Assembly (NCBI GenBank): GCA_047602425.1
Contig: JASGHG010000001.1
Coordinates: forward strand, 4,704,001-4,768,000
Source of the DNA: Nibricoccus sp.
Lineage (GTDB): Bacteria > Verrucomicrobiota > Verrucomicrobiia > Opitutales > Opitutaceae
Reading direction: 5' to 3'
Length of the DNA: 64,000 bases
A program made the position numbers and the translations under genes. The notes under the pieces were generated by a model. That model was not told the origin of the DNA. It saw only the letters and a list, made by a program, of their open reading frames with translations, and ran no database searches. Positions 1 through 64,000 of this stretch are shown piece by piece (positions within the stretch are counted from its first letter, which is position 1; every line of letters begins with the position of its first letter).

Positions 1-3000
1 GTGGTGACAGCCGTCGCGAACGGAAACTTGCGTCAGAAGCTCACCGTCGAAGCGAAAGGCGAAGTCGCGAGTCTGGCCGAAACCATCAACAACATGACGG
101 ATACGCTGGCGATTTTCGCCGAGCAGGTCACCAACGTCGCTCGTGAAGTCGGTGTCGAAGGTCGTCTTGGCGGTCAAGCGCACGTGCCCGGTGCCGCCGG
201 TACTTGGAAAGATCTCACCGGCAACGTCAATTTGCTCGCGGCCAATTTGACCACGCAGGTGCGCGCGATCGCCGACGTCGCCACCGCGGTGACCAAGGGC
301 GATCTTACGCGTTCCATTCAGGTCAACGCGCGCGGCGAGGTCGCCGAACTGAAGGACAACATCAACACGATGATCGCGAACCTGCGCGCGACGACCGAAA
401 CCAATCGCGAGCAGGATTGGTTGAAGACCAATCTCGCGAAATTCACCCGCATGCTGCAGGGCCAGCGCGATCTGTTCACCGTTGGCAAGATGTTGCTTTC
501 CCAACTCGTGCCGCTGGTCGATGCGCAACAAGGCACGATCTACCAAATGGACGACTCCGATATCGAGAGCCCTTCCCTGCGGTTGCTCGCCAGCTACGCC
601 TCCCGTCCGGGCCAGCCGGAGCGTATTAGTCTTGGTGAAGGGTTAGTGGGGCAGTGCGCGGTGGAGCGTCAGCGCATTTTGCTCTCCCATGTTCCGAGCG
701 AATACAGCCGCATCCATTCCAGCCTGGGCGACGCGATTCCCATCAACATTGTCGTGCTCCCCGTATTGTTCGAAGGCCAGGTCAAGGCTGTCATCGAACT
801 CGCCTCCCTCCACGTTTTCAACGTCACCCACATTTCGTTCCTCGAACAGTTGACTCAATCCATCGGCGTCGTGCTCAACACGATCGAGGCGACGATGCGG
901 ACCGAAGGATTGCTGCAACAGTCCCAGCAGCTCACGGTGGAATTGCAGTCGCAGCAAAAAGAGTTGCAACAGACCAACGAGCAACTTGCCCAGAAGGCGC
1001 GTCAGCTCGCCGAGCAAAACGCCGAGGTCGAACGCAAGAATCGCGAAGTCGAACAGGCCCGCCGCGCGCTCGAAGAGCAGGCGGCCGAACTTGCGCTCAC
1101 CTCCAAATACAAGTCCGAATTCCTCGCCAACATGTCGCACGAATTGCGCACACCGCTCAATTCGATCCTCATCCTCGGGCAGCAACTCGCCGAAAATGGC
1201 GCGGGCAACCTGCTGCCGAAACAGGTGGAGTGCGCGCGTAACATCCATTCGTCCGGCTCGGACTTGCTCAACCTGATCACCGACATTCTCGATCTCTCCA
1301 AGATTGAATCGGGAACGGTCACCGTCGATGCCGAAGAAGTCAGTTTCTCCTCGTTGCGCGATGCCGTTGAACGCAACTTCCGGCATATCGCGGACACGAA
1401 GAATCTGCCGTTCAACGTGGACTTTTCACCTGCTCTGCCCCGAATCATCACCACTGATCCAAAACGTCTGCAGCAGATTTTGAAGAATCTCTTGTCGAAC
1501 GCCTTTAAGTTCACCGCCCAGGGTTACGTCACGGTGAAAGTGCATCCCGCGCAAGAAGGTTGGACGACGGGCCATCCCATCCTGGCCCGCGCTACGCAAG
1601 TGGTCGCGTTTTCGATCACCGACACCGGTATCGGCATCGCGCCGGAAAAACAAAAATTGATCTTCGAAGCGTTTCAGCAAGCCGACGCAGGCACCAGCCG
1701 CAAGTACGGCGGTACCGGACTCGGTCTCGCGATTTCACGCGAACTGGCCACGCTGCTCGGCGGCGAGATCCGTCTGAACAGCATTCCGAACGTGGGCAGC
1801 ACGTTCACGCTTTATCTGCCTTTGCTCTATCTCGAACCCCCTTCCGAGATCACGCGCATCACTCACCAACCAGTCGCCATCCCCCACTTCCGGGAGGAAA
1901 TTGTCCCGGACGATCGCGAAAGCGTTCAAGAGGGTGATCGAACTCTGCTGATCGTCGAGGACGATCCGCACTACGCGCGCGTTCTGCTCGGACTCGCCCG
2001 CGAACGAGGCTTCAAGGGCATCGTCGCCACCCGCGGCACGTCCGCCCTCACCCTCGCCCGACAGTTCCAACCCACGGCCGTCACCCTGGACGTCGTTCTC
2101 CCCGACATGCTCGGCTGGACCGTACTCAACAACTTAAAGCTCAACACTTCGACCCGCCACATTCCTGTCCACATCATATCTGTTGAAGAGGAACGTTCGC
2201 ACGCACTGACGCGCGGAGCCTTTTCCTACACGGTAAAACCCGCGACCGTTGAGGGCTTGGACCGCTGTTTCGACCGCATCAAGCGGTTTGTCGATTCCAG
2301 TCCCAAACGCTTGCTCGTGGTGGAAGACAACGACATCGAGCGCCAGAGCATCGTCGACTTCCTCAGTCACGACGACATCGAGATCGCGACGGCTTCCACC
2401 GGCGCCGAGGCTCTGGAAAAACTTTTCGACCGGCCGTTCGACTGTTGTGTCTTGGATCTTCGACTACCGGATATTAGCGGGTTTGACCTGCTGGACAAAC
2501 TTCAAGCCGAACCAACGCTGCGAGAAATTCCCATCGTCGTGCTGACGGGCAAGGACCTCAGTCACGAAGAGGACGAACGACTGAAAGCCACCGCCAAAAG
2601 CGTCCTCATCAAAGGCGTGCAGTCTCCCGAAAGGCTCTTTGACGAAACGGCGCTGTTCCTCCACCGCGTGGTCACGGCATTGCCTCCAACCAAACAAAAG
2701 ATGCTGGAGCATCTCCACATTTCCAATGAGATGCTGCGGGGAAACAAAGTGCTCATCGTAGACGACGACGCGCGAAATATTTTCGCACTCACGACCCTGC
2801 TGGAGGATCACGAAATGGAAGTGATCAGCACCACCAACGGCCGGGAAGCCATCGAAATCATTCAAAAGCAGCCTGATGTCAGCGTGGTGCTCATGGATAT
2901 CATGATGCCCGAAATGGATGGCTACCAGACCATGACTGAAATGCGGAAATATCCGCAGGCCCACACTCTTCCGATACTAGCGCTCACCGCCAAAGCCATG

Positions 3001-3108
3001 AAAGGCGACCGTGATAAATGCCTCGCGGCCGGAGCTTCCGACTACATTGCCAAACCGGTTAATACCGACGAGCTCCTTTCCCTTCTTCGGGTCTGGCTCC
3101 ATCGCTGA
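1..3108 (+). CDS. Poly-HAMP hybrid sensor histidine kinase (HAMP repeats-GAF-coiled coil-HisKA-HATPase-3x REC); 5' end truncated by the window edge
   Basis: Repeated HAMP units ([38 protein letters not shown]), H-box [15 protein letters not shown]-box [11 protein letters not shown]-boxes DTGIGI and GGTGLGL, three receivers (LLIVEDD, LLVVEDN, VLIVDDD...DIMMP). Confidence 0.93.
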
Positions 3109-3125
3109 CGGCTGTTGCCTCGTTC

Positions 3126-5327
3126 ATGAATGCTTCAACCAAAGATCTCTCCGATCCCGTGCGGACTGGTCCGGTCGAGCAAACGGGTTTTGATGAATCG
3201 CAGGAAAAGAAGCCGGTCATGGCCGATGCGCCTGTCAATATTCTCCTCGTCGACGACGACGGTCGAAATCTCGACGTCCTGGAAAGCGTTCTGGAGTCCC
3301 CGGCCTACAATCTCGTGCGGGCGTTGAGCGCCGACCGTGCGCTGATGCAGCTGATTCAGGGCGATTTCGCCGTGATCGTGATGGACATCCAGATGCCCCA
3401 GATGAGCGGCATCGAACTGGCGCACCTCATCAAACAGCGGAAACGCACGCAGCATATTCCGATCATTTTCCTAACTGCCTACTATCAGGAGGACAACCAC
3501 GTCCTGGCGGGTTACGGCACCGGTGCGGTCGACTACCTGATAAAGCCGCTCAACCCCCAGATTCTCAAATCCAAGATCTCCGTTTTCGCGGATCTCTATC
3601 GCAAAACCCGCGCGCTGGCGGCCGCAAACCGCTCGCTGGAGCTCGAAGTCGCGCAACGGCAGCAAGCGGAGGAAGCGCTGCGTTGCGCCAACAACGAACT
3701 CGAATCCCGAGTCGAAGCGCGCACGGTCGAACTGCTTAATATCAACAATGAACTGCGCGAGCGGGAAAAGACGCTGATCGAACGTGAAGCCCAGCTTCGC
3801 CTCGTCACCGACCATGCCCCGGTCTTCATCGTGCAACTGGATCGTGCGCACCAATTCAAATTCGTGAATCGCACCTACGCCAGTTGCTTCAAAGCCGAAC
3901 CAGAGCAGATGATTGGAAAACATTTTTCGGAAATTCTGGGACAAGAGCCGTACGAAACCATTCGCCCTCACGTCGATGCGGCGCTGGGCGGCCAGAGTGT
4001 GGAGTTTGAAGTCGAGATTCCGTTCGCCTCTTCGGGCGTTCGGTGGCTGCACGTCGTTCACGAACCAGAACGCACGCCCCAAGGCGAGATCGTGGGCATT
4101 GTCGCGGTGATCAACGACATCACGGAGCGCAAAAGCACGGAGAACGAAATTGTTCGCGCCCGGGATCGTGCAATGGCCGCCTCGCGCGCCAAAGACGAAT
4201 TTCTCGCGCGGCTTTCCCACGAACTGCGCACGCCGCTCAACCCGGTGCTGCTCGTCGCGAGCGAAGCGGCGCAAAATCCCGCGCTCCCATCTCAGATACG
4301 GGCTGATTTCGAGGTGATAGCACAGAACGTAGCGCTTGAAGCGCGGCTGATTGACGACCTCCTCGACCTTACGAGCATCCTGCACGGGAAAGTGGCCCTC
4401 ACCTGCCGGCCACTGGATGTGCACACGATTCTCGAAGACTCGCTCAAGATGGTGCGCGCCGACATCATCAGGAAAAACCTATCCATCACGCTAGATCTAA
4501 AAGCGGCGCGCCGGACCGTGTTCTGCGACGAAGTGCGCATGAAACAGGTTTTCTGGAATATCCTGAAAAATGCGGTTAAATTCACTCCCGAAGGCGGAGC
4601 GGTGAAGGTGGCGACTTTGATCGATGAAGAAGGCGCCAACCTTTCAATCCAGATCGCCGACTCCGGAATTGGCATGACGGAGGATGAGATCAAACGTGTT
4701 TTTGTCGCGTTCTCCCAAGGAGACCACGCGGGCGGCGGCACCTCGCATCGGTTCGGCGGTTTGGGCCTGGGGTTGGCGATTTCACGTTTGTTGGTGGATT
4801 TGCACTCGGGAACTATTCGCGCCACCAGCGCGGGTCGAAATGGCGGATCCACCTTCCATATCCAATTTCCGCTGCACAACGAGACGCAGCGTTCTGAAGA
4901 TCCGCCGACACGTCCGGCGTCTTCGAGCCAGGCCGTTACTACGACTCATTCCTCTGCGGGCGCACCGATGCGACGCATTCTGCTCGTTGAAGATCACAAA
5001 CCGACGCGCAACACGCTGGCCCTTTTGTTGCAGCGCCGGCATTACGACGTTGTCACTGCCGATTGTTTCGCGGCGGCGCGGGCGGTCGCCGAACGCGAGG
5101 TGTTTGATTTGCTGATCTCCGATATCGGGCTGCCCGATGGCAACGGTTGTGATTTAATGTCCGAACTGCGCGATCGCTGTGGACTTCGCGGCATCGCCAT
5201 CACCGGATACGGCATGGAGGAAGATGTGCGCAAAGGCCGCCTCGCAGGATTTTGCGCGCACTTGACCAAACCCGTCAGCGTGGAAGCCCTCGATCAAGCT
5301 CTGCAATCCCTCGCAGCTCCGCGCTAG
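3126..5327 (+). CDS. Hybrid histidine kinase REC-coiled coil-PAS-HisKA-HATPase-REC (start may be the ATG at 3219)
   Basis: N-terminal ILLVDD...MDIQMP receiver, PAS/PAC ending in VINDITERK, H-box [34 protein letters not shown]-terminal receiver ILLVEDH...SDIGLP. Confidence 0.92.
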   Translation: MNASTKDLSDPVRTGPVEQTGFDESQEKKPVMADAPVNILLVDDDGRNLDVLESVLESPAYNLVRALSADRALMQLIQGDFAVIVMDIQMPQMSGIELAHLIKQRKRTQHIPIIFLTAYYQEDNHVLAGYGTGAVDYLIKPLNPQILKSKISVFADLYRKTRALAAANRSLELEVAQRQQAEEALRCANNELESRVEARTVELLNINNELREREKTLIEREAQLRLVTDHAPVFIVQLDRAHQFKFVNRTYASCFKAEPEQMIGKHFSEILGQEPYETIRPHVDAALGGQSVEFEVEIPFASSGVRWLHVVHEPERTPQGEIVGIVAVINDITERKSTENEIVRARDRAMAASRAKDEFLARLSHELRTPLNPVLLVASEAAQNPALPSQIRADFEVIAQNVALEARLIDDLLDLTSILHGKVALTCRPLDVHTILEDSLKMVRADIIRKNLSITLDLKAARRTVFCDEVRMKQVFWNILKNAVKFTPEGGAVKVATLIDEEGANLSIQIADSGIGMTEDEIKRVFVAFSQGDHAGGGTSHRFGGLGLGLAISRLLVDLHSGTIRATSAGRNGGSTFHIQFPLHNETQRSEDPPTRPASSSQAVTTTHSSAGAPMRRILLVEDHKPTRNTLALLLQRRHYDVVTADCFAAARAVAEREVFDLLISDIGLPDGNGCDLMSELRDRCGLRGIAITGYGMEEDVRKGRLAGFCAHLTKPVSVEALDQALQSLAAPR

Positions 5328-5494
5328 AGCACATACAATAAAACTGTAGCCGCAAATCGGTGCTATGAATCGAGCTGTCTTCGTAGGGGCGCAGTCTTGC
5401 TGCGCCCTTTCTGTAGCGAAGCCCAACCGGGTGCAGCAAAACTACGCCCCTACAGCCGGAGTTGTGCGGCTATGGCATTTTTTAAAATGCTCTA
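5325..5494. repeat. MITE/REPIN-like element, copy 1: GAGCA...TGCTC (5327-5492) with flanking TA and an internal inverted pair of GTAG-type REP palindromes
   Basis: Highly similar second copy at 40747-40821 plus 42136-42234. Terminal inverted repeat TAGAGCA/TGCTCTA. REP GTAGGGGCGCAGTCTTGCTGCGCCC at 5383-5407 and a degenerate inverted copy at 5429-5453. Confidence 0.88.
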
Positions 5495-5556
5495 AAGGCC
5501 CGCAGCCGATTTTCGAGACGATTGCTTCAAACATGGCGCCGCTGGAGTAGAAAAAA

Positions 5557-6690
5557 TTATTTCGCGCCAACTAACGCCAGCATCAATCGCGAGCGGGTTG
5601 TCACCCCGGCTTTTTTAAACATGCGGTGGAGATGAAACTTCACGGATTCCACCGATTTTCCAAGCTCGCTCGCGATCTCCTGATTGCTCATTCCCTCTCG
5701 CACGAGGTTGGCAACTTGACGCTCGGCCGTGGTTAGCGAGTCCACCACCGAGGTCGTCGCATCGCACGTGCCAGTGGACTGCCGTTCGAACTGCACGATA
5801 AAATTCGGCAACGCCGTTCCGACCAGGCTCGCCCCGCATAGACGCACCGTCGCGTAGTGCGCCGGTACCGTCGGGTGACGCACCAGATGAGTTTTCCGCA
5901 AACGCCCCGCGCCGGGTTTTTCAATCCATTCATCGCGCAGCCGCTCGCAGGTGGCCAAAATATCCGTCGGCAACGCTTCCGGCCGGCGGCTGACTTTGAG
6001 CTGCCCGCGGCCGTCGTCTTTCCACGCCAGAATGGAGGTTTGCGACGCACGATTATGCCAAACCACCCTCAATCGGGAATCAAGCATCACCGTACCAAGG
6101 TGATAATTTCGCAGCGCCAGCGAAATCCCATCGAGGAGCACCCGCGAAAGCAAACGCTGGCAAAGCAGAGCCCAGGCGTTGTCGATGTAGCGGCGAAACG
6201 ATTCCAATCGCTCCAGTTCGCCTTGTTCGAATTCTCGCGCGCCGGACAGGCGCAGCACCGAAAAAGCCAGGGTCATCGGATCCGCATGCTCGCCGATGAA
6301 CAACAGCACGGCCTGGGCCGAACCAATTCGCTTCAGAATCTCGCAGCGATAACCTTCCAGTCCTTCTTCCGAGGAAAACCCCATGCCCGCGCGTACGACC
6401 AGGGCTTTTTCTCCAGAGCTAATTTCGCGGCGGATTTCCTGGAACAGCTCGGCTTTGCGCTGGACGAACGGCGCTTCCCAAGTCCGCTCACGGGAATCGT
6501 GCGCCACAAAACCGCCGCCCGCCGATCTGCGCCGCAATGCGATGGAAAAATCGCCCAATTGCTCGGAGTTCAAGAGTTCCTGAGCCGCGGTGACAAAACT
6601 CACGGCACTGTTCGCCACATAAAGCTTTAACACCTGGCTCAGAACGCGGCTTTCGGAAAGAGCGACGGAATTTTGGGCCACAGATCTCAT
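5557..6690 (-). CDS. LuxR-family HTH transcriptional regulator, divergent from the injection-system operon
   Basis: C-terminal LTTAERQVANLVREGMSNQEIASELGKSVESVKFHLHRMFKKAGV is a LuxR HTH. The N-terminal region is not recognised. Confidence 0.88.
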   Translation of the reverse strand: MRSVAQNSVALSESRVLSQVLKLYVANSAVSFVTAAQELLNSEQLGDFSIALRRRSAGGGFVAHDSRERTWEAPFVQRKAELFQEIRREISSGEKALVVRAGMGFSSEEGLEGYRCEILKRIGSAQAVLLFIGEHADPMTLAFSVLRLSGAREFEQGELERLESFRRYIDNAWALLCQRLLSRVLLDGISLALRNYHLGTVMLDSRLRVVWHNRASQTSILAWKDDGRGQLKVSRRPEALPTDILATCERLRDEWIEKPGAGRLRKTHLVRHPTVPAHYATVRLCGASLVGTALPNFIVQFERQSTGTCDATTSVVDSLTTAERQVANLVREGMSNQEIASELGKSVESVKFHLHRMFKKAGVTTRSRLMLALVGAK

Positions 6691-7243
6691 GCGCGCCCCA
6701 CTCCACGGAAATTATATATAATACAAAAAATCACTAATAACATAAGTTATAAACTATATTCGAAAGCAGACCTAATGTGTCCGAACCTGCGCGGGCAAAA
6801 TCTAACCTAAAGTTAGGAAGACCCGCGCCACGTTCAAGTATAGTATTTGGTTTATTATATATGTAATCGAATTGCATAAATACAGGAGCCGATTTCGTGT
6901 TAGGAAATTGCATTAACGAATTCGGGTGGGACCTATATTAATATTAGTTCTTGGATTTCAAAATCATATCACTTCGAAAACGCAGGATTTCGTTTTTCAC
7001 CCCCGCTCGTCAGCGACGTATCATGTTTTGTCCGCATCACAAATCAACACATCACATCACAAATGCTCCTTCGAGCCTTCAGGTAGGAATCCGTTTTTTC
7101 AAACCAGCGTGAGGTTTTAGTTTTTTCACTTCCCCCGGTCGCAAGTGGCTTAGTCGGCATGAATCTGATTGCTGACATCGGTCCTTCGGAATCACAGCCG
7201 GCTTCATCGGAGGAATTTTCTCTGACCTGCGCCTAATAGACAA
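6691..7243. promoter_or_regulatory. AT-rich divergent promoter region between luxR and the CIS operon, with palindrome CCTAA-AG-TTAGG at 6806-6817
   Basis: Marked AT enrichment at ~6705-6990 in a GC-rich background, lying between divergent starts. Confidence 0.55.
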
Positions 7244-7849
7244 ATGGCCAATTACCTCGCCATACACTCTTTCTGCCAATCGCTCTGCGATTATCTTTCG
7301 CAACGGTACGCAACTTACGTGCCGCCGCCCGGTGTCCCCGCTCTGCCGAAGGCCACCTTTACCGTCCTCAGTTCCTCGAAGTTTAGTTCCAACGATAACG
7401 TCCAGGAGGAATCCAGTTCCACGGTTTCACTTTTTTTGCATCGCGTCTCGATCAACAACCATTTGCGCAACTCCCGCGCGGGCGGCGCTACCGGGCCGCT
7501 AGGACTCGATCTGCATTTTCTCCTGACGATCTGGGCCGACAAAGCCGACGAGGAACACATCCTGCTCGCTTGGACGATGCATGAACTGCATCGCCATGCC
7601 TTTCTCGATACGAGTTCGCTCAGTGCCGACGCCCACTGGGCGGTCGACGAACAGGTTAACATCGCTCCGGGCGAACTTCCGCCGGAAGAGATGGCTCGCA
7701 TTTGGGAGGCGTCGCATCGCGGTTACCGTCTCAGTTATCCGTTTGTCGCGCGAGTCATTCGCATCAGCGACGATCCCGCCGTCTCCACCACACCTGTCGT
7801 GGCTACGCGTTTTAGTTACACCGACAATCTCAAGGAGACGGTGCCATGA
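7244..7849 (+). CDS. DUF4255 / Pvc16-Afp16-like tail cap (terminator) protein
   Basis: Motifs VSLFLHRVSINNHLRN, LDLHFLLTIWA, EHILLAWTMHELH, EEMARIWEA; first gene of the operon. Confidence 0.85.
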   Translation: MANYLAIHSFCQSLCDYLSQRYATYVPPPGVPALPKATFTVLSSSKFSSNDNVQEESSSTVSLFLHRVSINNHLRNSRAGGATGPLGLDLHFLLTIWADKADEEHILLAWTMHELHRHAFLDTSSLSADAHWAVDEQVNIAPGELPPEEMARIWEASHRGYRLSYPFVARVIRISDDPAVSTTPVVATRFSYTDNLKETVP

Positions 7850-8622
7850 TCAAGGAACGCATCGATACTCGTATACTTGGAGCGGTGCGTTGGGTTGATG
7901 CCGTCACGCTCGCGCCGATTCCCTATCCTCTTGTCGCCACTGGCGCGCAGCTTCGCTTCACGCGCAATCTCAGCGGACTCTGCGTTATCACGCACGCCGA
8001 CGGGCTCGAGAAATACACGCCGACTTTTAAGCTCACCGATCTTTTACCCGCCGATGTTGTCACCACGGGTTCGCTTGGCCGTTCCGGGCAGGTTGAAGAT
8101 CCGTCCGGAAATTATTTGCCGACGAAATTCACGCTCAGTCTTCCGCGCGATCCGAGCCCGGCTCTGGTAGGTCCCAACAACGACCAGCGTCCGCCCAATT
8201 CGCTTTTCAGCCCGTTTGAAATTGGACTCCTGCCCTCGCCCACTTCGCGGGTCGCGCCGGGTTTCGCTCAGGTTCGCGTGCTCATTCTCGACAACGCTTC
8301 GAACCCAATTCGCAACGCCCTCGCCCGCGTCATGGCGACAGCCGACGACGCGCTCCTTGGCTGCGGCCTTTCCGATCAGCGGGGAGAAGCCCTCGTCGCC
8401 ATTCCCGGCCTCAAACATTTCGCGCCCGGCGACACCGAAGACGAAGTCGTCAGCGTCGTGACCGAAGCCAGGCTCGAAATCATTTTGCCGCCGAATACCG
8501 AACCAATTGTCGACTGGACGGCGTTGCGCGACGCGACAGTCGCCGCCGGCAACACCGATCCCGAACTTCTGCACCTAAAACCCGGCGCATCCTACAGCCG
8601 CCACTATCCCTTTACGACCTAA
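7846..8622 (+). CDS. CIS-associated protein with a carboxypeptidase-regulatory-like beta-sandwich; possible cap adaptor
   Basis: ATGA overlap with the cap gene; PIRNALARV...GLSDQRGEALV pattern; position between cap and sheath. Confidence 0.55.
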   Translation: MIKERIDTRILGAVRWVDAVTLAPIPYPLVATGAQLRFTRNLSGLCVITHADGLEKYTPTFKLTDLLPADVVTTGSLGRSGQVEDPSGNYLPTKFTLSLPRDPSPALVGPNNDQRPPNSLFSPFEIGLLPSPTSRVAPGFAQVRVLILDNASNPIRNALARVMATADDALLGCGLSDQRGEALVAIPGLKHFAPGDTEDEVVSVVTEARLEIILPPNTEPIVDWTALRDATVAAGNTDPELLHLKPGASYSRHYPFTT

Positions 8623-8668
8623 GGCCACTGGCCCCGGCCGTCACCTCCAACATTAACCCAACATAATC

Positions 8669-10477
8669 ATGCCAGAATACCTAGCGCCCGGAGTGTTCGT
8701 TGAAGAGACAAGCTTCCGGAGCAAATCCATCGAAGGAGTAAGCACCAGCACCACCGCGTTTGTCGGGCCCACCCGTCGTGGTCCCGTTAACGAGATTCCT
8801 GAACTCCTCACCAGCTTCGCAGACTTCGAGCGCATCTACGGTGGTGTGGATGATCTCGGCAGCGGCTCGACCGCCAAAACCAACTATCTCGCCCACGCGG
8901 TCACGGCCTATTTCAACGAAGGTGGCGCTCGCCTCTATGTGGCCCGCGCCTTCCCGATCACCGGCACGCTCACCGAACCGGATCCGTTTGCCACGAGCCC
9001 CAGCGCGGGCACCCCGGCCAAGGCCTACGCCACCGTGGTGATTCCCGCTTCGGGTTCGGGCAGTTCCGCGGTGCCTGCAGCCAATGTCGGTCACTTCCAA
9101 GCGCGCTTTCCTGGTGCAGCCTACAATGGGAAAATCACCGTCGTCCAACGTGCCGCTTTGTCTTCGGTGGACGCGGCTAAAAAAGCCATCGACGGCAGCT
9201 TGTTCCGTGTGACGGTGACGACTGGTTCTGGTAGCAGCGCCACCACCACTGTCACTTTTTTCACAAAGAAAGGTGCGGTTTTCACCGGCGCGTCCTCCTC
9301 CGATGCATTCCCCAGCGCCGATGCGGCCGGCACGGCGATCGAGCTCCTGACTCTTGACGTGATCACGGAGGACGATCGTGGCGAACCACTTGGTACCTAC
9401 GAAGGCCTCGGTTACCATCCCGATCACAAGCTCTACATCGGCTGGGTGCTCGCCATCGACCAAAACAAGCGCGCCGACCATCTCTCCACTTCGTTTGCGT
9501 TCAAGCCGGCATCGACCAGCATCACGGCGTTTCAGCTGCAAAAAGTTTTCGAGCCCGCCAGTGGCACGACGTCGAAGACCTTTACCTTGGCCAATGGAAC
9601 CGAGCCGACTTACACGAAAAACGATTTCGACGCCGCGCTTTCGATCATCGAGGGCATCGACGATGTCTCCATCGTGGCCGCGCCCGGACATACCACGATC
9701 GATACCGCCATTGCCAATTCGCTTGTCACGCACGCCGAGAAGCGTCGCTCCTATCGGATCGCCGTCCTGGAAACGCCGAAGAGCCTGCTGCCGACCGGCG
9801 CCCGCGACTATAAGGCCAAGATCGATTCGAAGTACGCCGCGCTCTATTATCCATGGGTCGTTGCGCCGAACCCTAACTTTGATCCAAACAACCAGAACAC
9901 GGATGCTGAGGTCGTTCTCCCGCCTTCCGGTTTCGTTTGCGGCATCTATGCCCGTAACGACATCGAGCGCGGCGTGCACAAGGCTCCCGCCAACGAAGTC
10001 GTTCGCACCGCCTTGCGCTTCGAACGCCTCGTCAACACCGGGGAACAGGAAATTCTCAATCCTGCCGGTGTGAATTGCCTGCGCTACTTCGCCGGCCGCG
10101 GCAATCGCGTCTGGGGCGCCCGCACCACGTCGTCCGACCCCGAGTGGAAGTACGTCAATATTCGCCGCTACTTCAATTACCTAGAGCACTCCATCGACGT
10201 CGGCACGCAATGGGCGGTCTTCGAGGGTAACGGCGAACGTCTCTGGTCCAACGTCCGCGATACGGTCACGGGTTTTCTTTTCAACGAATGGGTCAACGGC
10301 GCCCTTCTCGGCGACAAGCCCGAGCAGGCCTTCTTCGTGAAATGCGACCGTTCCACCATGACCCAAAACGACCTCGATAACGGCCGTCTCATCTGCCTCA
10401 TCGGCGTCGCGGCGATCAAGCCCGCTGAATTCGTCATCTTCCGCATCGGCCAAAAGACCGCCGATGCCCGTTCCTAA
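8669..10477 (+). CDS. Major contractile tail sheath protein
   Basis: MPEYLAPGVFVEE, TAFVGPTRRGP, AALYYPW, RGVHKAPANE, VWGART, WKYVNIRR, KPAEFVIFRI. Confidence 0.96.
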   Translation: MPEYLAPGVFVEETSFRSKSIEGVSTSTTAFVGPTRRGPVNEIPELLTSFADFERIYGGVDDLGSGSTAKTNYLAHAVTAYFNEGGARLYVARAFPITGTLTEPDPFATSPSAGTPAKAYATVVIPASGSGSSAVPAANVGHFQARFPGAAYNGKITVVQRAALSSVDAAKKAIDGSLFRVTVTTGSGSSATTTVTFFTKKGAVFTGASSSDAFPSADAAGTAIELLTLDVITEDDRGEPLGTYEGLGYHPDHKLYIGWVLAIDQNKRADHLSTSFAFKPASTSITAFQLQKVFEPASGTTSKTFTLANGTEPTYTKNDFDAALSIIEGIDDVSIVAAPGHTTIDTAIANSLVTHAEKRRSYRIAVLETPKSLLPTGARDYKAKIDSKYAALYYPWVVAPNPNFDPNNQNTDAEVVLPPSGFVCGIYARNDIERGVHKAPANEVVRTALRFERLVNTGEQEILNPAGVNCLRYFAGRGNRVWGARTTSSDPEWKYVNIRRYFNYLEHSIDVGTQWAVFEGNGERLWSNVRDTVTGFLFNEWVNGALLGDKPEQAFFVKCDRSTMTQNDLDNGRLICLIGVAAIKPAEFVIFRIGQKTADARS

Positions 10478-10504
10478 ACTAATCGCTTTAACCAAAGGTA
10501 AACC

Positions 10505-10954
10505 ATGCCTCGCAGCACTCCCTACGGCGCCTTCAACTTCTCCGTAAACCTCAATTCCCCCGGCGTCGATCCGGCCTCCGAGCTCGGCGGCTTTTCCGAC
10601 GTCTCCGGCCTCGTCACTGAATCGGTCGTTGCCGAATATCGCAACGGCAACGCCAAGGAAAACCACGTCAAAAAAATCCCGCTGATGCACAAGGTGGGCG
10701 ACGTCACGCTCAAACGCGGCGTCGTCGACTCGACCGAATTCTTTGCGTGGATCAAGGACACGCGTGAAAAGGGCTACTCCTCCAAACGCGATGTCGTCAT
10801 CACGCTTCGCGACGAGACCGGCGCCGATGTCCGCAAATGGAAACTCCAAAGCGTACTCCCGCTCAAATACACCGGCCCAACTCTCGCCGGTAAAGGTGGC
10901 GATGTCGCGATGGAGGAACTCGTCCTCTCCTCCGAAGGCATGGTGATCGAGTAA
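10505..10954 (+). CDS. Tail tube protein (T4 gp19-like, Afp1/5 class)
   Basis: GGFSDVSGL, EYRNGN, DVTLKRGV, VAMEELVL; directly follows the sheath gene. Confidence 0.94.
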   Translation: MPRSTPYGAFNFSVNLNSPGVDPASELGGFSDVSGLVTESVVAEYRNGNAKENHVKKIPLMHKVGDVTLKRGVVDSTEFFAWIKDTREKGYSSKRDVVITLRDETGADVRKWKLQSVLPLKYTGPTLAGKGGDVAMEELVLSSEGMVIE

Positions 10955-10968
10955 GTCCGCACTCTGTC

Positions 10969-12540
10969 ATGTCAGGCCTCCTCTTCAAGGACGCGCAGCC
11001 TGCTGCGACGTCGTCGCCAAATCGCGCCGACGTCGTCTGCTTCATCGGCTTCGTCGGGCGCCGTGCCACGCCGCTATCCTCGCGCCTCAAGTCCTGGCTT
11101 CAGGACCAAGGCTGGCGGCCGCGCGGCACGCTCGTGCCCGACTTCGATCCGTTGTTCAACACGCCCGTTCCGCTGGAGAGTTTTGAGGCCTTTGATCGCC
11201 TGTTCGAATGGGAAACACGCCCGCCCCAACCGCATGCGTTTTCCTACACAACGTGGTTAGGCGCCGCCGTGCGCTCATTCTTCCGTCAAGGTGGCGCACG
11301 CTGTCACGTTGTGCGTATCGACAATCCGGTTACGTACAAAACCCTCGCCATCTCGGCTTCAGCCGCGGAGAAAGCGGCTTTTGTGGCCAGCCAGCAGGTT
11401 CGTCTCAACCAGTTGCTTCCCGGATTTGTCGGCGGCACTGAGACTCCGACTCCCGCGGATCCTGCAACGTGGAAAGGCCTCGGCGTTCTCCTCGGTCTCG
11501 ACGAAGCCGCCTTCGTCTGCCTGCCCGATTTGCCCGAACTCGTTGCGGACACAGCGCTCGAACCCGCGGGCCTCGCGCCGGTCGAGCCGGGTCCGGAGGT
11601 TTTTGTCGACTACACGCCGGAAGTTGTCCTGCCGAAGGACGAGGTTCGTCAGATTTCCTCGTCACCGGCCTGCACCGAAGCTGGTTATCTCACGTGGCGC
11701 CGTGCGGTCCGTTACGCTGCAAGCTTCATCCGCGACCGACGCCGCGATGTCGAATTGGTTTTGACGCTCCCGCTGCCATCGCCCGATCTCACGCGCAATT
11801 ACACGAGCAATCTCGATCTCGCCAGTGGCGTGCTTGGGCTCGGAAAAACGCTCGACGAAAACGATGGCATCGCCAGCGCATTTCTTCAGCTGGCTTACCC
11901 TTGGGTGTTGACGCCCGGCGCCGAGGCGCTACCTGGCGGACTCGAACCACCCGACGGCGTCTTTTCCGGCGTGCTCGCCCGCGCCATTCCTGAACTCGGG
12001 ATCGCCCACAGCGTAGGCCGTCAGTTTCTCCATGGAGTCCATGGCTTCGAACCCAAACTCACCGGTTCCGATTTGGAATTGGACACGCCGAAAACTGGAG
12101 CCCCCGCTTTGATCTATCGCGTCTCGCTGCTTGGCCAGACGCCCGACGGCAATCGAGTCCTTTCCGACGTCACCACGAGCAAAAGCGAAACCCATCGTCC
12201 CGCTCCAGTCGGACGGCTCACTGCCGCGATCCTGCGCACCTCGCGCCACCTTGGCGAAAGCGTCACTTTTGAGCCCGCTGGCACGGCGCTTTGGGAAAAA
12301 ATTCGCGCTCAACTGGAGCGTTTGCTTGGCGACTTCTATGCCGCCGGAGCGCTGCTCGGCACGTCGACCGAGGAGGCGTATTCAGTTCGTTGCGACGAAT
12401 CCACTACGAACCAAAACGACATCGACAACGGCCGTGTGATCGCGGAGGTCCGTTTCGCGCCGGCTCATCCCGTTGGGCTCATCACGGTCATTCTTTCTCT
12501 CCGCGAAGGCACTGTCACCGCCGTCGGCTCACCCGCCTGA
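10969..12540 (+). CDS. Second, divergent tail sheath protein (possible sheath initiator)
   Basis: DVVCFIGFVGR, AVRSFFRQGGARC, C-terminal AYSVRCDESTTNQNDIDNGRVIAEVRFAP sheath motif. Confidence 0.88.
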   Translation: MSGLLFKDAQPAATSSPNRADVVCFIGFVGRRATPLSSRLKSWLQDQGWRPRGTLVPDFDPLFNTPVPLESFEAFDRLFEWETRPPQPHAFSYTTWLGAAVRSFFRQGGARCHVVRIDNPVTYKTLAISASAAEKAAFVASQQVRLNQLLPGFVGGTETPTPADPATWKGLGVLLGLDEAAFVCLPDLPELVADTALEPAGLAPVEPGPEVFVDYTPEVVLPKDEVRQISSSPACTEAGYLTWRRAVRYAASFIRDRRRDVELVLTLPLPSPDLTRNYTSNLDLASGVLGLGKTLDENDGIASAFLQLAYPWVLTPGAEALPGGLEPPDGVFSGVLARAIPELGIAHSVGRQFLHGVHGFEPKLTGSDLELDTPKTGAPALIYRVSLLGQTPDGNRVLSDVTTSKSETHRPAPVGRLTAAILRTSRHLGESVTFEPAGTALWEKIRAQLERLLGDFYAAGALLGTSTEEAYSVRCDESTTNQNDIDNGRVIAEVRFAPAHPVGLITVILSLREGTVTAVGSPA

Positions 12541-12545
12541 TCATC

Positions 12546-13052
12546 ATGCCTGACTTTGAAACACCGCCTGTTGGAAATTTCCGCTACGAACTGGTTTTCT
12601 CCGAGAACCGTTTGAAAAGCGACGGCGCCCTGCCCAACAGCGAAAAAGGCGTGGCTGGTGGCGCGTTCGCCGAATGCAGCGGCCTTGAGGCAACCATGGA
12701 ACCCAAGGTGATCAAGGAAGGCGGTCTTAATTACGGAACGCATCAGCGCGTGGGCACCGTTTCTTTCGCCACGGTTATTCTCCGTCGCGGAATGACCACC
12801 AACACCGACCTCTGGAAATGGTTTCTCAAGGTCACGCTTTCCGGCGCCTACACCCACCGCATGGACGTGAAAATCCGTCACCTCGATTTTGATGGGACAA
12901 CGGTTATCCGCACGTGGCAACTCGACCGGGCTTTACCCGTGAAATTCAAATCCTCCGACCTGAACGCCAAGAGCGGAGAAATCGCCATCGAAGAGCTTCA
13001 TCTCGTTCACGAGGGCCTCGGCACTCCAATAAGCCATGATCGCTGTCCCTAA
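12546..13052 (+). CDS. Second tail tube protein (gp19-like)
   Basis: GAFAECSGLE, IKEGG, VILRRGMT, IAIEELHLVHEG. Start reassigned to the ATG at 12546, just after the sheath stop. Confidence 0.9.
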   Translation: MPDFETPPVGNFRYELVFSENRLKSDGALPNSEKGVAGGAFAECSGLEATMEPKVIKEGGLNYGTHQRVGTVSFATVILRRGMTTNTDLWKWFLKVTLSGAYTHRMDVKIRHLDFDGTTVIRTWQLDRALPVKFKSSDLNAKSGEIAIEELHLVHEGLGTPISHDRCP

Positions 13053-14007
13053 CACCGTAAAAGCAAAGTTCTCCTACAACAGTTCTGCGGGAGCGCAGAG
13101 CTTCGACGTTAATTTTAATCCCTCCTCGCTCGACTATACCATTACCGCGAACAGTCAGGGCGACGGCGGCCATGCGCAGCAAACCACCGGTTCGGCCAGC
13201 GCGAAGCTCAACATGGAGCTCATCTTCGACACCACCGACACCGGTGACGATGTCCGCTCCAAGACCAACAAGGTCGAGCTCATGCTCCAGACCAGTCCCG
13301 GCACCGGCGATAACCCTCCGCCGCAAGTTCTAAGCGAAGTCACCTTCGAATGGGGCGCGTTTCATTTCATCGGCATCGTCGACTCGTTCAAGCAGACGAT
13401 GGATTTCTTTTCGCCCAACGGCATTCCGCTGCGCGCCGTTGTCACGCTTTCGATGGCGCAAAACGCCTATAAATTCGACCAGCAGGGCTCCGGCCAAACC
13501 GCCAACGTTGATCAAACTCTCGACGTTGCCGGTGGAAGCCCTTCCGACCTCGCCGCCGCTGCTGGCGATCCAACCGGCGCCCGCGGCATCGCCAGCGCCA
13601 ATGGACTCGAAAGCCTTCGTGCCGGAGTTTCGGGCGGCATCTCCGTTGGCGGTGGCGTCTCGATCGGTGCCGCCGCCTCATTCTCCGCTGGGGCCAGCGC
13701 CAACGCCGGCCTTGGTGCTGGCCTTGGGTTCGGTGCCTCGGCTGGAGCTGGCGTTGGCCTCTCAACCGGTGCAGGCATTTCCGCCGGTGTTTCCGCGAGC
13801 GCCGGCGCCTTCAGTGAACTCCACACCGAAGCCACCGCCGTCGGGGGAAAATATCTCGACGCCTCGCGTTTGCTTGCGACGGCTTCCGCCCCCGGCGTCG
13901 CTCCCGGTGCGCTTTTCGATGTCACCGGCAAAGCTATTGCCCAAAGTTCCAGCACCTTTAAAGCCGAAGTCGGCGCCACCAGCGGGCTTCGCTTCGACGA
14001 CAATTAA
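13036..14007 (+). CDS. CIS tube-initiator protein (Afp7-like) with a Gly/Ala-rich C-terminal region
   Basis: VNFNPSSL, LNMELIFDT, VTFEWG, FSPNGIPLRAVVTLS motifs. Confidence 0.82.
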   Translation: MIAVPNTVKAKFSYNSSAGAQSFDVNFNPSSLDYTITANSQGDGGHAQQTTGSASAKLNMELIFDTTDTGDDVRSKTNKVELMLQTSPGTGDNPPPQVLSEVTFEWGAFHFIGIVDSFKQTMDFFSPNGIPLRAVVTLSMAQNAYKFDQQGSGQTANVDQTLDVAGGSPSDLAAAAGDPTGARGIASANGLESLRAGVSGGISVGGGVSIGAAASFSAGASANAGLGAGLGFGASAGAGVGLSTGAGISAGVSASAGAFSELHTEATAVGGKYLDASRLLATASAPGVAPGALFDVTGKAIAQSSSTFKAEVGATSGLRFDDN

Positions 14008-14009
14008 CC

Positions 14010-14177
14010 ATGGCCATCATTTTCGACGAAGTCTCAGCGGAAATCGCTCCGCCTGTTCCCACCACCGGCGCCGCCGACCGGCAGGGTGATGCGAACGTGC
14101 CTCCCACCGATCCACAAGCCGTCTTGCGCGAACTCCAACGTATCGCCGAACGGGCCGCCCGTTTGAACGCTGATTAA
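14010..14177 (+). CDS. Small 55-aa CIS-associated protein (MAIIFDEVSAEI...RIAERAARLNAD), absent from the ORF track
   Basis: ATG at 14010 to TAA at 14175-14177, filling the gap between neighbouring genes with spacers of 2 and 6 nt. Confidence 0.7.
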   Translation: MAIIFDEVSAEIAPPVPTTGAADRQGDANVPPTDPQAVLRELQRIAERAARLNAD

Positions 14178-14183
14178 GCCGCC

Positions 14184-15266
14184 ATGCCTCCTCCTGCCGA
14201 TACCGAACGCACCTACGTCGCCAATCCGACCGTCCGACTCGACGGTCAGGAAAACGAACGCATGGCGGCGCTCATCACCTCCATGGTGATGAACGAACAG
14301 GAGGGCGGGCTCTCTTCGCTCGAGCTTCGACTCACCAACTCCGCGTCGCTCCGCGGGGGCGGTGCTGAATACGCCTTCGACGTCGGTGGCGAACTGGCTT
14401 TTGGCGCCGAGATCGTCATTGGCGCCGGCGACACTGCGGCGCCTGTCGAAATTTTCCGCGGCATCGTCACAGGGCTGGAAGGCATTTTCAACAAGGAGAC
14501 TCCGCCGGAAATCATCGTTCTTGCCGAAGACGCCCTGCAAAAAGCCCGCTGCAAACGCCGAACCAAAGTCTACGAAGACCAGTCGCTCGCCGATATCGCC
14601 CGCGCCATCGCAGGCGACCATGGTCTCACGCCGCAGATCGACGGTCTCGATCAAAACTTCGGAACCCAGGTGCAGCTCAACGAAACCGACCTTGGTTTCC
14701 TTCGCCGCCTCATTGCACGAGTTGATGCCGATCTCCAGATCGTCGGCAACAATCTGCAAATTTCACCGCGTGCCAATGTCCGCCGCGGAGAACTCGAACT
14801 CGCCCTGGGCGGAGAACTCAGGGCCGCCCGTGTCCTCGCCGACCTTGCCCATCAAATCACGAAATCCACCGTGAAAGGTTGGGATGTATCCGGTGGTTCG
14901 GTCATGGATGGCGAGGGCGCGGAAAATGCCCTCGGCCCCGGCGAAGGCAAAAAAGGCGGCGAAACTCTGTCCGATGCTCTCGGGGACCGCACGCATCACA
15001 GCTGCCACCACTTCACTTTCAATCAGGACGAAGTCGACGCCGTCGCCACCACGGTCCGCAACCGCCGCGCCCGCCGCTTCCTTCGGGTGCAGGGCGAGAC
15101 CACCGGCTCCCCCGCACTTCGGGTCGGTACGCATGTGAAGCTCACCGGCCTCAGTACTTGGTTTTCGAATACATTCTACGTCACGTCGGCGCGCCATCTC
15201 TTCGACCTGCGCTCCGGTTATCGCACCGAGTTTGAAGGTCAGTGCGCTTACCTCGGAGACACCTGA
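14184..15266 (+). CDS. Baseplate hub / phage late control D family (gp27-like, VgrG N-terminal half)
   Basis: IFRGIVTGLE, VQLNETDLGFLRRL, VKGWD, GSPALRVG, FYVTSARHLFD...GYRTEF. Confidence 0.9.
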   Translation: MPPPADTERTYVANPTVRLDGQENERMAALITSMVMNEQEGGLSSLELRLTNSASLRGGGAEYAFDVGGELAFGAEIVIGAGDTAAPVEIFRGIVTGLEGIFNKETPPEIIVLAEDALQKARCKRRTKVYEDQSLADIARAIAGDHGLTPQIDGLDQNFGTQVQLNETDLGFLRRLIARVDADLQIVGNNLQISPRANVRRGELELALGGELRAARVLADLAHQITKSTVKGWDVSGGSVMDGEGAENALGPGEGKKGGETLSDALGDRTHHSCHHFTFNQDEVDAVATTVRNRRARRFLRVQGETTGSPALRVGTHVKLTGLSTWFSNTFYVTSARHLFDLRSGYRTEFEGQCAYLGDT

Positions 15267-15269
15267 CCC

Positions 15270-15947
15270 ATGCCCGCCATCGATTTACATTCCGATCCGG
15301 TTCATGCCTGCCATCTCGCCAAGGTGGTCAGCGTGCAAGATCCCGACAGCCTGGCCCGCGTCAAAGTGAAGCTCCTCACGGTCGATGGCGACGGCGAGGC
15401 CGAGATTTGGGCGCGCGTCGCCGTTCCTTTTGCGGGTGCCGACCGCGGTGCGCTTTTCATCCCCGATGTCGACGACGAGGTGCTCGTCACTTTTCTCGCC
15501 GGCGATTCACGCTTCCCCGTCGTGATCGGCGGCCTGTGGAATGGCGCACAAAACCCGCCCGAGCAATTCAGCGGCGATCGCGTGGATCGGTGGACCATCA
15601 CCGGCAAAGCCGGTACGCGCATAGCCATCGTCGAGGAAAGCGCCTCGTCGGCAAAAATCGAATTTTCCACGCCGAACGGCATCAAGGGCACGCTGACCGA
15701 CGAAAGCGGCGGCAGTATTAAGTTTGAGGATACAGGCGGCAACAGCATCACCATCGACTCTCAGGGCATCGCGCTTCAGGCCGCCTCGAAGGTCAAGGTC
15801 ACCGCCGGACAGGTCGAAGTTTCCGCCGGCATGGTGAAAGTGGACGCCGGCATGTCGAAATTTTCAGGCGTCGTGAAGTGCGATGTCCTTCAAGCCACAA
15901 CGGTTATCGCTTCAACCTACACCCCGGGAGCCGGCAACATATGGTAA
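15270..15947 (+). CDS. Baseplate spike protein (gpV / gp5 OB-fold, VgrG C-terminal half)
   Basis: DPDSLARVKV, WARVAVPFAGADRGALFIPDVDDEVLVTFLAGDSRFPVVIGGLWNG followed by short beta-strand repeats. Confidence 0.92.
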   Translation: MPAIDLHSDPVHACHLAKVVSVQDPDSLARVKVKLLTVDGDGEAEIWARVAVPFAGADRGALFIPDVDDEVLVTFLAGDSRFPVVIGGLWNGAQNPPEQFSGDRVDRWTITGKAGTRIAIVEESASSAKIEFSTPNGIKGTLTDESGGSIKFEDTGGNSITIDSQGIALQAASKVKVTAGQVEVSAGMVKVDAGMSKFSGVVKCDVLQATTVIASTYTPGAGNIW

Positions 15948-17533
15948 GCGTCGCCACAAAAGAAACTGACTGCGGCCACGAGGTCGAACTCCTCGGCGCC
16001 TGGCCCGTGCGTGGCGACGGCGCGCCTTCGATCATCGAGCGCAAAGACGAGGATTTTATCCCCGCTCTGCTTGAAGAACTCGCCGGCGAAAATCCGGCTT
16101 CGACGGTTCCAACCCATCGCCCCTCGGCGGACGGAAGCGTACTCCGTCTCTTCCAGCCCGTTCACCGTGTTTTCAACCTCGCGCTGCTTGAGGCCCATTG
16201 CACGACCTTCGGTACGCCGCGTCTCGACCCCCGCAAAATCGACTCCTCCGGGCTCGTCGTTCGCCGCATCCGCACCCAATCCGACGGCACTAAACGCTAC
16301 GATGCTTGGTGTGCCACGAAGAGCCGTGTGACCGGCTGGGTCGAGCTTCCGCCCTTCGACAGCGACGATCACCGCCGCGATCCGGACCCCGCCCGTCGTC
16401 CACAGCCTCGATACACCGCCGATCCCGCTTTTGACCGACGCCAGTTTGGCAGCAGCGACCGCACCGCCGAGGAAACTACTTCACTTTTTATCGCGCCACC
16501 CGAAACAGTTGCCACCACCACGCGCACTTTGCTGTATGGTGTGATTCCCGTCACCAGTTCCTCCCGTGCCGGCGCGATGCCGAAAGGTGACGCACCTTCT
16601 GCCGCCGACTGGGCCGCCCACCTTTCGCTCCTTCTTCGCGCCAACGCGAGTCCTGTCTTGCTCTGGCCCACCGACACTGCCGGACAGCGCGCCGAAAATC
16701 TCGTCCGCGACGACGTCAAAAACAACCCCGTCCTCTACCCTGACGCTAGCATCAACCCCGGCGCCTCGCGTTTCATCCTCCTCGTTCGCCAGCTGGCGCA
16801 AGAATTCAGTCTGCTCCGTCCGCTCAATCCAACCACGGGCGACAAGCTGATCGAAAAACTCAACGCCCTCACGATCACGCTGGTCGACGGCACCTCGCGC
16901 CCGGCCGGCTCTTACCTCAACGATGCCGCCAAACTCTACCTCGACCAACCTGAACCATCGCTCACGCTACCACGTCCGGCGACGTGGCCTGCTGTTACCG
17001 ACGCGCAGGCCAACGCGCTGTTCAATGTCCTTCAGGAAATCGCCGGCGAGACGGAGCTTTCGGTTTTCGCCGGGGAAAACGCCGGCGGGCGTTATGACGA
17101 CGTCACCGCTCATTATGTCGTTCGCGCCTTCATCCGCGTGAAGCGTCCCTGCGATTGTCCGCCGGAAATCGTGTGGAGCCCCTATAGCGAGGAATTCACC
17201 ATCGCTCCGTGGTTCGAATCCGGGCCGACGGGACCGGTGCCGGTGATTCTTCCGGATCTTACGCCTGATTTTTTCAAAAAAGCCCGTCCCAACGTCGCCT
17301 TCTCCGTGCCGGCGAAGCTGGCCAATTTTCTCAATCAGGATCCCAAGAAAATTCTCAAGGGCGAAGGCACCAACGGTTCGTCGCTCACCCTCGATTGGAT
17401 CTGCGGTTTCAACATCCCGATCATCACCATCTGCGCGTTCATCGTGCTCAACATCATCCTGGGCCTGCTGAACATCATCTTTTTTTGGCTCCCCTTCGTG
17501 AAGATCTGCATCCCCTTCCCCCGTAAAAAATGA
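15941..17533 (+). CDS. Hypothetical CIS protein with a C-terminal hydrophobic, Cys-containing putative membrane segment
   Basis: ATG at 15941 overlaps the spike gene end; C-terminus WICGFNIPIITICAFIVLNIILGLLNIIFFWLPFVKICIPFPRKK. Confidence 0.75.
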   Translation: MVSVATKETDCGHEVELLGAWPVRGDGAPSIIERKDEDFIPALLEELAGENPASTVPTHRPSADGSVLRLFQPVHRVFNLALLEAHCTTFGTPRLDPRKIDSSGLVVRRIRTQSDGTKRYDAWCATKSRVTGWVELPPFDSDDHRRDPDPARRPQPRYTADPAFDRRQFGSSDRTAEETTSLFIAPPETVATTTRTLLYGVIPVTSSSRAGAMPKGDAPSAADWAAHLSLLLRANASPVLLWPTDTAGQRAENLVRDDVKNNPVLYPDASINPGASRFILLVRQLAQEFSLLRPLNPTTGDKLIEKLNALTITLVDGTSRPAGSYLNDAAKLYLDQPEPSLTLPRPATWPAVTDAQANALFNVLQEIAGETELSVFAGENAGGRYDDVTAHYVVRAFIRVKRPCDCPPEIVWSPYSEEFTIAPWFESGPTGPVPVILPDLTPDFFKKARPNVAFSVPAKLANFLNQDPKKILKGEGTNGSSLTLDWICGFNIPIITICAFIVLNIILGLLNIIFFWLPFVKICIPFPRKK

Positions 17534-17916
17534 GCGTTCCTCCACCCATCGGTTGGCCTTTGCTTCCGCTCCCTGACGAGGGCGGGCAACTCAATTGGCC
17601 CACGCTCGAACAAAGCGTCGCGCAACAAATCCGCGTTATTCTTCAGACGCGTCCTGGCGAACAGCTCATGCGTCCGTTGTGGGGCGCCGGTCTGGAGAAT
17701 TTTCTCCACGAGCCCAACACGCTCACCACGCATCGCCGTATTCGCGACGTCGTTGGTTCATCCCTCGCGCACTGGGAGCAGCGAATCATCGTGGACGATA
17801 TCTCCGTCGCCGCGCCGCCCGACCAACCCGGTCAGGTCCGCGTGGAAATCGCTTACCGTCTCCGCCGCACCGGCGCCTCCAGCCGTCTCGGCCTAACCCT
17901 CGAACTCGGAGCCTGA
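17530..17916 (+). CDS. GPW/gp25 family baseplate protein
   Basis: QSVAQQIRVILQTRPGEQLMRPLWGAGL, LAHWEQRIIV. Confidence 0.92.
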   Translation: MSVPPPIGWPLLPLPDEGGQLNWPTLEQSVAQQIRVILQTRPGEQLMRPLWGAGLENFLHEPNTLTTHRRIRDVVGSSLAHWEQRIIVDDISVAAPPDQPGQVRVEIAYRLRRTGASSRLGLTLELGA

Positions 17917-17920
17917 CCCG

Positions 17921-20140
17921 ATGCCAATCCGCGTCCCATCTCTAGACGATCGCTCATTCAACAATCTGGTCGAGGAAGTCCTCGCGCGTGTTCCTGCCCA
18001 TACACCGGAATGGACTAATCCGGTTCCCGGCGATCCCGGCCGCACGTTGGTCGAACTCTTCGCGTGGCTCACCGACACGCTGCTTTACCGCGTCAATCTG
18101 ATTCCCGAGCGCCAGCGTCTGGCCTTTCTTCGTCTGCTCGGTGTGAAAATGCGCGCCGCTCGCGCCGCCCACACCGTTCTCTCGATCCAATTCGACGCGC
18201 CCGACAACACGAAGTCCCAATTTCTCCCGGCGCTCACGAAAATCAAAGGACCCGCCGGCTTCGAAATCCGTTCGGAAATCACCGTTCTTCCCATCGTGGG
18301 CGAACTTTACTGCAAACGCCCGCTGAACCCCGCGGAACTTGAGGAACTGTCTCCAAAGATCGCACAGCTTTCTCGTCTCTACCCAGTCGACATCAACAAA
18401 CCTGCCGTTCCTTATCTCACCACGCCGGTTTTTCCCGACGGCAAAGCCGATCCCGCGGGCTTCGACCTGATTCAGAACACCGTCGACCAGGCTCTCTGGT
18501 ACGCATTGCTCGTTCCCGCCGAACAAGCCGCCGACTTCGCCCCGATCCGAGATGCCGTCAAAACCACTCTCGGCAAAAGCAGCTCCGGCGGCCCGCAATA
18601 TCTCAACGTCGCGTTCTCGCCGAAACTTTCCCTGCCGGCGTTTGCCGAAGACATCGGAGAACGTTCTCCCATTCCTTTCACTTGGGAACTGACCACTCCC
18701 GATCCAGCCAACCCCACTAAAGGGGTCGCCTATCTTCCACTCACCGTCGTCAGTGATACCACGCAGGGACTCACGACCGATGGTGTCATCCGCCTCACGC
18801 TGCCGTCGAAAGATTCCTTTTTCGCGCCGCCGAACAACGTTCGCGACGACACGGACGCTGGCACCGGCGACAAGCCTCCGCGTCTCGACGACGATACAAA
18901 ATCCAACCGACTCGTCGCCTGGCTCCGTTTGCGTCCCGCCGTCGATCTCGACTCTCTCCCGATTGCCTGGAGCGGCATCAATGGCGTCGAAGCCGATCAA
19001 CGCCAAACCACCGCCGGCCTGGTCGTTGGTCAGGGCACGGGCCAGCCCGATCAATCGCTCACATTGCCCAATGGCGGCATCGAGGAAGAAAGTTTTAGCC
19101 TCCAAGTCGAGGAAGCCGGCCTCGGTTATCGTCGCTGGAAACGCGTTGCCAGCCTGGCTCTCGCCGGCGTGCAGGAAGCCGTTTACGAACTCGATCCCGA
19201 AGCCGGCACCGTGCTTTTTGGCGACGGCGTACGTGGAAAAATTCCCGCCCGCGGCGCTCGTTTTCGCGTCGAGCTCATGCGTCTTGGCGGCGGTGAAGTG
19301 GGAAACCTGTCGGCTGGTTCGCTCGCTCAAGTTCAAGTATCGCCCGCCCCGGTTGCAAAATTGAAAGCGTTCCAACCGCTCGCGGCCACCGGTGGCCAAA
19401 ATGCCGAATCGCTCGCCGAAGCCGAGAAGCGCATCCCCGCGCTTTTCCGCAATCGCGACCGTGCGGTCACCGCGGACGATTACGAAAAACTCGCCGCCAC
19501 CACGCCCGGTGTCCGGGTTGGCCGCGTGGAAGTGTTGCCCAAATTCAAACCGCAGGAACGCCGCCCCGATGTCCCCGGTGTCGTCTCCGTCATGGCGCTG
19601 CCCTACCGCGCCGGTTTCGACGCGCCGTATCCCCGCGTGGACCGCCCGTTCATCGAGACTGTTTTTAAATATCTGTCCGACCGCAAACCTCTAGGAACCG
19701 AACTCTACGTTATCGGCTGCGAATACGTTCAACTCGCGATCTCGGTTGGCATCGACAATCCTGGCGGCCGGGAAGAAACCAACACCGCCGTCAAAGAGGC
19801 CTTGAAACGTTACCTCTTTTGTCTCGCTCCCGGCGGTCCGCAAGGCGGTGGCTGGCCCCTCGGCCGCGCGATCAAACGCCGTGAGCTCGAAATTGTGGTC
19901 TCGCGTGTCGAAGGCATTGAGGGCGTTTCCGGTCCAAATCTTTTCCTCCAGGTCGGCGGCGTTTGGCAGCGGCTCACCGCCACCAACGACAACGTCGAGA
20001 TCACGCTTCAAGCTTGGCAACTGCCCGAACTGATCGGCGTCGTGGTCGCCGAGGGCGAAGCCCCGCTGGAGTTCAAACCGCCCGCGCCCACCAAAGCCAA
20101 TGACGGCCTCGCCATCCCCGTCGTTCCCGAAATCTGCTGA
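17921..20140 (+). CDS. Baseplate J-like wedge protein (Afp11/gp6 class)
   Basis: PSLDDRSF, PEWTN...DPGRTLVELFAWL, FGDGVRGKIP, GGEVGN, RAVTADDYE. Confidence 0.93.
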   Translation: MPIRVPSLDDRSFNNLVEEVLARVPAHTPEWTNPVPGDPGRTLVELFAWLTDTLLYRVNLIPERQRLAFLRLLGVKMRAARAAHTVLSIQFDAPDNTKSQFLPALTKIKGPAGFEIRSEITVLPIVGELYCKRPLNPAELEELSPKIAQLSRLYPVDINKPAVPYLTTPVFPDGKADPAGFDLIQNTVDQALWYALLVPAEQAADFAPIRDAVKTTLGKSSSGGPQYLNVAFSPKLSLPAFAEDIGERSPIPFTWELTTPDPANPTKGVAYLPLTVVSDTTQGLTTDGVIRLTLPSKDSFFAPPNNVRDDTDAGTGDKPPRLDDDTKSNRLVAWLRLRPAVDLDSLPIAWSGINGVEADQRQTTAGLVVGQGTGQPDQSLTLPNGGIEEESFSLQVEEAGLGYRRWKRVASLALAGVQEAVYELDPEAGTVLFGDGVRGKIPARGARFRVELMRLGGGEVGNLSAGSLAQVQVSPAPVAKLKAFQPLAATGGQNAESLAEAEKRIPALFRNRDRAVTADDYEKLAATTPGVRVGRVEVLPKFKPQERRPDVPGVVSVMALPYRAGFDAPYPRVDRPFIETVFKYLSDRKPLGTELYVIGCEYVQLAISVGIDNPGGREETNTAVKEALKRYLFCLAPGGPQGGGWPLGRAIKRRELEIVVSRVEGIEGVSGPNLFLQVGGVWQRLTATNDNVEITLQAWQLPELIGVVVAEGEAPLEFKPPAPTKANDGLAIPVVPEIC

Positions 20141-20194
20141 GAATCACTGGCACCCAAACCATTCCTCATCTTCCCATAAGTCTCCTTTTCTTTC

Positions 20195-22558
20195 ATGGAC
20201 TCTAATGGTCAACGTTTCTGGCTTGCCCTCGGCGGCACCTCTTGGACACCGGATATCCCCGGCACCCTTGAGCTGCTGCCCGAGCATCTGCGGCTTGCCA
20301 GTCAGACCCAAAACATCGCCTATCCGGAAACGCCCGGCGATGCGGAGGACCGGCTGAAGCTCGTCCCGGGCGTGCGCGATACCTTCGGCACCCGGGCGTT
20401 CCTCGATGCCGACGGGCTGACCGTTCGCGCCACCGGCGCTTTTTCCGAACCTGAAGATACCGCCAGCAGTCCCGTTTTATTCACCGCCTCGACCGCCGTC
20501 ACCGACCTCGCGCTCGGTTTTGACAATTTCCTGTACATCGCCACCGACGGCAAGATCCAGGTTCAGCCGCTGAGCGACCGCTATCCGACGCTCACCCTCG
20601 CGGCCACCGGTTTTGCCGCCTGGCGCATCGCCGCCGCTCCCGATGGCGGACTCTGGACTCTCGATCGCACGAACAAAAAAATTGCCCGCGTCTCCGGCCA
20701 CCATTGGCCCAAGGCCCCGGCTTTCAGGGAGCCTCCGCCCACCGCGTTTCTGCCCACGCAGGAGAATCCCAATCCGCTCACGCTCAGGCTGATTCCCGAT
20801 GGATGGCTCCTTGCGGGCGAAGATCCTGTCGCGCTCGCCTGCAGCCCGGAAGGGCGTCTCGGCATTCTTCTTTGGACCGCGTCCGGTCCGCAGGTTCGCC
20901 TGGTCGATGACTCCGGTCGCCCCGGGCCAACCGCCAGCCTCAAGCTCCTGCAAAAACCATTCTCTATCGCCTGGCTTTCCAACGACCGCTTTGCCGTGCT
21001 CGCGGCCGATGTCGCAGAGGCGATCGCATATTCGTGGCGCGAGGGCGAACTTTTTCCCAGCGGTGAAGTGTATCCACTTCGTGAACACGACGGCGGCCCG
21101 TTTCTGCACGGTACCGCAAGCACGGTTGAATACCTCTCCCGCCAGCCCACGGCTGAGTTGCCCTCCAACCTCCGGACACGGCCGCTGATTGCCTTGGCGC
21201 TCCCTTCTCTCGCGCGGAACGCCGCCGGCTCCCTCGCCACACCCTTCGATAGCGGCCTCGGTGACACTGCCTGGCACCGCCTGTACGTCGAAGCGCATTT
21301 GCCTCCCGGAACCGGTTTCACGATCTACGCCGCCGCGACCGATTCCAACCGCATTGAGGACGCGCCGACCGCCAATGACTGGTATCCGCATCATTTTGGC
21401 GCGGCCGAGCCCGCCAACCGCCACGAACCGCAAGCTGCCTGGGTGCCGCAGTCGTCGGAGCTTCCCGGCCAGCCCGGTTTCACCGATGAACCAATTGCCA
21501 GAAATAGAAACGGTTTGTTCACTGTGTTGCTTCAGCGCTCCAGCCGTCCTGTTCGCACTTTGCGCGGTCGTTTCCTCTATCTTCGCATCGAGCTTCGCGG
21601 CAATCTTCGCAACACCCCGTGCATTCACGCGCTCCGTGCCTATGGTCCGCGTTTCTCCTATCAGGATAAATACCTGCCGGCGCTTTACCGAGAAACGCTC
21701 TTCGGCCCGGAGGCCGAAACCTTGTTCAAGGGCCAAAATTCCACTCGCGCCGACTTTCTCGGACGCTTCCTCGCCAACTTCGAAGGCATTCTCACGCCGC
21801 TCGAAGACAAGGTGGCCGACAGCTGGCTGCTCACGGATTCCGCACATACGCCCGAATCCGCCGTCGAATGGCTCGGCAGCTGGATCGGGGTCGATTTCCC
21901 GTCTTGGTATCCCACACAGCAACGCCGACGCCTGCTGAAAAACGCACCCGAGCTTTTCCGGACGCGCGGCACGTTGAAAGGGCTGCGCCTCGCCCTCGAC
22001 GTCGCCACCGGAGGCGGCGTGCAAACCGGACGCATCGTGGTTGTCGAAGACTATTGGTTCCGGCGCACGCTGCAAACCGTCCTCGGCGTAAAACTCGACC
22101 GCGACGACGATCCGCTTCTCGGCGGCAGTTTCATCTCTGGTAATTCCAAAGTCGGCGATACGCTTTTCCTCAGCGAGGAGGGCGCGGAAAAGAAGTTTCT
22201 CGCCCTCTTCGATGCCTCCATCCACCTGAAATCGGCTGATCAGGCGGTCGTCGACGAATTCTTCGCCTCCCTCGCTCACCGCGTGACCGTGATCGTCCAT
22301 GAGACCGTTTCACCCGACGAATTTAAACTCATCGAACGTGTGACTGCTCAGGAAGCCCCTGCGCATATCATTACGCATGTCCGCTTGGCCACCGCCGATT
22401 TCATGACCGGACTCACCGCGCTGCTCTCGGTCGACACTTTCCTCCGGCCCGCTCCTCCGCCTGTGCCGGTGGAAGTCGAAAAATCCTCTCTCGGCGACGG
22501 CGCACTTTTGCTTCGTCCCGCCAGTCTCGATCCCCGTCTCGAAGGAACCTCCTCATGA
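20195..22558 (+). CDS. Baseplate/tail protein: N-terminal beta-propeller-like region plus C-terminal P2 gpI-like domain
   Basis: C-terminal YLPALYRE, FLGRFLANFEG, WLGSWIG, RTRGTLKGLRLAL, EAPAH; N-terminal blade-like repeats (DLALGFDNFLYIA, IAAAPDGGLWTLD, LACSPEGRLGIL). Confidence 0.8.
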   Translation: MDSNGQRFWLALGGTSWTPDIPGTLELLPEHLRLASQTQNIAYPETPGDAEDRLKLVPGVRDTFGTRAFLDADGLTVRATGAFSEPEDTASSPVLFTASTAVTDLALGFDNFLYIATDGKIQVQPLSDRYPTLTLAATGFAAWRIAAAPDGGLWTLDRTNKKIARVSGHHWPKAPAFREPPPTAFLPTQENPNPLTLRLIPDGWLLAGEDPVALACSPEGRLGILLWTASGPQVRLVDDSGRPGPTASLKLLQKPFSIAWLSNDRFAVLAADVAEAIAYSWREGELFPSGEVYPLREHDGGPFLHGTASTVEYLSRQPTAELPSNLRTRPLIALALPSLARNAAGSLATPFDSGLGDTAWHRLYVEAHLPPGTGFTIYAAATDSNRIEDAPTANDWYPHHFGAAEPANRHEPQAAWVPQSSELPGQPGFTDEPIARNRNGLFTVLLQRSSRPVRTLRGRFLYLRIELRGNLRNTPCIHALRAYGPRFSYQDKYLPALYRETLFGPEAETLFKGQNSTRADFLGRFLANFEGILTPLEDKVADSWLLTDSAHTPESAVEWLGSWIGVDFPSWYPTQQRRRLLKNAPELFRTRGTLKGLRLALDVATGGGVQTGRIVVVEDYWFRRTLQTVLGVKLDRDDDPLLGGSFISGNSKVGDTLFLSEEGAEKKFLALFDASIHLKSADQAVVDEFFASLAHRVTVIVHETVSPDEFKLIERVTAQEAPAHIITHVRLATADFMTGLTALLSVDTFLRPAPPPVPVEVEKSSLGDGALLLRPASLDPRLEGTSS

Positions 22559-23376
22559 GCACCAACACCACTAATCCCAGCCAACGGGTTGCCTACAACA
22601 ATGGCATCCTTCTCGACGCCTCGGATTTCCAACAGGAACAGCTCTATCATCGCAGCCGCCTCGCCGCCGCCTTGACGGTGCTGCATGGTTCGGGAACTAT
22701 CGCCGGCCTCAAGGCCGAGCTCATTCCCGCCAAGGATGCTACGGCGACCGAGCCAGCTGTGCCCGAGCAACTGATCGTCAATCCCGGCATCGCGCTGGAC
22801 CGCATTGGTCGCCTCGTGGAAATCAAAACCAAGCAGAGCCTGCGCCTCGACCGGTGGTATAATTTCCAGAAAGCCAAACCAGGCGCCATACTCAAACCTT
22901 TCCGGGATCTCGGCCCCAATCGCTATTTCATCGCAGACATTCTTCTTCGCTACCGCGCGTTTTCGCAGGGCCTGCGTCCAGGATTCCCAGAGCCCGCCGC
23001 CGATGCGACTGACGCCATCGTGCCTTCCCGCGCGAATGACAGCTTCGAGCTTCTCCTCGTCCCTCGCGACTGCGACCCCGAGATCGAACTCCCCGCTATA
23101 CCTAAAAGCCGGTTCGACGCCAAACCCACCACCAAAGCCGAGCTCTTGGACGCCATCTACAAGGCCTACGATCAATCGAATCCCGCCATCGATCAGGACT
23201 CCGGCCAGGGCGCATCCGACGTCACCGCCATTTTTATCACCCGGGTTCGCATCCGCCTCGTGGATGCTCCTTCCACTTCTCTTAACCGCCACGCTTCCGC
23301 CGAAGTCGTCATCGACGATCTCGACCGACCGCTCGTCACCACGACCGAACTACTCCGCCAACTCCTTCCCGTCTAA
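22555..23376 (+). CDS. CIS fibre/crown-attachment-type protein, paralog 1
   Basis: RVAYNNGILLDASDFQQEQLY...HGSGTIAGL...VNPGIALDRIGRLV; ATGA overlap with the upstream gene. Confidence 0.65.
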   Translation: MSTNTTNPSQRVAYNNGILLDASDFQQEQLYHRSRLAAALTVLHGSGTIAGLKAELIPAKDATATEPAVPEQLIVNPGIALDRIGRLVEIKTKQSLRLDRWYNFQKAKPGAILKPFRDLGPNRYFIADILLRYRAFSQGLRPGFPEPAADATDAIVPSRANDSFELLLVPRDCDPEIELPAIPKSRFDAKPTTKAELLDAIYKAYDQSNPAIDQDSGQGASDVTAIFITRVRIRLVDAPSTSLNRHASAEVVIDDLDRPLVTTTELLRQLLPV

Positions 23377-23396
23377 ACCTTCTTCCCCTTTTCATC

Positions 23397-25415
23397 ATGT
23401 GTGCCGAACCAATCGAACTCACCGCGGAGAACGAATCCTCCAGCATCATCGTCGACACCCGCCGCACCCGTCCGCGTTTCTTCGACGGGAAATTCCTCAC
23501 CGCTGCCGATCTCACACAGGAACAGACTTATCTCCTCACCCGTCAAGCCGACCTCGGCCGCACGCTGGGCTTTGGCGTAGTCGAAGGTCTGCGCGTCAGT
23601 CGGGCCACGATTTCCGCCTCGGGTCTGCCCAATCCTGCCGCTTCCGTTAAAGTCACTCGTGGCAACGGCCTCACTCCGTCCGGGGAAATCGTTTTCGTTC
23701 CCAACGAAATCACCATCGACCTCGACAACGTTGCGCAAATGCAGCGACTCAGCGCCGCCTTCGGACTGACCCGCGAACCGCAGCAGCCTTTTCAAAGTCT
23801 GAGCGGCCTCTTCGTTCTCGGCCTCCGCGCCGTCGAGTTCACGGCCAATCCCACTCCGGCCTATCCGCCAAGCGTCGATGGCAACAGCTCCCTCCGAGAC
23901 GGTGAAACAATTGAAGCCACCGCATTCACCATCGTTCCTTACGACTCGGATGCCTCGCGCAAAGACCCGCGATCCGCCCGGACCCGCGCCGCCCGGGAGA
24001 TCTTTCTAGAACAAAAAAATCCCTCGCTCCCCGCCGGGGTGCTTCCGCTCGCGATGCTTTTCCTGCGCAACGGCACGCTCGATTGGACCGACGAGTGGCT
24101 GGTCCGCCGCGAAGCTGGCGATGATGATAGGTTCGGGTTCGGCTTTGCCCCGCGTGCTCTTTCCGAAGCGCATTTCTTTCACTACCAGGAAATGTTGAAG
24201 GAAACACCCGGCGCCAATCCCGGGCAGCTTTCCGCCCAAAGCTTTCTTGAAATCATTCCCGCTTCCGGCCCGCTTCCCGCGAATGCGATCAATCGCACGG
24301 ATTTCACCCAGGCGTGGTTCCCGCCCGAAGCCCGCGTCGAACTGGCCTTTGTCCCCGCCGACGAACTCGCCGCGCTCATGGAGGACAGCATCGATCTGCC
24401 ACCCATCAATCTCGCCCTCAAACCCGAGGACCAGGATGCGCTCGCCATCCTCGTCCTCGCGCCGGTTACGCGCGCCGATTTTGGCAACACGCTCGATAAA
24501 CTCAAAACGCTACCGCCGCCGGTGCTGCGGAATTTTGCGCCGCCTCTTCTTGCCCAACAAAAACCCATCGAGGCGCTCCTCAAACTCAACGCCGTTTTCG
24601 AACTAAAGAAAAATCAGGTCAGCCCCGCTCCTGCTCCCGCCGATTTTGTCAGCCCGGCCTGGCGCGAAGCCCTCTCAAAAGTCGATCAGCTCTGGTACAT
24701 CCGCCGCCGCAATCTCCCGTCCGGTACCGGTCTCGCCGGCACGCCTCTCGCGGTCGCCAGTGAGGTCATCACCGGCACCGACCTTCCGCCGCCGGTCTCG
24801 ACCGGTGGCGGTTCAGGCGGCACGAATGATGACGACAACACCGAGACGCCGCCCGTCATCAGTGGAAAACCCGAGGAGGTGCTCTACAAGTTTCTCGCAG
24901 AGGAACAGCTCTGGGGTCGTTTTGCCTTTTTCCGAACCATCTCCGATCTGCCCGCCCACAACGATCTCGTCAATCTTCTCACCGATCCAATACTCACCGA
25001 CAACAAGCTCGGCCCGCTTCTCCAGCAGGCGCTTTTCACCACCATGGAAAACGCCATCCCGCTGATTTCCGAAAGTCCCGCGGAAAACTTTGACCAGATT
25101 CAAAAGGATCCAGGGATCAAAGTCCTCACCCAGGACATCATCGCCAAGGCCAGAAAAACCATCCTCTCCAAAACCGTTCTTCGCGGCCTCGAGGCGACCG
25201 TGGCCGAACACCCACTCTTCCTCACCGAGCTGCGCTACCGCCAGGTTCTCGGCCGCACTGATCGCATCGCCACGCTCGCGTTGATCACGGCGAAATATTC
25301 CGATCTCCCCGCCTACAAATCGCTCATGGAGGTGATTGAAAAATACGCCCCGACCGGCCGCGCCCAAGTCATCCGCGACAACATCGACAAATTTATCAAA
25401 AAGGTGAACACATGA
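23397..25415 (+). CDS. CIS fibre/crown-attachment-type protein, paralog 2
   Basis: RPRFFDGKFLTAADLTQEQTY...GFGVVEGLRV...VTRGNGLTPSGEIV. Confidence 0.65.
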   Translation: MCAEPIELTAENESSSIIVDTRRTRPRFFDGKFLTAADLTQEQTYLLTRQADLGRTLGFGVVEGLRVSRATISASGLPNPAASVKVTRGNGLTPSGEIVFVPNEITIDLDNVAQMQRLSAAFGLTREPQQPFQSLSGLFVLGLRAVEFTANPTPAYPPSVDGNSSLRDGETIEATAFTIVPYDSDASRKDPRSARTRAAREIFLEQKNPSLPAGVLPLAMLFLRNGTLDWTDEWLVRREAGDDDRFGFGFAPRALSEAHFFHYQEMLKETPGANPGQLSAQSFLEIIPASGPLPANAINRTDFTQAWFPPEARVELAFVPADELAALMEDSIDLPPINLALKPEDQDALAILVLAPVTRADFGNTLDKLKTLPPPVLRNFAPPLLAQQKPIEALLKLNAVFELKKNQVSPAPAPADFVSPAWREALSKVDQLWYIRRRNLPSGTGLAGTPLAVASEVITGTDLPPPVSTGGGSGGTNDDDNTETPPVISGKPEEVLYKFLAEEQLWGRFAFFRTISDLPAHNDLVNLLTDPILTDNKLGPLLQQALFTTMENAIPLISESPAENFDQIQKDPGIKVLTQDIIAKARKTILSKTVLRGLEATVAEHPLFLTELRYRQVLGRTDRIATLALITAKYSDLPAYKSLMEVIEKYAPTGRAQVIRDNIDKFIKKVNT

Positions 25416-28400
25416 AATTAGGCTCCATTCCCGATCCTTTTTCAGGCGAGAAAATCACGGAGATCTTCCCCAAAATCGCCACCTTTGTCGCACCGTCGGC
25501 CCAGCCCGCCACGCCGCCGTCCGACAACAGCGCGGGACGTCGTTTCATTTTTGCCCGCAACGCCGGTTCGGTGGAGCAGATCAACCGGCTGGGACGCCTG
25601 AATTATTTCCCCGGCCGCCATCTCACCGACAGTCAGCTCAGCGCCGAACAACGCGTCCGTGTTCAACGCCTTCTTCTTCGCGGTCGTTCGGTGACTCATG
25701 GCGTCGTCTCCGGGCTGGAAATTTCCTCGCGCGATACTTCCGCGGGCATCGAGTTTCAACTCCAGCCCGGCCAGGCGCTCACGCAGTTTGGTTCGGATAT
25801 TGTCGTCGACCACGTCGTCGCCACCCGACTCACCGACCTGCGCCTTTTCAACCTCGCCACCGGCAAGGTCTCCGAAAAAACCATCGGCGAAACTGGGCCA
25901 CTCACCGGTTCTGTCCTCACCGCCGTCCTCGTCCTCCAACCTGGCTATGCCGAGGATGCCGATCTACCACTTGCGCTCCAAAACGAAAACAACGGCGCGG
26001 ATTTCACACCCGGTGGACGGTCTCCTGACGATGAAGTCTACTACAAGACGACCACGACCGACGCCGCTCGCCTTGTTCTTTATCCACTGCCTTGGCCCGT
26101 CACCGTGCCCTCTCCACTCACCGTCCCGCGCTGGCAAAATAGCGCCGCCTGGACAATCTTCGAGAAAGAGGCCGAAAGCGAACCTCTCCCTTGGTACAAT
26201 ATTGGTGCGCCTCTCGCGCTCATCGGCATCGATGCCACGGGCGCACTCAAATGGATCGACCGCCATGCCGTGGTCCGCCCGGCCGGCGCTCCACGCCAGC
26301 GCCTGCTTTTCAACCCTGCGCTCGACTCCCGTCTCTTCAACGCACGTTTTAACCAGTTCTGCGCCCAGCTTGCCACACTCACGGAACCTGCCTCCGCAAC
26401 CACCCTCTGCCGCCAGCTTCCACCGGTGGGTTTGCTGCCCAAAGCCTATTTGAAACTGGTCAAAAAAACCGGCGGCGCCGAATGGGCGCCGACACAGAAC
26501 TTTTTTCCCACCAACTACACCGTCGACCTCAGCGTCATTCCTCTCGAACAGCTTGACGCACTTCTTGCCGATACGCTCGGGCTTGATCCCTATGATCCCG
26601 CGCGCCCGGACGCGGTGCGCCTCCTGCTTCCTATCTCTCAGCAATGGTTCGACCCGGAGCTCCTAAAGATAGAGATTATTGACCCGCGCTTCGACCAAAA
26701 CATCGCCCGCTATCGCGACACCCGCGCTGACTGGCTCGCCAAGCGGTACGACCTCACCAACCGACGTCGTGTTCTCGAACTTTCTGCCACCGGTAAGGTC
26801 ACCGCCGCTCCTCTCACCTACACCGATGCTGATCCCAAGCGCCTCGAGGATCCCGAACGACGCGGCAATCCGCCTCCCATTGTAAGCGCGCCGCCCGACG
26901 AGGCGGTGCAGTATTCCGTTGTCCGGGCACCGAGCGGTACCACTTTTACCTATACCAGTCAGATCCTCTCCAATCTTCGCGCCAACGCTCTCACTGTCCT
27001 CAAGCAGTTCGGGACAGAGGATCAAGACGAGTTTAAGGAGCTTTTCAAAGCCTGTGGCGTCACCGCAGCCGATCTCGCGGCCACTTTTGGCGCCGCTGTG
27101 CCGGGCTGGCTTGCCGGCTTCACCGCCGCCAGTCCCAATCCCACGGGCGAGAATAACCTGAACGCCAAGGATCAGGAAGAACTGCGCCGCGAACTCCTCG
27201 CCTACATCAAAAAACAGACCGACATCCAAGCCGAGGAACAGGCGAAGATCAACAATGCCACCATTCAGGAACTCATAAGCTACCTCGATGCGAAAACGAA
27301 TGAAGCCGACGAATTGGTCGACTCCGGCTTTCTCAAGGTCCGAACTGATGTTTTCCGCCTTGGCACGCTGCTCACAAACAATTCCCTAGGCACAAAATTT
27401 GCCGCCTCGCCCAGCCTCGCCAACATCATCGAACGCAAGCCCGCCAAGGCTGACGTCGCGGGCGTCAACAACTACGCCACCCAGCTTCTCGCCAACTTTG
27501 CGCCCTCCGCCGTGCAGACCGCCGTGGCCGCAACGAACACTTCGACCAACAACAAAACCGCGTCATCGGATACTTCCGGAACCACGTTTAAGCTGCTCAA
27601 AGTTTCCGCGCCTCTCAACCAAACCGCCTTCAAAATTCCGTCGAGCGACATCGTCAATTTCGTCAACACCGAGAAATCGAATTTCACCGCCAGCAAAACC
27701 TTGCTCGCCGATCCTGAGGTGAAAAAAGGTCTCTCGACCGAAGTCCAAAAGGCCATCGCCGATCTTCAGAAATCCGCCGATCTGGTTTCGTCGGCCGACT
27801 TTCTTGAAACCATCCAACAGGCTTCGGTCATTGAGAAGTTCGCCGATAATTTCGTGCCGAATCTCAACCTTCTTTCCCAAAAACAGATTCGGGCGATCCC
27901 ATTGGATCGGTTGCAGCCCGCGCTCGCTCCTACGGTTCGACAGGAGATTCATGACGGTCGTCTCGAAATTTTTGAACGCCTCACCCGCCTCAACCTTTCC
28001 CTTGCCGATCTCACCACCGACTTTGTCGACGTTCCTAAACTTGCCGTCCGCCCAAAGATTCTTGCCTCCAACGTCGTCCTCACGCGCATTCGCTTCCAAA
28101 CCTTGATCAGCCGCCGTCGCTTCGACGATTTCAGCGTGATCAAAGCCGCCGAAGACGGTTCGTCCACGGTGAATGACGCCGACGAGTCCAAACATTTCTC
28201 CAGTGGCGTCAGCTATGCCGACATGGCCATGGCAGCGCTTCGTGCAGTGGAAAAACGGATCAAGGAATACCGCGCTTTCACCGAGACGCTGCGTTCTGCT
28301 TTGGCCGAAACGCAGGCGTTGATTGCTCGCATCACCACCGACCTCATTCCAGTCGAGGTCGAACTCGAGGAATCGCGGCAAGACGTCGCTGTAGCCCTCG

Positions 28401-29530
28401 ACTTGAAAGCTGAGGAGCAAGCGCGCCTCGATGCGATCAACGCTCACCGCGAAAAGGTTCTCACCGACCATCTCAAGTTTCTCGTCTATCACCGTCCCCG
28501 CGCGATCAAGCTCAACGCCGAGGTCCCGTCGCTTACGATTGAACCTTCTCTCACGAGCGATCCAGTGCTCGATTGCCTTCGCGATCCTCATTCGCCTCCG
28601 ACCGACTTGGCGACCTTGCGCGAATTGTTCCGGTCATCGCCAGCCCGTTGGTTTAAGCACGCGCCGAACTGGATCGAAAAAGTCGACCGCTGGGAACATC
28701 TGCGCTTTCTTCTCGAACGTTCCTCTTACGCGACCATTCCGATTTTCACCGAACCACCTATCGCCTCCAACGGCCGTTACTCGCAGGTCCTCGGCAAGAT
28801 CTACGAAGTCCGCTACGCCTCCACGCAAAAACATCTTGCTCCTGCGCTCGCCATTAACCGCGCGCTTTTGCCGACGCTCAGTTGGCAGGACCTCCGCCAT
28901 ACCGCACATCAGCAGCTCACGCTCGGCCACCTCATCTCCGCCGGGCCCGCCAAGCTCGCCAAGGCCGCCGCTCAGGAACTCGACGATATCTTCACCGTCG
29001 CGACATGCCTCCATGAAGATTTCTGCAAGGTCCCCGCGCTCATCCGGCTCTCGTGGGCCGAGCGCTTTGGCCAGTTCGACAACGTCTCGGTCGACTTCAG
29101 GAACATCAGCCGTCTGCCCGGCTGGCCAAAAATCGATTTCGTTTTGCGTCGGGAAATGCAACTCCTCGTCGACTGGATATTCAATCGCATTGATCAAAAC
29201 CAGCCTGAGGCCCTCGACCTGATCAATGACCTCATCCGCGTTGCCATGCTTCTCGCGAGCCACGCTCCGGTGAACCAGCTCATTACTGGCCAGACCGTCG
29301 AGCCCATCACTCCCATCAAAGGCAATCTCATCAAAATCAAAGTCGATCCCGCCCATGTTCACGTGGGCATGGATGTCATTTATAAAAACCCGACTGGCAC
29401 CAACACCATCCGCGCCACCGTCGAGGATATTTCCTCCTCCCACATTGCAGCCCGCGTGATCGACGCCCCCGCCGTTCCTTTCACGCTGGCGGCGAACAGC
29501 ACACTCCATTTTCAGAGCAACCTTCGCTGA
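25412..29530 (+). CDS. Large CIS fibre/crown-attachment-type protein, paralog 3, with a long helical/coiled-coil extension
   Basis: RLNYFPGRHLTDSQLSAEQ...HGVVSGLEI...LQPGQALTQFGSDIV; 1372 aa with heptad-like stretches. Confidence 0.65.
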   Translation: MKLGSIPDPFSGEKITEIFPKIATFVAPSAQPATPPSDNSAGRRFIFARNAGSVEQINRLGRLNYFPGRHLTDSQLSAEQRVRVQRLLLRGRSVTHGVVSGLEISSRDTSAGIEFQLQPGQALTQFGSDIVVDHVVATRLTDLRLFNLATGKVSEKTIGETGPLTGSVLTAVLVLQPGYAEDADLPLALQNENNGADFTPGGRSPDDEVYYKTTTTDAARLVLYPLPWPVTVPSPLTVPRWQNSAAWTIFEKEAESEPLPWYNIGAPLALIGIDATGALKWIDRHAVVRPAGAPRQRLLFNPALDSRLFNARFNQFCAQLATLTEPASATTLCRQLPPVGLLPKAYLKLVKKTGGAEWAPTQNFFPTNYTVDLSVIPLEQLDALLADTLGLDPYDPARPDAVRLLLPISQQWFDPELLKIEIIDPRFDQNIARYRDTRADWLAKRYDLTNRRRVLELSATGKVTAAPLTYTDADPKRLEDPERRGNPPPIVSAPPDEAVQYSVVRAPSGTTFTYTSQILSNLRANALTVLKQFGTEDQDEFKELFKACGVTAADLAATFGAAVPGWLAGFTAASPNPTGENNLNAKDQEELRRELLAYIKKQTDIQAEEQAKINNATIQELISYLDAKTNEADELVDSGFLKVRTDVFRLGTLLTNNSLGTKFAASPSLANIIERKPAKADVAGVNNYATQLLANFAPSAVQTAVAATNTSTNNKTASSDTSGTTFKLLKVSAPLNQTAFKIPSSDIVNFVNTEKSNFTASKTLLADPEVKKGLSTEVQKAIADLQKSADLVSSADFLETIQQASVIEKFADNFVPNLNLLSQKQIRAIPLDRLQPALAPTVRQEIHDGRLEIFERLTRLNLSLADLTTDFVDVPKLAVRPKILASNVVLTRIRFQTLISRRRFDDFSVIKAAEDGSSTVNDADESKHFSSGVSYADMAMAALRAVEKRIKEYRAFTETLRSALAETQALIARITTDLIPVEVELEESRQDVAVALDLKAEEQARLDAINAHREKVLTDHLKFLVYHRPRAIKLNAEVPSLTIEPSLTSDPVLDCLRDPHSPPTDLATLRELFRSSPARWFKHAPNWIEKVDRWEHLRFLLERSSYATIPIFTEPPIASNGRYSQVLGKIYEVRYASTQKHLAPALAINRALLPTLSWQDLRHTAHQQLTLGHLISAGPAKLAKAAAQELDDIFTVATCLHEDFCKVPALIRLSWAERFGQFDNVSVDFRNISRLPGWPKIDFVLRREMQLLVDWIFNRIDQNQPEALDLINDLIRVAMLLASHAPVNQLITGQTVEPITPIKGNLIKIKVDPAHVHVGMDVIYKNPTGTNTIRATVEDISSSHIAARVIDAPAVPFTLAANSTLHFQSNLR

Positions 29531-29533
29531 TTC

Positions 29534-30904
29534 ATGCCGGTTCTCGAACGCCAAGTCCGCCGCCTGCGCCTCAAGGCCGCACACGAGGATCACGTGCGGC
29601 ACGGACAGGTCTTGCTCGAAGACGCCTTGCGGACTGCCACCCTTGGCGACGAAGCGCGCCTGATTATTGTCCGCCGTTTGGACCTTGGCGTTGTTTCGTC
29701 TCGCGCCAACTCCACTCACTGGAGCCGCCGCATCGAGGAATCTTTTCGAAAGACGAATCTGGTGCCGGTCAGCGTCCACGCCCCGTCCGCTCCCTATGCC
29801 GCAGCCGTCTATTTCGTCGACCACAACGAGCCTTGGCTTCAACTCGCCCGTCGCACGCTGGCGGAGCAGCCGTGCACCGAATGGTACTGGCGCTCGGCCC
29901 TGCCTGGCTGGAAACCTTCGGCCCCCGCCGCCGAAACGCTTCGCCTCTGTGTGCGGACGCTCGCGCTTCGCGGCGGACTTCCTTTGACCCTTCGCCTTTT
30001 TGCGACGCTTCCCTCCACCGCGATCGACACTCTGCTTCAAACCCTGGAGCCCTCCGATCTCGCGCCTCTCCGCGCCGCCCTTGATTGCCCATTCAACGCG
30101 CCCGACGTCAAAACACTGCTCGCGGCCGAAAAATCCTCCGCCTTGTCGCCAAACGACCTCGAACGCCGCTTGATTCAGCTGTGGGGTCCGACGGATATTC
30201 GCACCAACTTTCTCGCTGCTATTCGGCTCTCTTTGGATAACTCGTCTGGTTCGTCTCTGTTTGGAAACTCAGTTGTCTCCTCTAGCCGAATTCAACAACT
30301 CGTCCGGCACTGGCGGAGTGAAAATTACTCGTCCGTCGCGGATCGTTCAATACCCGCCACGAAATCCGCCGACACTACCTCCATTCGCTCGCCACAACGG
30401 AGCGTCATTTCACCTCTCGAAGAAACTCTCGCATCGGAGACCGAACCACCCATTTCGCTCGAACGTCTCTTCACCCGCGCGGGCGGTCTTTTTTTTCTGA
30501 TTTCTCTACTCGATCACGCAGGTCTACCAGACTTCCTTACGACGCTCCCTGAACCGGCACGCGCCGAATTTCCCTGGCAAATCCTCCGTCTCGCCCTTCG
30601 GCATGCCCGCGTGGACGCAGCCGATCCCCTTACTGTTGTCTTCGACGAACTACCATCGACCGACCAGCCGCTCGGTCGCTGGCTCCTCGCCGTCAATCGT
30701 CGCGCGCTTCGCCTGACGGGCATGAATCTCCGCGCCATCGTCCGCCGGCCCGCGCGGATCACACTGACACCGACACACGTCGATGTTTTCTTTCGTCCCG
30801 CCGAGGCCGAAGTCCGTTTGCGCCGTGCCGGTCTCGACCTCGATCCAGGTTGGATTCCCTGGCTCGGTCGCGCCGTGGCCTATCATTTCAACCGCGAGGA
30901 TTGA
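29534..30904 (+). CDS. CIS tape-measure-like protein (Afp14 position)
   Basis: IVRRLDLG, AGGLFFLISLL, RRAGLDLDPGWIPWLGRAVAYHF; immediately upstream of the ATPase. Confidence 0.7.
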   Translation: MPVLERQVRRLRLKAAHEDHVRHGQVLLEDALRTATLGDEARLIIVRRLDLGVVSSRANSTHWSRRIEESFRKTNLVPVSVHAPSAPYAAAVYFVDHNEPWLQLARRTLAEQPCTEWYWRSALPGWKPSAPAAETLRLCVRTLALRGGLPLTLRLFATLPSTAIDTLLQTLEPSDLAPLRAALDCPFNAPDVKTLLAAEKSSALSPNDLERRLIQLWGPTDIRTNFLAAIRLSLDNSSGSSLFGNSVVSSSRIQQLVRHWRSENYSSVADRSIPATKSADTTSIRSPQRSVISPLEETLASETEPPISLERLFTRAGGLFFLISLLDHAGLPDFLTTLPEPARAEFPWQILRLALRHARVDAADPLTVVFDELPSTDQPLGRWLLAVNRRALRLTGMNLRAIVRRPARITLTPTHVDVFFRPAEAEVRLRRAGLDLDPGWIPWLGRAVAYHFNRED

Positions 30905-30907
30905 GCC

Positions 30908-32875
30908 ATGGCGAAAACTACTCTCATGCAGCTCGCTCTCGCCGCCGTCGCCCAGCGCGTCGGCGTCCAGACGGGAACCGATTCGACTGAGGCAAATTAC
31001 CTCGCCGAACAAGCGCGCGGTCTTCCTGACACGTCGGAGGGCCTGGCCGATCTCGCACGTCAGATCCTTCGCAAGCCTTCCGGGGACGATACCTCGCTTG
31101 TCCGCCTTGCTTCCACTTGGAAACTTTCGCTCGCGGAAACACTGTCGCTTGCCTTGGTCGCCGCGATTGAACGCGACCTTCTCGCCGGTCGAGCCATCGC
31201 CTACGCCCAAACTCCCGTCGGCGGTTCGAGACCCACGCTTGGTCTCCTCGCAGAATCCTTTGGCCGCATCGACAACTCGAAGCTCTTCAATCCCGTCCAA
31301 CTCGCCAGCAGTCCCGCCTTCCTCAGCGGTGCGCTCACCTTGCATAACGACGGCGCTCCGCTGCCCGAACGTCCCGTTTCGCTTTCGCTTCCTCTCTGCC
31401 TCGCTCTTTCTGGGGAAGAAACCAACTGGCCCGGCGGCGTGATCGACCATCCCGATGCGCAACTCCCGCTCCCGGAATCCGTCGTCGCCCAATGTCGCCA
31501 GCAGGCTTCTGCTCTCTCCCGGGAGTCGTCCTGCGTGCTCGTCCTGCGCTCTTCCGCTCTTGAGGAAACTCGCGCCGCCGCCACTTCCATTGCGCGTACG
31601 CTGAACAAACGACCCTTTATCGCCGAAACGGTCGCCACCTCGGGCCTTGCCGCGTGGCTGATCCTGCGCGATCTCATCCCCGTTTTCGTCCTCGAACCTG
31701 GTCCCGGCGAAACCAAACAGGTTCCTGCCATTCCTCTTTACGATGGCCCCGTGCTCGTCGCCGCCGGTATCGAGGGCACACTCGAGGCTCCCGGTCGTCA
31801 GCTCACGCATTGGAGCCTTCCGCTCCCGACGCTGGCCGAACGCGAGACGCTTTGGCGCCAGGCACTCCCGCATGGCACCGCCGCAGCCGAACTCTCGCGC
31901 AGCCATCGCCTCAGCACCGCGCGCATTTCCCAACTGGGTAAACTCGCCCTCCATCGCGCCCACCTGGATGGCCGAACCACTCCGGATGCCACAACCGTTC
32001 GCGACGTTTCCCGCTCGGGCGAAGGCGCCGGCCTTGAATCGCTCGCGCAACTCATCGCCGATCCCATCCCGGACGACGCGCTTGTCCTCCACCCGGAGTT
32101 GCGCGCCGAACTCGACGCCCTTCTCTCCCGCTGCCATCACCGCGATGGCCTGACTTCCAACCTCGGCGCGGCTTCCGCCACCCGCTACACCGCCGGCGTG
32201 CGCGCTCTTTTTGTCGGACCATCCGGTACCGGCAAAACCCTCGCCGCCTGCTGGCTCGCCACGCGCTTGGGGCTTCCCCTTTACCGTGTCGATCTTGCCA
32301 ACATCAACAGCAAGTACATCGGCGAAACGGAGAAAAATCTCGCGCGCCTTCTCGCCCGCGCCGAGCGCACCGAGGCCGTCCTTCTTTTCGACGAGGCCGA
32401 TTCCCTTTTCGGCAAACGCACCGACGTTCGCGAATCCAACGATCGTTTCGCCAATGCCCAAACCAATTACCTGCTCCAACGCATCGAGACCTTCGACAGT
32501 ATTGCCATCCTGACCAGCAATAGTCGCGCGCGTTTCGACAACGCGTTTTCCCGTCGCCTCGATCTCATCGTCGAGTTTCCCTTGCCCGCACCCGCCGAGC
32601 GCCGCGCTCTCTGGCAGGCGCACCTCGGCGAGGCCCATTCGCTCACGATGCAGGAACTCAATCTCCTTGCAGGTCAGTGCGATTTTGCCGGCGGCCAGAT
32701 TCGAAATGTCGTGCTCACCGCCGCCGTCGCTGCCCGGGGCAACGGCCAGATCATCGACTTTGCCAAACTACTCCACGCGCTCCAAGCGGAGTATCGCAAG
32801 GTCTCGCGGCCCATACCGCCCGCTCTCGTTGCGCAGAAACCGCCCATGGCAACCGTGTCCGCCCGCGCACTCTGA
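30908..32875 (+). CDS. AAA+ ATPase (Afp15/Pvc15-like)
   Basis: Walker A GPSGTGKT, SKYIGETEKNL, Walker B VLLFDEAD, LFGKRT, NYLLQRIE. Confidence 0.95.
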   Translation: MAKTTLMQLALAAVAQRVGVQTGTDSTEANYLAEQARGLPDTSEGLADLARQILRKPSGDDTSLVRLASTWKLSLAETLSLALVAAIERDLLAGRAIAYAQTPVGGSRPTLGLLAESFGRIDNSKLFNPVQLASSPAFLSGALTLHNDGAPLPERPVSLSLPLCLALSGEETNWPGGVIDHPDAQLPLPESVVAQCRQQASALSRESSCVLVLRSSALEETRAAATSIARTLNKRPFIAETVATSGLAAWLILRDLIPVFVLEPGPGETKQVPAIPLYDGPVLVAAGIEGTLEAPGRQLTHWSLPLPTLAERETLWRQALPHGTAAAELSRSHRLSTARISQLGKLALHRAHLDGRTTPDATTVRDVSRSGEGAGLESLAQLIADPIPDDALVLHPELRAELDALLSRCHHRDGLTSNLGAASATRYTAGVRALFVGPSGTGKTLAACWLATRLGLPLYRVDLANINSKYIGETEKNLARLLARAERTEAVLLFDEADSLFGKRTDVRESNDRFANAQTNYLLQRIETFDSIAILTSNSRARFDNAFSRRLDLIVEFPLPAPAERRALWQAHLGEAHSLTMQELNLLAGQCDFAGGQIRNVVLTAAVAARGNGQIIDFAKLLHALQAEYRKVSRPIPPALVAQKPPMATVSARAL

Positions 32876-35800
32876 TGGCGAACCGCTCCTTCAATCCTGT
32901 GCTCACCCGACGAGCCGCGCCGGCTCCCAAGACCGCTGCGCGTCCTGTCGCGCAGACGCGCGTGACCGGAGCCGCCGCGGGCACGCCGCGCTTCGCCGCG
33001 TCGCTTCCTAAACCAGTTGGTATCAGCCAGCGCAACGACCGGTGGGAAAATGAGGCGCGCCGCGTTTCGTCCTCCGTTCGTCACTTCTCGCCCGCGACGC
33101 AGCACGGTCCTGCGCCATTTGTTCCTTCTTCCGCAACGCCGGTCGCGACCGATACCGCCCGCGCCAAACCGCTTCACCGTCCACCGGGCGCGCGTTCCAT
33201 CGCCACGCGCGCTGCTTCCGCGAATACGTTTCACGCGGTGCCAAAGGTTTACCCGGGCTTTTCGCCCGCGACCAGTTTTCCCACTGCCAATGGTCCTCCG
33301 GTCCACGACATCACGCCCACTGCTCCCCTCGGCGGTAGCTCAGGGTCGCCTTTGAATCCTGTGATCCGCCAGCGCCTCGAATCCGTTCTCGGAGTAAAAC
33401 TTTCCTCCGTTCGAGTGCACACCGGTCCCGTTGCTGACCAAGCCGCGGCTCAATATGAAGCACGCGCCTTTACGGTTGGCAGTAATATTTATTTGCGCTC
33501 TGGCGAGAGCCCCGCGGACTTGGAATTGATCTCGCACGAGACAGCCCACGCCGTCCAACAAAGCGCGACACTTCACGCCGCTTCTCCCCGCGGTCCGCCA
33601 TCGTCCGGAAGCCACTCCATTTCCCGCGCTCCCCTCGGCATGGTGCAACGCTGGGAGACTCCCGGATGGCTGAAGGCCACGGGCAGTGCCATTGCCCACC
33701 CGATCGATACCGCGGGTAAAGTTGTCGATGCCGGAGCCGGCCTCATCGCCGAAGGTTTCTGGGCGGTCGTCGACAAGCTCGCTCCGCAAAAAATCCGCGA
33801 GCTGCTGCACGATATCAAAGACCACGGTTTCATCGGCGTGCTGAAGACCAAGGTTAGCGCCGCCCTCGATTTTGTTTTCAGTTCGCTCAAAGCCCAAGGC
33901 GGTACCGCTGCGAAAATCGCGACGGTTTTCGAAACGCTCATCGCCAAGGCCAAGCCCATCCTCGCCGCGCTCGCCGCCGGCGATTGCAAACCACTCTTTG
34001 CCGCCGTCAAAAGTCTCGGCGATATCCTCGGCAAAATGGCCGGCGATGCCTGGGACAAAATCACGACGTTCCTGAAGCCCGTCGGCGATTGGCTCAGCAA
34101 TGTCTGGAATAAATTCGGCGCACCCGTCGTCGATTTTCTCAAGGAGTTCGCCGCCGACACCTGGGACTGGATCAAAAACGTCGGTCAGGAACTGTGGGAT
34201 CTCACCAAGCCCGTGCGCGACTTCTACTCCGGCGCGTGGACCGAAATCAAAAACCTACTCGGCTTTGGCGAAGGCACCGATGACGATGGTTCTGGCGGTT
34301 TGGTCGGCTGGATCAAGGAAAAGGCCGGCGAAGTCTGGGACGGTATCAAAACCGAGCTCAAACCGATCATCGATCCGATCAAAAACGCGGCGACTGCCAT
34401 CGTCGATTTCCTCCCGATTCAGGACATCCTCAACCTCCGCGAAAAAATCACCGAGTGGATGGACAAGGCCACTGCCATGGCCGACAACATGGACGCTCCC
34501 GACGATCTCGCGGAGAACAAGGACCTGCTCCACGACATCATCCTGCCCGGCATCAAACGCGCCATCGTCAAGCTTCGTGGAAAAGTGGTCGAAGCCTCGA
34601 CGTGGGCCACGACCAAAATCGGCGGCATCGTCACCAAGGTTACCGATTTCTTCACCACGCTCTCCGGCAACACGCTGCTTTCGCCGCTCAAGGGCGTCAT
34701 TCAGTGGCTCAGTGACGAAGCGGTCAAAATCGGCACATGGGCCACAGAAAAGGTGGCGGGCCTCTTCGCCAGTGCCGACCTTGCTCTCGTCACGCTCGAT
34801 TTGTGGATCGAGCCAATCGTCAACGCACTCGGCAAACTCATCTCCGCGCTCGGCGATCTCATGGGTCGTCTCGGCGACCTCATCCTCGGACCGCTCCTAC
34901 TCGTGCCGAAATGTATCCGCGACCCGATCAAGGATTTCATTGTTACTAAAATCCTGTCGCAAATTCCGGTCTTCGCGCAACTCGTGGAATTACCCGCCAT
35001 CTGGGCAAAAGTTTCGCCGGCATTCCGCGCTGCCATCGTCGCCGTTTTCCAAGACGGCAATCTCTTCCGCGCTGCATGGATTTTCTTCCGCACCGTGCTC
35101 GATCTGCTCGGCGTGCCGCCGCAGCTCGTCACGAACCTGATTCGCAACGCCGCGAAGGCGATCAAGGACGTGCTCAAGGATCCCATCGGTTTCCTCGGCA
35201 ACGTGCTCGAGGCGATGAAGCTCGGTCTGCAACAATTCATCGACAACATCGGCAAACATCTCCTCAAAGGCGCTGTCGACTGGTTGTTGAGCGGCGTGAA
35301 AGGCCCCGGCATCAAAATTGCCGATCCATTCGTTATCAATCTCAAGAACGTCCTCGATCTCGTTCTTCAGGTGCTCGACCTGACGATGGAAAAGATTTTC
35401 CAGCGCATCGAAAAGAAGAAGGGCAAGGACGTCGCCGACAAGTGCCGCAAGATCGTCAAGGTCGTCGACAAGGCGCTCGAATGGATTTCCGTCCTCATCA
35501 ACGAAGGTCCCTCCGGCCTCTGGAAACACGTCCAGAAAGAGCTTAGCAACCTCTGGGACACCATGCTGGGCATGGTCATCGACTATCTCATCGGGAAAAT
35601 TGTCCAGCAGGCGACGATCTGGGTGACGAAGACACTCGCGAGCGGCGGTCTCAGCGTGATCATCGACGCAATCAAGGCTGTCTACGATGCCCTCCAAGTC
35701 GTCGCGCAGTACTTGAAGCAGATGCTCGAAGTCGCGAACTCGGTCTGCGAAGGCATTATCGACATCGCCAAAGGCGTGCTCACGAAGGGCGCCAACATGG

Positions 35801-36990
35801 TGGAAAACGCCGCCGCCCGCCTGATCCCGATGGTCCTCGCCTTCCTTGCCCGCACGCTCGGCATCGGCGATTTGCCGGTGGTGATTGGTGAGGGGATCCA
35901 GAAAGTCCGCAAGAAAGTCGAGGACGCCATCGATACGCTCATCGACAAGACCTTCGCCCTGATCGACTGGGCCAAGCAAAAAGGCAAAGACGCCGTCGAT
36001 AAATTACTCAACTGGTGGAAAGTCAGTGAGGACATCAAGGCCGACGATGGCACCACCCATCATGCGAAGCTGGAGGGTGAGCCGCCTGCTCCGGTTAAAC
36101 TTGTCATCGCCAGCGAACCGATGGATGGAGCCGCCGCGATCAAAGCTATCGACAAAAACGAAGATCTTACCGATGCCGAGAAGACGACCTTTAAGGCACA
36201 GGCCACAACGAAGAAGGACGCCATCGAAGCCTCAGTGAAAAAACTCGAGGGCATGAAAAATGTCGAAAGCGCGGGCAATAAACCCAGCGACAAATCGCTA
36301 CGCGACAAAGCGCTCAGCGATGAAACTGACAAATTGCGGGGTTACGTGCGCGAACTTGCTTCGATTCTGGAAAAGTCACTGTTCTCCACCGTGCCGTGGT
36401 CGGAGATTCCGGACACCAAACCATCGCCCGCTTATGGTTCCGGCGCTGCGTCCTCCATGAAAGCCGATCCGTTGACCAATCTTGGAGACGGTGGTTCGGA
36501 GCCGGAAAGTGGCCATGAACCTAAGGGTTGGTTCGAGCTTCAGGAAGCCGGATTTACTGAGGGTGGCTATCGCTACAAGCAGATGCACCTCGTCAATGCT
36601 CGCTTCGGCGGCAAGGGTGTGCGCAACAACCTCACGCCTGGATCGCACCAGAATAATTCGGACCACTTGGGCTCGGTTGAGAATCCCCTCAAGGAACTTG
36701 TCGGCAATGCCCGTGGCGACAGAACCAAGAAGGGTTATCTCTGGTATTCGGTTAAAGTGAATTACGGTGCGGCAAATCGCGGGCCCAAATGGCCGGATTC
36801 ATTCATCAGCAAAAAGACCGGACAGCCTGTCCGCCTGAAAGGCGTTCTGAGCAAGGCCGACTTCGCAGAATCCATCCAATGCGAATGGGGCGTCTACAAG
36901 CGCACCAATAAAAAGTGGACTAAACAAACGTCGGCCATCGGAAGTTTCTCCGTCGGCCCTATCCCGTTGCCACCCTTCGAGACCGTCTAA
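32875..36990 (+). CDS. DUF4157 (eCIS core) protein with a helical middle region and putative C-terminal His-Me-finger nuclease, effector 1
   Basis: Start reassigned to the TGATG overlap at 32873-32877. VRVHT...ARAFTVGSNIY...LISHETAHAVQQ; C-terminal YKQMHLVNARFGGKGVRNNLTPGSHQNN. Confidence 0.85.
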   Translation: MANRSFNPVLTRRAAPAPKTAARPVAQTRVTGAAAGTPRFAASLPKPVGISQRNDRWENEARRVSSSVRHFSPATQHGPAPFVPSSATPVATDTARAKPLHRPPGARSIATRAASANTFHAVPKVYPGFSPATSFPTANGPPVHDITPTAPLGGSSGSPLNPVIRQRLESVLGVKLSSVRVHTGPVADQAAAQYEARAFTVGSNIYLRSGESPADLELISHETAHAVQQSATLHAASPRGPPSSGSHSISRAPLGMVQRWETPGWLKATGSAIAHPIDTAGKVVDAGAGLIAEGFWAVVDKLAPQKIRELLHDIKDHGFIGVLKTKVSAALDFVFSSLKAQGGTAAKIATVFETLIAKAKPILAALAAGDCKPLFAAVKSLGDILGKMAGDAWDKITTFLKPVGDWLSNVWNKFGAPVVDFLKEFAADTWDWIKNVGQELWDLTKPVRDFYSGAWTEIKNLLGFGEGTDDDGSGGLVGWIKEKAGEVWDGIKTELKPIIDPIKNAATAIVDFLPIQDILNLREKITEWMDKATAMADNMDAPDDLAENKDLLHDIILPGIKRAIVKLRGKVVEASTWATTKIGGIVTKVTDFFTTLSGNTLLSPLKGVIQWLSDEAVKIGTWATEKVAGLFASADLALVTLDLWIEPIVNALGKLISALGDLMGRLGDLILGPLLLVPKCIRDPIKDFIVTKILSQIPVFAQLVELPAIWAKVSPAFRAAIVAVFQDGNLFRAAWIFFRTVLDLLGVPPQLVTNLIRNAAKAIKDVLKDPIGFLGNVLEAMKLGLQQFIDNIGKHLLKGAVDWLLSGVKGPGIKIADPFVINLKNVLDLVLQVLDLTMEKIFQRIEKKKGKDVADKCRKIVKVVDKALEWISVLINEGPSGLWKHVQKELSNLWDTMLGMVIDYLIGKIVQQATIWVTKTLASGGLSVIIDAIKAVYDALQVVAQYLKQMLEVANSVCEGIIDIAKGVLTKGANMVENAAARLIPMVLAFLARTLGIGDLPVVIGEGIQKVRKKVEDAIDTLIDKTFALIDWAKQKGKDAVDKLLNWWKVSEDIKADDGTTHHAKLEGEPPAPVKLVIASEPMDGAAAIKAIDKNEDLTDAEKTTFKAQATTKKDAIEASVKKLEGMKNVESAGNKPSDKSLRDKALSDETDKLRGYVRELASILEKSLFSTVPWSEIPDTKPSPAYGSGAASSMKADPLTNLGDGGSEPESGHEPKGWFELQEAGFTEGGYRYKQMHLVNARFGGKGVRNNLTPGSHQNNSDHLGSVENPLKELVGNARGDRTKKGYLWYSVKVNYGAANRGPKWPDSFISKKTGQPVRLKGVLSKADFAESIQCEWGVYKRTNKKWTKQTSAIGSFSVGPIPLPPFETV

Positions 36991-36993
36991 TCC

Positions 36994-39900
36994 ATGCCCG
37001 CGCCCACCTTCAGCCCCAAGACCATCCGCCGCACGGCTGCTCCAGCCGCGCCGGTTCGGCGTGCGGTCAAAGCGGCGGCTCATGTTCAAGGCGCCTCTTC
37101 CGGCATGCCACGTTTTGCCCGCACTTCGCAACCGGTTGCGGCGACTCCCACCGCCAAAATCGCTCCGGCTGTCTCGTCGCCCGCGGCAACGCGACCCGTT
37201 TCAGCCGCGAAGAAAACTCCATCCACCACAGTTGTTCCAACCACAGTTCCGGCTACACCCGATATCCGGTCCCGTTTCGCGCCGCCTGCCAAATCTCCTC
37301 TGCCCCGTCCACTCCCTCTCGTCACTTCGCCGGGCGACCGCTGGGAGCGCGAAGCGCACGATTTTGCCGATTTCGCTACCCGCTTTAATGACCGTCCAAA
37401 ACAATTACTTTCGTCCACAAAACTGGCACCTCTCGTCGCTCCCGTTACGACTTTGCCGATCGTGAGCAGTTCCGGAGCGCCGCTGCCGACCGCCCTGAGC
37501 CGCAAAATCGAAGCTGCCACCGGCCACGGCGTAAGCAGCATTCGTGTCCACGATAACAAAGAAGCGCAACATGCCGCTCAAAGCCTGAAGGCGCACGCTT
37601 TCACCGTTGGCTCCAATATCTATCTAGGTCCAACGGCCAATCCTTCCGATCAGCGGTTGCTCGCTCACGAAACTGCGCACACTTTCCAACAAACATCTGA
37701 AATTCGAGCGTTCAAACCTGCGCTCAAAAGCGCTCAGTCCGCGCGAGGTCCACCAAGGTCACGCATTGATGAAACTGCAGCGCCACGCCTCGACGCGTCG
37801 GTGCCTCAACTCACGCGAGCGCCTCACGGCGCAGTACAACGTTTGGAACTCGATCCTTTGCTGCCGATCGCGACCTATGCGGTCAGCCCGCTTCTTGGGC
37901 CCGTTCTCCTGCCGACGGTACAGTTGGGATCGCGTGGTCTTTTGACGCGTTCGCTTCAGGACACGTTGGACCAGATGCTGTCCGGCGGACTATCGAGAAC
38001 GTTGTCGTTTGTCACCGATAACAGCCTGGAAGTTTTGCTCAGCACTTTCGCGCTCAAGCCCGGCCACTTCTCCTGGCCGCTTGCTTGGTTCCGCGGCTCC
38101 TTGCCCATCATAGAATATTCCAGCCGCGCACAGGATCTTCTTTCCAACAGCCCGCAAGATACTTTTGCCGACAGCCTTCGCGGTTTGAGCCAGATGCTTC
38201 GTGCCGTATTCAATGGAAACTGGCGCTGGCTCGCTGAATCGTTCACCGCAACCCAGCTCTCGTATGCCCAACTCAGGATAAAAATCGGCGCAACGCTGGG
38301 CGATCTCGGCGGCTATATTGGTCAAGCCCAACTCGGCCGACGCCTCGATAGTCTCGCCGACGATCTCCGCGCCAACGCGGCCGTTCTCGATGGTTTCCCG
38401 ACGCTGCGCGCCGACGTGGCTGAGATTCTCGGCTTCATCGATTTCAACAGCCCTACCGCAACGCTCGTCACTTGGGTTGAAAACATCCGCAATGCAGCCC
38501 TCTACGTTCCGTCGCACCTCAAGTCGATCGCCACGGGAATCGAAACCTCTCTGCAACTGGTCGAACCACTCGACCTGCTCCGCGATCTCGGCAAAGGTAC
38601 GCAGACCTTGCGCGACCTCCTCGACGAAGCCGCCGATGCGGTCGAGGAACCCGATAACGTCGCCGACGATGGCCGCCTGTTCAAAGTTGTGCTTCCCGGC
38701 ATCACGAACCAAGCGCGATGGCTCGGGCTCGCCATTGGCGACGCCGCAATTTGGCCGTCCACCTTGTCGCTTTCCTTCCTTGAGGGGGTCCAGAACTGGA
38801 CCACGCAGCTCCACGATATCGGCTATGGGCTTCACGATTGGGTCGAAGCTACGGCCCGGGAAATATTCTTATGGATTTCCGACGTCTTCGACACCTCCTT
38901 CGCGACGTTGGAACAAATCTTCACGCTTTACGACAACTGGACCGAACCACTCGAAGATCTTTTCTCCGCCATGGCGCCGGCCATGACCGATGAGAACACC
39001 AAAGAGGTAAAACCGCCTTTCCTTATCCGCGCGCTTCGAAAACTCGGCGTCCCCGAAGAGCTGCTCAGCCAACTCCAGGCTCACATCAAGAGTCTCGGCA
39101 AAGTTCTCAAGCACCCGTTCAAATTCTTCCGCAATCTCACCTCTGCAATCGTCAAAGGCCTCTACAACTTCGCCGGCAATATCGGACGTCATCTTTTCGA
39201 AGGTATCGCCGCCTGGATTCTCGGCGACTTGCCGATCGCAATGCCAAAATCCTTCGACCTGCCGAGCATTTTTGCGTCCCTCGCCACCTTGCTCGGCCTG
39301 ACGCTCGATCACGTGCTCGATGTTTTGGAGCGCAAGTATCCTGGTGTTGGTCGAAAGGTTCGGCGCGCGCTCGCCGCCGGTACGCTCGCGATCAAATGGC
39401 TGCGGCTCATCTATGAAAAAAAATACGCTGAGCTCTGGGAGGAATTGAAGGCCGAGATCTCGACGTTCTGGTCACAAATCATCGAACAGGTCCAACAAAC
39501 CGTGATCAACATTCTCATCGAGGGTGGCATCACGCTGTTGATGAATTTTCTCACGCCTGGACTCCGTCAGGCGGTTAGCATTATCCGAAAAATCTACCAA
39601 ATCATCAAAAACCTGAAAGCCCAGGCCACTCGCATGATGGGCGTCGTCAATGCGATTTTCCAAAGCATCGACGACATCGTGGAAGGCAAACTCGACAAAG
39701 CCATCGAGTTTGTCGAAAAAACCGCGGTCAAGGTGCTGCACGTCGCTATCCGTTTCTTCGCCGATTGGCTTGGACTTGGCGACATCCCAGCCAAGATCCG
39801 CAAGGCCGTCGACGAGGTCCGCAGCTTTATCGACAAAGGCATCGAGAAGATCATCGATTTCGCCAAAAAGGTTTGGGAGTGGCTCGGCGAAACCGTCGCA

Positions 39901-40749
39901 TCCGTCCTTGAGTGGTGGAAAAACAAAAATGTCTTCCGCAACGAAGCCGGGGAAATTCACACCCTCTACTTCGACGAGAAGATGAACTCCAGCAGCCCGC
40001 CTCTTGCTGTCGCCACCACCCCCAAGGTTCTGAAGGACTACATTGCCGACTACAAAAAGAAGAACACGACCACCGTCGCCGAGGACAAACTCATTGCAAA
40101 AATCGAAACGCATGCTGCCGAGATTGATCGCATCAAGGCCAAAACTGCGGGAAGTTTCGGACAAAAAGATGGCGAAGACATCCGCGCGCACTTCGACGAG
40201 ATCGCCAAACTCCTCGCATCCCTCGGGCGGCCGGAAACCGTCCCTCCAAGCAATGTCAAATGGCTCACGCTTTCTGGAAAGTACAACGATGGCCACGACA
40301 TGACGGCCGATCCGCTTACCCTTGATCCCGGCGGTAATGAGGGGAGCCAACCTTTCGAATCCTCCAAACTCTGGAACGCTGTCAACCAACGCTCGATGAC
40401 CTATATCCGTGGTCACCTCCTGAATCATCATGTGCACGGCCCCGGTGCCATCAAAAACCTCATTCCCATCACCCGCTCGGCCAACGGTCGCATGGAACGC
40501 ATTGGCGAAACGTATGTGAAGGAAGCGGTCATCGGTCAGAAAAAGGTGATCCACTACAGGGTCTGGGCCAAGTTTCACGATCCAAAGCCCAAGCGGAAAT
40601 ACATCCCCGAAGAAGCAGAACTGCCAAAGGAAATTTATATGATGGCCTACTACAAAAACAAAAAAGGCAATCGCTGGGAGACCGACTTCTCCAACCCCTT
40701 TGTCTCCGAAGTCGTGCCGAACGATCTACCTGCCGACACCAAACCCTAG
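36994..40749 (+). CDS. DUF4157 (eCIS core) protein with C-terminal DNA/RNA non-specific endonuclease-like domain, effector 2
   Basis: IRVHD...AHAFTVGSNIY...LLAHETAHTFQQ; C-terminal YIRGHLLNHHVHGPGAIKNLIPITRSANGRME. Confidence 0.87.
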   Translation: MPAPTFSPKTIRRTAAPAAPVRRAVKAAAHVQGASSGMPRFARTSQPVAATPTAKIAPAVSSPAATRPVSAAKKTPSTTVVPTTVPATPDIRSRFAPPAKSPLPRPLPLVTSPGDRWEREAHDFADFATRFNDRPKQLLSSTKLAPLVAPVTTLPIVSSSGAPLPTALSRKIEAATGHGVSSIRVHDNKEAQHAAQSLKAHAFTVGSNIYLGPTANPSDQRLLAHETAHTFQQTSEIRAFKPALKSAQSARGPPRSRIDETAAPRLDASVPQLTRAPHGAVQRLELDPLLPIATYAVSPLLGPVLLPTVQLGSRGLLTRSLQDTLDQMLSGGLSRTLSFVTDNSLEVLLSTFALKPGHFSWPLAWFRGSLPIIEYSSRAQDLLSNSPQDTFADSLRGLSQMLRAVFNGNWRWLAESFTATQLSYAQLRIKIGATLGDLGGYIGQAQLGRRLDSLADDLRANAAVLDGFPTLRADVAEILGFIDFNSPTATLVTWVENIRNAALYVPSHLKSIATGIETSLQLVEPLDLLRDLGKGTQTLRDLLDEAADAVEEPDNVADDGRLFKVVLPGITNQARWLGLAIGDAAIWPSTLSLSFLEGVQNWTTQLHDIGYGLHDWVEATAREIFLWISDVFDTSFATLEQIFTLYDNWTEPLEDLFSAMAPAMTDENTKEVKPPFLIRALRKLGVPEELLSQLQAHIKSLGKVLKHPFKFFRNLTSAIVKGLYNFAGNIGRHLFEGIAAWILGDLPIAMPKSFDLPSIFASLATLLGLTLDHVLDVLERKYPGVGRKVRRALAAGTLAIKWLRLIYEKKYAELWEELKAEISTFWSQIIEQVQQTVINILIEGGITLLMNFLTPGLRQAVSIIRKIYQIIKNLKAQATRMMGVVNAIFQSIDDIVEGKLDKAIEFVEKTAVKVLHVAIRFFADWLGLGDIPAKIRKAVDEVRSFIDKGIEKIIDFAKKVWEWLGETVASVLEWWKNKNVFRNEAGEIHTLYFDEKMNSSSPPLAVATTPKVLKDYIADYKKKNTTTVAEDKLIAKIETHAAEIDRIKAKTAGSFGQKDGEDIRAHFDEIAKLLASLGRPETVPPSNVKWLTLSGKYNDGHDMTADPLTLDPGGNEGSQPFESSKLWNAVNQRSMTYIRGHLLNHHVHGPGAIKNLIPITRSANGRMERIGETYVKEAVIGQKKVIHYRVWAKFHDPKPKRKYIPEEAELPKEIYMMAYYKNKKGNRWETDFSNPFVSEVVPNDLPADTKP

Positions 40750-40821
40750 AGCACATACAATAAAACTGTAGCCGTAAATCGGTGTTGTGAACCGAGCTGT
40801 CTTCGTAGGGGCGCAGTCTTG

Positions 40822-42135
40822 TGTTTTGTACCGGGTTGTGGGTAACACATGTACCGCTAGTGAGGTAACACTTTTCAACTCATGGAAGAAGGGCCATGGC
40901 CCTTCTTCCATGAGTTGGGACAACAAAAATACAATCGCGCGACGGCACGAGTTTGTGACGTTCGCGCTTGCGGGCTCGATCAGTATGGTGGCCTTGTGTG
41001 AGCGTTTTGGCGTCAGTCGCAAAACCGGTTACAAGTGGTTGAGGCGTTTCCATGCACAAGGGCCCGCTGGCCTGGAAGACCGGCAGCGTGCACGCGTACG
41101 TCGCAGCAACCAGACCTCATGTTCGGTGGAGACGCGTGTGGTGAAGCTGCGCACGAAGCATCCTACCTGGGGAGCGCGCAAACTACATCGCAGGCTCTGC
41201 GATCTGGGCCACACTTGCATGCCGGCGGTGAGTACCTTCGCACGCATTCTTCGCCGGCGTGGGTGCATTCACCCGCGCCACAGTGCCGCACACCAGCCGA
41301 TGCAGTGTTTTGCCAGAGCCGAGCCCAATCAACTCTGGCAAATGGACTTCAAGGGCCACTTTGCCATGCAGCGCGGTGGCCGCTGCCATCCGCTCACGGT
41401 GCTCGACGACCACTCCCGCTTTTCCGTTGGGCTTGAAGCGTGTGCCAACGAGCAGACGGTGTGCGTGCGTGAGCGCTTGGAGCGCATCTTCACCTGCTAC
41501 GGCCTGCCCGAACAGATCCTTTGCGACAACGGCCCTCCTTGGGGCGGAACAGGGCCGGAGTTCACCCAGCTCAGCGTCTGGTTGCTGCGCCTGGGCGTGG
41601 AGGTCATCCACGGCAGGCCGTTTCATCCTCAGACCCAGGGCAAAGACGAACGTTTCCACCGCACCCTCAAGGCCGATCTTCTGGACCGCCTCGACTGGCG
41701 CGACCTCGCCCAGGCACAGCGACGCTTCGATGCGTACCGCCATCTCTACAATTATGACCGTCCACATGAAGCGCTTGATCTGGCCGTGCCAGCCTCCCGC
41801 TATCGCCCCAGTTCCCGCCGAATGCCAGCCAGGCTTCCCATCGCGCAGTATGAAGCCTCGGAGCTGGTCCACCTGGTGAAATCCAAGGGCGAGATCACCT
41901 TCCAAAACCGTTTCTTCTTCATCGGCCAGGCTTTCATCGGACTGCCTGTGGCGCTGCGACCCTGCGCAGCCCACGGCGTTTATCGGGTCTGCTACGCCGC
42001 ATTTACTCTCGGCCTTATCGATCTATCAAAACCAACCAATCTTCCCAAAGGCTGCTACCATCCCCTGCTTCGGCCTACTCATACACTGTAACCCCATTAG
42101 CGGTTCATCTGTTACCCTTGACCCGAGTCTATACA
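40822..42135 (+). mobile_element. IS481-family insertion sequence, 1314 bp, with TGT...ACA ends and 5-bp target duplication TCTTG
   Basis: Imperfect ~50-bp inverted repeats (TGTTTTGTACCGGGTTGTGGGTAACACATGTACCGCTAG vs reverse complement TGTATAGACTCGGGTCAAGGGTAACAGATGAACCGCTAA); TCTTG at 40817-40821 and 42136-42140. Confidence 0.93.
40910..42091 (+). CDS. IS481-family DDE transposase
   Basis: HTH ALCERFGVSRKTGYKW; catalytic motifs WQMDFKG, ILCDNG, QTQGKDERFHRTLK. Start taken as the first in-frame ATG inside the IS. Confidence 0.92.
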   Translation: MSWDNKNTIARRHEFVTFALAGSISMVALCERFGVSRKTGYKWLRRFHAQGPAGLEDRQRARVRRSNQTSCSVETRVVKLRTKHPTWGARKLHRRLCDLGHTCMPAVSTFARILRRRGCIHPRHSAAHQPMQCFARAEPNQLWQMDFKGHFAMQRGGRCHPLTVLDDHSRFSVGLEACANEQTVCVRERLERIFTCYGLPEQILCDNGPPWGGTGPEFTQLSVWLLRLGVEVIHGRPFHPQTQGKDERFHRTLKADLLDRLDWRDLAQAQRRFDAYRHLYNYDRPHEALDLAVPASRYRPSSRRMPARLPIAQYEASELVHLVKSKGEITFQNRFFFIGQAFIGLPVALRPCAAHGVYRVCYAAFTLGLIDLSKPTNLPKGCYHPLLRPTHTL

Positions 42136-42435
42136 TCTTGCTGCGCCCTTTCTGTGGCAAACCAAACCGGGCGCAGCAAGACTGCGCCCCTACAGCCGGA
42201 GTTGTGCGGTTATGACATTTTTAAAAATGCTCTAGCTTCCTCAGTGGCACGTCTCACGGATCAGAGTTCATAGGGGACGTAACCGCTGTTTCATTCGTTC
42301 CACACCTCAAATCTCCCGAAACCAATCAACAAACCTAAAATTCCGTTCTCAGCTATCTTTGCAATCTGAGAGTTCCTCGTTTCGCCGTCGCTGCCGAATA
42401 CGGGCATCCGCGGTTAAATATCGGACATGCGGAAC

Positions 42436-42455
42436 GAGCCGCTTGATAGCGGCTC
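42436..42455. terminator. Short GC-rich hairpin downstream of the glycan cluster; possible terminator
   Basis: GAGCCGCT-TGAT-AGCGGCTC. No clear U-tract, so support is weak. Confidence 0.3.
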
Positions 42456-42492
42456 CACCAGTGTCGGTTGTGACTGTGGCAACTATTGCGGA

Positions 42493-45120
42493 CTATTTAA
42501 CGACCGCCGCGACACCAAGGATGATGAAACTGCCGTCGCCCCGGAGCTCCAGCTTGTGGCGTCCGGGACCGTATTTCATGACAAAGGCGTTGATTTGCGG
42601 CAGCGTGTCGACAGTGGCGGCATTTAGGAGCAGTGGTTCATTCGTTTGATCGCCGGCGTGGGCATCCGTTTCGAGTTCCGGCGGCTGGCGCCAGCCTTTT
42701 TCCTTGGATTGCACATAGCCAATTACGATCTGCACCGGAACCCCGGTCTCGAATTCGATCGGGACGTAGCGCCCTGCCCTGGCTTCTGTATCCGAAAAAC
42801 GGATGCCCGTCAGCGTGGCAAGTTCAGGCGCCAGCGACTGGATTTCCCAGGTGCGATCCGTGAAAACCCTCGCACCGGGCCCCGGACGGTAGGTCTCAGC
42901 TTTGGAGCTCAGGAGCGTAAACGATGCGGGCTGCAGGGGCTGGATCGCGGCGCGAGCAGCGGGACCACTGGACCGCAGGGTTTCGATGTGTTTGTCGAAT
43001 TCCACTAGTTCGTTTTCGTAGAGAGGCAGCAATTGCGTCCAATGATAGTTGGCCGGCTGTCCATCCTTCCCGCCCGGCACCGGGATGCGCCGTTGGCTGG
43101 TTTGCATGGTGTTGGCAAAGCGATAAGTGTCCTTGGTGAGAGCGGTGAGTTTGCGATATTGGTCGAGACTCGCCGCAAGCCGGTGACGCGCTTCCTCCAT
43201 GTCCTTGAGTTCATGGCTGCGTTGATAACGTAGGACCGCGAGCGCCGCCTCGGCTTTGGCGGCATAATTTTCTGAAAGTGCCTGGATGCAATAGATGTCG
43301 TTCCTCAGACGGGCGAACTCCTCGCGGTTTTTCGTGACGTGCGGCGCGGCTGCTTCAATGGCTGCGACGGCCCTGGCGGCGAATTCACGAACCTCGCGGT
43401 TGATGGAAATCGGAGTTTCGCCCTCATGCGGTTGCTTCGACCACTCCTTGTCGGCAAACTCCTGCAGTCGTTCGCCGAGCGGGGCCTGGGAGAGCCAGAG
43501 TTCGGGATACGGACGGTATTTCGCGGGCGTGACCAGTTGGTCGAGCGTCATACCGAGAGAAAGTGTTTGGCGGTTCCCTTCGGTTATCCCGTAGCGACGC
43601 AGGAGGCGCGGCGCGCATTCACCGGAATCGTTGTAGGCTTCGAGAATCTTAGCAGCTGCCTCGGATGTGCCATAGTGGGCCGCAAGGCGCTCGATCCAGT
43701 ACGCCTGATCGGCGGTAGGGTCGCGATCGGGGTTCCACGCATAACGCGCCCAAGCCTCGAACCAGATCCAATCACGTTCGATCTGTTTGAGCGGAACCTC
43801 GGTCTTGTCTGGGGCGTCCGGCCAGCTCCAGTACGCGAGCGGATAAAGGTGAAGGCCACCCGCGCCAAGGCGGTCGCGCATGGCGATGACGGATTTCTGG
43901 ATGAAACGTTGTGCACCGTAGCGGAACGGCTCCAGGTTCGCGAGAATGTGAACATTGGCCAAGTGCGTTGTCCCCAGTTTGCTCATCGCCAGGTGTGTCT
44001 GCTGCCAGACACCGCGCGGTTCCCACGTGGTCAACGACTCGCCATTGAATTTTGCCTCTGTGTAGAGGTTTTTGTAGACCTTGAGCGCCTCGGGCATCAC
44101 GACGCGCGGGTCGGTAGCGTGTGTGCGCACAACGACAGGCGGTTCTTCCTTCAAGCCCGCAGCGGCCATGCCGTCCTTCACGCCGGGCAAAATCACTTTC
44201 GAGAGCCAATCGTTTTGCATCGGCACATCCTGGAGCGCCTCACCGAGGCAGATCATCAGGCCAACGTTGGGATATTGATGCACGAATTCGGCGATGGACT
44301 TGCGAGTATAGTCGGCGGCGAGTTCGTTTGTCTTATTGAGTTGGGTCGGCAAGCCGTTCTTTTTTGCAAAAGGTTTTGAAAGAAGAATATTATAGAACAT
44401 CTGTACGACCCAGATGCCGCGCTTGTCGGCCTCCTGCGCGATGTAGCGGAACATCTCGGCGTTTTCCTTGAACTGTTCCTCCGAGACTTCGAGCGCGTAC
44501 GGGTAGTCGGCGAGTTTCACCAGCGAGGCGAACGGATGCCCGTTCCAAAGGTACAGCGTGTTCATCCGCTGCCCGGCAAGATAATCGAGATACTCTTTCC
44601 AAAATGCCTTGTCGTAGAAAAACGGGAAAAGCTCCTTCGTGTATGGATACTCGTAAACGTGGCGACCGGGCAGAATGAAAGTTTTCTGCATGCCGATGCA
44701 TGGACCGCGGAGCTTGAGGACAGGCGCGTCGACGATACGGCAATGGGCCGGCAAGTGTCGCAGGTCCTTCACGTTTTCCGTCAGGTGCAAGCAACCGTAG
44801 AGTACGCCGGTGTCGTCGTGGCCGATGACTGCGATTGTTTTTTCTCCGGCATCTGCAATCACATAGCCCTCGGACCGCAATTCGCCTTCAGCAATTTTGA
44901 CGCGGCCGGCCTCGATGAGGCTTTTGATTTCCTGAGCCTGCGGCACCCCGATGACAATTTTCGCGGCCGTCTGATCCAAGCCGAACGTCGCTTGCAGTCG
45001 CTCTGCACCATAACGCACACGCGGCGACGCGTCGGTCGGCGCAGAAACGCTGGCGGCCCGCGCAATTCCAGCGGCGAGCAATACGAAAACAATTTGTCCC
45101 AGGAAACGACAATTCAGCAT
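42493..45120 (-). CDS. Secreted glycoside hydrolase, probably GH138-like alpha-D-galacturonidase
   Basis: Signal peptide; N-terminal EGY...IAVIGHDDTGVLYG domain; LRGPCIGMQK...VYEYPYT...MNTLYLWNGHPFASLV, recalled as characteristic of GH138. Needs HMM confirmation. Confidence 0.65.
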   Translation of the reverse strand: MLNCRFLGQIVFVLLAAGIARAASVSAPTDASPRVRYGAERLQATFGLDQTAAKIVIGVPQAQEIKSLIEAGRVKIAEGELRSEGYVIADAGEKTIAVIGHDDTGVLYGCLHLTENVKDLRHLPAHCRIVDAPVLKLRGPCIGMQKTFILPGRHVYEYPYTKELFPFFYDKAFWKEYLDYLAGQRMNTLYLWNGHPFASLVKLADYPYALEVSEEQFKENAEMFRYIAQEADKRGIWVVQMFYNILLSKPFAKKNGLPTQLNKTNELAADYTRKSIAEFVHQYPNVGLMICLGEALQDVPMQNDWLSKVILPGVKDGMAAAGLKEEPPVVVRTHATDPRVVMPEALKVYKNLYTEAKFNGESLTTWEPRGVWQQTHLAMSKLGTTHLANVHILANLEPFRYGAQRFIQKSVIAMRDRLGAGGLHLYPLAYWSWPDAPDKTEVPLKQIERDWIWFEAWARYAWNPDRDPTADQAYWIERLAAHYGTSEAAAKILEAYNDSGECAPRLLRRYGITEGNRQTLSLGMTLDQLVTPAKYRPYPELWLSQAPLGERLQEFADKEWSKQPHEGETPISINREVREFAARAVAAIEAAAPHVTKNREEFARLRNDIYCIQALSENYAAKAEAALAVLRYQRSHELKDMEEARHRLAASLDQYRKLTALTKDTYRFANTMQTSQRRIPVPGGKDGQPANYHWTQLLPLYENELVEFDKHIETLRSSGPAARAAIQPLQPASFTLLSSKAETYRPGPGARVFTDRTWEIQSLAPELATLTGIRFSDTEARAGRYVPIEFETGVPVQIVIGYVQSKEKGWRQPPELETDAHAGDQTNEPLLLNAATVDTLPQINAFVMKYGPGRHKLELRGDGSFIILGVAAVVK

Positions 45121-45129
45121 GGCGGAAAA

Positions 45130-48462
<3,333 letters not shown>

Positions 48463-50853
48463 TCAGCCTTCGATGGATTTTGTTTCCCCTGGCTTGAGGG
48501 AGAGTTCGATGGTGCGACTGCCAACGACGATTCGCGTCGTCGTTCCGCCCACGCTCTTGATCGCTGCGGAGACGAGCTTGCCGGATTTCCAAACAAGCGA
48601 GACTTCGAAACCGCCACGAGCGCGCAGACCGTTGACGGAGCCCTCGGCCCAGGCGTCGGGCAAGCACGGCAAGAGACGGATCACGCCGGGTTCGCTTTGC
48701 AGCAACATTTCCGCGATTGCGGCGGCACCACCGAAATTGCCATCGAGCTGAAACGGAGGATGTGCGTCGAAGAGATTCGGATACGTGCCGCCACTGTGTT
48801 GTTTTTGGGAAGTTTCCTGATTGGCGGGTTTGAGATGTTCGCCAAGGATCTTGGCCGCGCGATTGCCATCGCCGATGCGAGCCCACATGGCGAGTTTCAT
48901 GGCCAGGCCCCAACCCGTTCCTTCGTCGCCGCGCGCATCGAGGGTTTTGCGCGAAGCCGTCACGAGTGCGGGTGTCGTTGTCGGGCTGATTTCCATGCCG
49001 GGATAAAGGCCCCAGAGATGTGCGGTGTGGCGATGGTGCGGATCGGGCTCGGGGTATTCCTCGAGCCACTCCATCACACGGCCATCGGAACCGATGCGTG
49101 TCGGGGCCAGGTGCGCGATTTTTTCGGACAGCTCGGCGCGGAAAGCGTCGTCGATGCCAAGGATTTTAGATGACTCGATGCAGGCGTTAAAAAGATAACG
49201 GATAATCTGGATGTCGGAGGTGGCACCCAAACAGATGTGGACATTTTTTCCATCAGGCAGCGAAAAAGCATTTTCTGGCGAATTCGACGGCGCGGTCACG
49301 AGCCATTTGTTTTTTGGCTCTTCGATCAGCATGTCCGAATAGAATAAAGCCGAACCTTTCATAACCGGATAAGCCCATTTCAAAAATTCCTTGTTGTTGG
49401 TGAATAGATAGTGATCCCAAAGGTGCTGACACAGCCAGGCGGAGCCGGTGGTCGTGGCGCCCCAGTTGGCTCCTTCGCCGGGCGAAGTAAATCCCCAGGG
49501 GTTCGTGATAACATGCGCAACCCAGCCGCGGGCATTATAGTAGGCCTTGGCCGTTTTCGCGCCCGGCTCCTGCAGTCCGGCGATGAGCTTGAACAAAGGT
49601 TCGTGGAGTTCGGATAAATTACACACCTCGGCGGGCCAATAGTTCATCTGCACGTTGACGTTGAGGTGCCAGTCTCCATTCCATGGCGTCTGCACGCCGT
49701 CGGCCCAGATGCCTTGCAGATTGGCCGGCAGTCCGCCGGGACGGGAAGTTGAAATCAACACATAGCGGCCAAAATTAAAATACAGCGCAACAAGCGAGGG
49801 ATCGTCGCTCCCTGCGCGGAAAGCCGCGAGGCGCTCGGCCGTGGACTTGCTCGCGGCGGGAAGCGTCAGCGCATCAACCGAACCGATCCGCAGAGCCACG
49901 CGGTCGTAGAAACGGCGAAAGTCGTCGATGTGAGCGATACGAAGTTGTGAAAACGTTTTACCAGCGGCGTGCGAGAGATCGGCGCGGGCGGTTTTAGCCG
50001 CGTCGAGGACCTTCCGTCCTGTGAAGGTTTTGATGTCGGTTGCCGCGGTGATGAGGAGCGTTACTTCATCGGCGTCCCGGATGACGAGTGTGGCGCTGGA
50101 GGTTTTGACCGAGCCGCCGCGCACGATGGCGCGTACGTTTGCCGCAAAGCGCACGCCGTTGCCGTCGGTGCCATTGGTCAGCTGACCGGTCATGTTCAAA
50201 CCATTGTCACCATCGGCGGAGAAAGTGGCGCATTCTTTGCGATCAAGCGTCGCTTCGAAGGAAATCGCGCGGGGCTTGTCGGCCTTGATGCGATAAACGA
50301 TCACCTCGTCGGGCTTGCTGGAAAAAACTTCGCGGACGAATTTCACGCCACCTTGATCGTAGGAAGTGGTGACAATGGCATCGCGCAGATCGAGCTCGCG
50401 GCGGTAATTTTTCACTGCCGCCGCCACGGACCCACTGCGCACAAACTTTAGCCGCAGATCGCCGAGCACTTGGTAAGAGCCATATGGCACTTTCGCGCCC
50501 TGGCCGAAACCCGAACCTTTGCCGGCACACGTGAAACTGGCCCAGACCAGTTTTTCCGCCTCGGCATTCTTACCCTCGAGCAGGAGGCGGCGGATTTCTG
50601 GCAGCGCGGCGGCGGCATCGGTGCGGTCGGCTTCCTGCGGTCCACCGGACCACATGCCGCTCTCGTTTAGGACGACACGTTCCTCCTCGACGCCACCAAA
50701 GACCATCGCGCCAAGCCGTCCGTTCCCGATGGGACTTGATTCGGTAAAATGCATCGCCGCTGTGTTAAAGAGCACAATGCGATCGGGCGAAGAACCATGT
50801 AGCCAGGCGGCGGAGAAAATGAAAAACTTGGCAAACAGACGAAGGGATTTCAT
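48463..50853 (-). CDS. GH95 alpha-L-fucosidase / alpha-L-galactosidase
   Basis: [59 protein letters not shown]. Start reassigned to 50853 ([11 protein letters not shown] overlap). Confidence 0.93.
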
Positions 50854-51983
50854 GAGCAGAATTCGTGAATGGCGTGATAGAGGCGGTGTTGCTCCTCTGG
50901 ATTTTGAACGTGAGTGCCGACGATAAGGCGCACGCCCGGTTTCCACAAGCGGTGAACGTGCGACATGACTTCGTCGAAATCGCCAACAAGCCGCGCGTGC
51001 AAAATCACGCCAGTGCCAGCCAGCGCGTCGCGAAACTCCTCGCATTTGTTGTACGCGGGATCGGTTTGCGGACTAAAAGCGCCGTCGATCATGGTGAGAT
51101 TTTTGATTTTCTTCACCGCTTCAATCCACCGTCCCCAATTGCCGCAGGAATGGATGGCGGTGCCGCCAAAGGCCGCACCGATCCGTTCGCAATCGGCCAC
51201 GCAAAACTCCTCGAACATCGGAGGCGACACCATGATGAGATTGTCCGTGCTCAAACCGATGCCGGTGCCAGCCCGCGAACTCGCGAAACCGTGCCCCGGG
51301 CGCGCCAGGAGATTGCCGATCAATTCGCTCTGCTTTTGTGTGAAGCGAATGAGTTCGTCGCTGATGGCGGCCATGATTTCGCGCACCCGTTCCGGCTCCT
51401 CATAAAACGAAGCCAGGAACTGACTCACATCGACAAGACCGCCCGCGGCGTTGATCGGGCCTTGAATGTCGCACCAGGACATGGGCACTTGTCCGCGGGT
51501 CTGTTCGAGGAAATATTCGATCGTCATTAACGTCGACGCGAGCACAGGCGAAAGACCGGGTAGTCGCTCCAATTTCGCTGGCACTTCACTCACCGAACCA
51601 TAGCGCGGAATCACCGCAGGAGATTGTCCGGGAAACCATTCGTAGTCGGCCCCAAAAGCCGCGGCCGTCGTTCCGATGCCATACCAAGGCTCCAGATAGG
51701 TCGGTGCGTCCGTCAGGTAATCCATCGTGCGTGCGAGCGCACCGAGCTGCCAGTGCAACGACTGTTCACGATCACGACAGCCATCGCGAAAGACCTCGCC
51801 GGCGCGCACACGTTGCCAGACCGCCACGCCGTCGCGCTTCGCGAGAAACGCGGCGTAGCGTTTGTCGGCTTCGGCGGCGAAACCGGCGTAGCGGGCAAAA
51901 TCGAAAGCCGCAGGCGCGGTTCGCACCACGGGCATGGCCATCGAATCTTTTTTTGTCGTGTCGAATTTGGCGGGAGCAGCCAT
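50850..51983 (-). CDS. URO-D / MtaA (MT2 methyltransferase)-fold protein
   Basis: [44 protein letters not shown] metal-binding-type motif. Confidence 0.72.
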
Positions 51984-51992
51984 CGGCGAACC

Positions 51993-52331
51993 TCAATCTT
52001 GATGGAAAACTTCCTCCATGTTTGCCCACCACTCGCCTGGCGCGCGATCGTCGAGCGCCTTTTGGCACGGAATGCAAACCGACCACCATTTCTGCGTCGT
52101 CGGATCGGCCGCCATTTTCGCCATGTCCGCGGCGAAATCGTTGCCGAAATATTCGAAGTAACTAAAAAGGTAATGCTGGCCGTCGGGCATTTTTCGCAGG
52201 TAGATAGAATAATTCCTGATATTGCACGCGCTGATCATGGCCAGCACGCCCGGCCAGACCGCGGCGTGCAGTTTCTTGTATTCGTCGAGCTTTTCGGCAC
52301 GGACGCCGATGACAGAACCGTAGCGTTTCAT
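51993..52331 (-). CDS. rhaM: L-rhamnose mutarotase family protein
   Basis: EYKKLHAAVWPGV, NIRNYSIY, LFSYFEY, TQKWW, MEEVFH. Confidence 0.88.
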   Translation of the reverse strand: MKRYGSVIGVRAEKLDEYKKLHAAVWPGVLAMISACNIRNYSIYLRKMPDGQHYLFSYFEYFGNDFAADMAKMAADPTTQKWWSVCIPCQKALDDRAPGEWWANMEEVFHQD

Positions 52332-52341
52332 AGTTTTCCAG

Positions 52342-53418
52342 TTAGTGAGAGGTTGAGGTGTCTCCGAGATAATTTCCGTAGGTCAGCAGCAGAACCGCCG
52401 CGCAAAGCACAACCAAGCCCAGGCCGATCGCGGAATGCGTGCGCGGGCTGCAGCGTTTCCATTCCTTGAAAACAATGGCGACAAGATTGCTAAACAACAC
52501 GAGCATCACCATGTGAATAGCCCAGCTGGAAAAGGCGTACTCCTTGCCCAGGCGCACATGGCCGAGGTTGTAGAAGAAAAATTGTCCGTACCACAGCGTG
52601 CCTGTGGCAATCGCGAGCAGGTAGTTTACCGGCAGGCTGGCCGGCTCACTTCCCTCTTTGAGCCTGGTGAGTTCTCCGAGCGTTTTGTTCTTTCGTGCGA
52701 GAAATAAACTATAGGCCAGCGCGGTCAGAAACGCGCCGCTGTTGGCGAAGATGTACGTTACATTGCCGCGCCAATAACCCGCTCCGTGTTTTTCCGCGAT
52801 ATCGGCAATCGGTGTCGCGACTTCCAAAGCGAAACCGTAAACCGCCGACAATGCTCCAGCGATCAGCGAGAGCGTGAGGCCCTTCGTGAGGGAAAATTCG
52901 CCGGCGCCGGCTGCGGTTGCTTTCAAATCGCTTTCCTTAAACCGGCCAGCCATGCCACAAATCGCAATGCCCAGAGCGCCCGCGGCGACACCGCCGAACA
53001 CCCAACCAGAGCCAACTTTTGCGGCGATATCGCCAAATTGTCCACGCACGAGCGGCGGCACCAACGTGCCCAGCACGCTGGAAAGACCGACCGCGATCGA
53101 ATAGGTCAGCGAAAAGCCAATGTAGCGGATCGCAACGTTAAAAGCCGTTCCGCCCACGCCGTAGGCCACACCCATCAGGAAGGACCAAAGCATGCGATCC
53201 TTGGGCGCCTCTGCCAGAACCGCGCCTAAATCCGGAATCGTCAGCCATGCGCCGACGATGGGCCACAGGAACCAGCAAAACGCGGCCTGAACCATCCAAA
53301 AAACCTCCCAGGACCAGCGTTTGATGTACTTTTGGGGCGAATAGCAATTGGCGGCGAAAAACGCGCCGATTCCGTGGAAACCAACGCCAAGAAAAGGTTG
53401 CGGGGTAATAGGAGCCAT
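52342..53418 (-). CDS. rhaT: RhaT-family L-rhamnose/proton symporter
   Basis: About ten hydrophobic segments; KRWSWEVFW, YGVGG...IRYIGFSL, LWYGQFFFY, SWAIHM, KEWK. Confidence 0.85.
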   Translation of the reverse strand: MAPITPQPFLGVGFHGIGAFFAANCYSPQKYIKRWSWEVFWMVQAAFCWFLWPIVGAWLTIPDLGAVLAEAPKDRMLWSFLMGVAYGVGGTAFNVAIRYIGFSLTYSIAVGLSSVLGTLVPPLVRGQFGDIAAKVGSGWVFGGVAAGALGIAICGMAGRFKESDLKATAAGAGEFSLTKGLTLSLIAGALSAVYGFALEVATPIADIAEKHGAGYWRGNVTYIFANSGAFLTALAYSLFLARKNKTLGELTRLKEGSEPASLPVNYLLAIATGTLWYGQFFFYNLGHVRLGKEYAFSSWAIHMVMLVLFSNLVAIVFKEWKRCSPRTHSAIGLGLVVLCAAVLLLTYGNYLGDTSTSH

Positions 53419-53441
53419 GGAGGTGCGGGGTATTTGGATTA

Positions 53442-54644
53442 TTATAATTGTTCGGCGTATTCGCCAAGGCCAAGCGGGTATCTGCCGTATTCACGAACCA
53501 ACTTCACAATGAAATCGTAGGTTTCGCCGGAAACACTGCTGCTGACCGAGTGGTCCGAGGCGAAAATGTAGCCGCCGCCGCGCGCAGCGTTGAGCTTGCG
53601 CAACACCTCGCGCTTGATCGCGGCCTTGTCGCCGGTTTCCCAAATTTGCACGTCGCTGTTTCCGAAGAAACCGACCTTGTGGCCGTATTGCCTGCGCAAT
53701 TCCACGCAGTCCATGCCGGCTTTTACCTCTAGCGGATTGTAAGACAAAATTCCCATCTCAGCAAAATCGGCGAAGATGGCTTTCACGTTGCCACAACCAT
53801 GATAGGTCACGGGCAAACCCTTCGAGCGGGCGTAGTCGGTCATGTGCGCGACCCAGGGCTTGAAATGCTCACGCCAGTAAGCGGGCGAAAAAAGCATGGC
53901 GTTTTTATACGCAACGTCGCCCCAGATATGGAAACCATCGAGCAGGCCAGCGCCGGCGTCGATTTCGGCCTTCGCGCATTCGAGGAGGTGTGCACCGATT
54001 TTGTTAATTGCTGCCCCCATGCGTTCCGGCTCCTCGCCCATCCACATCAGCGCGTTTTCTTGCCCAACCAGTCGCGTGAGACATTCACTGACTTCGATCA
54101 TGCTGCCGAAGACCGGGAAGTCCGGGCGCAAAGAGTTCACCGTATCGATCCAAGCGGGAGAGTTGCGTTCAAAGCCATCTCCTACTCCGGCGATCTGGTT
54201 GTCTCCGCCGGAGAAAAAACGCCGCGGATCGCGTGGATCGTCGAATTTCGCAGCCTCGAGTTTTTCCAGCGTATCGATTTCCCATGAGCGCATTTCCGGC
54301 ATGGGAAAAGCAAATTGCTTATGGATCACCGCGCCGAAACCGGTCTTGACGACGACTTCCTCGGCATTTTCGACGAGTGTCTCGAAGGGCCGAATCCACG
54401 GGTCCATGTTCGGCACCGTGATAATCAAATCGAGATCGTAGTAATAATAGGGATTTGCATCCGCAGGCAAACCCAGTTCCTTGCGCCAACGCCTTGTGAA
54501 GCCGCCCCAAAAAAAATCCGTCACAGGAACGCGATCCGGCTCCTCGTGATGAAGCGCCTTGTTAAGGCGTTCCAATTTGCGCAGCGTATTTTCCTTCCGA
54601 CCTTTTTCGGCGGCGGATTTTCCAAACGTGTCGAACATGCTCAT
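53442..54644 (-). CDS. URO-D / MtaA-fold protein
   Basis: ALHHEEPDRVP, WGDVAYKNAMLFSP, YHGCGN, NPLEVKAGMD, GGGYIFASDHSV. Start reassigned to 54644 (MSMFDT). Confidence 0.82.
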   Translation of the reverse strand: MSMFDTFGKSAAEKGRKENTLRKLERLNKALHHEEPDRVPVTDFFWGGFTRRWRKELGLPADANPYYYYDLDLIITVPNMDPWIRPFETLVENAEEVVVKTGFGAVIHKQFAFPMPEMRSWEIDTLEKLEAAKFDDPRDPRRFFSGGDNQIAGVGDGFERNSPAWIDTVNSLRPDFPVFGSMIEVSECLTRLVGQENALMWMGEEPERMGAAINKIGAHLLECAKAEIDAGAGLLDGFHIWGDVAYKNAMLFSPAYWREHFKPWVAHMTDYARSKGLPVTYHGCGNVKAIFADFAEMGILSYNPLEVKAGMDCVELRRQYGHKVGFFGNSDVQIWETGDKAAIKREVLRKLNAARGGGYIFASDHSVSSSVSGETYDFIVKLVREYGRYPLGLGEYAEQL

Positions 54645-54679
54645 GTTTTGGGGAGGTAGAAAGCGGGTTGACGAGAGGT

Positions 54680-57600
54680 CTATGGCTTGGGCACGGGGTC
54701 TGGCGCAAGTACCGAACCAGTTGGCCGAAAATCCTTCGACGTAGCGAGCGCGATCACACGTCCCTCGCTGCCTACCGCGCAGTAGAAATGGTAGACGACG
54801 CCGTCGTGTTTGATCACCCACGGCTTGTGAGCGAACTCCTTCTCGTAGGGTTCAGTCGAGGAGATCAGGTCGGGGCCGGTCCACGGCGTCCAATGCACGA
54901 GATCGCGTGAAACTGCGAACGTGTCGAATGCGCCGGACCGGTAAAAGGCGCCAAAGAAAAACATCACCCAGAGCTCGCCCATGCGCACGACCTGCGGATC
55001 GCCGGTGATCGTCGCGAAGCGCAAGCCGGGCGGGCGCGGATGATCCATGATGTGGGCCGGGCCGTAGCGTCGCCAGGTTTTCATATCATCGCTGATGGCG
55101 ATGCCGATGCGTTCGTTATCGCGAGCGTGTCGGGCGTTGTAGAACATCACAAACGGCGCGCCAAGTGTGCTCGCGTCATCGTGTATGATCGAACTCTTAA
55201 AGAGCGTTTCGTTTTCGAAGAAACGGGCGTCTCTGTCGGTGGGTTGCATGATCGGCGCCGGTAACTTGTCCCAGGCGATTAGGTTAGTTGGATCGTTGGT
55301 CGACGCCATGCCGATCGAGAGCGGACTTTTCTCGTAACCGGTCAACGAACCGCCGATGTAGGACATCCAGTAGCGACCTTCGTGCTTGCCAAGCGCATAG
55401 CTGCCACCCCAAGTCGGATCGACCAGTGCGAGGCCGCCACCAGCGTTCGCGTAATCCCAACTGCCTTCCGGCCCTTGCGGCAGGATTGTGCCGAGCGATT
55501 TCCAGCTCAGCAGATCGTCGCTCACTGCGAGTTGCGTCGAGTAACCACGCGGCTCGCCATTCGGAAGATTTTCAAGCTGAACATAGATCATCCACCAGCG
55601 CCCGTTGTGTCGAAAAACATTCGGGCAATCGACCTTCTTTCCCGGCGGAGCCGCGATAACGACGCCATATTTGTAGGGGGTCTTCGCTTCTTCGTAAACG
55701 CGGCGCAGGTCGGCGGAACGGATTGCGGAGGAATCGTTGGCGACAACCTCAGGTTCGGCCACGAGTCGCACCGGACCGAGCAGTCCGGCTTCGAGCAGCG
55801 GACGCGATTCGATTGGTTTCGCGAGGGGAATGTACGTCGTGCGCTTTTCGGGTGGAAGCTTCGCGTCGCCGATTAGGCGGTTGAGCCAGGTATTGGTGAC
55901 GTGGATTTCGAGTGTATTTTTTCCGTTTCGAAGTGCGCGTGTGATATCGAGTCGCATGGGTTCGGTCCAAGCTGTCCCGCAATCGACGCCGTTCAGTTGG
56001 ACGCTCGCGAGGTTGGCGACTTTGCCGAGATCGAGCCAGATGCGACGGCCGAGATGAGCGTTGGTCCATTCGAAAGTTTTGGTATAGGTAGCCGTGCCGG
56101 AAAAGTAGCGGACAAAACCTTCGCCGTGCTCGCTCCACGAGGTCAGTTTATCAAATTCGAAACGGCGGTCATAACTTGCGTATTTGGTCTTAAAGGAAAC
56201 GCCCCAAGTTCCCTCGATCGTCACTAGTGGCTCCGTCGCCCTCAGCGGCTGGGCGTGAGGCATTGACGCGGCGTACGCCCGACGGCGCAGGACAACAAAT
56301 GCCGAACCATGCGCCGGAAGTTCGACGGCAAACTCTCCACGTTCGTCTGTCGTATCGTTGAGTGGCTGTTCTTGGATCACGCCCGTGACGGGGTCGTACC
56401 ACTCGGGTTGCAATCCACGCACGTTGACCGAAAGTTCAACTTGAGCAGTGGCTGCAGATTGGTTGCTGACGAAATAGATGTCCGCCTCTTCGTTTTTCCG
56501 ATGCGTCCATTCGATGCCTTCCGAACCCTTGCCTCGCACCAAAAGATCGGGCTGAACAAGGCGCTCGCGCAATACTTGGCGCAAGTCTTGTCGCTCACGT
56601 GCCTGGTCAAAGATAGCCGCCCCGGCGCGTCGCAGTCCGTCGATCTTCTTCGCGACCTCGGGCGAAAGTTTTGTCGTATCTTGAACCACCAGCACAGCGT
56701 AACTTGCGCCGCCGGGCAGTTCGATGCGACCGTTTCGGACGAACGTGTATTTAAGCAACGCGTCGCGATTGATTGTGTCGGCCTGAAAACCGCGCGGTAG
56801 CTCCGGTTTGCGGCGCTCGGGCAAGATTGCTCGCGCAGGCAATTCTTCGCCTGCGAAATATGCAACATCGACGACGGATTGACCGAGTTGAAGCATAGCC
56901 GAGCAACGACTGAGGTACGTAATCCATGCTTTGCTTTGCTCAAACCAAGTCTGCTCGCGGCCGTAGAAAAGCCCGATATTGCTCAACGTCATGCCTGGAC
57001 CCCGATTGTGGGACCAGGGATTGAGTGCGGCAACGTGGATGAGAAATTTATTTACTCCTAGCGCGAAGTTGTGGTCACCGAGCGCTTTCAGCATGCCGGG
57101 GTGCTCGTCCCATTCCAGATTTCGCTGCGTGAATGCCTCGGACATGACAACGTTCTTCCCGTACACGCGGGCGCCGGAAATGGCGTCGTGAATATCGTTG
57201 GGTTTATCCTGTACAGCGCTGCGGAACCAAAACTCTCCCATCGGCACGTCCACGTTGTCGAAATGCCGCATCCCCTCGCCCATCATCGTCGGTGCAGTCG
57301 TTTCGGCGGTAAAGATACAACCGTGCTGTTTTGCCAATTCGGCGAGTGGCACAAAAAATCCGTCGATGGTTAGATCCGAGATCGTAAGGCGGATATCGTT
57401 AAGAACCTGCTCCGATTTCTCCGCGCTTTCGACCGGAATGCCCGCGAACAATGGTAGAAATGGCGTCAGGTCGTAACCGCGGCGTCTCTTGAATTCTTCG
57501 CGGAAAGTCGCGCTCCAGTTTTGACTGCCGGCTTCCCAACTATCGACGTGAAAAATTTTCAGGACCTTGCCGGCCAGCTCAGTTCCTACCTGCCGGATCG

Positions 57601-58906
57601 TTTCGCCGAACCATTTGTCAAACTGCAAACGCGCGGCTTCTGGATTGAATTTGTCGCACTCCAGCCCGCGTCCTGCGCCAGCGGTTTCATTGCGATGGCC
57701 CGTCGCGGTGTGGCCCACGCGAAGGATGGTCCAGCGGCCGGGAGGCGCCTGCCACTTGAGCGTTCCGTCCGTTCCGAAAGACGAAGTGAGATCGATAATT
57801 TTGTCCTGCGGAACACAAAGTTCACCGGGAATCAGCGCCGAGTCGGCGCGTTCGCTCGATCGCCAGACCGCGCCCGATTTTCCTTCGTAGTGAGGAACGC
57901 GTGCGTCGCTGAAAAGCTCGATGCCCTGCACCTTGAAAACGTGCTTCCATTTGGCCGAATCCAGGTCTTCGGCAAAAGGTTCGGCACCGGACGGATCGTG
58001 AACGAAACGAAAAAAACGCGCGGTCGTTGTTGGGATGGAAAACGTATAAGGCGCATCGCCGTCCTGCCAGCCATGCCGTGGGGTCTTAAGACGCCCAAGC
58101 GAGCGGAATGTTTTCCCGTCGTCACCCACTTCGACGATCATGCGCAATGGCGGATAATTCGCGCCGTCGGGCCGAACCACAATCGAGCGGCAAGTGAATG
58201 GCGCGGCGAACTCGAACTGCACCCAGCATGGATTCTCGCTGCGAAGGCGCTTGGTGTTGCCCGGTTTGACCAGGGCCTGCGCGTCGGCGCCCGCCACGTC
58301 GGTCGTGACCTTCGGCACGACATTCCGCGACGAGAGTCCTTCGCCATCACGGGCCGGAAACGCAAGGATCGCGATGTCGCGGTAAAAACCTTCATGCGAG
58401 GCCGGCTGTGGAAGTTTCACCTCGAGCGCGGCGCCGCCTTCGACCTGCTGCTCGGTCCATACGACTTTCTGCATGGCCAACTCAGGCGTGATCCACGGAC
58501 CGCCAGCCGTGGCAAAGCCGTCGCTCGCATGCATCGCGATTTTCAGTTTCAGGCGTGCGGCCTCTCGAAATGTGTGACGCAACATTTCCCACCATTCCGG
58601 CGTAAGCGTGCGGACCGAAGGCTCGAAGAGCGGCAGGTTCGGCACGTCCTGGATGGGAACCAAGTACACACCGCCAAGTCCGACGCGGGCAAAAGCCTCA
58701 AGATCGGCCGTGATGCCCTCGCGCGAAATCGTGCCTTTCATCCAGTACCAAAAGACCCACGGCTTCGCCGACTCCGGTGGTGCGGCGAATACTGCTTCCG
58801 GGTTGGTCGAAGGTTTCGGTTGCGCCGCAACGAATGACGTCGCGACTAGCGCAGCGAACAATGGGACCGCACTTCGACGGAGAAGCTGGAGCGTGCGAAC
58901 GATCAT
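54680..58906 (-). CDS. Bifunctional glycosidase: GH106 alpha-L-rhamnosidase fused to a C-terminal five-bladed-propeller GH137-like domain
   Basis: GH106 motifs PPESAKPWVFWYW, GGPWITPE, GLECDKF, HVDSWE, PMGEFW, VTNTWLNRLIGD, GLLGPV; then a second domain from KTPYKYGVV...VDCPNVF...GDPQV...AHKPWV. Confidence 0.82.
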   Translation of the reverse strand: MIVRTLQLLRRSAVPLFAALVATSFVAAQPKPSTNPEAVFAAPPESAKPWVFWYWMKGTISREGITADLEAFARVGLGGVYLVPIQDVPNLPLFEPSVRTLTPEWWEMLRHTFREAARLKLKIAMHASDGFATAGGPWITPELAMQKVVWTEQQVEGGAALEVKLPQPASHEGFYRDIAILAFPARDGEGLSSRNVVPKVTTDVAGADAQALVKPGNTKRLRSENPCWVQFEFAAPFTCRSIVVRPDGANYPPLRMIVEVGDDGKTFRSLGRLKTPRHGWQDGDAPYTFSIPTTTARFFRFVHDPSGAEPFAEDLDSAKWKHVFKVQGIELFSDARVPHYEGKSGAVWRSSERADSALIPGELCVPQDKIIDLTSSFGTDGTLKWQAPPGRWTILRVGHTATGHRNETAGAGRGLECDKFNPEAARLQFDKWFGETIRQVGTELAGKVLKIFHVDSWEAGSQNWSATFREEFKRRRGYDLTPFLPLFAGIPVESAEKSEQVLNDIRLTISDLTIDGFFVPLAELAKQHGCIFTAETTAPTMMGEGMRHFDNVDVPMGEFWFRSAVQDKPNDIHDAISGARVYGKNVVMSEAFTQRNLEWDEHPGMLKALGDHNFALGVNKFLIHVAALNPWSHNRGPGMTLSNIGLFYGREQTWFEQSKAWITYLSRCSAMLQLGQSVVDVAYFAGEELPARAILPERRKPELPRGFQADTINRDALLKYTFVRNGRIELPGGASYAVLVVQDTTKLSPEVAKKIDGLRRAGAAIFDQARERQDLRQVLRERLVQPDLLVRGKGSEGIEWTHRKNEEADIYFVSNQSAATAQVELSVNVRGLQPEWYDPVTGVIQEQPLNDTTDERGEFAVELPAHGSAFVVLRRRAYAASMPHAQPLRATEPLVTIEGTWGVSFKTKYASYDRRFEFDKLTSWSEHGEGFVRYFSGTATYTKTFEWTNAHLGRRIWLDLGKVANLASVQLNGVDCGTAWTEPMRLDITRALRNGKNTLEIHVTNTWLNRLIGDAKLPPEKRTTYIPLAKPIESRPLLEAGLLGPVRLVAEPEVVANDSSAIRSADLRRVYEEAKTPYKYGVVIAAPPGKKVDCPNVFRHNGRWWMIYVQLENLPNGEPRGYSTQLAVSDDLLSWKSLGTILPQGPEGSWDYANAGGGLALVDPTWGGSYALGKHEGRYWMSYIGGSLTGYEKSPLSIGMASTNDPTNLIAWDKLPAPIMQPTDRDARFFENETLFKSSIIHDDASTLGAPFVMFYNARHARDNERIGIAISDDMKTWRRYGPAHIMDHPRPPGLRFATITGDPQVVRMGELWVMFFFGAFYRSGAFDTFAVSRDLVHWTPWTGPDLISSTEPYEKEFAHKPWVIKHDGVVYHFYCAVGSEGRVIALATSKDFRPTGSVLAPDPVPKP

Positions 58907-61767
58907 TTCAGTTCGAAACGAAGTTGGAGCGAACCGCGACGCACACCTGAGACCCGCTGCGCCTGTGAGGAAGGGCCGACGAGGTCGGTCGCATTGACCT
59001 TGTTGCGCAGAGCCGGAATGACATCGAGCACGGCGATGCCGGTTTGCGGAAGCGTGTAAAGCATGGCATCGCGTCCGTCGCGCGGCGTATAGACACCAAG
59101 GAAGGAGCCGGCCGTGAAATTGCCGAGCGTGATGCTGCCTTCCAACGTCTCAAAGGAAGCCCAACGCCAGTCGTTAAAGAAGCCTTTGAATTCGGGAAAC
59201 ACGAAGGATTCGCCGGGAATTGGATCGTTATATTTGTTCGTCCAAACGTCGAGCATTGTACCATGCAAACGGTTTTGCCAAACGCGGTACGGACCGCGGC
59301 CGAGCCAGCGAATGGATTTCATGCTTGCCTCGGGGCAGTCGAACTTCACCCCCATCAACTCCACCACGCCGTCGTAGGCATATTCGTAGTCGAGGCGAAC
59401 AACCCCATTGGGTGAAACGCGCCAGCGGACAGTCTGCAAGGCGCCAGAATAGTTCACATCCACCACCACGTCCGAACTGTCAACACGAGCGGCGATGGTT
59501 TTGAGCGCGGAGCCAAAATTGACTTCTTTATAGATACGATCCGCGCCTTTTGCGGCTTGAGGATCGATGGAGCCATCAAGAGTGCGATCACCCCGTCGCG
59601 CCGCGACAAAACGTGGCCCTTGGTTGAAGGAAATCGATTTCGTTCCCTGACGAACGCTGGCGAGTTCGCCCGTTTGTTTATTAATGCGAATCTCTTGCCC
59701 CGCGGCGTAGACAACAATCACATCGTAATCGCTGCGATATTCGACTTTGGAACCGGGCTTGTTGGCTGTCGCAATGTCGTTGAGCGGTTTCCAGCTCCAG
59801 GACCAGGTCCAAAGTTTTTCCCCAGCAGGATTTTTGACTGTGACATAAAGTACATCGGCATCGCGCCAGTTGGCCGGCAAGGGCAAGGTGAGTTCGCCGT
59901 TCGTATGTGGTGCAATCGCCGGGCCGTCCAGTTCGCCCGACGTTATTGTCACGTGACCGGCTTTGCCCTCTACGGCGGACGAGAACTTCGCCAGCTCCCA
60001 GGCAAACTTGCACTGGTTCAAATTGGTGAAGTCGTAGCGGTTTTCAACAGTTAGGCTGCCCTTGAAATCGAGTGGCAATTGAATCGGGCCGACCTGCACC
60101 GGGCACCAAATTTCGCGAACCGTGTTAACACTTCCCTCTTTTTCATGGTGTGGTCCGACAATGCCATCGGGACCATAGTTGCCCGCCACGTCGATGCGCC
60201 CATCCTGATCGGTGCGAGCCAGGCCTTCGTCGGCAAACGACCAAAGAAAGCCGCCACCGCTACGCGGATGATTACGCATCATTTCCCAATAGTCGAACAG
60301 GCCCGCGCCCTGCCCGCCTTCGTAGAGGCCGTGCAGAAATTCGGTCGGCATATAAATTTCCTTGGCACGAAAATATTCCTGCGTCTCGCCATACGAGCGA
60401 TAGTGCATCGTATCGATGCCGCTGAACTTCCCTTGTGGATGCAGCACGAGACGTTTTTGCGGGTCCCACTTGGCGAACTCATCGTCGATCGCCGCATTCC
60501 AGCCGCCTTCGTTGCCGTTGTCCCAAAAAATAATACCCGGGTGATTCACATCGCGGGAAATCATTTCGCCCACTAGGCGACGTCCGGTTGGTTCGTCATA
60601 ACGGCCATGCCAGCCGCCGAGTTCGTTCAAGACGTAGAGGCCGAGCTCGTCACATGCGTCGAGGAATTCCGGATCGGGCGGATAATGCGAAAGCCGGACC
60701 GCGTTCATATTCATTTCCTTGATCAGACGCACGTCCGCATAATTGCGCTCGCGATTGAGCGTGCGGCCGGTTTCTGGCCAGAAACTGTGCCGATTGGTGC
60801 CTTTCAGCAGAATGCGTTGCCCATTCAGGAAAAATCCCTCGCCTTCACGCACCTCAAAGGTGCGAAAACCGAACCGCTCCGTAGCGATATGAACGACATT
60901 CCCGTTGCGGATGAGCGTGATTTTCACCCGATAGAGATGAGGCGTTTCCGCTGTCCACAATTTCGGCGAAGAAACCGATGTGGCCAGCGAAACGCGGTCG
61001 CTTCCGGAAGCGGGTGTCGCCTCGGCCGGCACACCAACCGGTTTTCCCGACGCGTCGATAATTTGGGCGGAAACTTTCGTGTTTTCGTCAGCAGTAGCTC
61101 CGAGAAAAACATCAGCACGGAAAGTCCCATCGGCACGCGCGTCGATCGCAGTACGATCGATGAAATGTGCAGGCAAAACCTCCAAAAACACCGGTCGGAA
61201 TATGCCGCCGAAGTTCCAATAGTCAGCGCGGCGCTCGGCAAGATTTACGGACTCATTGGCGGATTCCTTGTCGACCGTGACTTCGATTTCGTTGCGCCCA
61301 CCGAACTTCAACAAACCGGTAATTTCGTATTTGAAACGATAAAAGCCGCCTTGATGCACGGGACCGGCGGAAATGCCATTCACGCGAACGGCGGTATCCG
61401 TCATCGAACCATCAAACACGATGCGCACGCGCCTTCCCTGCCATTCAGTCGGAGCATTGAAGGCGTGGCGGTATTTGCCTTGTTCCTTGGCGATTCCAGG
61501 TGGATTTGGTTTTCCGTAGAACGGCATGCCAAACTGGTAGGTGCCATAGCCTTCCTGTTCCCAACATGAAGGCACACGAATTTTGCCGGACTCTCCCGCG
61601 CGACGACCTTCTGAGCAGGTAAAATCCCACTGGACAGCGTCGTCCGAGCCTTTGCCCGAGAGATATTGGATCTGTGTGTCGGAAGAAGAAACGGTTTGTC
61701 CGAATGCGAGCGATGCAACGGCAAAGAGCATGAAGTACGAGAGAATTTTCCGCTGGGAGGTTTTCAT
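58903..61767 (-). CDS. GH2 glycoside hydrolase
   Basis: VPSCWEQEG, FDGSMTD, DYWNFGGIFRPV, GTNRHSFWP, MNAVRLSHYPP, NHPGIIFWDNGNEGG, PTEFLHG. Start reassigned to 61767 (MKTSQRK, signal peptide). Confidence 0.9.
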   Translation of the reverse strand: MKTSQRKILSYFMLFAVASLAFGQTVSSSDTQIQYLSGKGSDDAVQWDFTCSEGRRAGESGKIRVPSCWEQEGYGTYQFGMPFYGKPNPPGIAKEQGKYRHAFNAPTEWQGRRVRIVFDGSMTDTAVRVNGISAGPVHQGGFYRFKYEITGLLKFGGRNEIEVTVDKESANESVNLAERRADYWNFGGIFRPVFLEVLPAHFIDRTAIDARADGTFRADVFLGATADENTKVSAQIIDASGKPVGVPAEATPASGSDRVSLATSVSSPKLWTAETPHLYRVKITLIRNGNVVHIATERFGFRTFEVREGEGFFLNGQRILLKGTNRHSFWPETGRTLNRERNYADVRLIKEMNMNAVRLSHYPPDPEFLDACDELGLYVLNELGGWHGRYDEPTGRRLVGEMISRDVNHPGIIFWDNGNEGGWNAAIDDEFAKWDPQKRLVLHPQGKFSGIDTMHYRSYGETQEYFRAKEIYMPTEFLHGLYEGGQGAGLFDYWEMMRNHPRSGGGFLWSFADEGLARTDQDGRIDVAGNYGPDGIVGPHHEKEGSVNTVREIWCPVQVGPIQLPLDFKGSLTVENRYDFTNLNQCKFAWELAKFSSAVEGKAGHVTITSGELDGPAIAPHTNGELTLPLPANWRDADVLYVTVKNPAGEKLWTWSWSWKPLNDIATANKPGSKVEYRSDYDVIVVYAAGQEIRINKQTGELASVRQGTKSISFNQGPRFVAARRGDRTLDGSIDPQAAKGADRIYKEVNFGSALKTIAARVDSSDVVVDVNYSGALQTVRWRVSPNGVVRLDYEYAYDGVVELMGVKFDCPEASMKSIRWLGRGPYRVWQNRLHGTMLDVWTNKYNDPIPGESFVFPEFKGFFNDWRWASFETLEGSITLGNFTAGSFLGVYTPRDGRDAMLYTLPQTGIAVLDVIPALRNKVNATDLVGPSSQAQRVSGVRRGSLQLRFELK

Positions 61768-61778
61768 GGAAGGTTTGG

Positions 61779-61948
61779 AACCGCGAAGGGACACGAATGA
61801 ACGCGAAGGTAGGGACGCACCGCCGGGGCGTCCGCTAAACGTCGCTTGAGTTGGACCGAAGTCGAAGCGGACGACCCGGCGGGTCGTCCCTACCCTGTCG
61901 GAATGTGGCTCGGTTTTCATTCGCGTCTATTTGCGTTCATTCGCGATT
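61779..61948. repeat. Nested intergenic palindromic element: an inner GTAG-type REP pair inside an outer 29-bp imperfect inverted repeat
   Basis: Inner GGTAGGGACG...CGTCCCTACC (61808-61894); outer AACCGCGAAGGGACACGAATGAACGCGAA (61779-61807) pairs with TTCGCGTCTATTTGCGTTCATTCGCGATT (61920-61948). Confidence 0.78.
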
Positions 61949-61953
61949 AGATT

Positions 61954-64000
61954 TCAGGGTTGTGAGAGGGTTGACTCGAAAACGTAGCCGCCAGATTCGA
62001 TCGAGAAAACGGCGACATTGGCCTCGCGGCGCAGGAGCTTGACGCTAGGAGTTGGATTTTTGCTGCCACTTTCGAAAACAGGCGAGCCATCGCGAGCCGG
62101 CACGAAAATGGTCGCGGTGGTGTTGGCCGGAATGGTGACTTTTAACGTAAACTTTTCCTTTGTGCGTTCCCAGCGCACGGCGATCGGGCCACGGATGGAA
62201 TGGTACGTCGCCTCCGCCCAAGTGAGATCGCCGACCGGCGTGGGCTTTACGATGATTTTCGAGAAACCCGGACCAGCTGGATCGCTGTCGATGCCGACAA
62301 GGTATTTGTAGAACCACTCGGTGATTTGCCCGAGCATGAAGTGATTGTGCGAAGCGCCGAGGCTGGCGTTCCAGGACTCGGTTAACGCGGTCGCGCCCAT
62401 TTTCAGCTGGTAGCCGTAGCCAGGCTTTTCGTCCTGATTGATCAGCTTGTAGATCACGTCGGAGCGGCCCGCCTCGGCGAGCGTGAGCAAGAGAGAGCGG
62501 AAACCAATGTCGCCCGCCGTCGGATAACCGCGTTTTTCCACATCAGCGACGATCGAGGCGAGCGCTTTGTCGGTGGTGCCAGGATCGGCAATGCCCATCG
62601 CCAGCGGAATGGCATTTGACGCCTGCGAGTTGGTCGCGTAGGTGCCGGTTTCGGGATGGAAATACTTTTTGTTGTAAGCCGCACGTAATTCGGCGGCGCG
62701 GGCGGCATAACGCCCGGCGTCATCGGTTTTACCCATAAGTTTCGCGATTTCCGCGAGTGTGCGGTTGTCCTCGAAGAGGAATGCGGTGGCGGTAATTGGA
62801 GCTGGCGTAAGGTTCGGTCGATTACCCTTGTCGATTTCGTAGTCGTACCAATCACCAAGGCCGTCGGAGAGGACGTTATCCTTTGTGCGCGTTTCTAGGT
62901 ACGCGACATAACGCTTCATTCCGTCGTAATACTTTTTCAACAGCTCCGTGTCGCCGGTGAACTGATACTGCTGCCAGGGCACGAGAATGAACGCAGCGCC
63001 CCACTCTGCCGCACTGCGGAATGGCCCTTTGAATTTCACATATTCGGGAGAGATGTTCGGGACGAGTCCATAGTCGGGCGCGTCCTTGTCGCCGAGTTGA
63101 GCGTCGGCGAGGTCGCGCATGGACTTCGTAAACGTGCGCGCCATATCCCACTCGTAGCGAATGCCCGGGCCGTTCAGATGCCACTGCTCGATCCAGCCGA
63201 GTTTTTCACGGTGCGGGCAGTCGGTCAGAATTGAAAACGTGTTCGAACGCTGCGCCCAGCGAACAAGATCGCGAATGCGGTTCAGCAACGGATTTGAGCA
63301 GCTAAATTGTCCGAGCGGCTCGACGCTGGCATGGGTGATGACGAATTCGAGCGACTCGATTTTCGCCAGCTTATTGCGGTCGGTACCGGCAGGCGCCGGC
63401 GTTTCGTCGCCTAGGAGAAAAAAATCCGCCTGAATGTAGCGGCTGCCGAGGAAAAAGAATTTTGGCGTCCAAGTTTCGACGCCGTCGGTGGCCTTCGTGT
63501 ATTGCCACCAGGAGCGGCCGCGGTGGGCCTTTCCCATCGTGTCGCGGAAAATCGTGCCATCGTTGTTGACCACTTCGGCGGGCATGAGACGAATGGACGA
63601 ACCAGCCGGTCCCGACACGCGCAGGCGGGGAAAGAATGAAGCGTTTTGGCCAAAATCGTAGACGACTTTTCCGTCGGGAAACTTCTTCGCACCGACCGGC
63701 TGACGCACCTCGATCTCGCGCATCGGTTCGTTGGCGGCGGTGAGACCGCGAAGGTTGGTGTCGACCTGCATGACAGGCACTGCGGGACGCCAGCCGACAG
63801 CTTTAAAGTCCGGTTGATCCCATCCTTTTTGCACGAGACGTGCATCGAGATCCTCGCCGCCGTAGATGCTGGCAAATGGATTTGGTCCGGCATGCGTGCG
63901 CCACGTATCGTCGGTGCCAACGAACTCGATGCGTCCATCGGCGTATTCCAGCCGCAGGTGGAGAATTGCCTTCAGTGGGCCGTAGGAGTTGGTGAACTTG
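61954..64000 (-). CDS. GH78 alpha-L-rhamnosidase; 5' end lies beyond the window
   Basis: SIYGGEDLDAR in frame upstream of the tracked start, YDFGQN, TDCPHREKLGW, GLGDW, GATALTESW, SHNHFMLG. Confidence 0.93.
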   Translation of the reverse strand, partial: KFTNSYGPLKAILHLRLEYADGRIEFVGTDDTWRTHAGPNPFASIYGGEDLDARLVQKGWDQPDFKAVGWRPAVPVMQVDTNLRGLTAANEPMREIEVRQPVGAKKFPDGKVVYDFGQNASFFPRLRVSGPAGSSIRLMPAEVVNNDGTIFRDTMGKAHRGRSWWQYTKATDGVETWTPKFFFLGSRYIQADFFLLGDETPAPAGTDRNKLAKIESLEFVITHASVEPLGQFSCSNPLLNRIRDLVRWAQRSNTFSILTDCPHREKLGWIEQWHLNGPGIRYEWDMARTFTKSMRDLADAQLGDKDAPDYGLVPNISPEYVKFKGPFRSAAEWGAAFILVPWQQYQFTGDTELLKKYYDGMKRYVAYLETRTKDNVLSDGLGDWYDYEIDKGNRPNLTPAPITATAFLFEDNRTLAEIAKLMGKTDDAGRYAARAAELRAAYNKKYFHPETGTYATNSQASNAIPLAMGIADPGTTDKALASIVADVEKRGYPTAGDIGFRSLLLTLAEAGRSDVIYKLINQDEKPGYGYQLKMGATALTESWNASLGASHNHFMLGQITEWFYKYLVGIDSDPAGPGFSKIIVKPTPVGDLTWAEATYHSIRGPIAVRWERTKEKFTLKVTIPANTTATIFVPARDGSPVFESGSKNPTPSVKLLRREANVAVFSIESGGYVFESTLSQP

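Follow-up and report, generated by a model that had tools for sequence, protein, structure and literature searches.

The window, a stretch of 64,000 nucleotides, contains 21 intact, co-oriented genes on the + strand between positions 7244 and 40749. All are stop-free open reading frames (ORFs), separated by -17 to +54 nt; the count takes in a 55-aa ORF, and likely starts were picked from the sequence for tube 2 (12546), the membrane-tailed protein (15941) and cargo 1 (32875). Matches above the curated Pfam cut-offs identify a Pvc16_N cap, sheath 1, two gp19 tubes, a CIS_tube initiator, a Phage_GPD hub, a Phage_base_V spike, gp25, Baseplate_J, Tail_P2_I, AAA and two eCIS_core (DUF4157) proteins. 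Together with matches in NCBIfam and PHROGs, these data bear out the first-pass annotation, which had read the region as a co-oriented eCIS operon of 21 genes.

The operon begins with the cap, or tail terminator (Afp16, DUF4255; 7244-7849; Pvc16_N, E 5e-29). It is followed, here and in relatives, by a conserved 258-aa all-beta protein (7846-8622; AF2 pLDDT 92), a predicted transthyretin/CnaB-like sandwich that is possibly cap-associated and for which Foldseek returned generic sandwiches only. Sheath 1 (8669-10477; Phage_sheath_1 and Phage_sheath_1C) and tube 1 (10505-10954; Phage_T4_gp19, E 1e-30) precede a divergent sheath 2 (10969-12540) and tube 2 (12546-13052; gp19, E 5e-30). Sheath 2 has no match in Pfam at E 0.01; it is tied to the sheaths by PHROGs (E 1e-13) and by 29% identity to sheath 1, and the claim of two sheaths and two tubes stands. 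Next come an Afp7-like tube initiator (13036-14007; CIS_tube, E 3e-17) and, upstream of the hub, the 55-aa ORF (14010-14177). Conserved and recovered in 55 related loci, this ORF is by size and position a candidate Afp6-like spike plug; it has no match in Pfam or the PDB, and homology to Afp6 was not found.

VgrG is split into a gp27-like hub (14184-15266; Phage_GPD, VgrG_rel positions 54-346) and a gp5-like spike (15270-15947; Phage_base_V, E 2e-24) that ends in YTPGAGNIW. A 530-aa protein with a predicted fold and a hydrophobic tail (15941-17533) separates the spike from the gp25 wedge (Afp9; 17530-17916; GPW_gp25, E 5e-21). The single baseplate J (Afp11; 17921-20140; TIGR02243, 256 bits, over cut-off) has 9gtp_1K as its nearest solved chain (E 2e-38), and is followed by an Afp12-like wedge partner (20195-22558; Tail_P2_I; CIS12_fam, E 5e-35, below cut-off). 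Three genes had been called paralogous fibre or crown proteins (22555-23376, 23397-25415 and 25412-29530): a common N-terminal domain, at 25% pairwise identity, upholds the paralogy, while their matches to NCBIfam CIS13 (CIS13_fam; E 2e-11, 5e-8 and 4e-8) lie far below cut-off. A profile of the first found no match in the PDB. The tape measure fared less well: the 456-aa candidate (29534-30904) has no direct family match, and a link to CIS_TMP exists through a 48%-identical relative, P0129 (E 4e-5, below cut-off), making it a possible tape measure.

An AAA+ ATPase (Afp15; 30908-32875; AAA, E 2e-23) leads to two DUF4157 cargos, the first with a long helical linker (32875-36990; eCIS_core, E 6e-20) and the second its paralogue at 24% identity (36994-40749; eCIS_core, E 5e-20). 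Both tips are predicted nucleases with matches to Endonuclea_NS_2 below the Pfam cut-off: that of cargo 1 (E 1e-4) is a predicted His-Me nuclease, and that of cargo 2 (E 2e-4) carries an RGHL..N motif and has no match in the PDB. No immunity gene was found between or after the two cargos.

A Pfam scan of the 34 main ORFs of the window returned neither a PAAR nor any family of capsid, terminase, TssJLM or lysis proteins, and a search of 20 operon proteins in PHROGs no capsid, portal or terminase. The absence of capsid, terminase and TssJLM had been noted from the outset, as had the split VgrG, the one baseplate-J gene and the lack of PAAR and of a lysis family; each was confirmed. We rejected a prophage on account of the missing capsid, portal and terminase, and a type i-iii T6SS because no TssJLM or ClpV family occurs among the operon proteins.

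Placement in eCIS subtype IIb

Chen et al. 2019 (PMC6899500) define an eCIS by afp11 and afp1/5 with a core set. The operon holds afp11 and afp1/5 in one locus with Afp2, Afp7, Afp8, Afp9, Afp15 and Afp16, all eight types being matched, and its two eCIS_core proteins supply DUF4157, a marker of eCIS (PMC8213781). For subtype IIb the same paper gives a signature of split VgrG (afp8), one afp11, no afp10 (PAAR) and divergent afp12 and afp13; further traits are the presence of afp6, a general absence of afp14 and the genes afpIIb1-3. Here afp8 is divided between the gp27 gene (14184-15266) and the gp5 gene (15270-15947), afp11 is one gene in the whole genome, afp10 is missing from the locus, and the matches of afp12 and afp13 to CIS12_fam and CIS13_fam fall below cut-off. 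Subtypes IIa and IIc, whose references carry two baseplate J, are ruled out because two afp11 and a PAAR would be expected; IId and lineage I are ruled out because VgrG should be a single fused protein, as it is in the IId reference.

In the Afp11 tree the operon belongs to a clade (SH-aLRT 100) with Thauera sinica, Accumulibacter, Hydrogenophaga and Sorangium that stands apart from the IIa, IIc and IId references. The trees were quick searches with no bootstrap; the first left out five partial candidates, the IIc rows among them, and one IIc row of the second (Novo_b, branch 5.0) is probably in the wrong frame. Thauera, Accumulibacter and Hydrogenophaga are on the IIb list, and Thauera sp. 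K11 is itself an entry (PMC6899500). That entry is cited to the description of T. sinica, the genome of which has one baseplate J. We take CGMCC 1.15731 to be strain K11 (Thauera sinica).

With profile matches and a clade shared with loci of IIb genera in agreement, we assign the operon to subtype IIb with high confidence. A new subtype was rejected, as the parts match IIb. The first-pass annotation was right to see a little-characterised CIS subtype, but its atypical parts list is in fact a catalogued one, since most of the departures match published, defining traits of IIb (PMC6899500). The operon is thus a further example of a catalogued, apparently unstudied eCIS subtype. Like IIb it has extra subtype-specific genes of unascribed role, and its baseplate J clusters with IIb-genus loci; unlike IIb in general, which lacks afp14, it has a possible tape measure. 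The cited passages of Chen et al. 2019 (PMC6899500) give no role for the subtype-specific genes and describe no module of spike tail and partner.

Other systems share subsets of these parts. The Streptomyces coelicolor CIS (IId; PMC12237407; PDB 9gtp) likewise has one baseplate-J gene and a Cis12 partner, but its VgrG is fused and it has no fibres, whereas here VgrG is split and three fibre-like genes are present. Afp/PVC (subtype Ia) have in common with the operon the cap, sheath, tube, gp25, baseplate J, AAA ATPase and 3' cargo; features of their own are a fused VgrG, a PAAR tip, an Afp11/12 wedge and an adenovirus-like fibre. Tail_P2_I-type eCIS with eBAP3/5 fibres have been published and multi-fibre baseplates are known (Nachmias et al. 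2026, PMC12923769). In these, as here, a Tail_P2_I adaptor precedes several fibre genes, and 23.4% of the published loci contain more than one (PMC12923769), but the trio here retains the same order across phyla.

Flanks, regulation and distribution

A divergent LuxR/GerE regulator (5557-6690, - strand; Pfam GerE, E 2e-11) lies upstream, and a regulator is found in the equivalent place in a relative (G003). GerE regulators beside eCIS loci have been described (PMC8213781), and from its position and family this one likely controls the operon. A promoter scan performed at chance level (1 found versus 1.5 expected), and no tRNA genes were found. A look for sequencing runs covering 7244-17200 listed none, which has no bearing on expression. 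Downstream, an IS481 element lies 37 nt past the last operon gene and glycoside hydrolases lie at 42.5-63.8 kb of the window. A connection to the neighbouring glycan locus was rejected: in two relatives the same operon has different downstream neighbours.

The range of the system is patchy. A baseplate-J match occurs in 6 of 61 relatives (own genome counted), and the gene for the 530-aa protein, hereafter the partner gene, was absent from all 300 other genomes searched in the phylum. This range and the proximity of IS481 could point to a silent or decaying island acquired horizontally. We regard such an island as very improbable: none of the 21 frames is broken, the genes are tightly coupled, the regulator is kept, and baseplate J is 92% identical to that of one relative. 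Gene order within the operon is fixed across many phyla.

A spike tail and its proposed partner in the PAAR slot

It is the membrane-tailed protein that merits closer attention. Its gene shares 7 nt with the end of the spike gene and 4 nt with the beginning of the gp25 gene; in two IIa references it is PAAR that lies between spike and gp25. Searches of the ORFs of 80 loci with three PAAR queries gave no match in any of them. Within the whole genome PF13665 has 0 matches, and the sole PF05488 match (C1:938.5 kb) is about 3.8 Mb from the operon; this distant PAAR gene could act in trans. Chen et al. 2019 (PMC6899500) noted that IIb is the one subtype without PAAR and that its way of contacting targets may be different.

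The C-terminus of the spike is coupled to this gene. The spike tail reads like YTPGAGN[IV]W; its strict motif is present in 67 of the 69 loci with both genes and as near variants in the other two. In the reverse check, made on the 30 best spike loci of a 251-genome phylum sample, the partner gene came directly after the spike in 5/5 cases with the tail (one already in the alignment) and in 0/25 without it. Divergent partners of 780-840 aa are also paired with the spike tail, and neither was ever observed without the other. Named carriers of this long form are Roseomonas, Falsiroseomonas and Caulobacter; M. xanthus was not among the carriers returned. The pair is found together across many phyla; since all loci belong to one baseplate clade, its co-occurrence may reflect shared descent. 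We found no published description of such a module in the PAAR slot.

The partner is modelled as a split Ig-like sandwich with a helical insert, followed by a hydrophobic tail (W486-P527) where confidence in the model is lowest (pLDDT 67-77, falling below 50 thereafter). All 83 homologues have a stretch of 19 residues with a hydropathy of 1.8 or higher (median 2.56), and in none of them does such a segment lie outside the last 70 residues. Residues 476-525 form the most conserved stretch, in 121 close and 57 distant sequences alike; the tail helix includes three conserved Cys and is followed by a net charge of +1 to +4 in all 154 sequences parsed (of 178). Such conservation, residue by residue, exceeds the need of a plain lipid anchor and accords just as well with a helix packed out of sight of the lipid or with an element that pierces the target. 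An actinobacterial homologue, from a different envelope, has the same tail and then about 110 more residues; the R. opacus homologue was found by HMM, tblastn of plasmids having missed it.

The protein had no match in Pfam, NCBIfam, PHROGs, PDB sequences or Foldseek searches of PDB and BFVD, and its ESM Atlas neighbours are unnamed clusters. VIA-align gave no Z of at least 8 among 48,161 chains, a result obtained with a whole model of more than 400 residues, so that a known fold is possible. A weak fold likeness links it to the N-terminal domain of BtaeB (Z 7.4, rmsd 3.1, 121 aligned). This match ties with one to complement C5 (Z 7.5, rmsd 3.6, 120 aligned), and with an identity of 3% the BtaeB likeness may be that of a generic sandwich.

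The overlapping slot, the spike-tail coupling and the conserved hydrophobic tail led us to propose a spike-bound partner, and association of the two proteins seems slightly favoured on these comparisons. That the main IIb branch exchanged PAAR for a GAGNIW-tailed spike and a membrane-inserting partner of 530-840 aa is a tentative reading to which we give a little less than even odds. The IIb proxy, a C. azotoformans plasmid standing in for pRSPA03, differs: its spike is short, a DUF2169 and a Tox-PAAR-like gene lie between spike and gp25, and its Afp11 falls outside the clade of this operon. Because a proxy with a PAAR-like gene lies outside the partner clade, IIb seems to hold two tip architectures.

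Docked or released particle

The roles of cap, sheath, tube, baseplate and contraction are established CIS biology. On the reading we prefer, with a probability of roughly 0.4 as a whole, the intact IIb-like operon would direct the assembly, in the cytoplasm, of a contractile tail that has no head. The 530-aa protein would ride on the spike by binding its special C-terminal tail and insert its hydrophobic helix in the inner membrane of the producer, where the particle would dock spike-first and cocked; contraction would then inject the two DUF4157 cargos with their predicted nuclease tips, the loading of which may be ATPase-assisted.

Docking has precedents, and the lack of a lysis family among the 34 main ORFs of the window (Pfam) is in keeping with it. 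In S. coelicolor the membrane protein CisA is required for firing (PMC12237407). The gene for CisA lies downstream of the baseplate genes and its product has an unstructured N-terminus with a folded C-terminal domain after the helix, whereas in the 530-aa protein the folded domain precedes the helix and the gene overlaps the spike. The tCIS of Anabaena, SalCIS of Salmonella salamae and the haloarchaeal T6SS of H. borinquense are membrane-docked without TssJLM; their anchors are, respectively, a fibre helix (Cis13), a 3-TM hydrolase (SalCis19) and the 6-TM Hbor_38620, and all three retain a PAAR-like or Cis10 tip, unlike the PAAR-less system here.

Docking is placed in doubt by the residue-level conservation of the helix, by the low confidence of the tail in the model, by the possibility of a distant PAAR gene acting in trans and by the occurrence of the same tail in an actinobacterium with a different envelope. 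The three fibre-like genes suit a released particle, and the missing immunity gene is awkward for a producer that survives; both observations run against docking. A released eCIS could carry the 530-aa protein on its spike as a new tip in place of PAAR, with the helix shielded until firing and then inserted in the target membrane. The slot, the coupling to the spike tail, the extreme conservation of the tail, the three fibre-like genes and the weak likeness to BtaeB, a VgrG-loaded cargo, all agree with such a tip. PAAR effectors that carry membrane helices depend on Eag chaperones, however, and no obvious shielding chaperone gene is present; the BtaeB match ties with complement C5, and the window lacks a lysis family. 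We consider this unlikely.

Alternatively, an ordinary released eCIS could sharpen its own spike through the tail, as self-tipped phage spikes exist, leaving the 530-aa protein a role in release or lysis, in the baseplate or cage with a buried helix, or as an assembly chaperone. The tail continues beyond solved spikes, whose matches stop at or before position 205 of the 229 in the profile, and its near-invariant Cys, C204, could bind metal; adjacency and a single clade would account for the co-occurrence without binding. This leaves unexplained that tail and partner were always encountered together, even where the partner has 780-840 aa, and we think it rather unlikely.

If a spike-borne membrane dock or tip is indeed what the partner provides, it would amount to a novel class of CIS tip, in which the spike itself is linked to a membrane, whether as a dock in the producer or as a tip that pierces the target, and its anchoring would be unlike that of CisA, tCIS, SalCIS or the haloarchaeal system. 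It would be found in hundreds of species, which range from Verrucomicrobiota to Accumulibacter, Thauera, Nitrospira, myxobacteria, cyanobacteria and Rhodococcus, among them bacteria central to wastewater and soil communities. The partner is in any case a concrete candidate for the replacement of PAAR, with two testable motifs (the spike tail and the partner helix) and with culturable, non-pathogenic carriers that include Thauera sinica and Hydrogenophaga.

Operon content and surroundings

Between 7244 and 40749 the forward strand carries 21 intact genes with intergenic gaps of -17 to +54 nt, a count that includes a 55-aa ORF (14010-14177, +); the first-pass description of 21 co-oriented, tightly spaced genes is thereby borne out. 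Pfam, NCBIfam and PHROGs searches of the operon proteins assigned the cap, two sheaths, two tubes, initiator, hub (14184..15266), spike (15270..15947), gp25, baseplate J, Tail_P2_I, AAA ATPase and two DUF4157 proteins. The proposed parts list therefore holds for this core, whereas its tape-measure and fibre labels (the latter at 22555..29530) lie below cut-off: for the former, one 48%-identical relative matches CIS_TMP below cut-off, and a CIS13-like N-terminus, also below cut-off, is common to three genes. The initiator (13036-14007) has a long, low-complexity, Gly/Ala/Ser-rich C-terminal half; Pfam gave it no LysM match. From established CIS biology, these genes would build a cap-sheath-tube-baseplate particle, the wedge of which, like that of S. 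coelicolor (PMC12237407), probably comprises two baseplate J and one Tail_P2_I; that species also provides the nearest solved relative of the window's baseplate J.

Both DUF4157 cargos (32875..36990 and 36994..40749) show C-terminal Endonuclea_NS_2 matches below the Pfam cut-off, following long, helical linkers, a layout (DUF4157, linker, tip) like that in Geller et al. (PMC8213781). Cargo tips, their folds guessed by eye, are similar in one relative (G018) and different in two (G029, G063). By eye, G063 (L137) encodes, after the ATPase, one DUF4157 cargo ending in an OmpA-like, peptidoglycan-binding-looking domain and a second with a His-rich nuclease-like tip, then a small HEAT-like gene. 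No immunity gene was seen after the window cargos; eCIS toxins commonly lack one (PMC8213781).

The genome, a single 5.16-Mb contig of 57% GC, holds one copy of the operon. Upstream lies a divergent LuxR/GerE gene and, beyond it, two hybrid sensor kinase-regulators (1-5327); receiver-type genes apparently sit just upstream of the operon in G018 and G029, judged by eye. Downstream, an IS481 element begins 37 nt after the last gene (transposase 40787-42193; three further genome copies, 98-100%). It is flanked by perfect 17-nt inverted arms starting GTAG (40805-40821 and 42177-42193), which look like a REP element split by the insertion; a perfect 42-nt palindrome occupies 40876-40917. Farther on, a glycan locus (42493-63834, -) encodes glycoside hydrolases (two GH2, GH95, GH106, a GH78-type rhamnosidase), a rhamnose mutarotase, a rhamnose symporter and two URO-D-like proteins. 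Elsewhere on the contig (about 937.8-949 kb; L133:8815-20000) is a separate T6SS-like cluster, in which a PAAR protein bearing a C-terminal Peptidase_C39-like domain comes after a fused VgrG; several of its upstream genes gave no Pfam match. eCIS and T6SS seldom share a genome (Chen 2019, PMC6899500).

Probable placement in subtype IIb

Chen et al. 2019 describe eCIS subtype IIb by four traits, all found in the window: split afp8, one afp11, no afp10 (PAAR) and divergent afp12/13; IIb also has afp6 and subtype-specific genes without known domains, and generally lacks afp14 (PMC6899500). In the window, the 55-aa ORF just before the hub is a candidate afp6 by size and position, with no Pfam or PDB homology, and the possible tape measure (29534..30904) would be a candidate afp14. 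Split VgrG, one baseplate J and absence of PAAR, earlier read as an atypical parts list, are thus published IIb traits. Nine font-coded rows of their Fig. S4, decoded by anchoring on rows duplicated as plain text, list as IIb Thauera sp. K11 and MZ1T, Ca. Accumulibacter UW-1, Hydrogenophaga RAC07, Azoarcus KH32C, Sorangium So0157-2, two Myxococcus and R. sphaeroides pRSPA03 (PMC6899500).

The suggested baseplate phylogeny was run as two quick maximum-likelihood trees (43 and 30 rows, SH-aLRT support only), which place the window with loci of IIb-listed genera: its baseplate J shares a clade of support 100 with loci of Thauera sinica, Accumulibacter, Hydrogenophaga, Sorangium, Nitrospira and cyanobacteria, and the IIa, IIc and IId references stand apart in both trees. 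By baseplate, the nearest named relatives are Verrucomicrobiota/Opitutales. The T. sinica genome, which we take to be strain K11, has one baseplate J; the reference for Thauera K11 is the T. sinica species description (PMC9076115). Tail_P2_I baseplates are known, and multiple fibres occur in 23.4% of loci (Nachmias et al. 2026, PMC12923769). The parts list is thus already catalogued. Judged by gene content and phylogeny, the operon very probably belongs to the known subtype IIb, apparently unstudied. The claim of a little-characterised subtype survives in that respect: a literature search reaching a minority of subscription papers found neither an experimental study of any IIb system nor a description of the spike-tail/partner module considered below, and the accessible parts of PMC8651086 do not mention IIb.

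The spike tail and its partner protein

The PAAR slot encodes a 530-aa protein (15941..17533, +), here called the partner, which may well be one of the IIb-specific genes afpIIb1-3. The last 7 nt of the spike gene, stop included, lie within the partner gene, which in turn shares 4 nt with gp25. Among 8000 scored candidates 412 were homologues, and a partner relative is encoded in 372 of 410 pattern-matching stretches of GTDB genomes. In the best 80 of these 372, cap-to-fibre order is essentially constant and the partner-to-gp25 distance is -3 to 92 nt in 79. An automatic count gave spike-partner-gp25 order in 58/80; of the remaining 22, 10 start at the partner and most others are explained by frameshifts, contig ends or ordering from stop to stop.

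The spike C-terminus reads Y[TS]PG[AV]GN[IVL][WL] in 67 of the 69 loci with both genes, the other two being near variants. Conversely, 251 genomes were sampled from the phylum of Sorangium, of which 70 matched; among the 30 best spike loci fetched from them, all five GN[VI]W-tailed spikes are followed by a partner, one of these loci having been in the alignment already, as against 0/25 spikes without the tail. Spike tail and hydrophobic tail are both kept with divergent 780-840 aa partners and in a Rhodococcus opacus plasmid copy; these loci group with other partner loci (SH-aLRT 98). Since the loci are kin, binding gains no independent support from the co-occurrence.

All 83 aligned homologues have one strongly hydrophobic stretch, at the C-terminal end (W486-P527 here), and none elsewhere. 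Across 121 close and 57 distant sequences, conservation peaks at residues 476-525; the stretch 488-527 holds 14 of the 43 best-kept positions, with basic residues after the helix. In the AlphaFold model (pLDDT 86.7, pTM 0.79) the predicted helix 492-519 falls in a lower-confidence part. VIA-align of this model indicates a split beta-sandwich across about residues 12-424, with two tied top matches: complement C5 (Z 7.5, rmsd 3.6, 120 aligned) and, from the VgrG-loaded cargo BtaeB (PMC13402684), its N-terminal domain (Z 7.4, rmsd 3.1, 121 aligned). Likeness of this order is generic and no more than a lead.

We tentatively propose, at a probability of about 0.4, that the partner attaches to the tail of the spike, its own helix lying in the producer's inner membrane. 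An unshielded tail of such hydropathy should go there by default, and membrane docking without TssJLM is known from several CIS (PMC8894136, PMC11566945, bioRxiv 2025.06.01.657177). Against this model, the tail is better conserved than a lipid anchor needs, the operon has fibre-like genes and lacks immunity genes, and a PAAR gene beside the fused VgrG (C1:938-941 kb) might act in trans. Two rival readings are each unlikely: a separate role for the partner, with a self-tipped spike, and a target-piercing tip on a released particle. A silent island is very improbable. Some role as a spike-borne membrane dock or tip falls just short of an even chance.

Range and variant loci

A baseplate-J match occurs in 6 of 61 relatives, own genome included, and G003, G018 and G029 have the window's gene order; the partner gene was found in 0/300 other genomes of the phylum. 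This patchy, wide distribution is as expected for horizontal spread. The R. opacus plasmid (NZ_CP095404.2; L082) carries an actinobacterial locus of this subtype. Its divergent partner is extended by some 110 residues, DUF4157 genes sit behind sheath 2, and the ATPase/fibre order is rearranged. The C. azotoformans plasmid locus (L081), our stand-in for pRSPA03, shares the window's backbone but lies outside the partner-bearing baseplate clade, and its spike has 157 aa; DUF2169 and, separately, a Tox-PAAR-like gene are present (L081:18159-19494). "No PAAR" thus does not extend to every IIb-like locus and, given these tip genes and the position outside the clade, IIb seems to have two tip architectures.
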